Positions 1-64,000 are shown, counted from the stretch's first letter. The stretch is DNA of 64,000 bases from Lepidodermella squamata (GCA_047495785.1 JBLDXI010000003.1:1116001-1180000), one strand, 5' to 3'. Notes: a model not told the origin generated them from the sequence alone. Translations and numbers: made by a program.

Positions 1-2144
1 GCTGGCTGGTCTCAGCGCTGTCTCTCATCGCTTGTGAACCGTTGTTGCTGCATAAAATTTTCATTACGCCCGATTTTCAAGTCACTGGTGCCTATGCGCT
101 GCGGCTATGCATCGACGGCCGATGGCGCGTCATCATTATAGGTGAGCCATATTTGGGTACCCCGAATCATTTGGATTTTGCGCCAAATTAACACCAAATA
201 CCTTGAAAAAAATGAATATTTTGTTATCTTTATACCGCTCGATATATCGCCATTTTCCAACTTTTTATTACTTTTTCTGTGCTCCCGCGCACTCACACAT
301 CAAACTTCGAGAGTAAATGTCGTAATTTAGGTCAATTTTTTAAGAATTCTCAAATGATCATGAAAAAAAATTAGTCTTTCCGCCTGCTCGGGATCCAACC
401 TGCTTCGTTTTTCGGTAATAATGTTCCCAGACAGAGCTTTTCGCTTGTAACGCTGCCGTTCGGCGCACCCAGATATTTTCGGGCCACCTTACTTATGTTC
501 TCGTAACGTTGTTCGTTAAACTTCCATTTATCATTTATTTAATTGCCCAGACGACCGAATTGATTTAATTCAATTTTCCCATTTCCTTCTAGACGATGTT
601 TTGCCGTGCTATGGCAGCCAAGGCCGTTTGCTGTTCTCGAAAGCGACCCGAAACCAACTCTGGGTACCTCTCATCGAAAAAGCAATGGCAAAATCCTACG
701 GCTGTTACGAATCTCTCGCAGGCGGGCATACGTACGAAGGGCTGAGCGCGTTAACCGGCGAAGCGGTCGAAACTTTCATTCTACCCGAACCGGACGGCGG
801 CGACTCGAAAGAATCGCACGACCCTGAAGATATTTGGATTAAACTCGTCTCTTACCTCGAAGCTCGTTATCTGATAGGTGCAAGTTGCGGCAGACGGTCG
901 ACCTCGGAAGAAATTTACAACTCAGTCGGGCTGATAAACAACCACGCCTATGCAATTCTAGCCGTTCACTCCTCGATAAATCCAGTTGATGGCACGCCGT
1001 TGCGGCTAGTTAAACTACGCAATCCCTGGGGTACGTCAGACTGGAAGGGCGACTGGTGCGATGCGTCGCCACTATGGAAAACCAACTGCCCAAATGACGT
1101 CAAAAACCAACTGGCGCCTTACGGCCAACCCGAGGGCGTATTCTGGATGTCATACCGCGATTTTCTGTTCTATTTCGAGAATGTCGATGTCTGCAAGGTT
1201 CGGCCTGATTGGCGCGAGTACCGCATTTCAGCCGCGTTCCTCCGCCCCCCGTCCGAGTCGGTTGTAGTCGCACTGATTACAGTGGTTGAGACTACGCAGA
1301 TCGAACTGATGCTGCACCAGCACGGCCTGAGGCAAAAGTCGAAATTGAACCGTAGCCCCGTGGATTTGTTCGTTTTGCTATGCTCAGTCCGCCGTGTCGG
1401 GTCGCTGATGCTGCCGGATCGTATTATCGGCACGTCTGGGGCGAGGCGGTTGGATGCGTTTTCGCAGGCTGGCGAGTTCCTCGTGCAGCCGGGGGAGTAT
1501 GCGGTTGTGGTTTTCAGCGCCCATGCTGCGTGTCTGCCGGACTGTGTCAATCGGCTGTACACGTTGTCGGTGCATAGTGCTAAGCCGTTGGTTGTCGACC
1601 CTATCGTTCTGCCGCGCGTCTTCCTCGTCGATGCTATGATCAGCTATGTGCGCAATTTTGGCAAAAAGTATTACGGACCGGGCGATATTGTCGTATCCTA
1701 TGGTGAGTTTTTCTTTTTTTTCCCGAATTTTCCGGCAATGAATACTCTTCTATTCTTTTCCAGTAACATCGCATTTCAGCGGTCTAGCTCTGCTCGTTGA
1801 TAATGGATCTTCTCAGTGGCAAGTCAAGGTCGATTGCGACTGTGAAGGCTCAGAAAACGTTGTTTCAAGCCGGTACACGCTGAAGTCGGTCGATCACATA
1901 CCGCCTGGCCACTGCCAGCTTGTTCAACTGTTAGTTCAACAACCGCTCTTCACATAATTTGTAGGATTTTACGATGTTTTTCTTTAGATTGACGCCTCTT
2001 GAGCCTAGGCAACGCTGGCACGTTGTGCACCATTTGAAGCATGTTGCGACGAATGCGCAGTCGAGAATGGTCATGCAGCCTAGTCGCCCGCCCATCCCCG
2101 ACGATCTCTGCTGGCTACACAATCCTCGTCCTATTTTGAAATGA
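1..2144 (+). CDS. CAPN15: Calpain-15 / small optic lobes (SOL) homologue, 3' part; exons <1-141, 593-1702, 1764-1929, 1988-2144
   Basis: The spliced frame reads (C)WLVSALSLIA...GRWRVIIID|DVLPC, LWVPLIEKAMAKSYGCYESLAGG, HAYAIL (catalytic His) and LVKLRNPWG (catalytic Asn). It continues through the SOH domain to LHNPRPILK*. All introns are GT-AG and frame-compatible. Confidence 0.93.
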
Positions 2145-3003
2145 TACCTTTAATCTCAGACTTGTATCGGATTTTTCTTATGATTTTACACGATTTTCGA
2201 TGAAAGCATTCGAGTGGATTTGTTTGAGATAAGTTCCGGGTTTATTTTTCGCTTGCTACTCATGCGGAAACTGCTATTCAAGAAGCCTACCTTACCTGTG
2301 GAAATCTCGATCTTGCGATTTCGCTGAATTGAACATATTTTGCGGTATGAACTCTCAAAGATCTTTCTGTCTACGGTTATTTTGTTCTATTATAATAATT
2401 ATGAAATGAATGTTAATATTTTTCCGGCTTGAGCGGTGTCGATTTTTAGTTTTGAAGGCCTCGGGTGATTTTTTGTCTGATTTATTAAATTTACGTAAAA
2501 TTGTGATGAAACGGGCTTTGTTGCTTTACGGGAATATTTCTGAGACGCTGGAAATGAATGTTTTACGACGACAAACTCTAATGAGAAAGAAAAATTTATT
2601 TGGAAGAATAAAAACTCAGAAAGGCAACGTGTTTCAATGGTCAATGGTGATATACCGAAAATGCAGTTTATTCGCAGTATTCAGTCATCAGTTTTGGCAA
2701 ATTTGAATTCTTAGAGAGAAAGTAGGTCCATCGGCTGGCATTACATGCTCAACACTCGGATAGTTGCAGTATTTTCAAAAATCTGTCATTTCTGAGCTAT
2801 AATGCCTTCTTGGTAATGTTTTCAGTTTGAGAAGCTGCCGTGCGTAGCTCAGAACGCAACTAAAATTATTTTTGATTCTTTGGCAGCAGTTAAAGCAGAA
2901 AGCCACATCGATAACAGTTAAGGTCGAAAGAATGTCACAAAATAAATGTCAATGAATGAATTAGAATGAATAGGAGTTGGTTTTTCAATCCATGTCTCAA
3001 CGA

Positions 3004-6000
3004 TCAAGATGGAACCCGCTCGCAAAGACCGTAATCGGTAAGGCAACTCGATCGATAAAGATAGCCTTCAATCGGACCATTATAAAGAGTTGCACCTGTG
3101 TGAAAATAAGCCGCAGATCTCAAAACAATTCTAAACATATTTTCGACTTACAAAAATAACGGCTGATTGGCGAATTGAAGAAATCGATAACCGAAGCGTT
3201 GAAAGGCTCGCCTGTGATCCAAGAATAGGCCTGTGATTCAGAACGCTTCGCACCAATGAATGCTTCACGAATTTGGTTCGCGTCGAGTAGATCTTGAGCA
3301 GCCTTGAATGTTACCGGATCCTTAATTGTCGCCAGTGATTTACCTAGATCTCGACAGGCTTGCGCGACTGCGTCTCTGTTGCCGACAGTATGGGTGAGTT
3401 CCAGGCTGGCCGAGGTCTGAAAACACAAGAGTGGTTTACTTCGACATGATTTACAGCTCACTCAATGGTTCACGCAAATGACGGTTTTCCGCTTGGACTG
3501 ATTTTAATGAAAATATGACTGATGACAGCATTAATAGAAGATTATGAGTGTTCAGCTAAAGCATCTCGGATAAAAAATCAAAATAAATCATCGAACGAAA
3601 TTATTGGCCTAGCCTGAATCTGAATGAGTGAATAAAATCCAATTTATCTCGTTAAGAAACGTTGTACTTACATTTCCGCAAAGGCCGGGAAGGTTCCTCC
3701 AGCATGACTGGTCCCAAAAGCCCAAGGAGACCATGCTAACGCCTGCGTAGAAATAATTGAATCAACTTGTTTAGTTCAACTTGACAATCGCCGCAGAAAT
3801 TAGTCATTTTACGCGCGGAAATTGGTCGAATAAAATAGCACTTGCACCGTGAATCAGACCTTAGTTTTTAACGGTGGACTACGGTGTGTATTTGATAGCA
3901 CTTTCCCGCACCGTAGCATTTTTGAAATTCTAAAACTTACTAATTCCTCAACTTTTTCAAACGTTTATTGATACTGGTGATCGATCACTATCGTAAGAAT
4001 ATCACGACGCGAGGGCAAGTCGGGGGGTCACGTGATTAAGGCGCTCAGCGCAAAACTTCCAGAGTTAGTACTAGAACCGTAACATAAAATCGAAAAAGAA
4101 GAAAATGCGCAATATTCTTAATTAATGGGTAACCCAAACCAGGGAAAGCGCGAAAAAGGTTACCAGAGAGGCTATGATACTAGGGTGGTCTAATCGCGTA
4201 AGTTTGGTGAAGTAATCCAATTTAGAGACATTAATGTCACGTGGCTGATTTCAGCAATTCTGTTATAACAACTGAGCGCCTGGCGGAGTCTCCCAGTGAG
4301 TCTCCGTTTGGAACAATAGTAGCCCCGGGAGAGAGCGTTCAGGCGAAACAAACCCGGCCTCATTTGGATTCTCCGTCAGGGCGCCTGGGCTCCGGATGGG
4401 TTCAAATGGGTTCAAAATATAACAGTTGCTCATTTCATGAGACATCGATGCACTCTGGGCGCCTGGCGGAGTCTCCCAGTGAGTCTCCGTTTGGAACAAT
4501 AGTAGCCTCGGGAGAAAGCTGCCAAGGGATGTAATTAGGTACCGTTTGGGAATATCATTTAGCGGAATCAAATACTGGTGAATTTTCTAGAATTATTGAC
4601 ATGCAATAAATATCCTAAAAGCGATTTCAGGCCACTAGAAAATTCTAAAATTTGGTTCCGCAACAGCAAATTTGGTTCCGGTAACAGGAAGACCCATTAC
4701 TGTTTCCTCTGCTTTCGCCTCACCTTGAAATTAAGCTATTGACTGGAAATTATTCGAAGATCTATAATTATTTGAGAAAATTGATGAAAATTCAGTAATA
4801 TTCTACACAATTTGACTTGGTTTCATCCACGTTTGACCACTGTATACATCTGTGGCAAATTTTGGCCGTTGCCTCTCACACGGCGCGCAAATAGCACAGG
4901 GTGATTCTTTGGCGCCCGGGTGCTCCCTATCCGCCTGGTTGATTCTCGACTTCTTCATGTCATCCGATAGCCAAGGGTCTGAATTAGAAGGCAGGCCAAG
5001 CAACGATAAATCTTGCGTCGAACGCGGCCCTATTACGCGCAGTTGAGTCGTAGCGCAAAACACATAGCATCATTGCATACATAGTAAAAATCTTCGCCAT
5101 TGCGCCGGCTTTCTAGAATCATCCTACACTACGCATGGTTTGCGCAAAGTTTTTGAATTATATTGATCTGAAATAAGTCGGCTTTTACGAAAAACGGCCT
5201 CCAACAAAAAATTCGACGGCAAAATTTTTGCGCATAGTTTTTGCAAAATTGTAGAGAGAGTTTGCGATGCATTTTTTCAATAGGCTTATTATCATTTCCT
5301 TGACCACTTTTGCGGACTAAATCATGCAAGAGTTTGATTTGCTTTTCAAGAGATTATTCTTGATTGGCGCCCTCCGAGACGGCGCAACCACCTGCGCGCG
5401 CGCAGCGCTCGAGGACAAATGATATAATATGTGTCGCGTATAAAGCTTATTATTAATAATTTACTCGCGTTCTCTGACGAGAAGGACAATATTGTCCGTC
5501 GGCACTGAAAGGGTTAAGAATAATCTTCGTCTGTACTCGGACCGGAAAATTCAGGTACAATACTTAACATCGCTAGTGCATGGTTGGTATTTTTCAATAG
5601 AAATTGTACAGGCTTCAACATTCAAACGCGCAGCGTATCCCCAATCCGTTTGAAGGCTCTGATTTGGAGTGAACAAATGGCGAACAAATATAGGGAATAA
5701 CAGTAGCTAATTAATTGCTTACATGCGTCCTGTGCCATTATCGCATACCAAAATGGCGGGTCGACTATAACGGGGCTGCCGTCTTCCTCCCATTTGAAAT
5801 CGGCTATTAACCCGATTGTTGCTATCAAAACCGAGCCCATGGCTTGAAAGCACTCAGCGAGTTCGGCCGATGTTGAAAATTTCGCCAGGCGCCCGCCGCC
5901 GTTCTTGCAGGTTTCTTTATGTTGAAATAACGTACCTTGCGAGGGGGTGACGAAGTACCTAGGCAACGGCGTCATATCGGCCATACAAGCGGCATGGTTT

Positions 6001-7840
6001 ACAGCGAAAATTGTCGAGTTTGAATAGATTTTCACCTAAGTATAAGATTAACTGTTTTACTGCGAAGAAGGTAAATTTTGACATGTGACGTATCTACGTC
6101 ACATCATGCATTTTGAGGACTTACAATGGCTGAACCATTGGGACAAATGTTGTAACACTTCTTGCCATTCGACGTGTCGCATTGAACGGCATACTACGAA
6201 AGAAATAAAACGCATAATTCATGTAAACTAAAAGTATGACCTCTCAAAATGTTCTCAGAGAATTGCCAATTTTACTTAGGAAATTACCCAGGATAAGCAG
6301 TTGGCTTTGTTTCGGTAGACACCACTTGAAAATTGAGCTGTTTCACCAACACCCGAGCATCCGGAGCTGCTCAATCGGCAACCAGTGAATGCTCCAGTCG
6401 TAGCATTGAAACAGCGAATATGAGGCTTTACGGAGTCAGAATATGAGGCTGAAAAATACTGAATTAATTCTTCGACCAAGTGGAGAGCTCACTAAATATA
6501 CTGCTGATATTTCGAAGGCAAGCGTCCAAGTTCGAGAATTGCCTGTTCGATATTACCTGATCGCAAATAGAATTGAAAGAAGCATTTTTAATCTTATCTA
6601 ATTTGTTTCATTTTTACCGAATTATTAGGGCAGGAGAATCCACTGGGAACGCAGCTGACAAATTGTTGTGCCGCATCAACGCACGAGTCGAATTTTCCCT
6701 TCTGCGAATTCAAATCGCGTTTTGATTGCCAAAGAAAGACTTAGCGAAAATTTTACCGGGAATGCATTGAACACCGTAGAACAATTCGCGAAATTGATCT
6801 TCAGCGGGAAAAAGCCATTGAAACTGTCACTGACCTGTAATGAAAAAAATTACTTATAAATTACCAAAAACCAAGGTATGCGGGGTCTTTCATATCATGT
6901 ATCATAAGTTTTAACAGAGAGATTCAAAAGAATAAGGGAATACTGTATGGCTAGCCATGGAGAAATAAAATTCCCCCCGATCTGGAATCCCGAGTGAGGT
7001 TGGCGCAGCCAAACGAATCGAAAGCCATAGAGTAATGCTATTCCTACATGCGCACTATTTGGAGCCACTTTTTGGGGTGTTAAAGGGTCATAACCCTGTG
7101 AAAATAGCGTAAAAAATTGAAATAAAAATTCCGCCTTAAAAAATTTAATTCAGCCATAGAGAAATTCAATTTCCCAATGGCTAAATTTAACCACGCGCAT
7201 GTAGGAATATCGATATTTTAAATCGGTGATAGAAAGGCTATGCATTGCCCAGTAAAGCGCTTTGAACAAAAAATGGTTCTCTATTGAATAGGCCATTAAT
7301 TTTTTATTTAATTTTCAGAGGATTATGAGCAGGGTCGGCAACGCAGCCAGTGTCTCAAGGTGCCTGAACAGTAGTGGATGTTTGGTGGATGTTTGTGTTT
7401 GGCTCCGTCCTCAGTTTCAAATCTGATCTCTGTTGAAAAAAAATTAACTAACCTGGACTTCAGTGCCACTCGCACATCCTGGGCTGCCAGGTCGACACGT
7501 CGCTGTGTTTGTGGCGAATCGGTAGCACAATCTAGCAGTCTGCCGTTCGTGGAATCAGTGTCATCGCTGTTAAATTAGTAATTAGGTTACGACTCACCGC
7601 CCTCAGACAAGCAGTTTGATCTGGTTGACTGCCCCCGAGCTGAAAAAGATAATCCATAGCCTATGCACAATGCAGATACTTACAAAAACTTACCTGGTAT
7701 TCACTCAATCGCTGGCAGCCGCTAGGTACTTTTCGGCAATCTGTGAACGAATCGTCGAATTGTGAGAAGCAGCGAGCCCACTGGCCGTTAACCCCAATAT
7801 CGCTAGCGGCGAATAGCAAGACCGTAAGCAAGAAAAGCAT
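3004..7840 (-). CDS. Secreted ~436 aa protein: signal peptide, four 4-Cys repeats, two C-type lectin-like domains; exons 7694-7840, 7598-7639, 7453-7539, 6493-6556, 6288-6448, 6125-6193, 5723-6035, 3672-3742, 3152-3416, 3004-3095
   Basis: Hand-joined GT-AG exons all agree in phase. Signal peptide MLFLLTVLLFAASDIGVNG. CTLD1: C..GGGRLA...IGL..FKW.DGS...C...FWDQSC...LC. CTLD2: AC..LGKSLATI...AFIG...YSWITGE...C...C...LCE. Confidence 0.8.
4276..4507. repeat. 49-bp direct repeat, two copies 183 bp apart, inside an intron (probable TE remnant)
   Basis: GCGCCTGGCGGAGTCTCCCAGTGAGTCTCCGTTTGGAACAATAGTAGCC at 4276-4324 and 4459-4507. Confidence 0.85.
4650..4695. mobile_element. Terminal-repeat remnant of a DNA transposon family, also seen at 33490-33548 and, inverted, at 41184-41220
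   Basis: Shared AAATTTGGTTCCG...AAGACCC end sequence at three dispersed sites. Confidence 0.55.
7039..7209. mobile_element. Small MITE-like element with 15-bp inverted ends
   Basis: TATTCCTACATGCGC at 7039-7053 and its reverse complement at 7195-7209. Confidence 0.5.
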
Positions 7841-8411
7841 TTTCAATAGGTGGGCAACTATTTAAACAGAGGGCAGCTCTATTAGCGATGCCAAAACAAC
7901 TGTCCTACTTGACTATCAACAAGTGTCTCCGAAAATAAATATAAACCGTTTTCATCAGCAATTTTCCACGCCACAGTTGGATATTGCCGATCTATCATTC
8001 TACTATATTCGGAGAAGGATATCCGAAATAATTCCACACGTCAATTGAATTTCAAACCTATTTCCCCCTATTAAAATAACAAAATAAAAATGTGGGTAAT
8101 AATTTGGAGTACATAACGTCGCGTGCTTTATTGTCTCCACGTGCCCGTGTTTATTTCAATGGGTGTTTTTTTTATTCGACCCGGCATGCCCGCACGCGTT
8201 CATATACGCCCGGCCTCGCATGATCGGGCAGCTGCGGGAAAATGGAACGCACGCGATTTGAAGCAGCAGAAATTGCAAAAACACTATATACGTGAACAAG
8301 TAGTGTACGTGATGTCTATTACTGCTGCTGAATAATCACTCAGAAAATTATGAAATAAATGCAAATAATTAGAAAATAATTATGCTCAAAAAGAATTACG
8401 GCAAATAATTA

Positions 8412-8794
8412 CCGTACTGCCCGAAAAAAGCCAGCCTCGAATAAATGGCAGCCTCAAATAAATGTCAGAGGTTGGAGGTCGTTCGAAATAATAAATGTCA
8501 GGCCCGAAATAAATGTCAGGTCAATGGCAGGGAGTTTACTGAAGATCACTAATGAGGTCATTATAGCCATTCTGAATGGAGATAATTTCTACTCTTGGAA
8601 AGGTCAGGGACCAATTTTTCGGGTCAAAACAAGTAGAAGTTGAGGAAAATGTATGCCATTTTGGTACATAGGCAAGTTACTAGTCGGTTCGAATAAATAT
8701 AAATGCCAGTCCCTTTTAAATGTCAGGAGTTCATCAATAAAGAGTATGAGTTTGAAAAAAACAAATGTCATGGTTTTTGTTCCGGGCAGTACGG
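8412..8794. mobile_element. Tc1/mariner-superfamily (Tc2/pogo-like) MITE
   Basis: TIR CCGTACTGCCCG / CGGGCAGTACGG, flanked by TA on both sides. Internal AATAAATG(T/G)CAG subrepeats. Confidence 0.75.
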
Positions 8795-9362
8795 TAATTA
8801 TCAACGCCGATAAAATTATCAATTTGATAATGCTTCATTAAACTGCCTTTAATTAATATTTTATTAAGTCCAAATTATTGAATCTTCATCTTTTTCTGAT
8901 TTCGGAGCTTCGGAGCTGCGTTTTAGAACAGTTGCCTAGTACCTGCCTAGTAAACCATGGCGAGTTTCGACAGATTCCCAAAATTTGAATTCAAAATGGC
9001 AGCCTCCGTTCAACATTTTACACAATTTAATGACAATTTGAGACGAAGTGATTAATTGGTGAATGATGGAGAATCGTTTCAAATCAAATTTATCCAGATC
9101 CGAAGCGAGTCGGAAAATGAAATTAAATTATGCGTCGCGAATGGCCTTGACCTTCAGCAGGTTGACCAGGCCTGTTTTAGATATTTTTAATGCTGAAGAT
9201 TTTGCGATCGGAAATCAAACTGAGCTTGATTTCATTAAATCATGCTGTGGATTTAATCCTTCAAAATTCATGGTCATTGAATTGAAGTGTTAAGCATCAA
9301 GTTAGACTGGAATAGTGCGAATAATAATTTCCCTTGGTTTGTGAGCATAAGCATAAATCAGC

Positions 9363-9962
9363 GGTTATGTGCGAAAAGAGCAAGCGAAATAAGAGCAATG
9401 ATATATGAGCAATGACATAAGAGCAAAACGAAATAAGAGCAACGAGATAAGAGCAGCGAAATAAGAGCAGAACGACATAAGAGCAATTTAATATAAGAGC
9501 AATATTGTTATTTCTAGTTGCTATATAAATGTTATTCTTTTATGCGGCCATTTTTTCTGTCAAGCTTTCGTCCCACTACCATAAGTTCGCACGCGCCTAA
9601 TCAGTTTTTTTCTGCGAAGAATTGGCAACGAAACCCGCTTATTCGGTTGGCTTCGGGGCTGCTAATGAAAAATAATGAGCAACATCGCGTGCTTGACGCC
9701 ATTTTTTGCCATATCAATGTACCAAAAAATTGCTCTTTTTATTACATTGCTCTTATCTCGTTATGCTCTTATTTCGTTTGCTCTCATATCGCTGCTCTTT
9801 TTTCGCTTGCTCTTAAGTCATACATTTACAGTGTAAATCCAACATAATATAATTGCTCTTATGTCATCTTGCTCTTATCTCGTTGCTCTTATTTCGTTTT
9901 GCTCTTATGTCATTGCTCATATATCATTGCTCTTATTTCGCTTGCTCTTTTCGCAAACAACC
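9363..9962. mobile_element. Non-autonomous foldback element with ~90-bp TIRs built of TAAGAGCA subrepeats; 8-bp TSD (Merlin- or hAT-like)
   Basis: 9371-9455 is the reverse complement of ~9870-9954. AAATCAGC is duplicated at 9355-9362 and 9963-9970. Termini are GG...CC. Confidence 0.85.
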
Positions 9963-11429
9963 AAATCAGCTAAGTATAAAAAATCACGAAAATCCGAGTT
10001 ATTAGCACGATCCCGATTACGTTTTTTTACTCGCCCGCGTAGAAGTTGTTTTGATAAAAAAATGTTTTCAGCCAGCCCGCACAGCCCGGATTTTTTTATT
10101 GCTCGTCCGCACAATCCGCCGGATCTCCCCGGGCGCACTGGGGAATAAAAAAAACACCCAATCGAGCTGTCCATTTACAGTCGAGACGTCCAGAAAAGCG
10201 GTCGATTGACAATTCACCACGCGATTCAGTTTCGCGTGTTTGTTCGCAACGCCACCGTGAAAACGGTTTGAGAGTCGATCTCACGATTGATTACGCAATG
10301 CTTTCGCTAAAATACCCTTATTTCTCTTTGCCGACCACGGTATTAGTTCTTCTTATTAGTTCCAGAGTAAATTGCATCAAGAAATATTGGCCAGCAAGGC
10401 TAACTCGTCGTGACGATTCGGCAATAGCTAACAGGCCAGCGGTTGAGACAAATCGTGTAACACAGGTTTAAGCAAAACTTTTAATTCAGTAATGTCACCT
10501 AAGCGGTGATAATTGCTTGGGACTAATACTGTATGGACTCGACACTAGCCACTTTTCTGCTGGACAGGAAAAAATCAATAATTTCGATGCGAGAAAATCA
10601 CATGAAAAAATGTGTTTTTTTTACGCATTAAAGGCACCATTTTTACGCATCCGCCCGTTACAAAGCAAAAAACAGGACAAGTTTCACGAGAGTACCGTAT
10701 GGGCAAGTCATGCCGATAGATACAGACTTAATTTTTATGAATATAGATAGCTCAAGTCACGATCTTTGCAACAGTGCCAAATTCAAAATTTTATGACTTC
10801 GCTGTGATTTTACATTGAATTTTACACAGAAATTGCCATTTTTGAGGAAATAAAAAATGGCAAAAAATTATTCAATGAGTCATGAATATTCTCTCGTATT
10901 TTTTTCTGAATATATCAGCGTAAATAATTCGGTTCTATTTTTAGAAATTTTTGCTCATTCTGTCAGAAACATCAATTTAGCTAAGTAAATTCAGCACCCA
11001 TGTCATGGTCATGTCAGTATGTCATGGTTTATACCGTTACAAAGGTCCTCTCATGTAGAATTCGGCTATGTAAAATTAAATGCGATCCGAAATAAAGGTA
11101 AGGTGTGATACGGTACCAACGGGACGAGACTTCGATTCTTCCCAATGTAATGGTCGCATGCGTAAAAGAGGTTCTCATAAAACGTCATTTTGCGATTTTT
11201 TTCTCGCGATTTTTGAACGACTTTACGATCACGATTCTTCGGACGGTTTTTTGCGTCCAGCAGGATTTTAATGGAGAGATGCTAGCAGTGTCGAGTCCAT
11301 ACAGTATTAGTCCCAAGGATAATTGAGCAGTTTACACTTCAGCAACTGTCACTTTTGCAGCTCTTTTTTTAATATGGTTTTTAACATGATGATGCTAATG
11401 TTCCGCAAATCATTGATGTCCTAATCCTA

Positions 11430-11869
11430 TTATAAAGACTTTCCAACGCATCAACGCACTGTTTTTGCTATCGCAGTCGTTGTTCTGCTCGGACTCGGTT
11501 GGTTTCAGATTTCATCAGTCGGCCGCGGTAGATATGTAGTCCTTTGTTTTTCCTTTAGCTTACACCGAAGCCAAGGTCTGGAATGTCGAGTCGAAAGAGA
11601 TGTATCGCTAAATTCTAAATTCTAAATTCAAATATTTATTGTTCGTTGACATCATATAAACAGGGGAGACGAAATAATTGAAAGATATCAACGACGCGGG
11701 GTCGCAAGATTACATGCGCTTGCCGGCGGCAGTGCGCTGTGGACACAAGTGGACGCAACTACCATAAGAGCGTCACTGCTTCGGTGAGCCGATCCTTCGA
11801 GAATAAGAAGGCTTTCAGCAAGGGACGTGCCTTCCCGATGAAGAAGCGCCACGGCAAGAAGTTCGGCCG
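11430..11869 (+). pseudogene. Degenerate, truncated third copy of the cationic secreted protein gene
   Basis: Aligns to 12001-12276 including the intron position. There is no ATG (ACG at the equivalent site). A ~150-bp insertion lies at ~11609-11757, and the copy is cut off after KKFGR. Confidence 0.85.
11609..11757 (-). mobile_element. 5'-truncated retroelement 3' end inserted in the pseudogene
   Basis: The minus strand ends AATAAATATTTGAATTTAGAATTTAGAATTTA (polyA signal plus tandem-repeat tail). CGC is present on both sides of the insert. Confidence 0.5.
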
Positions 11870-11907
11870 TATGGTGGCAGTTACGCCTTAAAAATTCCGA
11901 TCTTGGG

Positions 11908-11914
11908 TATAAAA
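11908..11914 (+). promoter_or_regulatory. TATA box of cationic protein gene copy A (copy B at 17185-17191)
   Basis: TATAAAA 100 bp upstream of the ATG, with a pyrimidine-rich TTCATCC about 30 bp downstream. Confidence 0.6.
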
Positions 11915-12007
11915 GAGCAAGCGACTCCAGTGGAATTTCATCCGCAATCAGTTCTAATATTTAAATAAGCTCTTTTCTCTTTTCCAATCGAATCCTCTAC
12001 CATCAAA

Positions 12008-12493
12008 ATGCGTGCTATCCTCGCAATCGCAGCTGTTGTTCTCCTCGGACTCGGTAGGTTGCTCAATCAGTTCGAGAAAACTATGTAATCCAATGAATAT
12101 CACATCGTTTCAGCCTACACCGAAGCTAAGGTCTGGAATGTCGAGTCGAAGGAGATGCATCGCAACTACCACAAGAGCGTCACTGCTTCGGTGAGCCGAT
12201 CCTTCGAGAATAAGAAGGCTTTCAGCAAGGGACGTGCCTTCCCGATGAAGAAGCGCCACGGCAAGAAATTCGGCCGCAAGATGAACAAGCGCCGTGGCTC
12301 CTACTCGAAATCGGTCTCTGTTTCTGTATCGGTCTCCGGTAACAAGCGCAACCACGGTCGCAAGTTCGGCTACGGCAAGAACAAGAAGGCTGGTTTCAAG
12401 TTCGGCAACAAGTTCGGCTACAACTTTGGAAAGGGCAAGGGCAACAAGAAGGGTTCGTACTCGTACAGCAAGTCGGTCAGTGGCTCATACTAA
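12008..12493 (+). CDS. Secreted, highly cationic K/G/S/F/Y-rich protein, 141 aa, copy A; exons 12008-12053, 12114-12493
   Basis: Signal peptide MRAILAIAAVVLLGLAYTEA spans a 60-bp GT-AG intron. Strong codon bias (AAG, TTC, GGC, TAC). TATA box upstream, AATAAA at 12542. Confidence 0.88.
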
Positions 12494-13229
12494 AAACTTT
12501 AATTTGATACCGCAGTATTAAAAATATTTCTATGATTGACGAATAAAAATTCTATTCTGAGGATTTTGGGTTTTTTGTTGCGATTAATTTGAAATCCTTG
12601 TTTGAAGGCGCATTGCAATACACCATTCCAAGGTGACAACTTACTGAAATAGGGATTACTGATTTGTTTTTAGTTTCATTCCCCTTCCCAGGGGGTGAGC
12701 CGAATCCCGGAGGTACTGCAATACCGGGCCGACTCTTTGCCAGTTTACGATGAATGACTATAGCGATGAAGAAGCGCCGGATAGAATTGTTTACAATCCA
12801 GGCGGTGGCTTTCATACAAAAAACTCGCTCTGGGCTGCCGATGGATCACCTCGAATGACCTACCGAGAATGGGAGGCTAGAATGAGGCAGCGACGAATGC
12901 AACAGCAGAAAATACTAAACTTCACCCACTTGACCGAAGTCATCGCAGCTGCAACTAGGACGAGTCCAAATTTGGCCCGAGTCAGGACGAGCTCATCGCC
13001 GAAAAACAGAGCTAGACACTCTACAGCTTCTATTAAAAACTTGTAGAAACTTTATTCAGCTTATTTCGAACTGTAGCATTAAATTGAGGCAAAGTTTTGT
13101 TCAGTTTTTTCCTACTTGAAATATAAGGTAGTAGTAAAAACAGAGAATCCAAATTTCCGTACTCGTAAGAAATAAAATTCGACGTAGTTTAACAGTTCAC
13201 AGTTTAAATTTCAAGTCGTACGATGCCAT

Positions 13230-14540
13230 AGGACAAATAATAATAAATAGATTAGTTGTAATCAAAATATATCTTAGTGTATATCATTTGCAATAAGCTT
13301 TTTACAATGTATTCACGAATTCTCAAACAATGTCGACAATGACATCTTGAATTACGTCAAGTGGTGCTTTGACAGATGGGCGTGAGGGTGTAACAGGAGG
13401 TGCCAACTCTTATAGCTCGGGCAATCGCTTTCCCTGTTCTTGCAGCTAATCGGTCTTTCAGCATTGGAACACCTGCTTCGAGATGAATCTGCTTCGTGCC
13501 GTACCATCGCGGTTTACCGAGGCAAATCTTCGGGGCCGTGTTTTGAATGGTTTGAAGGGTTATCATGTTGTCGTCGTTCATTGAGAGAAAGGCTTCGCAG
13601 CCAGACTCACGGCAGATCGGACGTAGGCTTTGAACACAGTTAGAGCTGGTTTCGGAGGCATTCGAACTGATGGACCACACAGACGACGCAAGCTTGAAAT
13701 TCGTGAGGTGACTTTGTCCTGTATCTTTAAGACATGAGAGTTAAAATTGAGTTTTTTATCAAAGATAACGCCGAGATGGGTAACTTACCTAGCACAGAAC
13801 CAATTCTTACCATGAATTTTTGCTCTTTGAGATTACTGGCGAGGTAACGTTTGAGATTATTCGGAATAGGTAGATTAGAGTAAGTAGTAGTAAAATCAAG
13901 TGCGGAACCTTGTCGAAAGAAGCCTTTGTACGTCTAAAAAACAGGCGGTTGCGTCCTTCCCTTGCTGCATGGCTGCTTTTCCAGCTTGAGCTAGCCTGAA
14001 TAAATGGTCTGAGCAGCCCCTTAAAAAACGGAAGCCGCACTGCCAATTGGCAAACCAGGAATTTTTTTCTAGAGTTGTCATTAGAATTCGGTTCAAGATT
14101 TTGTCGAATAGTTTGCCTATAGTTGGCAGGAGAGAAATGGGCCTGTGGCCTTTCGGTGATTGATGGTCTTTGCCTGGCTTAGGAAATAAAATAACAACAG
14201 CTATTTTCCAAGCTGACGGTACAAAACCGAATATCAAAATGCTTGTGTATAAAAAGAGCAAAAGTTGAATCATCTTGTCGGAGGCTTGTTTAAGCAAAGT
14301 ATTATGAACATTGTCGTGGCCTGGGGCTTTCATTTTAAGGTCTCGAATGTGGCTTCATACCATATCTGTATTTAAAACACTTTTAGCTTCTTTCTTCATG
14401 ATCTTCATGATTCCAGGTTCGAAGCAAGGTAAGCTGGCGGCGGCTTTTGCGTCTGCGTGGTATAGCCGGTCTTCTGCGGTTAGTTGTAAGTTATTGCACT
14501 CAGAAAACGTATTTTCGAGGAATTCCCTCAACTTTCCATG
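13230..14540 (-). mobile_element. Degenerate non-LTR retrotransposon (LINE) reverse transcriptase region
   Basis: KAPGHD...WKIAVVILFPKPGKD...RPISLLPTIGKLFDKIL...QCGFR, then LGVIFDKKLNF. Frameshifts and deletions. Confidence 0.9.
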
Positions 14541-14649
14541 CATCAGAGGTTATTGAGCGCCCGTCACAAGCAGGTCTTTCATGACGTGAGGAGTTGTAGA
14601 CGCATTTTTTTCATGGCCGAATTCATAGCTCTCCAAAACATTTGCGGTG

Positions 14650-14936
14650 CCGTTCCGACGCAAAGCCGTCTCCTTTCTTCTATTAGTCACATTCGTATTG
14701 ACACCAGGCTTCAGCAAGATCCTCGCTATATCAACGTAATTGCCCCTGGCCGCCAGAATCAAAGCAGTACTTTCGTTGACATCTCGAGCAGTGACATTAG
14801 CTCCCATATCAATCAGAAGACGAACACCGTCTGTGAAACCACGCTCAGCTGCGCCAAGCAACGCCGTAGATCCTAGCGCATTCCTCGCATTCACATTCGC
14901 ACCCCATTGCAACACCAACGCCAATCTCACCAACAT
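14650..14936 (-). pseudogene. Ankyrin-repeat gene fragment abutting the LINE
   Basis: GANVNARNALGSTALLGAAERGFTDGVRLLIDMGANVTARDVNESTALILAARGNYVDIARILL. There is no clean start, and the frame degenerates at the LINE junction. Confidence 0.75.
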
Positions 14937-15680
14937 TGAGTTACTTCCGCCCCTATTATTGCCACAATGTTGACCTTTTTGACACAGTTTTTTTGAAAAA
15001 TGTGCAGGCTTAGAGACGTGGTTTGGTGAAGATTTCTCGTCCTAAGGCAACGTCTCAGGCATGTTGGAAGTCGTAAAATCATTTTAGCAAGAGCTGACGA
15101 CAAGGCGGGCGATAATTTGACGTAATTTGGCATCGTTGACAAATTTGACACGAGTTGCCGATGCTAGGGCGTTCAAACACCCTGGGTTATTTAATTTTGC
15201 AATGTCAACCCATCCGATTTTACCCTTCCGTTACTCCCACCGAGCTTCATTCATAAATTTAGCCTAATCCATGAAACAACTGAAGGATATTTTGTGTCTA
15301 CTGCCAAAATCCCTATTTTGGACACCATTTGACATGCGAACAGCTCCTACGATTCCAAGACCGAATGGGCGCCTGCCCCTATTTCCAGCATGTTTGGAAT
15401 GTAATCCATGATTTGCAATTAAGGATGAATATGATTCGAAAAATTGAGTTGGGACTATTTTTATTCATCAATATTTTGATAAGCACTTGACCGAAATTGT
15501 TGTTGTCTGAACCACGTTAAGGCTGACAAAGTTGATTAGAAGGTTAAGCTTGAAAATGTTTTTCACATCCCAGAATACGAATAGGTTGAAGTCAATATAG
15601 GTAGAGGTGTATTATGAGTTAGGGATCGAGTGGTCATATTGATTCATCGTGATAATCATCCTATAAGCGCCAAAAAAGCG

Positions 15681-16838
15681 TCAAATTTCTTTGCCGTCAA
15701 TAAACCAATATTCTTGACTAAGAGCGAATTTCTCCATTTCAGCAGCATGTTCGGGGTCTTTGTGGAGGCTCTTCGCCAACACGGTGAGTCCACTGCCACG
15801 GAACAACAGTGGGGATAACAGTGACGATTTCTCAACCACAGAATCGAAAAAGCTCTTTGGCGCTCCAGAAATAACAGGGTCAGAATAGAAAAACAACACC
15901 TCAGCTTTGCCGTAAAGGTCATTGACTACTGTAGAGATGAGAGAATCAAAAAGAGCAGCCATATCCGTAACATCAGCTTCAGACAACGATTTAGTCTCGA
16001 ATATGACGGGTAAAACACTTCGGGTTCTCATAGGTTGGCCGTATGGTACTGGCTTTTCGAAAATTCTCGGAAGAACATAGTTTAAAGCTGTGAACAATAT
16101 TTCAGTGGCTTTGTAGATCATCGGTATTGAGACAACTGTCAAAGTCAAGGGGGCGTTGGCTATCACAACATGAAGCGATAATCCATTCTTTGAGACGCCA
16201 TAAATCGTACTATCAAATGAATAATCGTCACTTGGAAACAAAAAGCTGGGGCCAAAACGTGATTTGATGAAATGACTCGCTTCAGGCGGCTCCATTCGAG
16301 TGATTTTGTTACCTTCACGCTCCAGATCCTCGTCACTTTGTACCAATGCCTTGAGGTGGCCGATATTTAAAGCAGGAGATTTCATTGTAGCAATGTGCTT
16401 GAAGCCAAATTTGTTGATCCAAAGCCGTTGAGCAGGCACGTTGTCACCTGTTGTGACCAAATAGGCAAATGTAACCCCTTGGTCTTGCAGTATCGACTCG
16501 ACTTTGTGTTGCAATTGCGTGGCTACTTTTGCGCGACGGTACTCAGGTAGAACACGCATGGTGTGTATGTAGGCCACTTTCTCCAGCTGGTTTTGTCGCC
16601 AGAAAGACACCTCCTTCACACTAGTACTCAGTGCACCAACAACTGTGCCATTTTTCTCGGTGTCTTCTACCAGTAGTACTGTTGTGTTAGGGAATTTTTC
16701 GTGACGTGGAGGGTGAGTAGGGTAGCAGAATTGCACGCCTGTCCCTTGGGCGCAGTCGCGCTCAAGACGGGCAAGTGCTTCCAAATCATTGGCATTTTGC
16801 TCTCTCAGAGGCCGGATGAGAAATCTTCTTGAGGACAT
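15681..16838 (-). CDS. HLS1-like GNAT acyl/acetyltransferase, copy 1 (385 aa, intronless)
   Basis: RLERDCAQG; GNAT motif A TMRVLPEYRRAKVA; DNVPAQRL..KFGF; C-terminus FIDGKEI. Confidence 0.88.
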   Translation of the reverse strand: MSSRRFLIRPLREQNANDLEALARLERDCAQGTGVQFCYPTHPPRHEKFPNTTVLLVEDTEKNGTVVGALSTSVKEVSFWRQNQLEKVAYIHTMRVLPEYRRAKVATQLQHKVESILQDQGVTFAYLVTTGDNVPAQRLWINKFGFKHIATMKSPALNIGHLKALVQSDEDLEREGNKITRMEPPEASHFIKSRFGPSFLFPSDDYSFDSTIYGVSKNGLSLHVVIANAPLTLTVVSIPMIYKATEILFTALNYVLPRIFEKPVPYGQPMRTRSVLPVIFETKSLSEADVTDMAALFDSLISTVVNDLYGKAEVLFFYSDPVISGAPKSFFDSVVEKSSLLSPLLFRGSGLTVLAKSLHKDPEHAAEMEKFALSQEYWFIDGKEI

Positions 16839-17284
16839 GTCATGCGGTTTTTCAATTTGATAATCTGTAGAGTCGAGGGTGGAAAGCTCACTGCTGAATT
16901 CTCTCTTCTTTTTATGTACTATTTTGATAAGCGAACATAAGCAGCTTGCTTTTGCTCAACTCATTAAAATAGCTCAGAATTTAGAGCCCGCTGAATCAAC
17001 ACGGTAGATTTACGCGGTAGATGCTGCTTCGTAAGCATAGAAACGTAGGTCTGATATTGGTTGAAAAGAAGATGTGCAGTTATTGGACAGTTCAATTGAC
17101 AATTGACAATTAAACAGTAGCTAAGAGCTAAGGATTAATGATTAATGATGGTGGCAGTTACGCCTTAAAAATTCCGATCTTGGGTATAAAAGAGCAAGCG
17201 ACTCCAGTGGAATTTCATCCGCAATCAGTTCTAATATTTAAATAAGCTCTTTTCTCTTTTCCAATCGAATCCTCTACCATCAAA

Positions 17285-17770
17285 ATGCGTGCTATCCTCG
17301 CAATCGCAGCTGTTGTTCTCCTCGGACTCGGTAGGTTGCTCAATCAGTTCGAGAAAACTATGTAATCCAATGAATATCACATCGTTTCAGCCTACACCGA
17401 AGCTAAGGTCTGGAATGTCGAGTCGAAGGAGATGCATCGCAACTACCACAAGAGCGTCACTGCTTCGGTGAGCCGATCCTTCGAGAATAAGAAGGCTTTC
17501 AGCAAGGGACGTGCCTTCCCGATGAAGAAGCGCCACGGCAAGAAATTCGGCCGCAAGATGAACAAGCGCCGTGGCTCCTACTCGAAATCGGTCTCTGTTT
17601 CTGTATCGGTCTCCGGTAACAAGCGCAACCACGGTCGCAAGTTCGGCTACGGCAAGAACAAGAAGGCTGGTTTCAAGTTCGGCAACAAGTTCGGCTACAA
17701 CTTTGGAAAGGGCAAGGGCAACAAGAAGGGTTCGTACTCGTACAGCAAGTCGGTCAGTGGCTCATACTAA
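17285..17770 (+). CDS. Secreted cationic K/G/S/F/Y-rich protein, copy B; exons 17285-17330, 17391-17770
   Basis: Protein identical to copy A, offset 5277 bp. Confidence 0.88.
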
Positions 17771-18463
17771 AAACTTTAATTTGATACCGCAGTATTAAAA
17801 ATATTTCTATGATTGACGAATAAAAATTCTATTCTGAGGATTTTGGGTTTTTTGTTGCGATTAATTTGAAATCCTTGTTTGAAGGCGCATTGCAATACAC
17901 CATTCCAAGGTGACAACTTACTGATATAGTGATTACTGATTGTTTTTAGTTTCATTCCCTTTTCAGGGGGTGAGCCGAATCCCGGAAGTACTGCAATACC
18001 GGGCCGACTCGTGGACAGGGTCCAGCAAGCTGGCGTCACCTTCCCGGTTAGCCAAAAATCGGGCTAAATATCGTAGGCCCCACATGGAGGCCGTTGTAGA
18101 TATTAAACTACAAAGAAGAGATACTACACTTTGATCAAAAAGGCGATAACCGGAAAAAGAAAAAATATTTTTGCCGGGTTCTGGGATGTAACGACAGCGT
18201 AATGGAAGCAGCACCTATTGCTTATGCAAAAATGACAAAGAAATAAGGATAGAAAAATCAGAAACGCACCAGTGGGATTCGAACCTCTAGCGCTACAGAA
18301 ATCATCACAAAAAACTATCATGCTACAAATCTGCACGTAAAAATTATTTATTGCTGATTAATAATTCGGCGTAAAGAATGCGGATTGCCTTGGGAAATAT
18401 CGTTGATGGGAGATTGGAACCGTTCTTGGTTTTCGGTTCTTTGTCTTTGACGCATCGTTGAGA

Positions 18464-19315
18464 ATGGCAAAAATCGGTCCACGTATCACTAACATTGTCA
18501 CGACGCCTTATGACGATTATGACGATGATGACGACGACGAGGACGAAGAAATCTATCCTCCAATTAACATTACTTCTGCTGCTGCTACAACAACAACAAC
18601 AACAGCAATTGCTACAGCATCATCAGTCAGCAGGAAGCTAACAACCACTCTCTTAGCTAAGGTAACAACCACAGCAATGGCAGGCGGCATTGCCAGGGGA
18701 ATCGCTTTAACCGGGTTGGACTCGTCTAGCAACGCGAATTCGCCTATTAGCCAATCGTTTGTTCGACTGAACATGCAACACGATCACGGCTGGACAAGTT
18801 ACGTACTCGCCATGGGCATGTTTTTCTTCCTGGTATTTTCGGCAGCGTTTTACGTCATCTGGAAGATTATCGACCTATTCGTTCTTGCCAGGCCAGAGCA
18901 CGATTACAACGATGTGTTCGATTGTCAACAATTGTTGTTCCCCTACGCCGACGTTCGTCGTTGCCGCAGGCGTAGGCTGAACCAAAAATGGAGCTTTTTC
19001 CGATATCTTTGCCAGTTTACGAATGACTGTAGCGATGACGAAGCGCCAGATAGAATGGTTTACAATCCAGGCGGTGGCTTTCAAACAAAAAACTCGCTCT
19101 GGGCTGCCGATGGATCACCTAGAATGACCTACCGAGAATGGGAGGCTAGAGTGAGGCAGCAACGAATGCAACAGCAGAAAATACTAAACTACACTCATTT
19201 GACCGAAGTCATCGCAGCTGCAACTAGGACTAGTCCAAATTTGGCCCGAGTCAGGACGAGCTCATCGCCGAAAAACAGAGCTAGACACTCTACAGCTTCC
19301 ATTAAAAACTTGTAG
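18464..19315 (+). CDS. Orphan single-pass membrane protein (acidic and Thr-rich N-terminal region, one TM helix); 5' end uncertain
   Basis: 852-bp uninterrupted ORF. DDYDDDDDDEDEE and TTTTTT tracts. TM segment YVLAMGMFFFLVFSAAFYVIW. Confidence 0.65.
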   Translation: MAKIGPRITNIVTTPYDDYDDDDDDEDEEIYPPINITSAAATTTTTTAIATASSVSRKLTTTLLAKVTTTAMAGGIARGIALTGLDSSSNANSPISQSFVRLNMQHDHGWTSYVLAMGMFFFLVFSAAFYVIWKIIDLFVLARPEHDYNDVFDCQQLLFPYADVRRCRRRRLNQKWSFFRYLCQFTNDCSDDEAPDRMVYNPGGGFQTKNSLWAADGSPRMTYREWEARVRQQRMQQQKILNYTHLTEVIAAATRTSPNLARVRTSSSPKNRARHSTASIKNL

Positions 19316-20600
19316 AAACTTTATTCAGCTTATTTCGTACTGTAGCATTAAATTGAGGCAAAGTTTTGTTCTGTTTAAGAATTGCACCAAACTCTGGCCG
19401 AAGAATGACAGTAAGATTTGCTAGAACTTGAGCCGCTGCGAATAAAGCTATCCTTCCAGTTTCATCTCCAGCCGCCCACATTTGTCGCATCAGTTTTGTT
19501 TGAAAATTTTCGTAATCCTCGACGTGCAGCATATCTCGAAAGGTTGCTGCGGTTGCCACCCCTTTTCTAGGATGAGTAATTGTCGATAAAGCAATTAAGA
19601 CGTTTGCCGTGATTCGCAAATCTACCATTGGAGAAGAAATCGGCTCCAGAATTTTGCGGGTGAAAACAAAAGCCAGATTTTCAATTGCAGCTGAATTTCT
19701 GAAACTAGTCCTTTCCACAGGACAATTAGTGATACTGGACAAGGCGAAAGCTATCGTTCGAACAACATTGTTCCGAGCATTGGAAAAAGCTGCAGGCTTC
19801 CCCTTCACGACAGCTTCTGTGAATGACGATAGTATGGGTACAAATTCACGCCGGCCTATCATTCCGATGAAGTCGCCTGCCGGCAAAACAGACATGTCAA
19901 AAGCTGTTGCCTGGCGAATTGTAGCGAAATTACAAGCTGCTTGGATTACGGGTAGGGCTATAACACAGTTGGTAGATTCATGCTGTAGGATATTTGCGGT
20001 CAAGTTGAAGAAAGGCATGTCGCTTCGGGTTCGAATTAATAAGTTGTCGTACAGAGATTCGTCGTATTCTGGACGTTTGATAGACAACGTTCTCATGAGA
20101 GGAACTGCCATTTCTATTGCAGTTTTACGAAGATTACTGCGTCTTGGAGACCTCTGCAACAGCATGCAAAGTTTTTGCAAGTAATGCCGATAGAACATGT
20201 CGCATGGTAGCAAGTATCTTGCTATCAAATCGTAGCGATCAGCTTCAACCATCGAATTCAAAGCGGTGAAAATGAGAGCTTTGTCAACTTCTGTTGGTAT
20301 AGATTTTTCGACAGATTTCCAATTAATGCTCTCTCCAATCGAGAAAATGCTCGTTGCAGCTTTTACAGGGAAGTGATCGAGGAAAAGCATATCGTCTAGT
20401 TGACTTTTCCACACCCTCGCATCAATGCTACCGTCCAACAGAGACTGGGGATTGAAGCGGTCGAAACTAGCCTGCCAAGCTCTTGTGGTTTGCTCCGTCG
20501 GTATTTTTCTGACATAGTCTGACATGGCCCAAATTCGAGCAAGCAATGTTTGAACAAAGTTGGCGATTAACTGGATTGCTAGTATGGAACCATGTTGCAT
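19302..20600 (-). CDS. Orphan 432 aa protein, probably mostly helical
   Basis: 1299-bp uninterrupted ORF in AT-rich DNA. No family recognised. Confidence 0.7.
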   Translation of the reverse strand: MQHGSILAIQLIANFVQTLLARIWAMSDYVRKIPTEQTTRAWQASFDRFNPQSLLDGSIDARVWKSQLDDMLFLDHFPVKAATSIFSIGESINWKSVEKSIPTEVDKALIFTALNSMVEADRYDLIARYLLPCDMFYRHYLQKLCMLLQRSPRRSNLRKTAIEMAVPLMRTLSIKRPEYDESLYDNLLIRTRSDMPFFNLTANILQHESTNCVIALPVIQAACNFATIRQATAFDMSVLPAGDFIGMIGRREFVPILSSFTEAVVKGKPAAFSNARNNVVRTIAFALSSITNCPVERTSFRNSAAIENLAFVFTRKILEPISSPMVDLRITANVLIALSTITHPRKGVATAATFRDMLHVEDYENFQTKLMRQMWAAGDETGRIALFAAAQVLANLTVILRPEFGAILKQNKTLPQFNATVRNKLNKVSTSF

Positions 20601-22190
20601 GCAAATGAAATGGATCCAGTTTGTAAGCTTTAATCTTCCCTAATATACGTCGCATTTACACTAGACTACCCATAATTATCCAAGTTAATTATTTTCACCG
20701 TTGCGCAATCATTTTTCAAGAAAGACTGAATGCGTGGTTTTATCCAATTTCAATTCAAATTTAAAAGATTTACCAAAGAAGCGAGTCTGCTCGAGAAGAA
20801 ATACCTCATAATTAGCGCGATTGAGGTCTATGCGTACCTAGAACCTTGCTTGAAATTTGCCGTGAAAATTATTCGAATTTTTGAAAAAATTTCCCGAGGA
20901 AAATTATTGACAAAAAAATTCGAAAATTGAAATTTAAAATCATAATTTGACAATTTTAGATTGCGCATCAAAATTGATGAAATTGAGGTGTGATGGTGTC
21001 ATATTTTAGGCAAAAATATTAGACCAAACTTTAATAAAATTGGGCTGCTTGTACTACAAAAATGACCTCGAAAAATCAATCAATCATGAGAAATACCTCA
21101 AACAAATCGATATTTTTTATTTCTGAATTTTCCAGGTATTTTATAGAGCTACAATACATAATACAGGGTGGTTTGAAACTGTCGCAGTGACGCGATTCGT
21201 TGCATAATTCATTTAAGGAGGATTTTCGCAAAATTTAAGAATTTTTATAATTGCGAAATCGATCTCTTATATTTGGGTGTTGGGTGTGCCAAGTGCATAG
21301 AGACCCTAAATTTGAGACTCAAGCACTAGATTTCCCTTAAATATGGTTTTTCGAATTTCTATTCTTCACTAGAATCTCAAATTTTTTGTATCATGCTTAA
21401 CCGATAGACCTTCACGTTACATGTATTTCGCGCTATGAGCGGTCAGTTTACGAATTATACTTCAACATATAGAGCCGATATCGATTCCAAGTATCGATTT
21501 GATTTAAAAAATCAGTGATTTTCCCGATATCAGCCTTCTTTCACGTATCACGTATCATGTAGCTGAAATAAATATCCTACAGGATCAGGGAGGGAATCAG
21601 TATCGATCAAAAACCGAAAACGCCGAAATCGCAAAAAAATCTGAAAAATTTAGTGCCAGGAATATTTAGTGCTGGAACCTCAGTTTTAGTGGTGGAAATA
21701 TTTGGACCCTTTACCAGAGAATGTTATGGATCACGTGCCAGCCAACGATGTGATCAGGAAATTGCTATTACCTGATACCGCTAAATTTGAGTTTTAAACC
21801 GCCTTGCAGTGACTACGTTACATTAAAAATTCACACAAAATTAAAAGCAGCGCTCGTTTGAGTTTTAGTAAAAATGATGACGCAACAGCCTAAGTAATTA
21901 ACATCGATAATTACGAAGTAGCTCGTGTAAATGCGACGATATATAGTGAATACGTGCCATTTGCATCGAGTGGTGTCAGTGCATGTGAAACCATGCCATA
22001 ACATTCGTATCACGTATAAACGTATGATGTTTGGGCTATTAGTTTGTTTTGCCGGCGATCTCTTTGACTCTTCTGAGAAGCCCTGTGATACAGCATAAAA
22101 ACAAGATTTCTCAAGACTCAAGACGCATTTTTATTTTCATCGATTCGCCACAAAACTAAATAGAAAGGATAGAATTTTTTTTGCTACAAA

Positions 22191-23327
22191 TCACACTTCT
22201 TTGCCATCAAGGAACCAAAATGGTTGGCTAAACGCGTGTTTTTCCATTTCAGCTTTCTTGACCGGATCTTTCAGTAAGCTTTTCGCAAGCAAAACCAATC
22301 CGGTACCACGGAAAACCGACGAAGAGATCAACGGTGATTTTTCTATCACATTTTCACAAAAATCAGCATCAACTCCAGAGAGAAGAGGCCCAGAATAAAA
22401 CATTGCCAGATCCGCTTTTTCACACAAATTATTAACAATTGAAGCAGAAAGCGCGTAAAATAAAGTAGAATTATGTGAAATCGATTGATTTCCAATCAGT
22501 ATCGGAAACACTTTCCGAATTCGAATCGATCGATCGAAACGAATCGATTTTTCAAAAAATGTCGGTAAAATTGTGTTGAAACGTCCGAAAATTGTATTTT
22601 TCACTCGATTTATTGCTGGAATCCATGTTACATCCATGATTGTCGCTGAATTCGAAACAACAGCGAATATCGACGCTCCATTTTTCGAAACCTCGAAAAT
22701 TGTGCAGTCGAGCGGAAAATCGTCAGTTGGGAACAGCAATTTTTGTCCAAATTTTGCCTTCAAGAAATCAGCCGCCTGAGACCGTTCCAGACGAGTGATT
22801 TCGAACCCGTCACGCTTGATTTGGCTGTCACTCGGCACCAAATTTTTCGAGTGATCTAGATTAATAGTCGGACAATTGATTTTCGCAGCGATTTTATACC
22901 CGAATTTTCCAATGCACAATTTCTGAGGTGGTAAATTGTCGCTTGAATTTTTCGTATAGGCAAACGTCACGCCTTGATCTCGTAGAAAATCTTCCATTTT
23001 CTGCCATAAATTAACGGCTAAATTAGCCCGCCGATGTTGAGGTAAAACGCGCAACGTGTGCAGTAGGGCGACTTTTTCGGTTTTTTTAGATGGCCAAAAA
23101 TTTGCGGTTCTCAAACTCGCGTTTACGGCTCCGACAATGACGCCGTTATTTTCCGTATCTTCAGCGACTAGGACCACGGAGTTCTGAAATTTTTCGTGGC
23201 GAAGAGGCGGTGATGGGAATCGGTATTTGAATTTCGTGCCTTGAATGCACTCGTATTCAAGCTTGGCCAGCCCAGCCAAATCGAAAGAGCTGGAATTTCT
23301 TAGGAGTCGGATTGAATATCGGTTCAT
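22191..23327 (-). CDS. HLS1-like GNAT, copy 2 (378 aa, intronless)
   Basis: KLEYECIQG, HTLRVLPQHRRANLA, DNLPPQKL, FLDGKEV. The ATG at 23327 aligns with paralogue starts. Confidence 0.88.
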   Translation of the reverse strand: MNRYSIRLLRNSSSFDLAGLAKLEYECIQGTKFKYRFPSPPLRHEKFQNSVVLVAEDTENNGVIVGAVNASLRTANFWPSKKTEKVALLHTLRVLPQHRRANLAVNLWQKMEDFLRDQGVTFAYTKNSSDNLPPQKLCIGKFGYKIAAKINCPTINLDHSKNLVPSDSQIKRDGFEITRLERSQAADFLKAKFGQKLLFPTDDFPLDCTIFEVSKNGASIFAVVSNSATIMDVTWIPAINRVKNTIFGRFNTILPTFFEKSIRFDRSIRIRKVFPILIGNQSISHNSTLFYALSASIVNNLCEKADLAMFYSGPLLSGVDADFCENVIEKSPLISSSVFRGTGLVLLAKSLLKDPVKKAEMEKHAFSQPFWFLDGKEV

Positions 23328-23611
23328 TGGTGGGTTTTCTAGTTTCCTAAAAAATAGAAAATCAGCAAAGTTGGTCAAAAATATTGATGAAATATGAAAA
23401 ATCGGACTTTGGGAATTTATGTCGAAATTATTAATAAAGCAACAAATTCAACAAAATTTGATAGCACCCTCTTATAAAAAATAAAAAAAAATCAGGAAAT
23501 GGCATCATTCTCAAACAAGATTAGACAAGATAAAAATACGCAAATTTAGAAAAATTTCGCAATTTTCCAACAAATTCCCGAATTTAAATGTTCACGAGTC
23601 TTAGCAAAAAA

Positions 23612-23712
23612 CACCAGGGAATTTTTACCGTAGTTCTACCGTAGAAATTGCCGTAGTTTTTCCGTAGTTTTTCCGTAGTGCTAATTTCTACCGTAGAAGC
23701 AGCAAATACGGT
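23612..23712. repeat. Cluster of CCGTAG subrepeats, probably a transposon subterminal region, next to the satellite
   Basis: Six (A/G/T)CCGTAG units, five of them spaced 11-12 bp apart. Confidence 0.5.
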
Positions 23713-23918
23713 CAAAAAAATCAGGAAAAAAGAAAAAATGCAGTGAGCGGCCGCAGTGAATCGAACCACCAAGACTAATTTACTCATTAAATCACCCATG
23801 CCCCCCAATCCATTATGCCACCCACTACTTCACAAAGTATAATGCGATTAACGGGCTGATCTCGTCATTGATTATATATGAGATAAATACCTATAAGGAT
23901 CAAGGTGAGCATGGTTAT

Positions 23919-26900
23919 AACCATGGCAGTCGAATAGAGGGCCCTCGTTTCTGTAACCCCGAAAGATTGCAAGCCTGCGGGGGCCCACGGTTTAGCGGCT
24001 ATGACGCGTCAAAAACGCCCATTTGGCTCCATGGCTTGAAAAGTACTGTGTTTTCAGGGGTGTTTTGCGGCCAGTTTTCAATGCCAGGGAACCTTTCCTT
24101 CGGGTTTTAACCATGACAGTCGAATAGAGGGCCCTCAGTTCTGTAACCCCGAAAGATTGCAAGCCTGCGGGGGCCCAGGGTTCAGCGGTTATGACGCGTC
24201 AAAAACGCCAAACTCTCGCGATTGCTCGCATTTTGGGCTGACTTTGCGGCCAGTTTTCAATGCCGGGGAACCTTTCCTTCAGGTTTTAACCATGACAGTC
24301 GAATAGAGGGCCCTCGATTCTGTAACCCCGAAAGATTGCAAGCCCGCGGAGCCCAGGGTTCAGCGGTTATGACGCGTCAAAAACGCCAAACTCTCGCGAT
24401 TGCTCGCATTTTGGGCTGACTTTGCGGCCAGTTTTCAATGCCAGGGAACCTTTCCTTCGGGTTTTAACCATGACAGTCGAATAGAGGGCCCTCGGTTCTG
24501 TAACCCCGAAACATTTCAAGCCCGCGGGGCCCACGGTTTAGCGGCTATGAAGCGTCAAAAACGCCCATTTGGCTCAATGGCTTGAAAGGTACTGTGTTTT
24601 CAGGGGTGTTTTGCGGCCAGTTTTCAATGCCGGGAAACCTTTCCTTAGGGTTTTAACCATGACAGTCGAATAGAGGGCCCTCAGTTCTGTAACCCCGAAA
24701 GATTGCAAGCCTGCGGGGGCCCACAGTTCAGCGGTTATGACGCGTCAAAAACGCCAAACTCTCGCGATTGCTCGCATTTTGGGCTGACTTTGCGGCCAGT
24801 TTTCAATGCCGGGAAACCTTTCCTTAGGGTTTTAACCATGACAGTCGAATAGAGGGCCCTCAGTTCTGTAACCCCGAAAGATTGCAAGCCTGCGGGGGCC
24901 CAGGGTTCAGCGGTTATGACGCGTCAAAAACGCCAAACTCTCGCGATTGCTCGCATTTTGGGCTGACTTTGCGGCCAGTTTTCAATGCCAGGGAACCTTT
25001 CCTTCGGGTTTTAACCATGACAGTCGAATAGAGGGCCCTCGGTTCTGTAACCCCGAAACATTTCAAGCCCGCGGGGCCCACGGTTTAGCGGCTATGAAGC
25101 GTCAAAAACGCCCATTTGGCTCAATGGCTTGAAAGGTACTGTGTTTTCAGGGGTGTTTTGCGGCCAGTTTTCAATGCCGGGAAACCTTTCCTTAGGGTTT
25201 TAACCATGACAGTCGAATAGAGGGCCCTCAGTTCTGTAACCCCGAAAGATTGCAAGCCTGCGGGGGCCCAGGGTTCAGCGGTTATGACGCGTCAAAAACG
25301 CCAAACTCTCGCGATTGCTCGCATTTTGGGCTGACTTTGCGGCCAGTTTTCAATGCCAGGGAACCTTTCCTTCGGGTTTTAACCATGACAGTCGAATAGA
25401 GGGCCCTCGGTTCTGTAACCCCGAAACATTTCAAGCCCGCGGGGCCCACGGTTTAGCGGCTATGAGGCGTCAAAAACGCTCATTTGGCTCAATGGCTTGA
25501 AAGGTACTGTGTTTTCAGGGGTGTTTTGCGGCCAGTTTTCAATGCCGGGAAACCTTTCCTTAGGGTTTTAACCATGACAGTCGAATAGAGGGCCCTCAGT
25601 TCTGTAACCCCGAAAGATTGCAAGCCTGCGGGGGCCCACAGTTCAGCGGTTATGACGCGTCAAAAACGCCCATTTGGCTCCATGGCTTGAAAAGTACTGT
25701 GTTTTCAGGGGTGTTTTGCGGCCAGTTTTCAATGCCAGGGAACCTTTCCTTCGGGTTTTAACCATGACAGTCGAATAGAGGGCCCTCAGTTCTGTAACCC
25801 CGAAAGATTGCAAGCCTGCGGGGGCCCAGGGTTCAGCGGTTATGACGCGTCAAAAACGCCAAACTCTCGCGATTGCTCGCATTTTGGGCTGACTTTGCGG
25901 CCAGTTTTCAATGCCGGGGAACCTTTCCTTCAGGTTTTAACCATGACAGTCGAATAGAGGGCCCTCGATTCTGTAACCCCGAAAGATTGCAAGCCCGCGG
26001 AGCCCAGGGTTCAGCGGTTATGACGCGTCAAAAACGCCAAACTCTCGCGATTGCTCGCATTTTGGGCTGACTTTGCGGCCAGTTTTCAATGCCGGGGAAC
26101 CTTTCCTTCAGGTTTTAACCATGACAGTCGAATAGAGGGCCCTCGATTCTGTAACCCCGAAAGATTGCAAGCCTGCGGAGCCCAGGGTTCAGCGGTTATG
26201 ACGCGTCAAAAACGCCAAACTCTCGCGATTGCTCGCATTTTGGGCTGACTTTGCGGCCAGTTTTCAATGCCAGGGAACCTTTCCTTCGGGTTTTAACCAT
26301 GACAGTCGAATAGAGGGCCCTCGGTTCTGTAACCCCGAAACATTTCAAGCCCGCGGGGCCCACGGTTTAGCGGCTATGAAGCGTCAAAAACGCCCATTTG
26401 GCTCAATGGCTTGAAAGGTACTGTGTTTTCAGGGGTGTTTTGCGGCCAGTTTTCAATGCCGGGAAACCTTTCCTTAGGGTTTTAACCATGACAGTCGAAT
26501 AGAGGGCCCTCAGTTCTGTAACCCCGAAAGATTGCAAGCCTGCGGGGGCCCACAGTTCAGCGGTTATGACGCGTCAAAAACGCCCATTTGGCTCCATGGC
26601 TTGAAAAGTACTGTGTTTTCAGGGGTGTTTTGCGGCCAGTTTTCAATGCCAGGGAACCTTTCCTTAGGGTTTTAACCATGACAGTCGAATAGAGGGCCCT
26701 CAGTTCTGTAACCCCGAAAGATTGCAAGCCTGCGGGGGCCCACAGTTTAGCGGTTATGACGCGTCAAAAACGCCCATTTGGCTCCATGGCTTGAAAAGTA
26801 CTGTGTTTTCAGGGGTGTTTTGCGGCCAGTTTTCAATGCCAGGGAACCTTTCCTTCGGTTTTTAACCATGACAGTCGAATAGAGGGCCCTCAGTTCTGTA

Positions 26901-28045
26901 ACCCCGAAAGATTGCAAGCCTGCGGGGGCCCAGGGTTCAGCGGTTATGACGCGTCAAAAACGCCCATTTGGCTCCATGGCTTGAAAAGTACTGTGTTTTC
27001 AGGGGTGTTTTGCGGCCAGTTTTCAATGCCAGGGAACCTTTCCTTCGGGTTTTAACCATGACAGTCGAATAGAGGGCCCTCAGTTCTGTAACCCCGAAAG
27101 ATTGCAAGCCTGCGGGGGCCCAGGGTTCAGCGGTTATGACGCGTCAAAAACGCCAAACTCTCGCGATTGCTCGCATTTTGGGCTGACTTTGCGGCCAGTT
27201 TTCAATGCCAGGGAACCTTTCCTTCGGGTTTTAACCATGACAGTCGAATAGAGGGCCCTCAGTTCTGTAACCCCGAAAGATTGCAAGCCTGCGGGGGCCC
27301 ACAGTTCAGCGGTTATGACGCGTCAAAAACGCCAAACTCTCGCGATTGCTCGCATTTTGGGCTGACTTTGCGGCCAGTTTTCAATGCCAGGGAACCTTTC
27401 CTTCGGGTTTTAACCATGACAGTCGAATAGAGGGCCCTCAGTTCTGTAACCCCGAAAGATTGCAAGCCTGCGGGGGCCCAGGGTTCAGCGGTTATGACGC
27501 GTCAAAAACGCCCATTTGGCTCCATGGCTTGAAAAGTACTGTGTTTTCAGGGGTGTTTTGCGGCCAGTTTTCAATGCCGGGAAACCTTTCCTTAGGGTTT
27601 TAACCATGACAGTCGAATAGAGGGCCCTCAGTTCTGTAACCCCGAAAGATTGCAAGCCTGCGGGGGCCCAGGGTTCAGCGGTTATGACGCGTCAAAAACG
27701 CCCATTTGGCTCCATGGCTTGAAAAGTACTGTGTTTTCAGGGGTGTTTTGCGGCCAGTTTTCAATGCCAGGGAACCTTTCCTTCGGGTTTTAACCATGAC
27801 AGTCGAATAGAGGGCCCTCAGTTCTGTAACCCCGAAAGATTGCAAGCCTGCGGGGGCCCAGGGTTCAGCGGTTATGACGCGTCAAAAACGCCAAACTCTC
27901 GCGATTGCTCGCATTTTGGGCTGACTTTGCGGCCAGTTTTCAATGCCGGGGAACCTTTCCTTCAGGTTTTAACCATGACAGTCGAATAGAGGGCCCTCGA
28001 TTCTGTAACCCCGAAAGATTGCAAGCCCGCGGAGCCCAGGGTTCG
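23919..28045. repeat. Tandem satellite: 22 full monomers plus a partial one, two monomer types (178-179 bp and 189-190 bp)
   Basis: Each unit starts AACCATG(A/G)CAGTCGAATAGAGGGCCCTC. Starts at 23919, 24109, 24288, 24466, 24655 ... 27792, 27971. Confidence 0.97.
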
Positions 28046-28160
28046 ATCACGGAAAACAATTGGCACAATAAAATCCAGTTTTTTTGCGAAAAATGTCTTC
28101 GGTTATTCCATAAATAGATCAAATTTATTGAGATTCAATTGAGCCATGGGAAAAATATAT

Positions 28161-31100
28161 TCAAATCGAATTATTAGTGAACCAAAACGAGTGTTTCGAT
28201 CCGATTTCGAGAAGTTCAGCATTTTTCGCCTCATCACTATACAGCGGCTTCGCGATTCGAATTCCACCGCCAGATCCACGCATCAGTGGTGAAATGAACG
28301 GGCATTTTTGAACCAGGTCGTAATTGGCCTCATCCAAACTCGAGAGCGACTTCTCCATCGGAACGAACAAAACGTCCGTTCCTTGCGATTTCAAGTCGAT
28401 AACAGCCCGAGCCATCGCAGAGTCGAAAATTTGCCGTAATTCTCCCGAATTTTTCTCAGATTTTCGGACAAAAATTGGATAGGCCCAGCGCATTTGCCAC
28501 GGTCGAGTGAATGACACGGGCTTTTCGAAAACCGATGGTAGGATAAAGCCGAGAAACGTCAGAATCCATTGTAGCATTTTGAGATAAAATGGCACAGCCA
28601 CTATTCCCATTTTCTCGCCGTGAGCCCATACATTGATTGCAATCTAAAAATTATTGATAAAAATTATCAACTCATGTTTTTTTGAATTTGTTAATCAAAT
28701 TTAGAAATTTAGAAATAATTTCAAAATTTGAATAAAAATGCTAGTTTAGTTTCAGCGAAAATCTGAGTCGAAAATCGAAGAAAAACACGTTTTCAATCAA
28801 GGTTCTTAAAACTGAGATACGATCATGGGGCAGCATGCGAAAGAGCATATAAAAAGTAGAGTTTACGATGGGTGCTAATTCGAATAATAGCTGGACAAGC
28901 GATAACGAGCAGCAAATGAAACCAATCCAGTTCCTGACAGTGCGGCCTCTGCCGCGCCAAAAAATTCGAACGCGATTGTCAGCCTTTTGCAATCGTTCGA
29001 CAAGAAGGCTGTAATCACTTTCATAAAATAGGACATCGCCGTTCATCACATGAACCACCACACTGAGTCTTGGTCTCCTCTTCAACAGTGCCGGGGAGGC
29101 TGGGAGGCTAAACATCTTCTCGCTTCGTTCAGCCGCGCTAAGAAGCGCCGCTCACCGTTTTTTAGCATTCAAAAATATCATTTTCGATAAGAAATCCAGC
29201 CCGGCGGATTTGGCCCCGCCGATTTTCATGAATTCGCCAACATGCTTCGCAGACTATAAGTGGGTGTTACACGCATTGCTACTTGTTCCTATCTATCAGT
29301 TTTCTATTTTAAAAGTTATACAGCGGAATTTTCGAATGAGCAGCGATTTGACGCGGCATTTCAAAAGAGTATCTCTAATGCGGCGCACCAAACTAAGCAT
29401 TTTTGCCGTTTTCTGAAACAGCACGTCGTTCTGCCTGGCTATGACGAATTCGGACTTGAAAGTTATTATGGCCAACTCTTTCGCTTCATCACAGGTCCCA
29501 ACGGCGATGCTCTGACGTCAGACAGCAAAAAGAGTTCTCACTAACGAGCGCTTCCTATCGGTTCCTACCACCATCGAAGGCGGCGAAGCGTTCATCCCGG
29601 CGACAAGGTGCGCGATTTCGAATATGAAAATTACGAAGTGAAAGCCTTTGTTGATTCTTCTTATTCGGAATATGGCTACAAGAGCCATTTCATCAAGGTA
29701 TTGCTTGATGCTATATTCAAGTGTAATTTCATTGAATCTCGATACTTCATTTAGTTTACACCGATATAGCGAAGGACAGATTAGATGGCGACTTAATAGC
29801 GAAAATTAAGGTGGACCACAATTAAGGTGCCGCTCAGTGAAGTTCCACGCGTCTTTCATCAAATCGATGCCGACTGAGGCTGTTGTGGCTAAACACACGC
29901 GCGCAGCCGAGCTTTATCATTACTTCGAGCGCAACTAAAAATCGAGCGAATTAAATTGAGAAGGGTTCGCCGAGAGCGTAACGTGTGATTGTACTACGTC
30001 TGAATTCAAATTTCTCAAAATTATTGCTGTTTATTTCTCAACTTATGCTCCTAAAAATACTATGTCTCTTTTTTGCAATTATCTCCACAAAATGATCGAT
30101 AAGAAAATTTATTCTACGAGTACCTACTTGTTGGGGATTTTAATCTCCCTGGTTTCGACTGGAAAAATTTCACCATCGTAGGAATCGTTAGAAACTAATC
30201 CCTGAAGATGGTTATCGAGTATAACCGAAACGTTGGAATAAATGCGTTACGTTTCATAAACAACAGTTACTCAAAGAACTTGTAATACGGCAAATCGTAA
30301 GAATTTAAAATATAAGGGCTTTGCTGACTTCATGCTGACAAACAACTTGAAGCAATTGGTTAGCTCAATTCCGGGCCCATATTAGTTCCGTCCAGTCGGA
30401 GGGTAAAAGTGGACTTAGCGCAAAACGCGCAAAACGCGCAAAAGTCGAAATTTTTAGAAATTTCAAGGCCGCGTGCGGTAAAGTCAAAGGGTAAGTTTTG
30501 ATTATTTAGGCGGTTTTTATACCAAAAGAAAGTTCAGAAAATTCTCTATAGAATAGATATGGATTTCTCGCGTGAAAAATGAACGAAAATACGGTTACCG
30601 CACATCCTAACTTTTGAGACGCGAGTGCGCGCGCTCTCAACTCGCGCGCAACATTTAGGTGCACGTAAAACTTTTTTATTTTAATTTTTTCGAGCGAGAA
30701 CCCCATATTCAATCGATAGAGAATTGTCTGAATTATGTTTTGGTATAAAAACCGACGCGATATTTGAAAGTAACCCTTTAGCATCTTTGCGCGCGGTTTT
30801 ATATTTGTTAAAAATCAGGACTTGGCTTTTGCGCATAAGTTGAATTATTTTTAACAAATATAAAACCGCGCGCAAAGATGCTAAAGGGTTACTTTCAAAT
30901 ATCGCGTCGGTTTTTATACCAAAACATAATTCAGACAATTCTCTATCGATTGAATATGGGGTTCTCGCTCGAAAAAATTAAAATAAAAAAGTTTTACGTG
31001 CACTCTAAATTCCGCGCTTTGACCAGGAACGTGCATACGCGTAAATGAAAAGTTGGAGTGCTCGTAAAACCTGTTAATTCAAATTTTTCTCGCCAGAAAC

Positions 31101-34100
31101 CCATATTCATTTGATAGAGAATTATTTAAGCTTCATTTTGGAATAAAGACCGCTAGGATATTCGAAAATAGCCCTTTGACATCAGCGCGCGCGGCCAAAA
31201 TGTTGTTTAAAATTTCGACTTGGCGTTTTGCGCTAAGTCCACTTTTACCCTCCAATTGCGCAACCGACGCTTGGGGGCCGGACGGAACTAATATGGGCCC
31301 GGAATTGAGCAATTGGTTACAGGTATCAAGAGACCTAAAACTAAAAATCTCTTGGATCTTATTACTACGCGATGTTCTGATTTAGTCTCAGAAATCAAAA
31401 TAGAGGAACCATCAGCGTGGTCATTGCGTTCTCGCTTTCAAGATTAATCAAGCTTTCTCGTTTGACAACCCTATCAATTCTGTCAAATCAAAATTCAGCT
31501 TCTAAAAAGGTGATTACGCTAGTTTCTCTGCATTTCTTTCTTCCTTCGAATGAGAACAACTATTTTGCTGTTTGTCGACGGTGGATCGGTGGATCCTTCC
31601 TCATCTCGGTTCTTTATTCCGGTATAAAATCCTTTATTCCAATAAAAAACTCCTATCAAATCACCTCGCCGAGTGCCATAGGAAACTGTGGAGCTGCGAC
31701 GGCTCTGGTACGGGGCTCACAATTACCCGCATGCGCCAAAACGTCTTTGAAGCACGCATACTAACTGGGGCTTTCGCTGGGAACTTGGCGAAAATTCCGT
31801 GAATACCACTAATCTCCGACCAGGAAGGAGTGCCAATCTCTATTCGCCGTCGCCAGTTTCCGGTACGGTTGGCTTTCTGTTGCTCGATCAATAAAAGTCA
31901 GGGTTAAACTTTTCAGTTCGTTAGTGTCTCTCTACATCGCAGTGAGGTCTTCTCCCACAGTCAACTATACGTTGCCCTATCCCGCGTCACCGACCCCCAA
32001 ATCGTCAACTGCTATCAACTCAGTTGCTGATGCTGATCAATTCCAGCTGAGTTCTTAATTCTATAATTCAACTAAGATTAGGGCTGAGAAATTCGAGCCG
32101 TCAACTCTGCTTAGACAAAAATAGGTCATAATATTCCGGTCGACTTATGGCGAGTCTTCGAGAACAATTCGAAAAATGAGTCAGATCGTAAAGAATTGAC
32201 CAGAGCGGATATATTATTCAGTGAAAAAGTAGGAAGGTGCACGTCGTCAACAAATTTCTCCGAATAAATGGATGAAGTTAAATCTCAGTTCTCATCTCTC
32301 AAGATTCGAGGCGTAGATAAAAGAAATAAAAAAAGATGATACAATCATCACGGAAGAACTCGAAAAGGACAGCCTATCTTTTGATGAGCCTGTATAGGGC
32401 AGGAGAGCAAGTTGGTGCACATGGTCAGGGATATATTGGCGCTGTGTTCAAGCGGTGGGCAAAACGCCCTGATGGCGAGCCTGCTGAGCTCTGGTGCAAC
32501 GAATGCGAGATCGATACTCATTCGACAGAAGTCCGCTGCTTTGCCAAACGCCGCCGGTTGGATCGTCCGCCAAGCCGGGGTCGGGGCTATCGGTTCTACT
32601 AGTCCACTCTCCACCGCAAAATAAGTATACCAAGGTTGGAGTTAGCCATCGGAACGTGTGGCGTTTCTCAAACTCCATGTTCGAGTTGAAAAACGACTCG
32701 CGAGTGATCCTCGACTAAATTGCGGTCAACACCTTCAAGCCAGCTAACTCTGGGTCAAAGCTTTACGCTCGCATCACCGAACGGATTAACAAGTTTTGGG
32801 ACGAACTGGATCACAACGAGCTGACCTCCATCAAATTTCTTGATTCAGTGTTCCACTGTCTCTCCGAGCTGAAGGAGAAGAAACATCGGCAAAAGGAGGA
32901 CTTCGGCGAGCTTGCTCCGCAAATTGCTGATTTAGCTGAGAATCTCTACCTCAACACTTCGCGCAATTCCCAACTCGATGAATCAATCCTAATTGACGAG
33001 GAAGTTCTTACATCTCAGCAAGCTCGTTTTGTGCGTTACATTTGCGAACATTTGCCACTGACCTACCATGTTATCGATCATCACCCAGAAGAACGAGAGC
33101 ATGGGCGGCTGGTGGGACCTCGATTTGGTATAGTGCCCCTACGCTCAACTCACTTTCTTGAAACTTTGAAGAAGAGATGATGTCAGCAGTTGTTGTCATT
33201 TTTCGCTCTGTATGGGTTGTCTATAATTATTTGTATATTTTAAAATTGCAAAATTATTTTCAGAATATATTTTAGCGTAACGAAATTTTTCTGTTACGGA
33301 ACCTAATTTTAGATAAGAAAAAGGTCGATTTTCGAATATTTCCACGAAATTAAGGCAATTTATGAATTCTATTGTGAAGAGTGCGTCTTATACAGCATTT
33401 CACGCTGAATTTAAAGGTAAGCTATTTTAATTTGAGCCGATCAATCATGACATCTTTTTAAGCTTCGAAAATAGGGTTAAGGCACATCGAAAATTCCAAA
33501 ATTTGGTTCCGCTTACAGCCAATTTTGGTTCCGCTAAAAGTAAGACCCAATTATTTCATTTGTGATTCTAAAAATGAATCGGCTACTCAAGTGGTGATTC
33601 CATTTTTAGAATACATATTCAATTATTCAAAAAATCGTATAAGACGTTCCAATATATATGGTTCCAAACATTTCAAAAACTTGAAATTTTTAGGAACCAT
33701 GGGACCATCAAACAATATTTCATCGCCCAAACTTTTTCCGAGTGACGTACCTGATTTTCGCCTTGGGTAGCCAGAAATACGTTCGATTCGTAGATGTCTT
33801 CATTGTTTTGCGGGAACAGAAATGACTCGCCATAATTCTTGCGCAAGAAATCGCGCGATTGCACTGAATCTAGTTTCTCAACTTTCAAAGACTCTCGGGC
33901 CAATTTCCCAACCCGGTAATCGGCAGTGTGGCCAACATTGATGCCATAGAAATGACACTGATCGAAAAATTGATAGCCGTGCTTTTCGAAGAGGCGGAAA
34001 CTCGGCGTGTTATCCAAGGCGAGAGAGTCGAAAATGAATTTCACGCCGTGTTCGTCACGCAACCGCCGTTCCATGTCGCTGATCAGCCGACTGGCGTAAC

Positions 34101-36645
34101 CGCCGCGACGCTGGCTTGGGTCGACCCGCAGCGACAAGACCCAGGCAGCTTTTTCGTAACGGCCGTCGGAGAATCGAACTGTTCGGATTACACTAGATAG
34201 CGTAGCGACAACGCGGCCGTCCTAAGAAGCAAAATTGAAACAAAATATAGTAATATTTTTGCGCCATAACTTCATGGAAACTCGTTTTGGCCTCATTTAA
34301 TTGAACGCTACTCAATCGGTGCTTAGCCAGAGCACGCGATCAAAATGCCGTCATGCGGTTTTACGTTAGATTCACGTGTTAGATTCATAGCCTTCACGTG
34401 ATAAGTGTGCGGCGTCACACCACGTGGCAATATATGGTTTTTTACTGAATGATTTGCCTATAAAAGCGATAAATAACTACTGAAATAATGTTGTGCTCAT
34501 TTATGCCACAAACCCATGCAAATTTTCCAAAAGACGTTGCAACGCTGTATGACAGGTCATTCAAAACCCAGAACGTTCACTTGGCTCATCATTTAGCAGA
34601 TAAAGTGCAGTCTCACGTTCGCCTTAGCAATTATTCTGCTTCTGGTATCGAGGGATTCATCGCTCATTTCGAGCAGGGAACTCGGCTTCAAGCTGAGTAA
34701 ATTTCACGATTTGTTCTGCTATAAATGTACCAATGTACTAAATACTGTTGCTTCTTCGCCTATGCCGTGCGAACAATTTTCGACGTTGTATGTTCTGTTG
34801 AAACAACACAACCTTTTGCGGTCAGTCGTGAACTTGAAATATCACAACAGGATGTTTTACTTTCAGTTATCAAGAGAGCTGGGTCGTTCAATTGGGCACC
34901 CAAATCCCACAAACTTCTATACGAGTGTTTTTCTGACCTGAACTCGTTGCTGCAACAAGGAGGTCGAATATTCCGTCAGCTTTCGTCATTATGCTCTCAA
35001 AAAGTCGAGAAATCGCGCGGCCTTTATATCGAACCTGAGGAAGTGCAACTTTCCGGTGGCACTGGCTATTACATTCCGTTCGAAACTTCGTTGGCTAATA
35101 TCCTCTCTCAAAAATCAGTCCAAGATCAGATTCGAAATCCACCAGAATTTCGTGATAACTTTATCGCTGATTTTTCTCACGGTGCATTTTATAAAAAGAT
35201 TTTACAGCAGCTACATCAAGACCGTTGTTTAGTCATACTATTGCATGTTGATGATTTTGGCCTAACCAACGCTATTGGCTCAGCTCGTGCCCCCCCCCCC
35301 CCAAAGGCTTTTTTCTTCTTTTTTCTACAAAATATATTTTGAAAAGGTAAGTTGAACCTATGAATGTATTTTTTCACTGTTGCCATGAATCTTGCTGTTT
35401 TAGACCAGCCCCTGGTTCGCTCTACTTGAATTATTTGCTGAAGGGGTGACAATTTTTCAGTGGAAACTGGCAAATCCGCTCCATTCCGTGACGGCGACCA
35501 TCTCTTCACGCGAACTGGCAAGCGTCAAAGGGCTTCATATGAAGTGGTGGCAAGATGGCTATCGGCAGCCTGCTACGACGACCTAGTCAACTCGTTCCAG
35601 GTTTGCGGCATCACTTCAAAAGATATCACCGACTTCCACTCCCGGCTACGCCAACTGATCGAAAACGAAAATTCTGGCGACGAAGCCTTGGACCTGGAAC
35701 CAACCGACGTTACCGACGACGAGAGCGAAATTGGATATATCGACGAATAAAAATGTACTATTGTTTTAAATTTTCAAATTAATTTTTACGTTGTCATTGC
35801 CGGCGCAGCATTTCTATCAAATCCGCCCCTCGACTACTCGTCGTCAAGCCCGTTTGAACCGATATGGCAGCTAGTTAGAGTTATTTTTACTGAAAATGGC
35901 GCCATAAAAATTCTGGCTCAGCGGCTATTTCCCCCGAGAGGAGTCAACTCAATTAGCGCAACATTCTAAATAACGAGCCTCCTTAATAGTCGAGTGAATA
36001 TCCTTAAATATGGTGGCCATACTCATCTAATCAGTGGGATTTCAGTTACGGACGGAAACCGCTGTTCATCTGCTACATAGTAGACAAAAAGTAGCACTGT
36101 CAAACTTCATGAGGGATGTGAATTGCCCTGGTATGAATTTATCTCAGCGGCCATAGTTTGCAGGGTGATACGCTGCATTCAGGCATGTACATTTCAACTC
36201 GTGAGATGTGAAAATTTCAAATTCGAATTTTTTGCCATGTTCAGAGTTTTTCAATTTTATGCGAAAAAAAGTTATTTTAATGTTCAAATGGTTGATACGG
36301 ATAAAAATGTTATGTTAACAATGAATTTGACGAGGGCTAATGTATATTTCAAACGAAAATCACGACAAATAAAGCTTTTTGACAGCTCGTAAACCACGGA
36401 AAATGAACGGTAAATATTATGGGAAAACACGGTAAAAAGGGCAAACGCTTTGTAAATTTTACCTGATTTTCTGCGACCAAAACGATTCTGTTCGGGAAAT
36501 TGAAAGCTCGAGGTCGTGGATTTTTCGGGTCATTCGCCGCGAAATAAAAGCGTATCAGCGAGCCCTGGGCACATTCACGCTCGAGCCGATCGATTTCAAG
36601 AAAGTCACTCAAATCGTCATCACGGCACAATCGAACCGCTTGCAT
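28161..36645 (-). CDS. HLS1-like GNAT, copy 3 (378 aa, three exons: 36463-36645, 33751-34221, 28161-28643)
   Basis: Phase-0 GT-AG junctions ...VAENQ|DGRVVATL... and ...TQGENQ|IAINVW... The joined protein is collinear with copy 4. Confidence 0.85.
30196..30240 (+). ncRNA. Minimal hammerhead ribozyme motif of the Penelope-like-element type
   Basis: TAATCC-CTGAAGA-T-GGTTAT(CGAGT)ATAACC-GAAAC-GTT-GGAATA: conserved core, perfect 6-bp stem II, palindromic AACGTT stem III, imperfect stem I. Confidence 0.65.
30290..31440 (+). mobile_element. LINE (CR1-like) AP-endonuclease fragment interrupted by a foldback element
   Basis: Removing 30363-31319 restores FADFMLTNNLKQLVTGIKRPKTKNLLDLITT...IEEP. Confidence 0.7.
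30363..31310. mobile_element. Foldback / Mutator-like non-autonomous element with 9-bp TSD
   Basis: 31-bp TIR GCTCAATTCCGGGCCCATATTAGTTCCGTCC. TSD AATTGGTTA at 30354-30362 and 31311-31319. Second inverted pair at 30398-30428 and 31223-31253. Central ~350-bp palindrome at 30659-31003. Confidence 0.9.
31660..32010 (+). mobile_element. Helitron Pif1-like helicase C-terminal fragment (inactive)
   Basis: EARILTG...IRRRQFPVRLAFCCSINKSQG*TF...EVFSHSQLYVALSRV, with in-frame stops. Confidence 0.85.
32268..32602 (+). mobile_element. Possible gag-like fragment with a degenerate zinc knuckle
   Basis: CNECEIDTHSTEVRC followed by a basic RGRG tract. Confidence 0.3.
34725..35290 (+). mobile_element. EnSpm/CMC-like transposase fragment
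   Basis: YIPFETSLANIL...DFSHGAFYK...LVILLHVDDFGLTNAIGS, truncated at a poly-C tract. Confidence 0.6.
35460..35750 (+). mobile_element. pogo/Tigger-like transposase C-terminal fragment
   Basis: TRTGKRQRASYEVVARWLSAA...NSFQVCGIT plus an acidic tail. Confidence 0.65.
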
Positions 36646-37238
36646 TTATTACCAGGATAAAATAAATATTCGGAATTAATTTATTCTAAAAAAATCAAAC
36701 ATCGAAATGTGAAATAAATCCTGGATCACAGTCTAAAATATACCAAAAATCCTGAAAATTAACCAAGTCGCAAAAGTAAATATTTTTCGTGTTTTTATTC
36801 GATAACTGGCTGAAAAACGTCAAATAAAAATTGAATTCAAATTTTTATCAATATTTTATTACACATTTTTGCATATCACTGGGTTCGACATTTGACACAA
36901 ATTTTTTCACTTCATTTACATACATTATTGAAACCTCGCAACTTTCAACGAATATTTTATATAGAACTAAAAGAGCAGCTGCAACGCGTGAAGAAAAGAT
37001 AATAGTTATAAGGTGTATAGAATAATAATAACAATTCAAGTCTCAAAATGAAGCAAAAAATCATGGCCTGAAGTATAATAATAACATCAATCATTCTCAG
37101 TCAATTAGAATTTTCCCGGAAGGAAAAATTTTAATTGAGCCATTTTACAACAAAATTTAATTTTTTTCTGAAAATAATTTAAGAGGAATTTTGTATTTTT
37201 TTCTGTTGTAAAATGGCTGGTTATTTTTAATTTATTTT

Positions 37239-40200
37239 CTAAATTGAATTATTAAGAAACCAAAACGAGTGTTTTGAAGCCATAGCGATGAGTTCAGAAT
37301 TCGACGCGTCGTCGCCTTCGTGCAGCCCCTTCGCAATCTCAATCATGCCGCCCGTGCCTCGCATCAACGGCGACACATACGAGCACTTTCTCACCAGGTT
37401 ATAATGCACCTCATTCAGGCCAGAAATCGCCTTCTCCAACGGCATCATCAACACATCAGACCCGTCCGACTTCAAATCTCGAACCGCCTGCGTTATCGCC
37501 GCATTGAACAACTCGCGTGGGACATTCTTATCACGACTCGGGCAGTCGATCATGATGGGATACGTCCATCTCATATGCCACGGCCGCGATAAGGGCAGCG
37601 GCTTTTCGAAAAACCACGGGAATAAAAAACTCAGCAGAATCATGACGTAGTACAGCATTTTAAGGTAGAGCGGAATTTCGACAATGCCCATTTTATCGCC
37701 TTCGCTCCAAACGTTAACAGCGACGAGATTCTCGCCCTGGCACGCCACGTAGACGCTCGAGTCGAACACCGTCGTCTGATCTTCAGGGTACATGAAAGAT
37801 TTCGAGTAGTGTTTATGTAGGAAAGCGCGCGATTGCTTCGCATCCAACTTCGACACGTTGTATTTCGAATTTTCCGCAGCAGAATTCGCCGCCGATTTGT
37901 CGAGCATTTTATTTGTATGCGAGATATTTATGCCGTAAAATCGCGCCTTCCAGAAGTAGTTGTAGCCGAGTTTTTCGAAAAGCCTCACGCTTGGTATGTT
38001 GTCGAGGGCGATCGAGTCGAAGACGAATTTGACGCCGTATTCGCTGCGCAGGCGCTGTTCCATGTCGACGATGAGTTTAGTCGCGACGCCCGTCCGCCGC
38101 TGGTCGAGGCCGACGCGCAGCGAGAACACCCAGCCGACTTTTTCGTAACGGCCGTCGGCGAACCGCACGGTTCGAACTACGCCGGACAGCGTGCCTACAG
38201 CTCTGCCATCCTAAGAGAAACACATACAATATTTTAAATAAAATAAAAATGGCTCTCCGAAAATTGAGACAAAATTAATCAAAAATACCGTTTAAAACAG
38301 GAACCGAGTCAAATTGAATTTTTCTCAATTTTTTCCTCGGATAAAAAAATTGGGTCAAGCTATTCGTACCAAACTATGTACGCGAAAATTGCTATTTTGG
38401 AGGATGAAACCGACGAAATGTGGCCAAAATTGTTGACGAGTTCAAGAAAATTCACAAGCCGGATATCTGTTTAGTTGACAAAAATCTAAAGCAGCTGAAA
38501 CTCTTGGAAAAAAATTTCGCCTGCATTGTTTTACTGTGCCTATGGCATGCCTCCAAGTATTTAAAAAATTTGATCGCTACCGCTAGTCAAAAATTCACTG
38601 TACGATCTGGTACTCCGCATGTCTGAACTATTTGAAATTTTTCATTTAAATTCTGATTTCTTGTATTTCTTATAGTGGACAGGCTGGATCAAGTCGGCAC
38701 TTGGGCCGGAAATGATTCCCTCGTGGCACTTAGCCATGTTCTTGGCGTAAACATTGACGTCTACCATGACAAGGTTGTTGACCACATGCACCCGCAAACC
38801 GGCAAGCGATGCAGGAAAAAGCTGTATTCCTTGCTCTACGTCAACGTGAACCACTACAAAGCACTTTCGAAGCGTTGACCTTGCACTGAATGCCTGAATA
38901 TCGAAATGTTCTGATACAATACAATAAAAATAATCTAATATTATCGTCATTGTTGATTCTGGCAATAATTCCGACACTTTATAAGCCTTTTCAAAACTAT
39001 GTACGAATAGCCATTCCGAAAGAAAATGAACAAAATTAAATAATCTAATCTATCAGAAAAATCGGGACAGCGAAAGCCAATTGGAAAAATATTTCTCCCG
39101 GAATTTCACTCATTTGAATTATTCTCTTCGCAAAAATGAGAATCGTAAAATTATTCGGAAAAATATTTATAAATTCAGTATTTTGGCCAAAAATCAAATA
39201 TTTGTCCTTCACTTTACAGCTATCTCAATTTTCAATAATTTTATGAACGGGTTCGAAATACATTTTTCGCCCAAATTTTCTGTTATTTTCGCGAACTGGT
39301 CATCATCAAGGGCTTCAATTAGTGTGGATCGCAAAAATAAACATATCGAAATTTGCTGTTGAAAAAAGTAAATTTGATTTTGAATAAAATGTGGCCCGAC
39401 ATTTGAGAACAAATAAATGAATAAATTTATTATCAATAGAAATCCCGCTGGGGCACGTGATTCGATGGCATAATAAAAACATATTTTTCATATTTCTATG
39501 TGCCGCGCTCGCGTTTCAAGCCTGCACACGTGCTCAGATTATACGATTTCGAAAAACACCAACCTGAGCTCGTTCATTTTCAAATACGGTTTCGCAAACG
39601 TTTACCGTATAAATTTGTATTTAAACGCTCGAAACCTTATTCCGATACCCACACGTCCGCATACCCACACCAAGAAGCCGTATTTGATTGCCACGGCTCG
39701 ACAATGAAGACTGTTATCAAGTCGACGTGCAATGTCGTGAACTTTTTAATTTTCGTAACTAAATCCTCTCATTTTTTAAATTCTGGTGTGGCTGATTTTT
39801 TGCCTCCCCACCTACGAACTCGACTAACCCAGAGCCTAAGAAATCGAAAAATGCGAAAAAAAATTCTGATTGCATTTATTGCTGGTTGAGTGAATCGAAA
39901 CAGACTTCGAAATCTTTATCTTTATAGATTTTTACATGTCTGAGCCACATCATGAGGCAACATGCCAAAGAGCATGCGTTTTTCAAAAGAAAAATGGCTA
40001 CGAGTACGATAAAAGTAAGGAACTTGTTCATTGCATTACCATTTGTAATGCTCGAAATTTCTAAATAATATCCCAATAATATTAATTCGTGTTAAATTAT
40101 CTCAAGGTCAACGAAACTATTTCTTGCTCTAAAAAACCTTTATCGTGGCTTCATTTTCTCAACTTTTATCAGTCCCCAAGTTTTTTTGGCATGAAACCTG

Positions 40201-40497
40201 CCACGAACTTGAAACGCGAGCTATACAACCCACCTTGGCAACGCGCCAAGAAAATAAATGAGAAGCAAAATTAAGTTGTATAACATTTCAACTCACATGA
40301 CTCTCGGCAATCGTGACAATGTGATTCGGAAATTTGAAAGCACGCGGTCGAGGATTTTTCGGGTCATCGGGGGCGAAGTGAAACCGAAGTATCGTACCCT
40401 GGGCACATTCTCGCTCTAACCGATCGATTTCGCCAAAATCTCGCACGTCATCAGGCCGGCACGGTCGAATCGTCACTTTATTACGATCCTCTTCCAT
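37239..40497 (-). CDS. HLS1-like GNAT, copy 4 (390 aa, two exons: 40297-40497, 37239-38210)
   Basis: Phase-0 junction ...IAESH|DGRAVGTL... (GTGAGT donor, TCTCTTAG acceptor). WVFSLRVGLDQRRTGVA. Ends FLNNSI. Confidence 0.87.
38420..38878 (+). mobile_element. Mutator-like transposase fragment followed by an OTU-like protease fragment
   Basis: CLVDKNLKQLKLL...LLCLWHASKYL (MULE DDE region). GTWAGNDSLVALSHVLGVNIDVY...LLYVNVNHYKAL (OTU C-terminal pattern). Confidence 0.6.
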
Positions 40498-42370
40498 AGA
40501 CTTGAGAAATTAGTTAAAAATCATTTAAAAATCTTTAAAATTGATAAAAAATAATAAATTGAATAAAATATTAATCAATTAAAAATTCGAATAATTCCCG
40601 TAAAATGGGAAGATTGATAAATAAAAATATGCGAAGTTCGAATTAGGATTCGTATTAGGAATGACTAATTCTATTTTTGACGATTTATATGGAGTGGTTA
40701 TAACAAAGTTGTGATAATTATTGTGATAATGATAAAAAAGGGCAAGCGAGTGCATTCGTAGTATAGTCCTAGAGACTGAAATGAATGCCCACCATAAGCA
40801 CAAAAAACGAGCACGTGCGCGTGGTGTGGTGTGCACGCGAGCGTAAAATACGCATTGAAAACGCTTTTTTTTGTTCTATGACAAGGCAGATAGACAGTAG
40901 ACAGGCTGCGATGATGACTTGCGCGGTGTCGAAAGCGGCCTAAAAATGGCCAACAATGTTACGATAGTGGTGTGTCACGGGCGCATGTTTCAGATAACAC
41001 GTGACTGGTCAGATGCATGCTCGCAACACTATTCTTAGAGGGGCTAGAAACGAGTTCACGAGTTCATAACGGACAGAATAAAATATTGAGAATAAATTAA
41101 TAAAAATTTAAGCTCTATCTCCGTAATTCTTTCGTCATTAATTTATTATAATTGATACGGATATTATAATGCAATTGATCCCAGGTCTTACTTTTAGCGG
41201 AACCAAATTTTGGAATTTTCAATCCATTTAAAATGAGCCTAAAACCATTTTTCGAACCTTTCAAGGATGGCATGATTGATCGGCATAATTTAAAATGAAT
41301 CATCTTCAAATTCTGTATAGGGCGCATTCTTCACTTCAGAATTCCTACATTGCCTTAATTGTTTAGAAATATTCGTAAAAGCGACCTTTGGCTTATCAAA
41401 AATTAGGTTCCACAACAGTCGCTTTGCTTCCACCAGAAGATATTCTGAAAATTCAATTACGAAAAAATATGATTTCTGCGAATCGAAGAGAAAAGTTCCA
41501 AAATAACCTCAATTTTTCTCGAATTTGCTCGCTTGCTCTGAAAAAAGGAAGAAAACGAGGGCATGTATCGTTGCCAAGTCCGGTTCCAGTTTGATATCTG
41601 CTATCAGCTGTAGTATACAAAGATTACGTGTTGCACTCGCATTATACAAAAAATGTCCCGGCCTGGTGTTTGGTTTCCAATGGCCTGAAAAAGCGGCTTA
41701 AAATTCGGAAAAATTTAGAATATTTTGAACCAATGCCAGGTGAAACTTAACAAAATTGCTGATTCTAGGCGGATTTCATTTGATTGTATCCCATTTTCAA
41801 TTATTTTTAAAGTTGACAGTATGGAATAGTTTAGTGGGGGTTTAAAAATAAAATCTGCATCGCAAGCAATTTCAGTTAAAATAAACATTAAGCACAAGAA
41901 ATAATAACAATAATAACAAGAAAGACAGTAACTTGGCCGGAAAACATTTCAAAGCGAAATTAGGTAGGATAGATAAATTCAAAGGTCGAATTTTATGGAC
42001 GGATTTTGTACAGAATATCTCAATCACATTTCTTTTTAAGCTGAGCTTTCAAATGATGTAATATCACCTGAATATATGGCTCATAAAAAATTGAATCAAT
42101 CAAATGAAAAGCTCAATTGATTGATCGAGCTGCCATGTTGAGGATTGAAATGAAAATCGAAATTTCGAGGTAACTGCAAAAATTTGAAAATACGACGATG
42201 AACAACAAAATTCTGAAAAAAGTAAATGCATACTGGCGGCCTTTTTGCTATTTTGAGTAAAAAAAATTAAGACTTTTCATTGTTTTATTTGAAATATCCG
42301 TTTCTTTACGCAAATCAAAAAATTCCAGTCAAGCTACTCAACTCTTCAACGAGATGAAATCGCGAAAATA

Positions 42371-43510
42371 TCAAACTTCTTTGCAGTCAAAAAACATGAA
42401 ATCTTGCTTCATGGCAAGAGACATTACATCCGAAGCATTTGCTCCAAGAGCTTTGACTAGCATGAAAAGACCCATTCCGCGTAAGACGGTAGTTGAAATG
42501 TACTTGGACTGCTCAATCACCTTACTAGACTCCAAATCAAGCCCTGACAACGCCGGCTCGCCATAAATCAACAAAACCTCAGCCTTGTCTACCAAATCGT
42601 TGACTATCGACGCTACCAAAAAATCGAAATACTCCTTTTTCAACGTTGTTTTTCGCCCATTTGAATCCTCGACCAAAAACGGGAGTACAGTACGAAGTCG
42701 CCAAGTGCTGCCGTAAGACAGCGGCCTCTCAAACCAACGCGGGAAAACCCAGTTCAAAACCGCAAAAATCCAGCGTTTCAGGCGGAATTTCCAAGGAACT
42801 CCTAGAACAATCATATTAATCGCGCCTTCATCCGCAACACAAGCCGATGCCGTTATGCCATCTTTAATCACCGAATAAACTGTACATCCCACCGGAAAAT
42901 CCATAGATGGAAGTAGAAATGATCCGAAAAACTTTTGCCTCACAAAATTTTCCGCTTGATCGGCTTCGATTTTGCGAAAATTGAAACCGAATTTTTCCGC
43001 AATTTGCACATTTTCCAGCACCAAATTTTTAACATGTTTGATATTCACCGGATGACACCGGGCCGAACTCGCGTGTTCATAGCCCAATTTGTTCATAAAA
43101 AGCCGATGTGATGGAAAATTGTCGATCGTAGCTGCGCCGTAGCAAAATTCAACTTGCCGTTCTTTCATTAAAAAATCCTCTAATTTCAGCACTAAAATCG
43201 TTGCTAAATTCGCTCGTCGAACTGAGGGTAGGACTCGTAGCGTATGAATCAGAGCCACATTGCCATATCTACCATTGCCTAAGTGGGCTGCTTTGACGCT
43301 ACCGGCCACACATGCGACAATTTCGCCGTTTTCTCGATTTTCAGCAAGTAGTATGAAGTTGTCGACGTATTTTTTGAAACGAGGTGGGTTAGGGGCGAGG
43401 CAAAATTGCATACCAGTGCCTTGGGCACACTTCAGTTCTAAACTGGCTAAACTCTCCATATCGGCGTTGTTAAAACGCATTGGGCGAATAACATATCGAT
43501 CATCGCCCAT
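42371..43510 (-). CDS. HLS1-like GNAT, copy 5 (379 aa)
   Basis: LELKCAQG, HTLRVLPSVRRANLA, DNFPS, FFDCKEV. Confidence 0.9.
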   Translation of the reverse strand: MGDDRYVIRPMRFNNADMESLASLELKCAQGTGMQFCLAPNPPRFKKYVDNFILLAENRENGEIVACVAGSVKAAHLGNGRYGNVALIHTLRVLPSVRRANLATILVLKLEDFLMKERQVEFCYGAATIDNFPSHRLFMNKLGYEHASSARCHPVNIKHVKNLVLENVQIAEKFGFNFRKIEADQAENFVRQKFFGSFLLPSMDFPVGCTVYSVIKDGITASACVADEGAINMIVLGVPWKFRLKRWIFAVLNWVFPRWFERPLSYGSTWRLRTVLPFLVEDSNGRKTTLKKEYFDFLVASIVNDLVDKAEVLLIYGEPALSGLDLESSKVIEQSKYISTTVLRGMGLFMLVKALGANASDVMSLAMKQDFMFFDCKEV

Positions 43511-43554
43511 TTTGAAATATAAAAGGCTTCCTGAATATATTCGAATAAAAACCC

Positions 43555-43620
43555 CTAAACAAAATTTAAAAAGTCATCAGGCCGACACGGGCGAATCGTC
43601 ACTTTACGATCCTCTTCCAT
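43555..43620 (-). pseudogene. Duplicated 5' stub of GNAT copy 4 (MEEDRKVTIRPCRPDD), a 21-aa upstream ORF before copy 5
   Basis: 43573-43623 matches 40447-40500 except for a 3-bp deletion and a few substitutions. Confidence 0.8.
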
Positions 43621-44491
43621 AGACACAAGAAACATAGGTCATTGGTAAAAAAAATCAGGAAAATTGAAAATGATAAATAAATAAGTCTATCAATCAATTT
43701 TAAATCTCAAATGAATTTAAATGAACTAAAAATCGAAGTTCGAAAATTAGCTCGTATTAGGAATGACTATTCATATGGAGTTGTTATAAAAGGAAGAAAA
43801 CCAAATCGTTGCCAATTCCTGTTCCAGTTTGATATCTGCTATCAGCTGTAAGCTGTAGTATACAAAGATTACATTTTGCACTCGCATTATACAAAAAACT
43901 GTCCCGGACTTGTGTTTGCTTTCAGATGGTCTGAAAAGGCGGCTTAAAATGCGGGAAAATATTTCTACTTTCCAACTTTCCAACTTTCCAACAATGCCAG
44001 GAAAAAATTTCCTAAATTGCTGAAATTATTCGGATTTCGTGAGTAAAAATGTATCAGATTTCCAATCATTTTTAAAGTTGGCAGTATGGGATAGTTTATT
44101 CTGGATTCAATAATAAAATCTGCATCGCAAGCAATTTCAGTTAAAATAAACATTTATCACAAGAAATATTAGTAATAATAACAAGAACGAGAGTAACTTG
44201 GCCGGAAATCTGTTTACAAGCTGCAAGTTTAAAACCGAAACGAAATGACGAGAATTTTTCAAATCAACGAACTTTCGAATTCTCTCATAATAATTTGAAA
44301 AAATAAGAGAATGAACCAACAAACTCCAAAAAATTACTCTCGGATTTTTAAGAGTCATTAGTTGAAAATCAATAATAAGTAGTTTTCATGGTTATTATAT
44401 ATGAAATGTCAATTTCTCTACGCAAACCAACGAATTTTCCAGCCGAGTTACTCAACTGGTTATTCTACAACGAAATAAAATCTCACACAAA

Positions 44492-45628
44492 TCAAACTTC
44501 TTTGCAGTCGAAAAATATGAAATCTTGCTTCATGAAAAGCGACAATAAATCGGAAGCATTTGCTCCAAGAGCTTTGACTAGCATGAAAAGACCCATTCCA
44601 CGGAAAAGGGTAGTTGAAATGTAACTAGACTGCTCAATCACCTTACTAGACTCCGAATCAAGCCCTGACAACGCCGGCTCGCCATAAATCATCAACACCT
44701 CAGCCTTGTCTACTAAATCGTTGACTATCGACGCTACCAAAAAATCGAAATACTCCTTTTTCAACGTTGATTTTCGCCCGTTTGAATCTTCGACTAGAAA
44801 CGGGAGTACATTGCGAAGTCGCCAGGTGCTGCCGTAAGACAACGGTCTCTCGAACCAGCGCGGGAAGAACCAATTCAAAACCGCTGAAATCCAGTCTTTC
44901 AGTCGAAATCGCCACGGAACCCCTAGAACAATCATATTTGTCGCTATATCCACAACACAAGCCGATGCCGTGATTCCATCTTTAATCACCGAATAAACTG
45001 TACATCTCACCGGAAAATCCAGAGATGGAAGTAGAAATGATCCGAAAAACTTTTGCCTCACAAAATTTTCCGCTTGATCGGCTTCGATTTTGCGAAAATT
45101 GAAACCGAATTTTTCCGCAATTTGCACATTTTCCAGCACCAAATTTTTAACATGCTTGATATTAACAGCATGGCACCGGGCCGAACTCGCGTGTTTATAG
45201 CCTAATTTGTTCATAAAAAGCCGCTGTGATGGAAAATTGTCGATCGAAGCTGCGCCGTAGCAGAATTCAACTCGCCGTTCTTTTAGTAAAAAATCCTCCA
45301 ATTTTAGCACTAAAATCGTTGCTAAATTCGCTCGTCGAACTGAGGGTAGGACTCGTAGCGTATGAATCAGAGCCACATTGCCATACCTGCCATTGCCTAA
45401 GTGGGCTGTTTTGACGCTACCGGCCACACATGCGACAATTTCGCCGTTTTCACGATTTTCCGCTAACAGTATGGTATTGTCGATGTATTTTTTGAAACGA
45501 GGTGGGTTAGGGGCGAGGCAAAATCGAATACCGGTGCCTTGGACGCACTTCAGTTCTAAACTGGCCATACTCTCCATATCGGCGCTGTTAAAACGCATTG
45601 GGCGAATAGCAAATCGATCATCGCCCAT
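44492..45628 (-). CDS. HLS1-like GNAT, copy 6 (378 aa), recent duplicate of copy 5
   Basis: Near-identical to copy 5; flanks are also homologous. Confidence 0.9.
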   Translation of the reverse strand: MGDDRFAIRPMRFNSADMESMASLELKCVQGTGIRFCLAPNPPRFKKYIDNTILLAENRENGEIVACVAGSVKTAHLGNGRYGNVALIHTLRVLPSVRRANLATILVLKLEDFLLKERRVEFCYGAASIDNFPSQRLFMNKLGYKHASSARCHAVNIKHVKNLVLENVQIAEKFGFNFRKIEADQAENFVRQKFFGSFLLPSLDFPVRCTVYSVIKDGITASACVVDIATNMIVLGVPWRFRLKDWISAVLNWFFPRWFERPLSYGSTWRLRNVLPFLVEDSNGRKSTLKKEYFDFLVASIVNDLVDKAEVLMIYGEPALSGLDSESSKVIEQSSYISTTLFRGMGLFMLVKALGANASDLLSLFMKQDFIFFDCKEV

Positions 45629-46034
45629 TTTGAAATATAAAATGCTACCTAAATCTTATATCTGAATAAACAATTCAGTCTCACCAAAATAAAAAAAAAC
45701 AAATTTGCAAAAAAATCAATTCGAGCAAATTTTCTTGCCATCTCAAAATGAAAAATATATATATATAATGGAAAAAATTAGAAAAATTCACTACTAATTT
45801 TTATTTCTTATCGATTAATAGGCTAAAAATATGATTTTAAGAATACATTTCAAAGATATTTCCACCAGATCTGTTTGGGTCCAATCGGCCATCTGAAGAA
45901 TAAACTACTTTTCCAAACAGTTTTTCTAGAAAACAGGAAATTAATTCAACAGTTATGTAAGAAAAATATATTCTCGTATTTTAAATGAGATAGAGTCTCG
46001 TAAAATATTCAAATATTCACAAGTTATTATGATA

Positions 46035-47180
46035 TCAGATTTCCTTCCCGTCCAGAAACCAAAAATGCTGATTTTTAGCAAAATTCTCCATTGCTTCGCG
46101 CTCCTTTTCATCGCTTGACAAGCTTTTCGCCATAACATAAAGCCCAATACCTTGGTACAAAGTCGGCGAAATCGATCGGTCCTGCGGTATCAGATCCGTA
46201 AATTCTTTCCTCAACCCAGTCATAGCTGGGTGAGCGTAAAATAGCAATATTTCAGCTTTTCCATTCAAATCTCTCACGATATTCGCCACCAAGCGTTTAA
46301 ACATCTCTTTCATGATCAATGGATGGCACCATTCCGCGAGAAGTGGAAAAACATTGCGGACTCGAAACGGCTTTTTATAGCATAGCGGCTTCTCGAAAAT
46401 ATCCGGCCAGAAAATGTTTAAAAAATCGAATAATATATTTTTCAGCCAATTCCGCCACGGAACTGCGATAACATTCCAAACAGTCGCCTGATCAGCTACA
46501 ACCGCCGATAATTTCGTGCGACTTCCAGCCACTGCCACGGAATAAACCGTCGACTGAATAGGAAATTCGCGAGATGACAACAAAAATGAACCGGCGAATT
46601 TTTCTTGAATAAAATTTTCCGATTCCGGGTATAGAATTTTTTCACTTTCAAACTCGGAATTCAAAGGGGGGAGCAATTTTGCCATATGGCCGATATTGAC
46701 TGCGGCTAACGGGGCAGTAAACATGTGTTTGTATTTCAGTCGACTTTGAAACGTTTTCTGCGATGGAATGTTTTCGGTTGACGTGCAAGAGTAGCAAAAC
46801 ATCACGCCTTTATCCCGTACAGCATTTTCAAGTTTCTCGACTAAACTCGATCCTAAATTAGCTCGACGGCATCGCGGTAAGACTCGTAGGGTGTTTACAA
46901 ACGCAACTTTGCCATATTCCGCAACTTTCCTGTAATCAGCCGGCGGTTTGATGATAGCCGTTCGAATAACGGCGCATACCGAGCCAACTATAAGCTGTGT
47001 TGCTTTTTCCTCGGCGAGTAAAACCAGGGTGTCGACGTATTTTGTGAATCGAGGCGGGTCGTGGTGGAAGCAAAAGCGAAGACTCACGCCCTGGGCACAT
47101 TCGCGTTCGAGATAGGCCAAAGATTCCAAATCCGCTGAATTCATCCTCAACGGGCGAATTTCGTACAGTTCTTCGGACAT
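46035..47180 (-). CDS. HLS1-like GNAT, copy 7 (381 aa)
   Basis: LERECAQG, NTLRVLPRCRRANLG, FLDGKEI. Confidence 0.9.
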   Translation of the reverse strand: MSEELYEIRPLRMNSADLESLAYLERECAQGVSLRFCFHHDPPRFTKYVDTLVLLAEEKATQLIVGSVCAVIRTAIIKPPADYRKVAEYGKVAFVNTLRVLPRCRRANLGSSLVEKLENAVRDKGVMFCYSCTSTENIPSQKTFQSRLKYKHMFTAPLAAVNIGHMAKLLPPLNSEFESEKILYPESENFIQEKFAGSFLLSSREFPIQSTVYSVAVAGSRTKLSAVVADQATVWNVIAVPWRNWLKNILFDFLNIFWPDIFEKPLCYKKPFRVRNVFPLLAEWCHPLIMKEMFKRLVANIVRDLNGKAEILLFYAHPAMTGLRKEFTDLIPQDRSISPTLYQGIGLYVMAKSLSSDEKEREAMENFAKNQHFWFLDGKEI

Positions 47181-47626
47181 TTTTTACCGAAAGAATTGAG
47201 TAAAAATGCTATTATCGGGATGAAAAAAAAATTAGGCTCAATTATTTTTGTTGAATTGATTATGAAGGGATAAATTATATCAACGCCACATAGAATTTCA
47301 CATGACGCCTAATTTTCGAGCCATTTTTTCGCCAATAGTAGCAAGAAAAAATGAAATTGCAAGCTGCTAAATATAATTAAATTCGAATAATTTTATATAA
47401 ATTTAATAAACATTTTAATTTCGAATTTTTTCGAATTTTTTATTAATTTCAAAGCAAATAATTATTTCAAATATCCCTGAATGAAACAATTTTCATCGTA
47501 GATTTTGGATGAAAATTTCAATTTTTGCTGGTTAAAATTCAAAATTTCATGCTCAAATTTCATGCTCAAAAATGGCTCAAAAATTGCTTTAAAATAGGCT
47601 ATTCAATCACTCTCCGTGGTAATGCA

Positions 47627-48757
47627 TCACAGTTCTTTGCCATCGATGAACCAAAACTTCTGACTAGCAACAAATCGCTCCATCTCATCGGCTTCAGCTC
47701 GGCTTTCCTTCAAGCTTTTGTACATCATAAACAGGCCAATCGTTCGAAACAGCGTCGGAGAAATGAACTTCGACCGGCTTAAAATTTCGCCAACTTCAGG
47801 ACCGAAGCCTGATATCATCTGATGGGTGTACACCATCAACACATCAGCCTTTCCATCCAAATCGCGGCTAATCAAAGCTAGAACCGCTTCGAAATAGTCC
47901 AAGGCTTGTTTTGGGTCCAAATTTTCTGCCAAAAACGGCATGACAATTCGCATTTTAAACGGTTTGTTGTAAGAAATTGGTCGCTCGAAAAATTTCGGGA
48001 AAAACCAATTTAACACCGAAAATAACCATCCCTTCACGCGTAATTTCCATGGAACAGCTAAAACAGTCCAAGTAGTCGGGACATTAGCAACTACGGCACT
48101 TAACCGAGCGCCATTTTTCGCAACCCGAAAAATCGTGGAATTCACCGGAAAATCTTGGGTTGGAAATGAAAATCGATCGCTCCAATTTTGGATCAGAAAT
48201 TTTTCCGATTCAGGATATTCGATTTTCGCAACTTGAAATCCGATGCTGTCGGGATTCGGCGAAATTCTAGCGATATGGCCGATATTTATCCCATTACACT
48301 GCGCCGTAAAAGAGTGTTTAAAATTCAATTTTTCGATAAATAATCTCTGCGAAGGGACATTATCCGACGACGCGGCTGCGTACAGAAAAGTCACGCCATT
48401 TTTACGCAGCTCAATTTCCAAATTTTGCAGCAATTTGAATGATAAATTCGCGCGGCGATGTTGCGGCAAAATGCGAACCGTATGAATTAAGGCGACTTTT
48501 TCGAAGCGCTGGTCCGATTTGCTGTTGAATAGCGCGTATTTCATGCTGCCGCAGACTACGCCAACCATCTGGCGAGTTTCGACCTCTTCGGCGACCAGGG
48601 CTACGGTGTCGTAGTATTTTTCATAGCGAGGCGGGTGACTAGGGTAGGCGAATTTGAGGCCGGTTCCTTGTACACAGTCGCGTTCTAACCGGCCCAGGGA
48701 TTCTAGATCGAAAGCATTTTTGAGGAAAGGCCGGATGCGATATGCAGATTTTTCCAT
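47627..48757 (-). CDS. HLS1-like GNAT, copy 8 (376 aa)
   Basis: RLERDCVQG, HTVRILPQHRRANLS, FIDGKEL. Confidence 0.9.
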   Translation of the reverse strand: MEKSAYRIRPFLKNAFDLESLGRLERDCVQGTGLKFAYPSHPPRYEKYYDTVALVAEEVETRQMVGVVCGSMKYALFNSKSDQRFEKVALIHTVRILPQHRRANLSFKLLQNLEIELRKNGVTFLYAAASSDNVPSQRLFIEKLNFKHSFTAQCNGINIGHIARISPNPDSIGFQVAKIEYPESEKFLIQNWSDRFSFPTQDFPVNSTIFRVAKNGARLSAVVANVPTTWTVLAVPWKLRVKGWLFSVLNWFFPKFFERPISYNKPFKMRIVMPFLAENLDPKQALDYFEAVLALISRDLDGKADVLMVYTHQMISGFGPEVGEILSRSKFISPTLFRTIGLFMMYKSLKESRAEADEMERFVASQKFWFIDGKEL

Positions 48758-49489
48758 TTATTTCGATACAAATAAAATAAGATAAAATATCTAAAAAATA
48801 AACTAATTATTAGATCGATGAAAATGCTCCCTGAACATCAGACACTGAACGGGCAGAAAATCGACATCTTTTTCTGGTAGCGTCGGTCGGTTTCTACGGC
48901 AAACGACTGGGCTACAAAGTTTCAGTCGAGGCGGCGAGAATCATTTTCGCCTGAACGGTCTGCTGATCGGTCGCCTTTTCCTGCCGCGGCGATAAACGGC
49001 TGATCACATCTACATTTAATCTACTTCACGCCTACATCGATCCTAATTTTTACGTTGGCTATTATAAGATTCTAACGGCCCCACCCATCTAAGACTAAGA
49101 GTTCAAGTTCAGACACGGCCTTTGTCCTAGGCGACCTAAACGCTTGCCTTGGTTCTCCAGTCGGAAAGGTGAAAGACACGAGAACTTGGCCAATGCGATG
49201 TTGGAATGGAAGTTTCTGATTGGTATTATCATCTGGCGCGAGATCTTGAATGCGACGAATGAAACCAGCAAGTGTTTTCAGAAAGGAAATGATTCTAGAC
49301 CCTGTTAGCACGGACGAAGTGAGACTGTTTAGTTATTTTACAACTATAAAGAAATGCGTTACTTAACTTGAAAAGATAGAGTATTATGAAATTACTCATT
49401 TATTAATGACTAATTTTTGATCCTTTTTTCCTCTATATTTTTTAAATCATCTGACTCTCGATTTGGTCGCCGATAACCATCAATTAATC

Positions 49490-49920
49490 GAATCAATCAA
49501 TCAATCAATCAAATCAGAACCCTAAAGCCAACTCGCAAACTGGGAGAGTATTTCTTTCCGCTTAGATCTCCCTGCCAGGTGCCGTTTCGTAACTGATCTC
49601 CGGCATCGCGGCTTTAGGCTGCTGTTGCAGTCCAAAGCGGAGGTTCGAAGAGGATCATATTATATCTAAATCCATAGCCGAGCTATTTAAATAAATGAAC
49701 AATCGGTTCAACTCGCGTGCCGCCCATAAAATCGAATAAAGGGACATTTTCCGATAATTCGAAAAAAGCGGAAATATTGAATAACACGTTTTCTCTATCA
49801 TACAACTCTAAACCGTATATTTCAGAACAGCAACTTTCTAAAATTAATGACTGTCTTCAATTTGGCGCTAATATAGCCAACAGTGCGCTCCCGTTTAACG
49901 AGTCACAAATTCTACCTGCT
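49490..49920. mobile_element. LINE remnants: (TTGA)n tail on the minus strand and a CR1-like ORF2 linker fragment on the plus strand
   Basis: (TCAA)n tract at 49493-49512; PPIKSNKGTFSDNSKKAEILNNTFS. Confidence 0.5.
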
Positions 49921-51166
49921 GCACATTTTTATTCATGAATATCAGGGACGCCGAAGTACCTGGTAGGTTAGTTAGCATTTTCTATCGATCGATAAAAACT
50001 CGGTGAATTGGCAAGTCGACTGACTGATTTTACGTTTTTCGCAACGTTTTTTTCGTTTTTTTTTCGTTTTTTTTTGTGTCTCATGGATGACATTTCGATT
50101 CTCCTCTCTGCTCAATGTTTGGGGTGAGATTAAGACGGCAACCCGGGTCATAACAAATTATCAGAACAAAGATGGAGTCAGTCTAGCTGCTTTTTCGAAG
50201 CAAAGAAGAGCTTCAAAGGAGTGCGCATACATTTCTGGTTCACGACAACACTACACGGCTAATCTTCTGATGAAATTAGGCCAATTTTCTGCTTCTACCT
50301 TCGCCCACTATCTCTCAAATGCGCGACTGTTACCCACTGATGAGAAAACAGCCGATTTTCTTTAGTAAAATTGAGGAAAAATCAAGTCTCACTGATTCAT
50401 TTCGAGCAAGATGTCATCCAACTGGTTGTGGTTGCGCCGGAAAGTAGCACAACTATCTGATTAACCCTTTCCATTGTAAGAGTTAGCAAACCGCATGCTC
50501 ATCAGATAGTTGAGAAGTAATACTTATTAAAAACCTATATAGAGTAGAAAACAATTGACAACTTGTTTCAGCCAAGTAAATCATCAAAATGTTGTTAACC
50601 GACCAGCGAGAAATATAGCTATTTCTACCGGTTAAAACGGAATACATGTTAAAAGGGAATGAGGAATGCTCAATTTCAAGCTCATTTTTTACATTCAATT
50701 GAAGGCGAAACGTCCAAAATGCAAATTTGCACGGATGCTGCTAAGCAATCATGCGTGAAGAGGTTCTATTAACTGCGAGCAACTACATGGCTTTCACTTT
50801 TCGCGGTGAAATATCGCAAAAAATGGAATATGTTATGGTTTTCTTATAGAAATATTGAGCCCTCAATTACACTAGCAGGCAGTGCCCATCAAGATGCTTT
50901 AATTTACTAGTTAACAACGGACCTTTTGAATGGCCTTTTGATGAGCCAGGATTTTCGTAACAATTGTTAACGATTTCCTTATCTTTAACCCTTATCTCAT
51001 TCATTCATTTCGGCGAGATTTATTTCGAAACCCGTGGTCAACGAGTCACCGGTATGACACAAAAAATTAGCATTGCAAGCTCAAAAAAATCAAAATCCAG
51101 CTGAATAGAATTAAAAATTCTCAGCTGAAAAAATCACAACTTAAATTAAATGAGTTTGTAAGGTGC

Positions 51167-52273
51167 TCAAATTTCTTTCCCATCCATAAACCAAAACTTC
51201 TGGCTGGCAACAAATTTATCCATCTCATCATTCTCGTCGCGGCTTGCCCTCATGTTCTTAAACATCATGAAAACATCGTAACTGCCAGCCAAAGACGGCG
51301 AAATGAACCGTGATTTTCGTAAAATTCGGCAAAATTCCTCGTTCAGACCAGAAATTTCAGGATCAAAATAACCAATTAGCACATCAGCCTGCTGATCCAA
51401 ATCGTGGCTCATGAAAGCCAACAGAGCGTGAAAATACTCCAGAATTCGACCGGAATCGACATTTCCACCCAAAAATGGCAGCACCAGATGCGTTTTCATA
51501 CGTTTCCCATACGAAATCGGACGCTCGAAATAGCGAGGTAGAAACCAGTTCAAAATTGAATGAATAAAAACTTTCAAATGCACCAACCACGGAACTTTCG
51601 AAACTGTCCAAACCGTCGGGACATTCGCTACTACAGCGCTTAATTTAGCCTCTTTATCTGACACTGAATAAATCGTACAATTAACAGGAAACTTTTCAGC
51701 TGGAATCAAAAATTTATCGCCAAAATGTTTTCGCAAGAAAATTTCCGACTGTGGCGAATCAATTTTTGAAACGCAAATTTTTCCATTATTTTTAGGCAAA
51801 ATTTGGTTTAAATGGCCAACATTAAACGCGACGCAATTAGTCGTGAAAGCGTGTTTAAAATTCTGTCTATTTATAAATAATCGCTGCGATGGAAAATTAT
51901 CTGGGGCAGTCGCCGCGTATAAAAATTGGACTCCATTTTGCCGCAATTCAATCTCCAATTTTTCTAACAATTTCGATGCTAAATTAGCGCGGCGATGTTG
52001 CGGCAAAACTCGGACCGTATGGATGAGGGCGACTTTTTCGAAGGTTTTTACCAACGCGTATTTCATACTGCCGCAAACAGCGCCGACAACGTGGCCAGTT
52101 TCGACCTCTTCAGCTAGTATTATGATGGTTTCGGAGTATTTTTCGAATCGCGGTGGGTGGCTAGGGTAGCTGAATTGCAGGCCTGTTCCTTGGGCGCAAT
52201 CGCGTTCCAAACGGCCTAGGGCTTCTAGATCTGCCGCATTTTTGCGGAATGGCCGAATTCGATGGGCGTCCAT
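51167..52273 (-). CDS. HLS1-like GNAT, copy 9 (368 aa)
   Basis: RLERDCAQG, HTVRVLPQHRRANLA, FMDGKEI. Confidence 0.9.
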   Translation of the reverse strand: MDAHRIRPFRKNAADLEALGRLERDCAQGTGLQFSYPSHPPRFEKYSETIIILAEEVETGHVVGAVCGSMKYALVKTFEKVALIHTVRVLPQHRRANLASKLLEKLEIELRQNGVQFLYAATAPDNFPSQRLFINRQNFKHAFTTNCVAFNVGHLNQILPKNNGKICVSKIDSPQSEIFLRKHFGDKFLIPAEKFPVNCTIYSVSDKEAKLSAVVANVPTVWTVSKVPWLVHLKVFIHSILNWFLPRYFERPISYGKRMKTHLVLPFLGGNVDSGRILEYFHALLAFMSHDLDQQADVLIGYFDPEISGLNEEFCRILRKSRFISPSLAGSYDVFMMFKNMRASRDENDEMDKFVASQKFWFMDGKEI

Positions 52274-53079
52274 CAATAAAAATCTGAAAACTGTTCTACG
52301 CTTTTAAAAGTGAAACAGAATTACTCAAAATCGGGTGAATCGAGGTGAAAATTGACCCTTTAAGATTCAAGCTGTATCAAAAATTGAGGACTACTAAACT
52401 TGATGAAAGACCTCAAATCGTGAGAACGCTTGCATTTTCATAAGAAAATTCAATTTTAAAGATGAAATTCCGATTTTTTGACGAATGAAAACCTATAAAA
52501 ATTTAGAAAGTGTCTTGGGAATGATTGTTGAGCTCACTTGAAAAATGAATGTACCAGCATACCCTATTGTGTGAAGCAGTTGAAAATTCAAAGAATCTTA
52601 TGAATTAAACGGCTTTTCGAAGGTTTTTTTTATCGAATTATGAATGATGAAAAGGAGGCCAAGAAAGCTTCACAGACAAACATAAAATCATCTTTAAAAC
52701 TGAATTTTCTGCGAACAAAATACAAGACGTTATTACGCTTTGAGGCCACTCATTCCGTAGTGGTCCCAAAAATTGGGAAAAGTGTTGATGAATTTGTGGC
52801 GAACAAGACCATTACTATTTTGTTGCGATTATTACATTTATCAGGTTTACACAAATTTTTACACATAGATAAGAAAACTACGGCCTTACCAATCTAAGAC
52901 TAAGAGTTGAAGTTGAGCAGTTGTTGCAACACCTGCTATCGTATCATGTTGCCGCCCTGCTTGTTTAGCGCCATTTCAAAAGAAAAGGAGTTTCGGACGG
53001 CTGGATATCGACTGACACGGCCTTTGACCTAGGCGATAGGTTCTCCAATCGGGAGTTGAAAAATTATTAAACTTGAAGG

Positions 53080-53708
53080 CACGAGAAATTGACCAATAAG
53101 AAGGTGGAATGGAATTTTCTAATTAGTATTATCATGTGGTACGAGATCTTGAATGAAACCAGCGAGTATTTGCAGAACACCAAAGCCAACTTGCAAACTG
53201 GAGGATGAAAATGCAGCAAAACTGACGAAACTTTCATGGCTTGTTGAAAATGACTTGTTTATGCTGATGTTCTCGTTAAAGAAAAGCTCTTTTCAGTAGA
53301 CCGGGTCATTCTGAACCCGTGCAATTTCGCATTCGCAAAAGACCACGCCGCCTAATCGAAGAAGATGGTTTCTTGACAGCCGAACCGACTCAATAACAAC
53401 TCTGGACCCTTTGAAACTATTCAAAGCGAACTTTTCGAAGCGGTGCTTGACATGGCTGTTTCTTGCAAGCCAGGGACTACCCCTCACTCTGGGGCTTCTT
53501 ATTCCACATCCATCAGTCGACGAAAAGAAGTGAGTCTCTTCAAGCTGGTTGTTTGGCTCTTGATAGCGCGTTGAGAAATGGTGATGACGAAGACATCAAT
53601 GGTGCTCTTTTGGTTCAAGAGATCAAAACGATTTTAGCCTTTTTCGAAACCGCGAACGAAACTGTGGATCCGATTGATGTACAGAAGGGAAGCAGCACAA
53701 CAATCTGA
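53080..53708 (+). mobile_element. Degenerate hAT transposase fragment (homologous stub at ~49170-49290)
   Basis: WYEILNETSEYLQ..., FKANFFEAVLDMA..., WGFLF...CLALDSAL...DINGALLVQEI, with frameshifts. Confidence 0.6.
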
Positions 53709-54535
53709 CTAACCTTCTCCATCGTAAAAGATAGCAAACCGCATGCTCATCAGGTAGTTGAGACGTAATACGTAATAAAAATCTATATTAAGTAGAAGAC
53801 CATTGAAACATTAATAGATCGGCGGTAATGTAAGCTTCTGCCGGTTAAAATGGGATTTTGAGAAATTAAGTATTGATAGGAAGTCGACGTTTCTACATGA
53901 GGATCCATTCCTTAAATTAGATCGAATAGTTGAATTTGATTGAAATGTTGACACTTGTCAATGAAAATAATGCGGAATGTAGAATGGATCGATTTACAGC
54001 TGAATTACAACTTTATTGAAGGTGTAATGAAAATCGACGGAATATACTTTAGTCCAACATGTAAATTTGCACGGATGCTGTTAAGCAATCATGCGTGAAA
54101 AGGTTCATCAACTACGAGCAACTACTATTATTTCCCGTTTTATCGTAATTTTCTATTTTTGACTTAATAAAAAAAAATATATCGAAAAAATGGGACATGT
54201 TAGGTTTTCTTTAGAAATTGAGCCCTCGATTACACGAGCAGGTAGCGCTCGTCATTTTCAAAGCAACGAGTAAAAGGCTTCCAATTAATACTTAGCAACG
54301 GACATTTTTTAATGAATTCATTGATGAGCCGGGATTGTCGTAAGAATTTCCTTATCTTTCACCCTTATCTCATTCATTCATTTCGGCGAGATTTTCGAAG
54401 CCCGTGTTCAACGAGTCACTGGCATGACACTAAAGTTAGCAGTGCAAGCTCAAAAACATCAAGATCCAGCTGAATAAAATTAAGAATTCCAATTTGAAAA
54501 AATCACAATTTAAATTAAATGAGTTTGGAAGGTGT

Positions 54536-55642
54536 TCAAATTTCTTTCCCATCCATGAACCAAAAAGTCTGGCTGGCGACAAATTTATCCATTTCATCGT
54601 TCTCGACCCGGCTCTCCCTCAGGTTCTTAAACATCATGTAAACATCGTAGCTCCCAGCCAAGGACGGCGAAATGAAACGTGACTGTCGCAAAATCCGGCA
54701 ACATTCCTCGTTTAGACCAGAAATTTCAGGATCAAAATAACTAATTAGCACATCAGCCTGTTGATCCAAATCGTGGCTCATGAAGGCCAACAGCGCGTGA
54801 AAATACTCAAGAATTCGACCGGAATCAACATTTTCAGCCAAAAATGGTGTAACCAGACGCGCTTCCATTGGTTTGCCATACGAAATCGGACGCTCGAAAT
54901 AGCGAGGTAGAAACCAGTTCAAAATTGAATGAATAATAGCTTTCAAATGAACCCACCACGGAACTTTCAGAACGGTCCAAACTGTCGGGACATTCGCTAC
55001 CACAGCGCTTAATTTAGCTTCTTTACCAGACACCGAGTAAATCGTACAATTAACTGGATAATTTTCAGCTGGAATCAAAAATTTATCGCCAACATTTTGT
55101 CTCAGGAAAATTTCTGACTCTGGTGATTCAATTTTCGAAACGCGAATTTTCGCATCAATCTTCGGTAAAATTTGGTTCAAATGGCCAATATTAAACGCGA
55201 CGCAATAAGTCGTGAAAACGTGTTTGAAATTCTGTCTATTGATGAATAATCGTTGCGATGGAAAATTATCTGGGCCAGTGTTTGCGTATAAGAAGGCGAC
55301 TCCATTTTGCCGCAGTTCGATCTCCAATTTTTCCATCAATTTCGACGCTAAATTAGCGCGGCGATGTTGCGGCAAAACTCGGACGGTGTGGATGAGGGCA
55401 ATTTTTTCGAAGGTTTTCACCAACGCGTATTTCATACTGCCGCAAACAGCGCCAACAACGTGACCAGTTTCGACCTCTTCGGCTAGTATAATGATGGTTT
55501 CGAAGTACTTTTCGAATCGCGGTGGGTGGCTAGGGTAGCTGAATTGCAGGCCGATTCCTTGGGCGCAATCGCGTTCCAAACGGCCTAGGGCTTCTAGATC
55601 TGCCGCATTTTTGCGGAATGGCCGAATTCGATAAGCCTCCAT
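54536..55642 (-). CDS. HLS1-like GNAT, copy 10 (368 aa), recent duplicate of copy 9
   Basis: Highly similar to copy 9; flanks are homologous. Confidence 0.9.
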   Translation of the reverse strand: MEAYRIRPFRKNAADLEALGRLERDCAQGIGLQFSYPSHPPRFEKYFETIIILAEEVETGHVVGAVCGSMKYALVKTFEKIALIHTVRVLPQHRRANLASKLMEKLEIELRQNGVAFLYANTGPDNFPSQRLFINRQNFKHVFTTYCVAFNIGHLNQILPKIDAKIRVSKIESPESEIFLRQNVGDKFLIPAENYPVNCTIYSVSGKEAKLSAVVANVPTVWTVLKVPWWVHLKAIIHSILNWFLPRYFERPISYGKPMEARLVTPFLAENVDSGRILEYFHALLAFMSHDLDQQADVLISYFDPEISGLNEECCRILRQSRFISPSLAGSYDVYMMFKNLRESRVENDEMDKFVASQTFWFMDGKEI

Positions 55643-56762
55643 GAATAAAACTCTGAAAACTTATCATAAAATGAAACAAAACTACCCTAAATCGGTGAAA
55701 ATTTGAACCTTGAATATTCAAGTAGGAAAAATTGGGAATTGGGAAAGTCGAAATGTGAGAACGCATTTATACTCACAAAAAATTCAATTTAAAAGACAAT
55801 ACTTATTCAGAATTTCTAAGACGATTGCTGGGCGTCTCAAGTATCCTAGAAAAATTGAGGAAGAGAATGATGTTTGGCTCTCTTGAAAAATGAATGTCCC
55901 AACAAAGTAAAAAATCAGAGGCCCTTATAAATTGTGGCTTTTATCAAATTTTGAACAAGAAGAAGGCCAAGAAAGCTTCACTGAAAACACAATGAACAAC
56001 TACATTTACAACAGATGATTAAATAATTTTTTGTGTAAAATCTCATAAATTCAACTACTGTACTCAGTGTCTTAGGGCAACTGAATACGGTGGTGATTAT
56101 TTGAACTTTGAACATTGAATTTTTCAATAAACTACTCTTTTTTCATCAATTTTCTGCGATAAAAATGACAGCGTTATTGAGGCCACTCATTCCGTAGTGG
56201 TCCCAAAAATTGGGAAAAGTGTTGATGAATTTGTGGCGAACAAGACCAATTACTTTTGTGTTGCGATTACTATGGCGCTACCTTTATCAGGTTTACACAA
56301 CTTTCTTACACATAGATAAGAAAAATCATTAGAAGCTCTTGCGAATAGTTTATATACCGGAAAAAGTTGCCGGCAATTTTTATAATATTCAAAATCAAGC
56401 GATGCGAGATTTCAGATATCAGATTTCGATGTCAGATTTACATTACGTGAATTGTTCTAAATTTTCTCATTTTTATCAAGATTCGAAATAAATGACAAAG
56501 AATTCAAGAGTAAGGTCTGAAAGTTCCTAATACAGCCGCAAGCCGGAAGTATTTGGATCCGCTGTTTAATACAACACTTCTCTTCAACTGAATTAATAAA
56601 TCATTCTGGGAGATAAGGAAATTTTGGATCTGAGCAATTCGTGAGAAAATCAGAAAAAGCTAATCTCAAAATCAGATTTTATTCGATTTGGCGATGTTAA
56701 ACTAATAGTGATTAAAATCAATTAAAATGTTCATCAGGCACAAACAAATAAATAAAAAGTAT

Positions 56763-57887
56763 TCAAATTTCCTTGCCATCAAAATACCAAAACGGCACAT
56801 CGACCGCGTGATTTTCCATCCGCGCCGCTTCTTGTCGGTCCTGGGCCAAGCTTTTCACCATTTGAAAATGTCCAGTGATGCGGAACAAGGTTTTTGAAAT
56901 CAAGCTAGAATTCCGAACAATATCCGCGAAATCTGACCCGAGTCCTGTGATTTTAGGCTCGCCATGAATCATCAATATATCTACTTTTCCTCTCAAATGT
57001 CGAACCATGACTTGAATTAATTCCCCGAAAAATTCTTCTAAAACGGACTTGGAATCGATTTTTTCAGCTAAAAACGGGCAAACATGGCGAAACCGCCAGT
57101 CTGAATTGTAGGGCAGTGGTTTTTCGAAATAGCGGGGAAATAGCCAGTTTAAAACGCGCAACGCCTGAGATTTCAGCCAAATCCGCCACGGAACAGCCAG
57201 TACAATCCAAACAGTAGGGACATTAGCTACAACAGCCGTCAATTTCGAACCGTTTCTAGCCACCGAATATATGGTACATTTCACCGGAAATTCCTCGGTT
57301 GGGAATAGAAATGAATCGCCCCAGTGTTTTCGAATGAATTCTTCCGAGATCGGAGCTTCAATTATTTCGCAGAAATAATTTTTCGACGATTTTTCAGGAA
57401 TTATTTGGCTTACATGGGCGACATTTACAGCGTTATAGGGCGATGTAAAAACGTGTTTATAGCCGAATTTACCCATGAAAAACCGCTTTGACGGGGCATT
57501 ATCTGAAGCTGTACCAGCATAAGCGATTGAAACACCGCGTTCCACCAACAACATTTCCAATTTTTCCAACATTTTCGACGCCAAATTAGCCCGGCGGTAT
57601 TGCGGTAGAACTCGGAGTGTGTGAATCAACGCGAATTTTTCGAATCGCTGCGGTGGTTGGAATAGCGCGGTCTTTACACTGCCGACAATGACGCCTAGAA
57701 TTTGACCGGTTTGGCGATTTTCGGCGAATAAAACGATGTTGTCGACGTATTTCTGGAAACGAGGCAGATTACTGGCGTAACACAGCCGCAGTTCACTGCC
57801 CTGGGCACAGTCACGCTCGAGTTGCGCGAAAGCTTGGAAATCGGCCGCGTTATTTCGAAACAATCGAATTACAATATCGGATTCCAT
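56763..57887 (-). CDS. HLS1-like GNAT, copy 11 (374 aa)
   Basis: QLERDCAQG, HTLRVLPQYRRANLA, YFDGKEI. Confidence 0.9.
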   Translation of the reverse strand: MESDIVIRLFRNNAADFQAFAQLERDCAQGSELRLCYASNLPRFQKYVDNIVLFAENRQTGQILGVIVGSVKTALFQPPQRFEKFALIHTLRVLPQYRRANLASKMLEKLEMLLVERGVSIAYAGTASDNAPSKRFFMGKFGYKHVFTSPYNAVNVAHVSQIIPEKSSKNYFCEIIEAPISEEFIRKHWGDSFLFPTEEFPVKCTIYSVARNGSKLTAVVANVPTVWIVLAVPWRIWLKSQALRVLNWLFPRYFEKPLPYNSDWRFRHVCPFLAEKIDSKSVLEEFFGELIQVMVRHLRGKVDILMIHGEPKITGLGSDFADIVRNSSLISKTLFRITGHFQMVKSLAQDRQEAARMENHAVDVPFWYFDGKEI

Positions 57888-58015
57888 TATGCCTCAACAA
57901 ATTCGGTAAAAAATCTATTGAAGCAATCAATTTACCAGAAAAATAATCATGATAATTGAATGAAATGAATTGAAACAAAAAATTGAGATTGAATGAAAAC
58001 GATATGAATTGCAGA

Positions 58016-59158
58016 TCATAGTTCCTTAGAGTCAATGAACCAGAACGGTTGATTTTTCGCGAAATCAACCATCGCCTCAGCCTCTTTACGGTCAGGCTTC
58101 AAGCTTTTCGCCAACATCAACATTGGGCCTTTTCTGAACAAATTTCTCGAAATGAACCTCGAATTTTCGATGATGCCAATTTCTTGCTTTGTCAAATTCG
58201 ATACAGCCGAGCCAACATGAATTTGCAAGGCATCAACCGCATCATCGACTTCACTCAGATCTCGCAAAATTTCGGCAATCAGCGAATCAAATAGCCGCAA
58301 AAATGTTGAGCTTGAAATTTCGCCTGATTTTAAAAACGGTAATACCATACGAAATCGCCACGGTTTGTCGTACGATAACGGCTTCTCGAATAAACGGGGG
58401 AAGATCCAGCTTAAAACCGATTGGAAAAACTGCGAAATTCGATATTTCAACGGAACTTGAAAATAAATCCACTCATTAGAAATTTTCGAAACAGTCGCCA
58501 TCAATTCGCAATTCTCACCACGTAATTTTGCGCTGTAGACAAAGGCCTGAACTGGGTTCAGCTTTTCATTCGGGTAGAGGAAAGTTTTTCCGAAAAACCT
58601 TTTCAAAACTATTTCCGACTCGGTTAGACTGAATTTTTTGGTAGTTACCTCCGAATCGATTTTAAATGTGAAATATCGAGAGATGTGGCGAATATTTACG
58701 CCGTAAGTTGGCGCTGTCCACATCGGGCGATAGCCGAATTTATCGATCAAAAGCCGCTGCGAAGGGACATTTTCAACGCCAGTTCCAGCGTAAATGAAGC
58801 AAACGCCTTTTTCCAGTAATTTTCTCTCGATTTCTAACAACAAATGTGAAGCGAGACCGAATCGGCGATGCGTGAAATCAACGCGTAAATTGAACACCCA
58901 CGAGACTTTTTCGAATTTCGAACCGAACAAAACCGATCGAATATTAGCCGCGATACCTCCAACGATTTTTCCGGTTGATTTTTCCTCGCAAAGTAGGACG
59001 ATAGATTCGGCGAATTTCGAATGACGAGGCGGGTCTGAGCCGAAACACATTTTCAGGCCAACGCCCTGGGCGCAATCTCGTTCCAGTCGAATAATTGCGG
59101 CTAAATCTTCTGAATTTTCAGGCCGGTAAGATCGAATTAAAAATTGGTCGAGAGACAT
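58016..59158 (-). CDS. HLS1-like GNAT, copy 12 (380 aa)
   Basis: RLERDCAQG, WVFNLRVDFTHRRFGLA, FIDSKEL. Confidence 0.9.
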   Translation of the reverse strand: MSLDQFLIRSYRPENSEDLAAIIRLERDCAQGVGLKMCFGSDPPRHSKFAESIVLLCEEKSTGKIVGGIAANIRSVLFGSKFEKVSWVFNLRVDFTHRRFGLASHLLLEIERKLLEKGVCFIYAGTGVENVPSQRLLIDKFGYRPMWTAPTYGVNIRHISRYFTFKIDSEVTTKKFSLTESEIVLKRFFGKTFLYPNEKLNPVQAFVYSAKLRGENCELMATVSKISNEWIYFQVPLKYRISQFFQSVLSWIFPRLFEKPLSYDKPWRFRMVLPFLKSGEISSSTFLRLFDSLIAEILRDLSEVDDAVDALQIHVGSAVSNLTKQEIGIIENSRFISRNLFRKGPMLMLAKSLKPDRKEAEAMVDFAKNQPFWFIDSKEL

Positions 59159-59326
59159 TATTTTTCGAGAAAAAATAGCCTAGAAATTTCAAGGTCACAA
59201 TTGATACCAACAAATGTGAGTTTATCTCAGTTTCGCATAATTAATGAGATAATTAATAGTAACGATATTACAACGTAAAATTAATATATACATTTATACA
59301 TGTGAGCAATTTTTTTCGATTTTTTT

Positions 59327-59587
59327 TCAATGAGAACCGGCACTTGCAGTGTAGGCAGATTCGCTCAGGTGCTTGACGACCAGTAAAATGGTCGAATTAT
59401 TTTGAACGTTGTATTCGGCAAGCGAGTGGCCGTCAATGAGGTCGCGGTTGTTCACGAGCAATCTCTGCTTGTCCATCGGCACTTTGACGCGGGCGAAAAT
59501 TTGATTTTTCAGCATTTCGACCTTATCAGTCGGTTGCAGGTCGAAACTCCACGATGTGCCAATCAGAGTTTTTACTAAAATCGGCAT
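59327..59587 (-). CDS. Stand-alone ubiquitin-like protein (86 aa) lacking the C-terminal diglycine
   Basis: MPILVKTLIG...LKNQI...VPMDKQRLL...LIDGHSLAEYNVQNNSTILLV follows the ubiquitin pattern. Tail is KHLSESAYTASAGSH. Confidence 0.8.
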   Translation of the reverse strand: MPILVKTLIGTSWSFDLQPTDKVEMLKNQIFARVKVPMDKQRLLVNNRDLIDGHSLAEYNVQNNSTILLVVKHLSESAYTASAGSH

Positions 59588-60388
59588 TTTTAACAATGCA
59601 ACAACAAATCAAACCTAAACAGAAAAAAATGAAAATAAAACAAAATAAAATTCCCAAAAGACCCGGGGATGCAATTGGTGATCTGAAAAGACTGGATTCA
59701 CTACCAAAGCCAAGTGTGGAGTCGAAGTGATCAGTATTTTTTATTTTTCACAACCAAATTTCGATAATATGGAACCTTCGCCGTTACGAAAATGGGTCCT
59801 TCTTACCGGCCATCAGGCTGATGATCAAGCAAGGAGCGATATTTTCCAAATTCATCGCAAGCTCTTCTCCGAGGAATCCAGTTGGTTCGAACCTTAATTT
59901 GAGATTGATTTCGATATTTACAATACCTAATTCCTTTCTGTCGGTTTGTCGACAATGATTAAGCCTTGAGTCCCAAAGGCAAACTCTTGAACTTTGGAAA
60001 TTCAGACCAAATAACCGTCCTTAAATCTAAAATGATAGCAAGTTGTCTTTGCTCGTAGTCGGCAATATAAAACAGGAGGGACTAAAAGCAAACCCATCCA
60101 GAGAATTTTTCTAATTCATTGAAAAACTCAGACCCGATTTCATCGATTCAGAAAGAAAATTCGACGGGAAGAATTTTTGATACACGGCCTTCGATTTTCA
60201 GAGAAACATCAGCATCTCGTGCCCAATAAATTGTCACCTAGCTCTAAAAATAAAAAATCAAGAATCGATAAATATAGACAAAATCAATAGTTCGCATAAT
60301 TTTATTCAGTAATCCAGAGGCTATAAAATTGATAGTTCTCGCAATTAAACAACAATCAAACAAAAAATCACAGCTTTTATTCGATAAA

Positions 60389-61543
60389 TTAGATTTCATT
60401 GCCATCGATAAACCAAAATTTTTGACTAGCAGCATATTCTACCATTTTTCGCGACTCGTCCTTATCATCTGCCAAAGCCTTGGCGTAAACAAACATTCCA
60501 GTTCCGTTGAAAATCGCCGACGGATTCAGCGCCTTTTTCACATCCTGCAACAACTGCGGATCGCCTTGACAATCGACCCCAATTATTTGCTGAGCAAGGG
60601 ACGTGCATAGTAGAGAAATGTCAGTATGCACATTTTTCACGACACAGGCCATCACTTCTTTCGTTAGCGCCACGTAATTTTCCCGGTTTTTTACTCGGAA
60701 TAGCATTGGAAAAATGAAATAGCTATGCCATGGCTTTCCTAAGGGCAGGACTGGTTCGAAATATCCGGGAAAGAAATAACTTAAAATTCGCCAGAAAAAT
60801 ACGACAATTCGTAGTTTGAATGGCAGCTCAACAACTGAAAATGCTTCTTTCGTCTCAGGAACTGTGAAAGCCAATTCATCGCCATCTTTGTTATTTTTCG
60901 CAATATAAACTCGACTTTTCATAGGGCTGATGTCAAGATCGGGGAAAAAGAACGAATTTTTGTAATTTTCGTACAAAAATTTGGACGATTCCTCGAGGCT
61001 CAATTTCAACGTGGTGATGTTTGGATTCGGTTTTTTCGGAAGATTTCGATAGTAAAAACCGACGTTGATGTTCAACCATTCACCTCCAAACATTGAAGCA
61101 TAGCCATTTCTCGAAAATAGACCCAAACTAGGCGTGTTGTCGTTTCCTATTCCGCAATACAAGAATGAAACGCCTCTTTTTCTCAGCTCGGATTCGAGAC
61201 ATCGAATTAAATAGCTAGCTAAACCAGTCCTTCGATGATCATGAGCAACTCGGAGTGAATAAATCCACGCAGCTTTGATTTTCGGCTGCGGCGCCGGGTA
61301 GAATTGAACAGTTCGAATGTGAGCCATGAAACACCCGACCAGTTCGCCGGTTGCCTTCGCCTCAGCCATCAAAATTACCGAATTTTCAGGGCGGAATTTT
61401 GAGGCTCTGGGTGTATCGCCGGCGAAAATCATCTTAATCGCCGTCCCTTGAGCGCAATCAAGTTCCAACCTCGAAACAGCCGCGTGGTCTTCATCATTCA
61501 GCCGATGAGGCCTAATCAAGTACAATTCCTCAGCCCGAGACAT
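60389..61543 (-). CDS. HLS1-like GNAT, copy 13 (384 aa)
   Basis: RLELDCAQG, WIYSLRVAHDHRRTGLA, DNTPSLGLFSRNGY, FIDGNEI. Confidence 0.9.
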   Translation of the reverse strand: MSRAEELYLIRPHRLNDEDHAAVSRLELDCAQGTAIKMIFAGDTPRASKFRPENSVILMAEAKATGELVGCFMAHIRTVQFYPAPQPKIKAAWIYSLRVAHDHRRTGLASYLIRCLESELRKRGVSFLYCGIGNDNTPSLGLFSRNGYASMFGGEWLNINVGFYYRNLPKKPNPNITTLKLSLEESSKFLYENYKNSFFFPDLDISPMKSRVYIAKNNKDGDELAFTVPETKEAFSVVELPFKLRIVVFFWRILSYFFPGYFEPVLPLGKPWHSYFIFPMLFRVKNRENYVALTKEVMACVVKNVHTDISLLCTSLAQQIIGVDCQGDPQLLQDVKKALNPSAIFNGTGMFVYAKALADDKDESRKMVEYAASQKFWFIDGNEI

Positions 61544-62682
61544 CAATTTTACAGTCTAAAAATTAAAATTGATTTTTCAATAACGCGAGTGAAGTTTGAA
61601 ATTTTTCAACATTTTATTATTTCTCATCCCGAAATTCATCTGACAAGACTAACGAAAAAAAGTTAACCAAGTAAATTATAAACGTTAAGTTAAAAATATC
61701 AATATTATTTTTAAGACAGATCAGAACAGTATTACAATGAAAACTTTCGTGCATATTTACGTATGCAAAAGTGCGATATTAATGTAGCAAAAAAGTGTAG
61801 CGCTTTGAAAGCACCACGCGTCGAGGCAAAAAATGAGCCAAATTATGTCATTTTTTCAGATCTCGAACTATTATTAGCATGACTCCATCAATTTCGTTAC
61901 GATTTTAAAGCAAAGACAACAAATTGCGAAAATTTACAGCGCGGGATAAACTTAACATTCGTTTCCTTGTTACAATATACCATTGCATATAAATGAATAT
62001 CTCATCATTTTCTAGCAAGAATATTATATATATCGAAACCATTATGACATAGGAGCAAGATACGCGAAGTAGCACTTTTAGAAAGTACGCAATATTTATA
62101 CAATAATAATAATAATAATTATGTGTAAATAACCGATTTTTCAAGACACTTGTTCAGATCCACGTTAGAAAGGCGATAAATGAGAAGAGAAATTAGCGAA
62201 AAGAAATGTAAACTGGTCACTACTGATCGAACAACATTGTTACTGATTTTCAGATCATTTTTGAATTCAGAAATGTTTAGCATCACAATTAATCAACCAC
62301 AAATGAATATATTTTTCCTAATATGGATTGTAAAAATGGTGTTGTTTGACTACTGATTTTTTAGCATCTCACGATATTTTTACGAGGTTTTGATCGATAT
62401 CAAAACAGGAAGAAAGAATTGGTTAACTTATCAACGAAAGAAATTTCTAGAGATGAAACAACTATGGGCTTCAACAACTCATGATCAAGACATTAAATTT
62501 TATACTCGAAGAGAACGAAAGATTTGCGAGAATTTTTGTTCAATTTTTTCGAAAAATCGACTTTTTGTAGCTTTATCTCTTATAGTAGCTGAGGCATATC
62601 TCCTAATTCAAAAGCGTTAAGGCAAATGTAGCATCAATATTATGACGTAGTTGCAAAAATTATGAAGCGCGTTAAATATGTA

Positions 62683-63292
62683 TCACTTCTGAGGCGTGGC
62701 TTCCGGCGACGGGCTCAGCTCGCCCGAGTCTTCGTCCTCACTCTCCTCGTCGTCACTTTTACTCGGCGACTGCTCGGTATCAGCCTCGTGCAGGGCCTCA
62801 GTCAACCCGCGGTAATTGCCGTGATTATCATAACCCTCACCACCGTTAGGTACTGAAAGCGATTTCATCGACATACGACCGAATAGCTTGACCTTCGGAC
62901 TGGCTTGCACCACCTCGAGCTCAGATTTTGGCAGGTCGATAACAGCCGCCAACGGGTTGTAGCCCGCGTTATGGTCGACCGTAGCCTCGTGGGGCAGCAA
63001 GACCGGCGGGGCTTTGAAGAAGTAAGAGTACGGGTAGTGGAGCAGGTTCAACGATGAAACAGCGTACAAATCAGCGTAGCGTTGCACCTGATTCGCAAAG
63101 AACGTCTGCCGCCCGCCGCTACGAAACACCGAGCCTATCGGCCCGCCATATGCCATGTCCATCTCGCGGGACACGTGGCGACTAGCTTTTTTGATGAGCG
63201 CGATTTCGGCGTGCTGCGGCGTGTCGAGGGACGACGCGCTTGAATCGAGGTACTTGTAAGCGTCGGCTAGCAAAATGTCGAGCTGGCCCAGC
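62683..63292 (-). CDS. NT5C2: Cytosolic purine 5'-nucleotidase (cN-II), last coding exon
   Basis: LADAYKYLDSS...MDMAYG..GSVFRSGGRQTFFANQVQRYADLYA..LNLLHYPYSYFF...LPHEATVDH plus an acidic tail. AG acceptor at 63293-63294. Confidence 0.93.
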
Positions 63293-64000
63293 CTTAAGAA
63301 AAAAAATACGGATTAATAGAATGCAAACGAAAAATTCAAAAAATTACAGACGAGATCCTAATATTTTTGAAAAATGCCAAAATTAAGGCTTCAAACAAAA
63401 TGAAGCGGTATGATTTTTCCAACGAAAGGATATTGGCATGCAAAATTGTCGAAAATGCCTAAAAGCTTTCATCGGATTTAATTGACAAAAAAAAATAAAA
63501 AATATACCGTATTGGTGCGTTGCTGTACCAAGTACGAATCATTTTCATTTCAAAATAAGAGACTAGAATTTTTATTCGAGATTAATTCCTCCACAAAAAT
63601 GAGCGTCTCGAATCAGCAGTTTCAGACATCAAGTTATTCAGAAATTTGCAGGTAAATTTAGAACTTAGCCGGTAAGCAGGAAAACCATTGATAAGACCGT
63701 TAGGAAAAATCGACGAAAACGCTGATTAATCCCGCTTACTCCAGCATTCAAAATTTCAGAAAAAACAAACAAACACTTTTTTCATTTTTCGACTAAATGA
63801 AATGATACATTCGGCCAATATTTTTATTGAAATTTCATTCTATTTTGGCAATTATGAGTCGACATTTTTTCATTTTATACTGAATAAATCCAATAATTCA
63901 TAATAAATATTCTCAAGTTTAAAAATTGTCAATATTGCCAAAATTCTTCGTTGAAAATAAATAATCGAGGCATACCTTTTGAATAACTCCCGTTTAGAAG

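Follow-up and report, generated by a model that had tools for sequence, protein, structure and literature searches.

A tandem array of 13 predicted two-lobed GNAT acyltransferases with HOOKLESS1-like architecture in Lepidodermella squamata

Described systems with a two-lobed GNAT fold

The plant HOOKLESS1 (HLS1) family, represented by HLS1, HLH and rice GW6a (OsglHAT1), consists of proteins of ~370–420 aa in which an N-terminal GNAT lobe is followed by a degenerate second lobe, and the literature treats the HLS1-type family as specific to land plants. The substrate of HLS1 is disputed, and its activity in vitro was not detected (PMC11923405). Two C-terminal residues of the Arabidopsis protein, L327 and E346, are functionally critical (PMC10133230).

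A single-chain tandem-GNAT organization is also present in the N-myristoyltransferases (NMT), where the N-lobe is the acyl-CoA site and the C-lobe the acceptor site. The catalytic base of NMT is its own C-terminal carboxylate. Further solved tandem-GNATs of bacteria and fungi are the glucosamine N-acetyltransferases 5kf1 and 4zm6, the histidine acetyltransferase 9emd, MAB_4324 (7q3a) and Eis (3sxn). Two-lobed GNATs of ~340–450 aa are also found in prokaryotes and protists, examples being MCW4050294.1 from a Bathyarchaeota MAG, AMSG_09136 of Thecamonas trahens and transcripts of Entosiphon, Ancoracysta and Rhynchopus; the three prokaryotic neighbourhoods examined had no gene context in common. 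Members of the wider family occur in bacteria, in archaea and in several groups of eukaryotes. The array considered here resembles the plant family in protein length and differs from it in its organization as 13 tandem genes of an animal genome.

The array, its neighbours and its age

The window, i.e., the whole stretch of 64,000 nucleotides that was analysed, carries the 13 paralogues on the minus strand between positions 15681 and 61543, as established by ORF listing and tblastn (Table 1). The first-pass annotation had described them as co-oriented, intact and 368–390 aa long, and this description is borne out with a sole correction: 11 of the genes are single ORFs, whereas genes A and B are intact only once spliced, when five fragments are joined via canonical GT-AG phase-0 introns. 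The claim that most copies are very divergent agrees with the pairwise identities, which range from 26 to 90% with a median of 37%. The family is monophyletic in the tree (support 100/99), and dN/dS values of 0.15–0.25 indicate purifying selection on the recent duplicates. The paralogues are intact, are held by purifying selection and are not chance frames.

Table 1. Array genes and flanking genes in the window
Feature	Coordinates	Strand	Evidence and remarks
Calpain protease exon, animal-type flank	601..1800	+	PF00648 E 1e-47
GNAT paralogue g15681, 385 aa	15681..16838	-	PF00583 E 7.5e-13
GNAT paralogue g22191, 378 aa from first ATG	22191..23327	-	ORF/tblastn and Pfam
Gene B, 378 aa	28161..36645	-	exons 36645-36463, 34221-33751, 28643-28161; GT-AG introns of 2241 and 5107 nt; tail FWFTNNSI
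Gene A, 390 aa	37239..40497	-	exons 40497-40297, 38210-37239; GT-AG intron of 2086 nt; tail FWFLNNSI
GNAT paralogue g42371, 379 aa	42371..43510	-	ORF/tblastn and Pfam; pairs with g44492
GNAT paralogue g44492, 378 aa	44492..45628	-	recent duplicate of g42371: 90% aa identity, dN/dS 0.25
GNAT paralogue g46035, 381 aa	46035..47180	-	ORF/tblastn and Pfam
GNAT paralogue g47627, 376 aa	47627..48757	-	copy used for structure model
GNAT paralogue g51167, 368 aa	51167..52273	-	ORF/tblastn; pairs with g54536
GNAT paralogue g54536, 368 aa	54536..55642	-	recent duplicate of g51167: 88% aa identity, dN/dS 0.18
GNAT paralogue g56763, 374 aa	56763..57887	-	128 nt downstream of g58016
GNAT paralogue g58016, 380 aa	58016..59158	-	subfamily common to L001:5876/10001; cDNA coverage
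GNAT paralogue g60389, 384 aa	60389..61543	-	PF00583 E 4e-13; array gene closest to NT5C2; subfamily common to L001:2970/4320/7281
NT5C2 (cytosolic purine 5'-nucleotidase, animal-type), last exon	62683..63303	-	PF05761 E 1e-18; synteny anchor; 66% aa identity to L001 NT5C2

The flanking genes are animal-type, as had been stated earlier, with the calpain on one side of the array and NT5C2 on the other, and genes for a U2 snRNA and for a ubiquitin-like protein, the latter expressed, are located within it. DNA contigs span the checked stretch 54500–60400, and one contig of 3.4 kb links two adjacent array genes. Over the same stretch (5.9 kb), contigs of a cDNA run cover the ORFs of three genes (g54536, g56763, g58016) and the 3′ end of a fourth (g60389), with zero depth over the intergenic intervals 55682–56666 and 59622–60212; a SMART-adaptor loose end identifies the library of this run as cDNA. 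The array is at least partly transcribed.

A second species, known as a metagenomic relative (L001), carries NT5C2 followed by nine paralogues and then by Spo11/SOSSC/UAA/TMEM18. Its NT5C2 is 66% identical to that of the present genome and 50–58% identical to those of other bilaterians. In the tree, subfamilies are common to both arrays and collinear between them. The same animal NT5C2 adjoins a collinear array in this diverged species too, so the array is old rather than a product of contamination, and the common ancestor of the two species already had it next to NT5C2 with at least four subfamilies. Later growth proceeded through local unequal-crossover duplications with units of 2.1–3.4 kb, which reach past the ORF ends. 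Introns were gained by two copies, genes A and B; the orthologue of gene A in the relative is intronless (L001:14405-15592, 57% identity).

Fold, motifs and phylogenetic position

The AF2 model of g47627 has two alpha/beta lobes (pLDDT 83.6), and its top three fold matches in Swiss-Prot are Arabidopsis HLS1, HLS1-like and rice GW6a, with TM 0.72–0.74 over residues 6–360, followed by the N-myristoyltransferases at TM ~0.5. The best fold match in the Atlas is a streptophyte cluster (TM 0.81 over 355 residues), and archaeal and bacterial clusters reach TM 0.70–0.75 (0.70–0.76 for prokaryotes and protists together). In the wide fold search, the top solved structures are tandem-GNAT enzymes, ranking above single-domain GNATs: NMT, the best solved structural analogue (Z 19.4), then the glucosamine and histidine N-acetyltransferases and MAB_4324. 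The five solved N-acetyltransferase structures listed above share the two-lobed fold at Z 16–19 over 280–290 residues, but their identity to the array proteins is 7–14% and the sequence relation goes no further than the generic GNAT N-lobe. The resemblance to NMT is likewise structural: identity is only 10–12%, the NMT-specific N-terminal extension and motifs are missing from the array proteins, and the Pfam models NMT (PF01233) and NMT_C (PF02799) gave no match in them at E <= 0.1.

The likeness to HOOKLESS1 is genuine and runs over the whole protein. In the alignment of the animal and plant HLS1 profiles by hhalign (E 1.2e-32, 299 columns, 2–311 vs 5–349) the motifs are aligned, including (L)ERxCxxG, DN.(P/A)S..LF and the FP after the GNAT domain, which lie beyond motif A. 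Together with the fold match, these ~300 columns show that the similarity is not restricted to GNAT motif A; such a restriction had been named in the first-pass annotation as an outcome that would speak against its proposal. The N-lobe motifs of the plant family, (L)ERxC(E/Q)xG, LRV.P..RR.G(L/I)(A/G), DN.(P/A)S..LF and FP, are collinear with those of the array, and the degenerate second lobe is shared. The C-lobe compared alone with plants is collinear but weakly matched (E 2.9e-4, probability 40%), and its comparison with prokaryotes and protists is not significant; hhalign of the array family gives E 2e-29 with prokaryotes and 6e-29 with protists. The array proteins differ from the plant family in their low identity (25–33%, over the N-lobe only) and in missing a large plant insert between C-lobe beta-strands. 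The N-lobe is similar to protein N-alpha-acetyltransferases as well.

Pfam matches PF00583 in all ten copies tested (E 2e-7 to 4e-13), over the N-terminal ~45–150 residues only, and the Pfam scan found no additional domains. The alignment of 11 copies contains all of the motifs proposed earlier as shared, i.e., IRP, LE(R)xCxQG, LRV..RRx(G/N)xA, DNxPS..LF, F(L)FP and, at the terminus, FxDGKE(I/L/V); the C-terminus of genes A and B is FWF(L/T)NNSI instead. R101 and R102 are invariant in these 11 copies, R95 and N133 over 19 sequences of the two species, and across all 13 copies there is little or no variation in the RR pair, N133 and the tail.

The C-terminus follows F-x-D-[G/C/S]-[K/N]-E-[I/L/V] in 11 of the 13 copies, with the divergent NNS[I/L] in the other two, genes A and B, and in the L001 orthologue. 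Elsewhere, plant proteins terminate exactly in FVDPRD[F/V], protist proteins in F[F/H]DPRD[I/L] and prokaryotic ones in [Y/W/F][V/I][D/N]x[V/I][D/E][L/I], so a tail of the form D-x-x-[D/E]-hydrophobic ends the plant, protist, prokaryotic and most array proteins alike. The terminal FVDPREF of HLS1, as given in the first-pass annotation, was rightly placed at the exact C-terminus, parallel to FxDGKE[I/L/V], but the plant letters are those given above. A glutamate of the plant consensus (P0014, ~348; not the Arabidopsis sequence), a candidate counterpart of Arabidopsis E346, pairs with a variable Y/H/S column of the array at the low-confidence end of the alignment, where the array would thus have no acidic residue.

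A search with hmmsearch of 1.84 billion representatives returned nine close relatives, all from metagenome assemblies; a broad set of metazoan orthologues, which would have spoken against the unusual status of the array, was not found there. The best named matches are plant HLS1 (E 1e-16 to 1e-21), and the named ones among the ~30 labelled of the 150 remote matches listed (7 nameless) belong to plants, protists or an archaeon. Further animal members are possible because labels cover only these ~30. In the tree, the animal clade (100/100) has a long stem (~1.05 substitutions per site) and forms a polytomy with plants, prokaryotes and protists; the two-lobed prokaryotic and protist proteins, despite their common architecture and tail pattern, fall in other clades. 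Plants group to the exclusion of all other sequences (100/100), and the array genes fall outside this embryophyte HLS1 clade. The array genes form their own deep clade, nested neither in land plants nor in the sampled prokaryotes, and their orthology to HLS1 is rejected. Their origin is either ancient horizontal acquisition or vertical retention with wide loss.

Candidate mechanism and rival explanations

The explanation that we consider probable is a lineage-specific array of 13 genes for cytosolic single-chain tandem-GNAT acyl-CoA-dependent N-acyltransferases with the HLS1/GW6a architecture. In the proposed mechanism, the N-lobe would bind acyl-CoA via motif A (R-R-x-[G/N]-x-A) and the DNxPS..LF helix, and the degenerate C-terminal GNAT lobe would form the acceptor pocket. 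The tail, which is of invariant length (aromatic-x-D-x-x-[D/E]-hydrophobic with its free carboxylate), could fold back into this pocket. The carboxylate base of NMT suggests a role for the conserved tail, which may take part in catalysis by analogy with that enzyme; model confidence is low over the last ~10 residues (pLDDT ~51). Duplication and divergence, somewhat greater in the C-lobe, may have led to differing amine acceptors, either small molecules or peptide N-termini. The diversified pocket is no more than suggestive because the conservation of the two lobes differs only modestly (0.58 vs 0.51).

The array could instead encode protein-lysine acetyltransferases, whose targets would be histones or regulatory proteins and which would regulate transcription or signalling. 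Such a role corresponds to the histone-acetyltransferase model put forward for HLS1 and GW6a, the nearest characterised relatives in both fold and sequence, and would agree with the likeness of the N-lobe to protein N-alpha-acetyltransferases; moreover, hls1 mutants are reported to have reduced H3 acetylation and ATG18a is described as an HLS1 substrate (PMC11923405). However, no histone acetyltransferase activity of HLS1 was detected in vitro, and an extranuclear, ER-tethered HLS1 complements the mutant fully (PMC11923405). The nearest solved tandem-GNAT folds besides NMT use small amines (glucosamine, histidine), and the array proteins are without extra domains. Large diverged tandem arrays occur more typically among metabolic or detoxification enzymes with diversified substrates than among chromatin regulators, and 13 copies of such divergence fit the former better. 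We hold the lysine acetyltransferase reading to be unlikely.

It is more improbable still that the copies are catalytically inactive pseudoenzymes whose fold is kept for binding or scaffolding. The motif A glycine is indeed replaced in most copies (RRANLA vs RRxGxG/A), the tyrosine position of GNAT motif B is LF, likewise in plant HLS1, and HLS1 itself is without demonstrated in vitro activity (PMC11923405). Against this stand the (near-)invariant residues and tail described above, the purifying selection on recent duplicates and the failure of HLS1 point mutants in conserved acetyltransferase residues to complement (PMC10133230). Recent horizontal acquisition from a plant or bacterium, or a contaminant or chimeric assembly, is hardly tenable. 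The intronless state of 11 copies, the rank of plants as the best named matches and the low GC3 of these 11 copies (0.41–0.49, under 0.61 in the calpain exon and 0.70 in the NT5C2 exon) could be read in its favour, but it is already contradicted by the tree, with a long-stemmed clade outside land plants and sampled prokaryotes, by the synteny of the second species, by the canonical spliceosomal introns of two copies and by the DNA contigs spanning adjacent genes. The animal flanks, the U2 snRNA and ubiquitin-like genes inside the array and the remoteness from plant proteins point the same way, and the chimeric or contaminant contig that the first-pass annotation had allowed for was not seen.

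Returning to the N-acyltransferase explanation, the array proteins would function as acyl-CoA N-acyltransferases with diversified acceptor pockets. A more far-reaching version can be offered only tentatively: an HLS1-type enzyme, acquired or uniquely retained before the split of at least two species, may have become a 13-member battery with distinct amine acceptors for chemical defence, detoxification or signalling, in which the tail is the catalytic carboxylate base as in NMT. If the tail is indeed catalytic, it would be the first mechanistic clue to what plant HOOKLESS1 does biochemically, a question of ~30 years' standing.

Composition and surroundings of the array

The array consists of 13 minus-strand paralogues of a two-lobed GNAT protein. 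In a six-frame ORF listing, eleven of them (named here by ORF start, e.g., g15681) appear as single ORFs, located between 15681 and 61546, that encode 368-385 aa when counted from the first ATG. The comparison of these eleven ORFs with the window by tblastn revealed five additional minus-strand fragments, at 28164-28643, 33625-34260, 36400-36636, 37242-38210 and 40222-40548. The junctions between the fragments were read directly, guided by P0005, the closest outside relative (57% identical). The fragments splice through canonical introns into two intact genes, A and B, and the reading of these 28-40 kb fragments as decaying pseudogenes is therefore rejected. The first-pass annotation of 13 co-oriented, intact paralogues of 368-390 aa is therefore borne out, with the qualification that two of the 13 (A and B) are intact only once spliced. 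Every motif listed in that annotation is likewise found in A1, the alignment of 11 paralogues.

The pairwise identity of the paralogues ranges from 26 to 90%, with a median of 37%. Their sole Pfam domain is GNAT (PF00583, residues ~45-150), and a scan of NCBIfam returned generic GNAT matches only, all sub-threshold, and no full-length model. The dN/dS ratio is 0.25 for g42371/g44492, 0.18 for g51167/g54536 and 0.15-0.17 for the measurable older pairs. The youngest duplicates are part of 2.12-kb and 3.37-kb repeats, whose extension past the ORFs is a signature of unequal crossing-over. GC3 lies at 0.41-0.49 in the eleven copies without introns, compared with 0.64 in gene A and 0.53 in gene B, while the neighboring calpain (0.61), NT5C2 (0.70) and ubiquitin-like genes span 0.59-0.70. 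Such low GC3 of the intronless copies is compatible with weaker expression or younger age and is diagnostic of neither.

On one side of the locus lies a calpain exon (PF00648, E 1e-47), and on the other an NT5C2-type 5′-nucleotidase gene, represented by its last exon (PF05761). Several other features lie within or just outside the array (table below). The GC peak at 24-28 kb is caused by the satellite, and the reverse-transcriptase fragment together with the ankyrin-repeat ORF fits transposable element debris at the array border.

Spliced array genes and other features of the locus (window coordinates)
Feature	Position	Strand	Details
Gene A	exons 40497-40297, 38210-37239	-	390 aa product; intron 2086 nt, GTGAGT...TCTTAG
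Gene B	exons 36645-36463, 34221-33751, 28643-28161	-	378 aa product
Gene B introns		-	2241 nt, GTAAAA...TCTTAG; 5107 nt, GTACGT...TTTTAG; canonical
U2 spliceosomal snRNA gene	17965-18166	-	full-length; Rfam RF00004, 118.8 bits; inside array, between g15681 and g22191
ORF, 285 aa	18458-19315	+	between g15681 and g22191; no Pfam match; low-complexity, Asp/Glu/Thr-rich
ORF, 432 aa	19302-20600	-	between g15681 and g22191; no Pfam match
GC-rich satellite, 4.1 kb	23913-28044		separates g22191 from the 3′ end of gene B; unit ~190 nt, higher-order 368 nt, ~22 copies, 87-89% matches
Ubiquitin-family ORF, 86 aa	59327-59587	-	PF00240, E 8.5e-17; between g60389 and g58016
Reverse-transcriptase fragment	13896-14333	-	PF00078; just outside array
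Ankyrin-repeat ORF	14550-14936	-	just outside array

Transcription and age of the array

The array genes are genuine and at least partly transcribed. Over 54500-60400, contigs from an RNA run of 2015 (X1) cover four copies: g54536, g56763, g58016 and the 3′ end of g60389. Their depth falls to zero between genes, at 55682-56666 and 59622-60212. One loose end of X1 is the reverse complement of the SMART cDNA adaptor, which identifies the library as cDNA. The ubiquitin-like ORF reaches a cDNA depth of ~29, above that of the GNAT genes. The DNA run (X2) covers all of 54500-60400, and its 3421-nt contig joins g56763 and g58016. At 58270 in g58016, the X2 contig is 1 base short in an A4T3 run, which would shift the frame ~85 codons before the end; the missing base is either a null allele of another individual or an assembly error. 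Acceptor-like motifs (TTTTCAG/TTTTTAG) are present ~10-20 nt 5′ of the ATGs at 61543, 55642, 52273 and 23327, and the spacer between g58016 and g56763 (57888-58015) is only 128 nt long. Both observations fit either 5′UTR introns or spliced-leader trans-splicing with polycistrons; no spliced-leader sequence was found in the contigs over 54500-60400.

The word-indexed protein search gave no match with a single copy and only three metagenomic relatives with a 19-sequence profile. Such indexing lacks the resolution that this family requires, and an exhaustive profile hmmsearch was needed. It returned only nine representatives at E < 1e-30, all from ENA metagenome assemblies. Among them is L001, a contig of 29.4 kb on which nine tandem paralogues follow NT5C2 and are followed in turn by Spo11, SOSSC, a UAA transporter and TMEM18. 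The NT5C2 of L001 shares 66% identity with that of the window and 50-58% with those of many bilaterian phyla, with none closer among named taxa, which points to a diverged animal relative as the source of the contig. The genome of this relative is intron-poor and very compact. It also contains dispersed single family members (L003:10001-11032 and L004:233-1300) among ordinary eukaryotic neighbors: Sec1, Brix, THOC5 and BCAS3; rRNA adenine dimethylase and xanthine permease.

The careful maximum-likelihood tree unites the proteins of the window with those of the metagenomes in a single clade (100/99), within which at least four subfamilies are common to both species. The member adjoining NT5C2 is orthologous in both (win_60389, i.e., g60389, with L001_2970/4320/7281), the last gene of L001 joins genes A and B, and win_58016 groups with L001_5876/10001. 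All other copies are lineage-specific expansions. The shared subfamilies and positions indicate that the common ancestor already had a multi-gene array at this locus. The L001 orthologue of gene A is a single ORF, so the introns of A and B were either gained in the window lineage or lost in the other.

Kinship with plant HLS1 and the C-terminal tail

The AlphaFold2 model of g47627, built from the 11-paralogue alignment, shows two alpha/beta lobes (pLDDT 83.6, pTM 0.82). Among Swiss-Prot models, its best Foldseek matches are Arabidopsis HOOKLESS1 (HLS1, Q42381), HLS1-like (O64815) and rice GW6a (Q67UR2), with E values of 1e-19 to 1e-20 and TM of 0.72-0.74 over residues 6-360, followed by N-myristoyltransferases (NMT) at TM ~0.5. 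The top match in the ESM Atlas is a streptophyte cluster of 379 aa, with an rmsd of 3.2 across 355 residues (TM 0.81/0.81), followed by a haptophyte cluster (0.76) and Bathyarchaeota and bacterial clusters (0.70-0.75). The solved structures retrieved are tandem-GNAT enzymes: NMT, which is the nearest solved fold (Z 19.4), fungal and clostridial glucosamine N-acetyltransferases, MAB_4324, histidine acetyltransferase and Eis. The sequence search of solved structures returned generic single-domain GNATs only.

The sequence profiles lead to the same plant family. The best named matches are land plants, with E values of 1e-16 to 1e-21 (Pistacia, Linum, Genlisea, Zostera, Oryza, Taxus), and several of them (Pistacia, Linum) are annotated as 'probable N-acetyltransferase HLS1'. 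When the family is compared profile to profile with aligned plant HLS1 proteins, 299 columns match at E 1.2e-32 (query 2-311, plant 5-349), with matching motifs (L)ERxCxxG, LRV.P..RR.G.(A/G), DN.(P/A)S..LF and FP. When the C-lobe is compared alone, the match is collinear and marginal (E 2.9e-4, probability 40%).

The similarity extends to the exact C-terminus, where the tail reads FVDPRD[F/V] in plants, F[F/H]DPRD[I/L] in protists, [Y/W/F][V/I][D/N]x[V/I][D/E][L/I] in prokaryotes and F-x-D-[G/C/S]-[K/N]-E-[I/L/V] in the animal proteins (11 of the 13 window copies). Genes A and B and their L001 orthologue end in NNS[I/L]. The chain always ends 1 residue past the acidic position. In NMT, the C-terminal carboxylate acts as the catalytic base. 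The HLS1 C-terminus folds into a predicted pocket, and HLS1 loses its function with a tag at the C-terminus but keeps it with one at the N-terminus (PMC11923405). Based on these pocket and tag results and on the NMT carboxylate, the tail, which is of low confidence in the model, is proposed to serve a function throughout the family, possibly in catalysis.

Origin, predicted role and meaning

Among the remote matches with names are the apusomonad Thecamonas, the euglenid Entosiphon, Ancoracysta, a diplonemid resembling Rhynchopus and a MAG of Bathyarchaeota, to which the Atlas adds a haptophyte and many bacterial clusters. Two trees were built, a quick one of 116 rows and a careful PMSF tree of 60 rows. 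The animal clade (100/100), whose stem measures ~1.05 substitutions per site, stands within an unresolved four-way split; the other branches are plants with two unnamed sequences, Ancoracysta with prokaryotes, and Entosiphon with one unnamed sequence. A second protist group, Thecamonas included, is more distant. The embryophyte clade is exclusive (100/100), and the array genes are, judging from the phylogeny, not HLS1 orthologues. HLS1 has been stated to originate in embryophytes and its C-terminal domain to be land-plant specific (PMC10133230, PMC11923405). The same two-lobed architecture and tail occur in the animal and the remote matches; therefore, the plant HLS1 genes are one branch of a family spanning several domains of life, with members in plants, an animal, an archaeon, several lineages of protists and probably bacteria.

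Contamination or recent transfer from a plant is rejected, and nothing speaks for a recent plant or bacterial donor; contamination or recent transfer ranks last, as a highly improbable reading. The choice is between a horizontal acquisition in the distant past and vertical descent accompanied by massive loss. It leans slightly to acquisition, because the family is apparently absent from other animals in a collection of 15 billion proteins, with taxon labels available for only ~30 of the remote matches.

The array proteins have no signal peptide and no extra domains, and look cytosolic. The CoA-binding features are kept in the N-lobe, and the C-lobe is slightly more variable (mean column conservation 0.51 vs 0.58). 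The acceptors of solved tandem-GNAT relatives are small amines or peptide N-termini, and large numbers of diverged copies in tandem are typically seen in substrate-diversified enzymes. For these two reasons the array probably encodes a set of acyl-CoA N-acyltransferases that differ in their acceptors. A role in the acetylation of protein lysines or histones comes second and is rather unlikely, and loss of catalysis, with the copies acting as pseudoenzymes, is less likely by far. The neighborhoods of three prokaryotic homologues and two unplaced remote matches showed no common context hinting at the substrate.

The kind of protein is already known, and a literature search on HLS1 in animals or on its link to NMT found nothing relevant. 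No report seems to exist of such proteins in an animal as an old, expressed array of 13 genes, nor of a family signature that starts with the N-terminal motifs, ends with the C-terminal tail and is shared by several domains of life. The locus is a large, conserved and expressed array of predicted enzymes which standard domain annotation describes just as 'GNAT', and it is a clean test case for old gene acquisition against patchy retention. HLS1 has been under study since the 1990s and there is still no agreement on its substrate; with soluble animal or prokaryotic members, comparative biochemistry could seek the reaction of the family.
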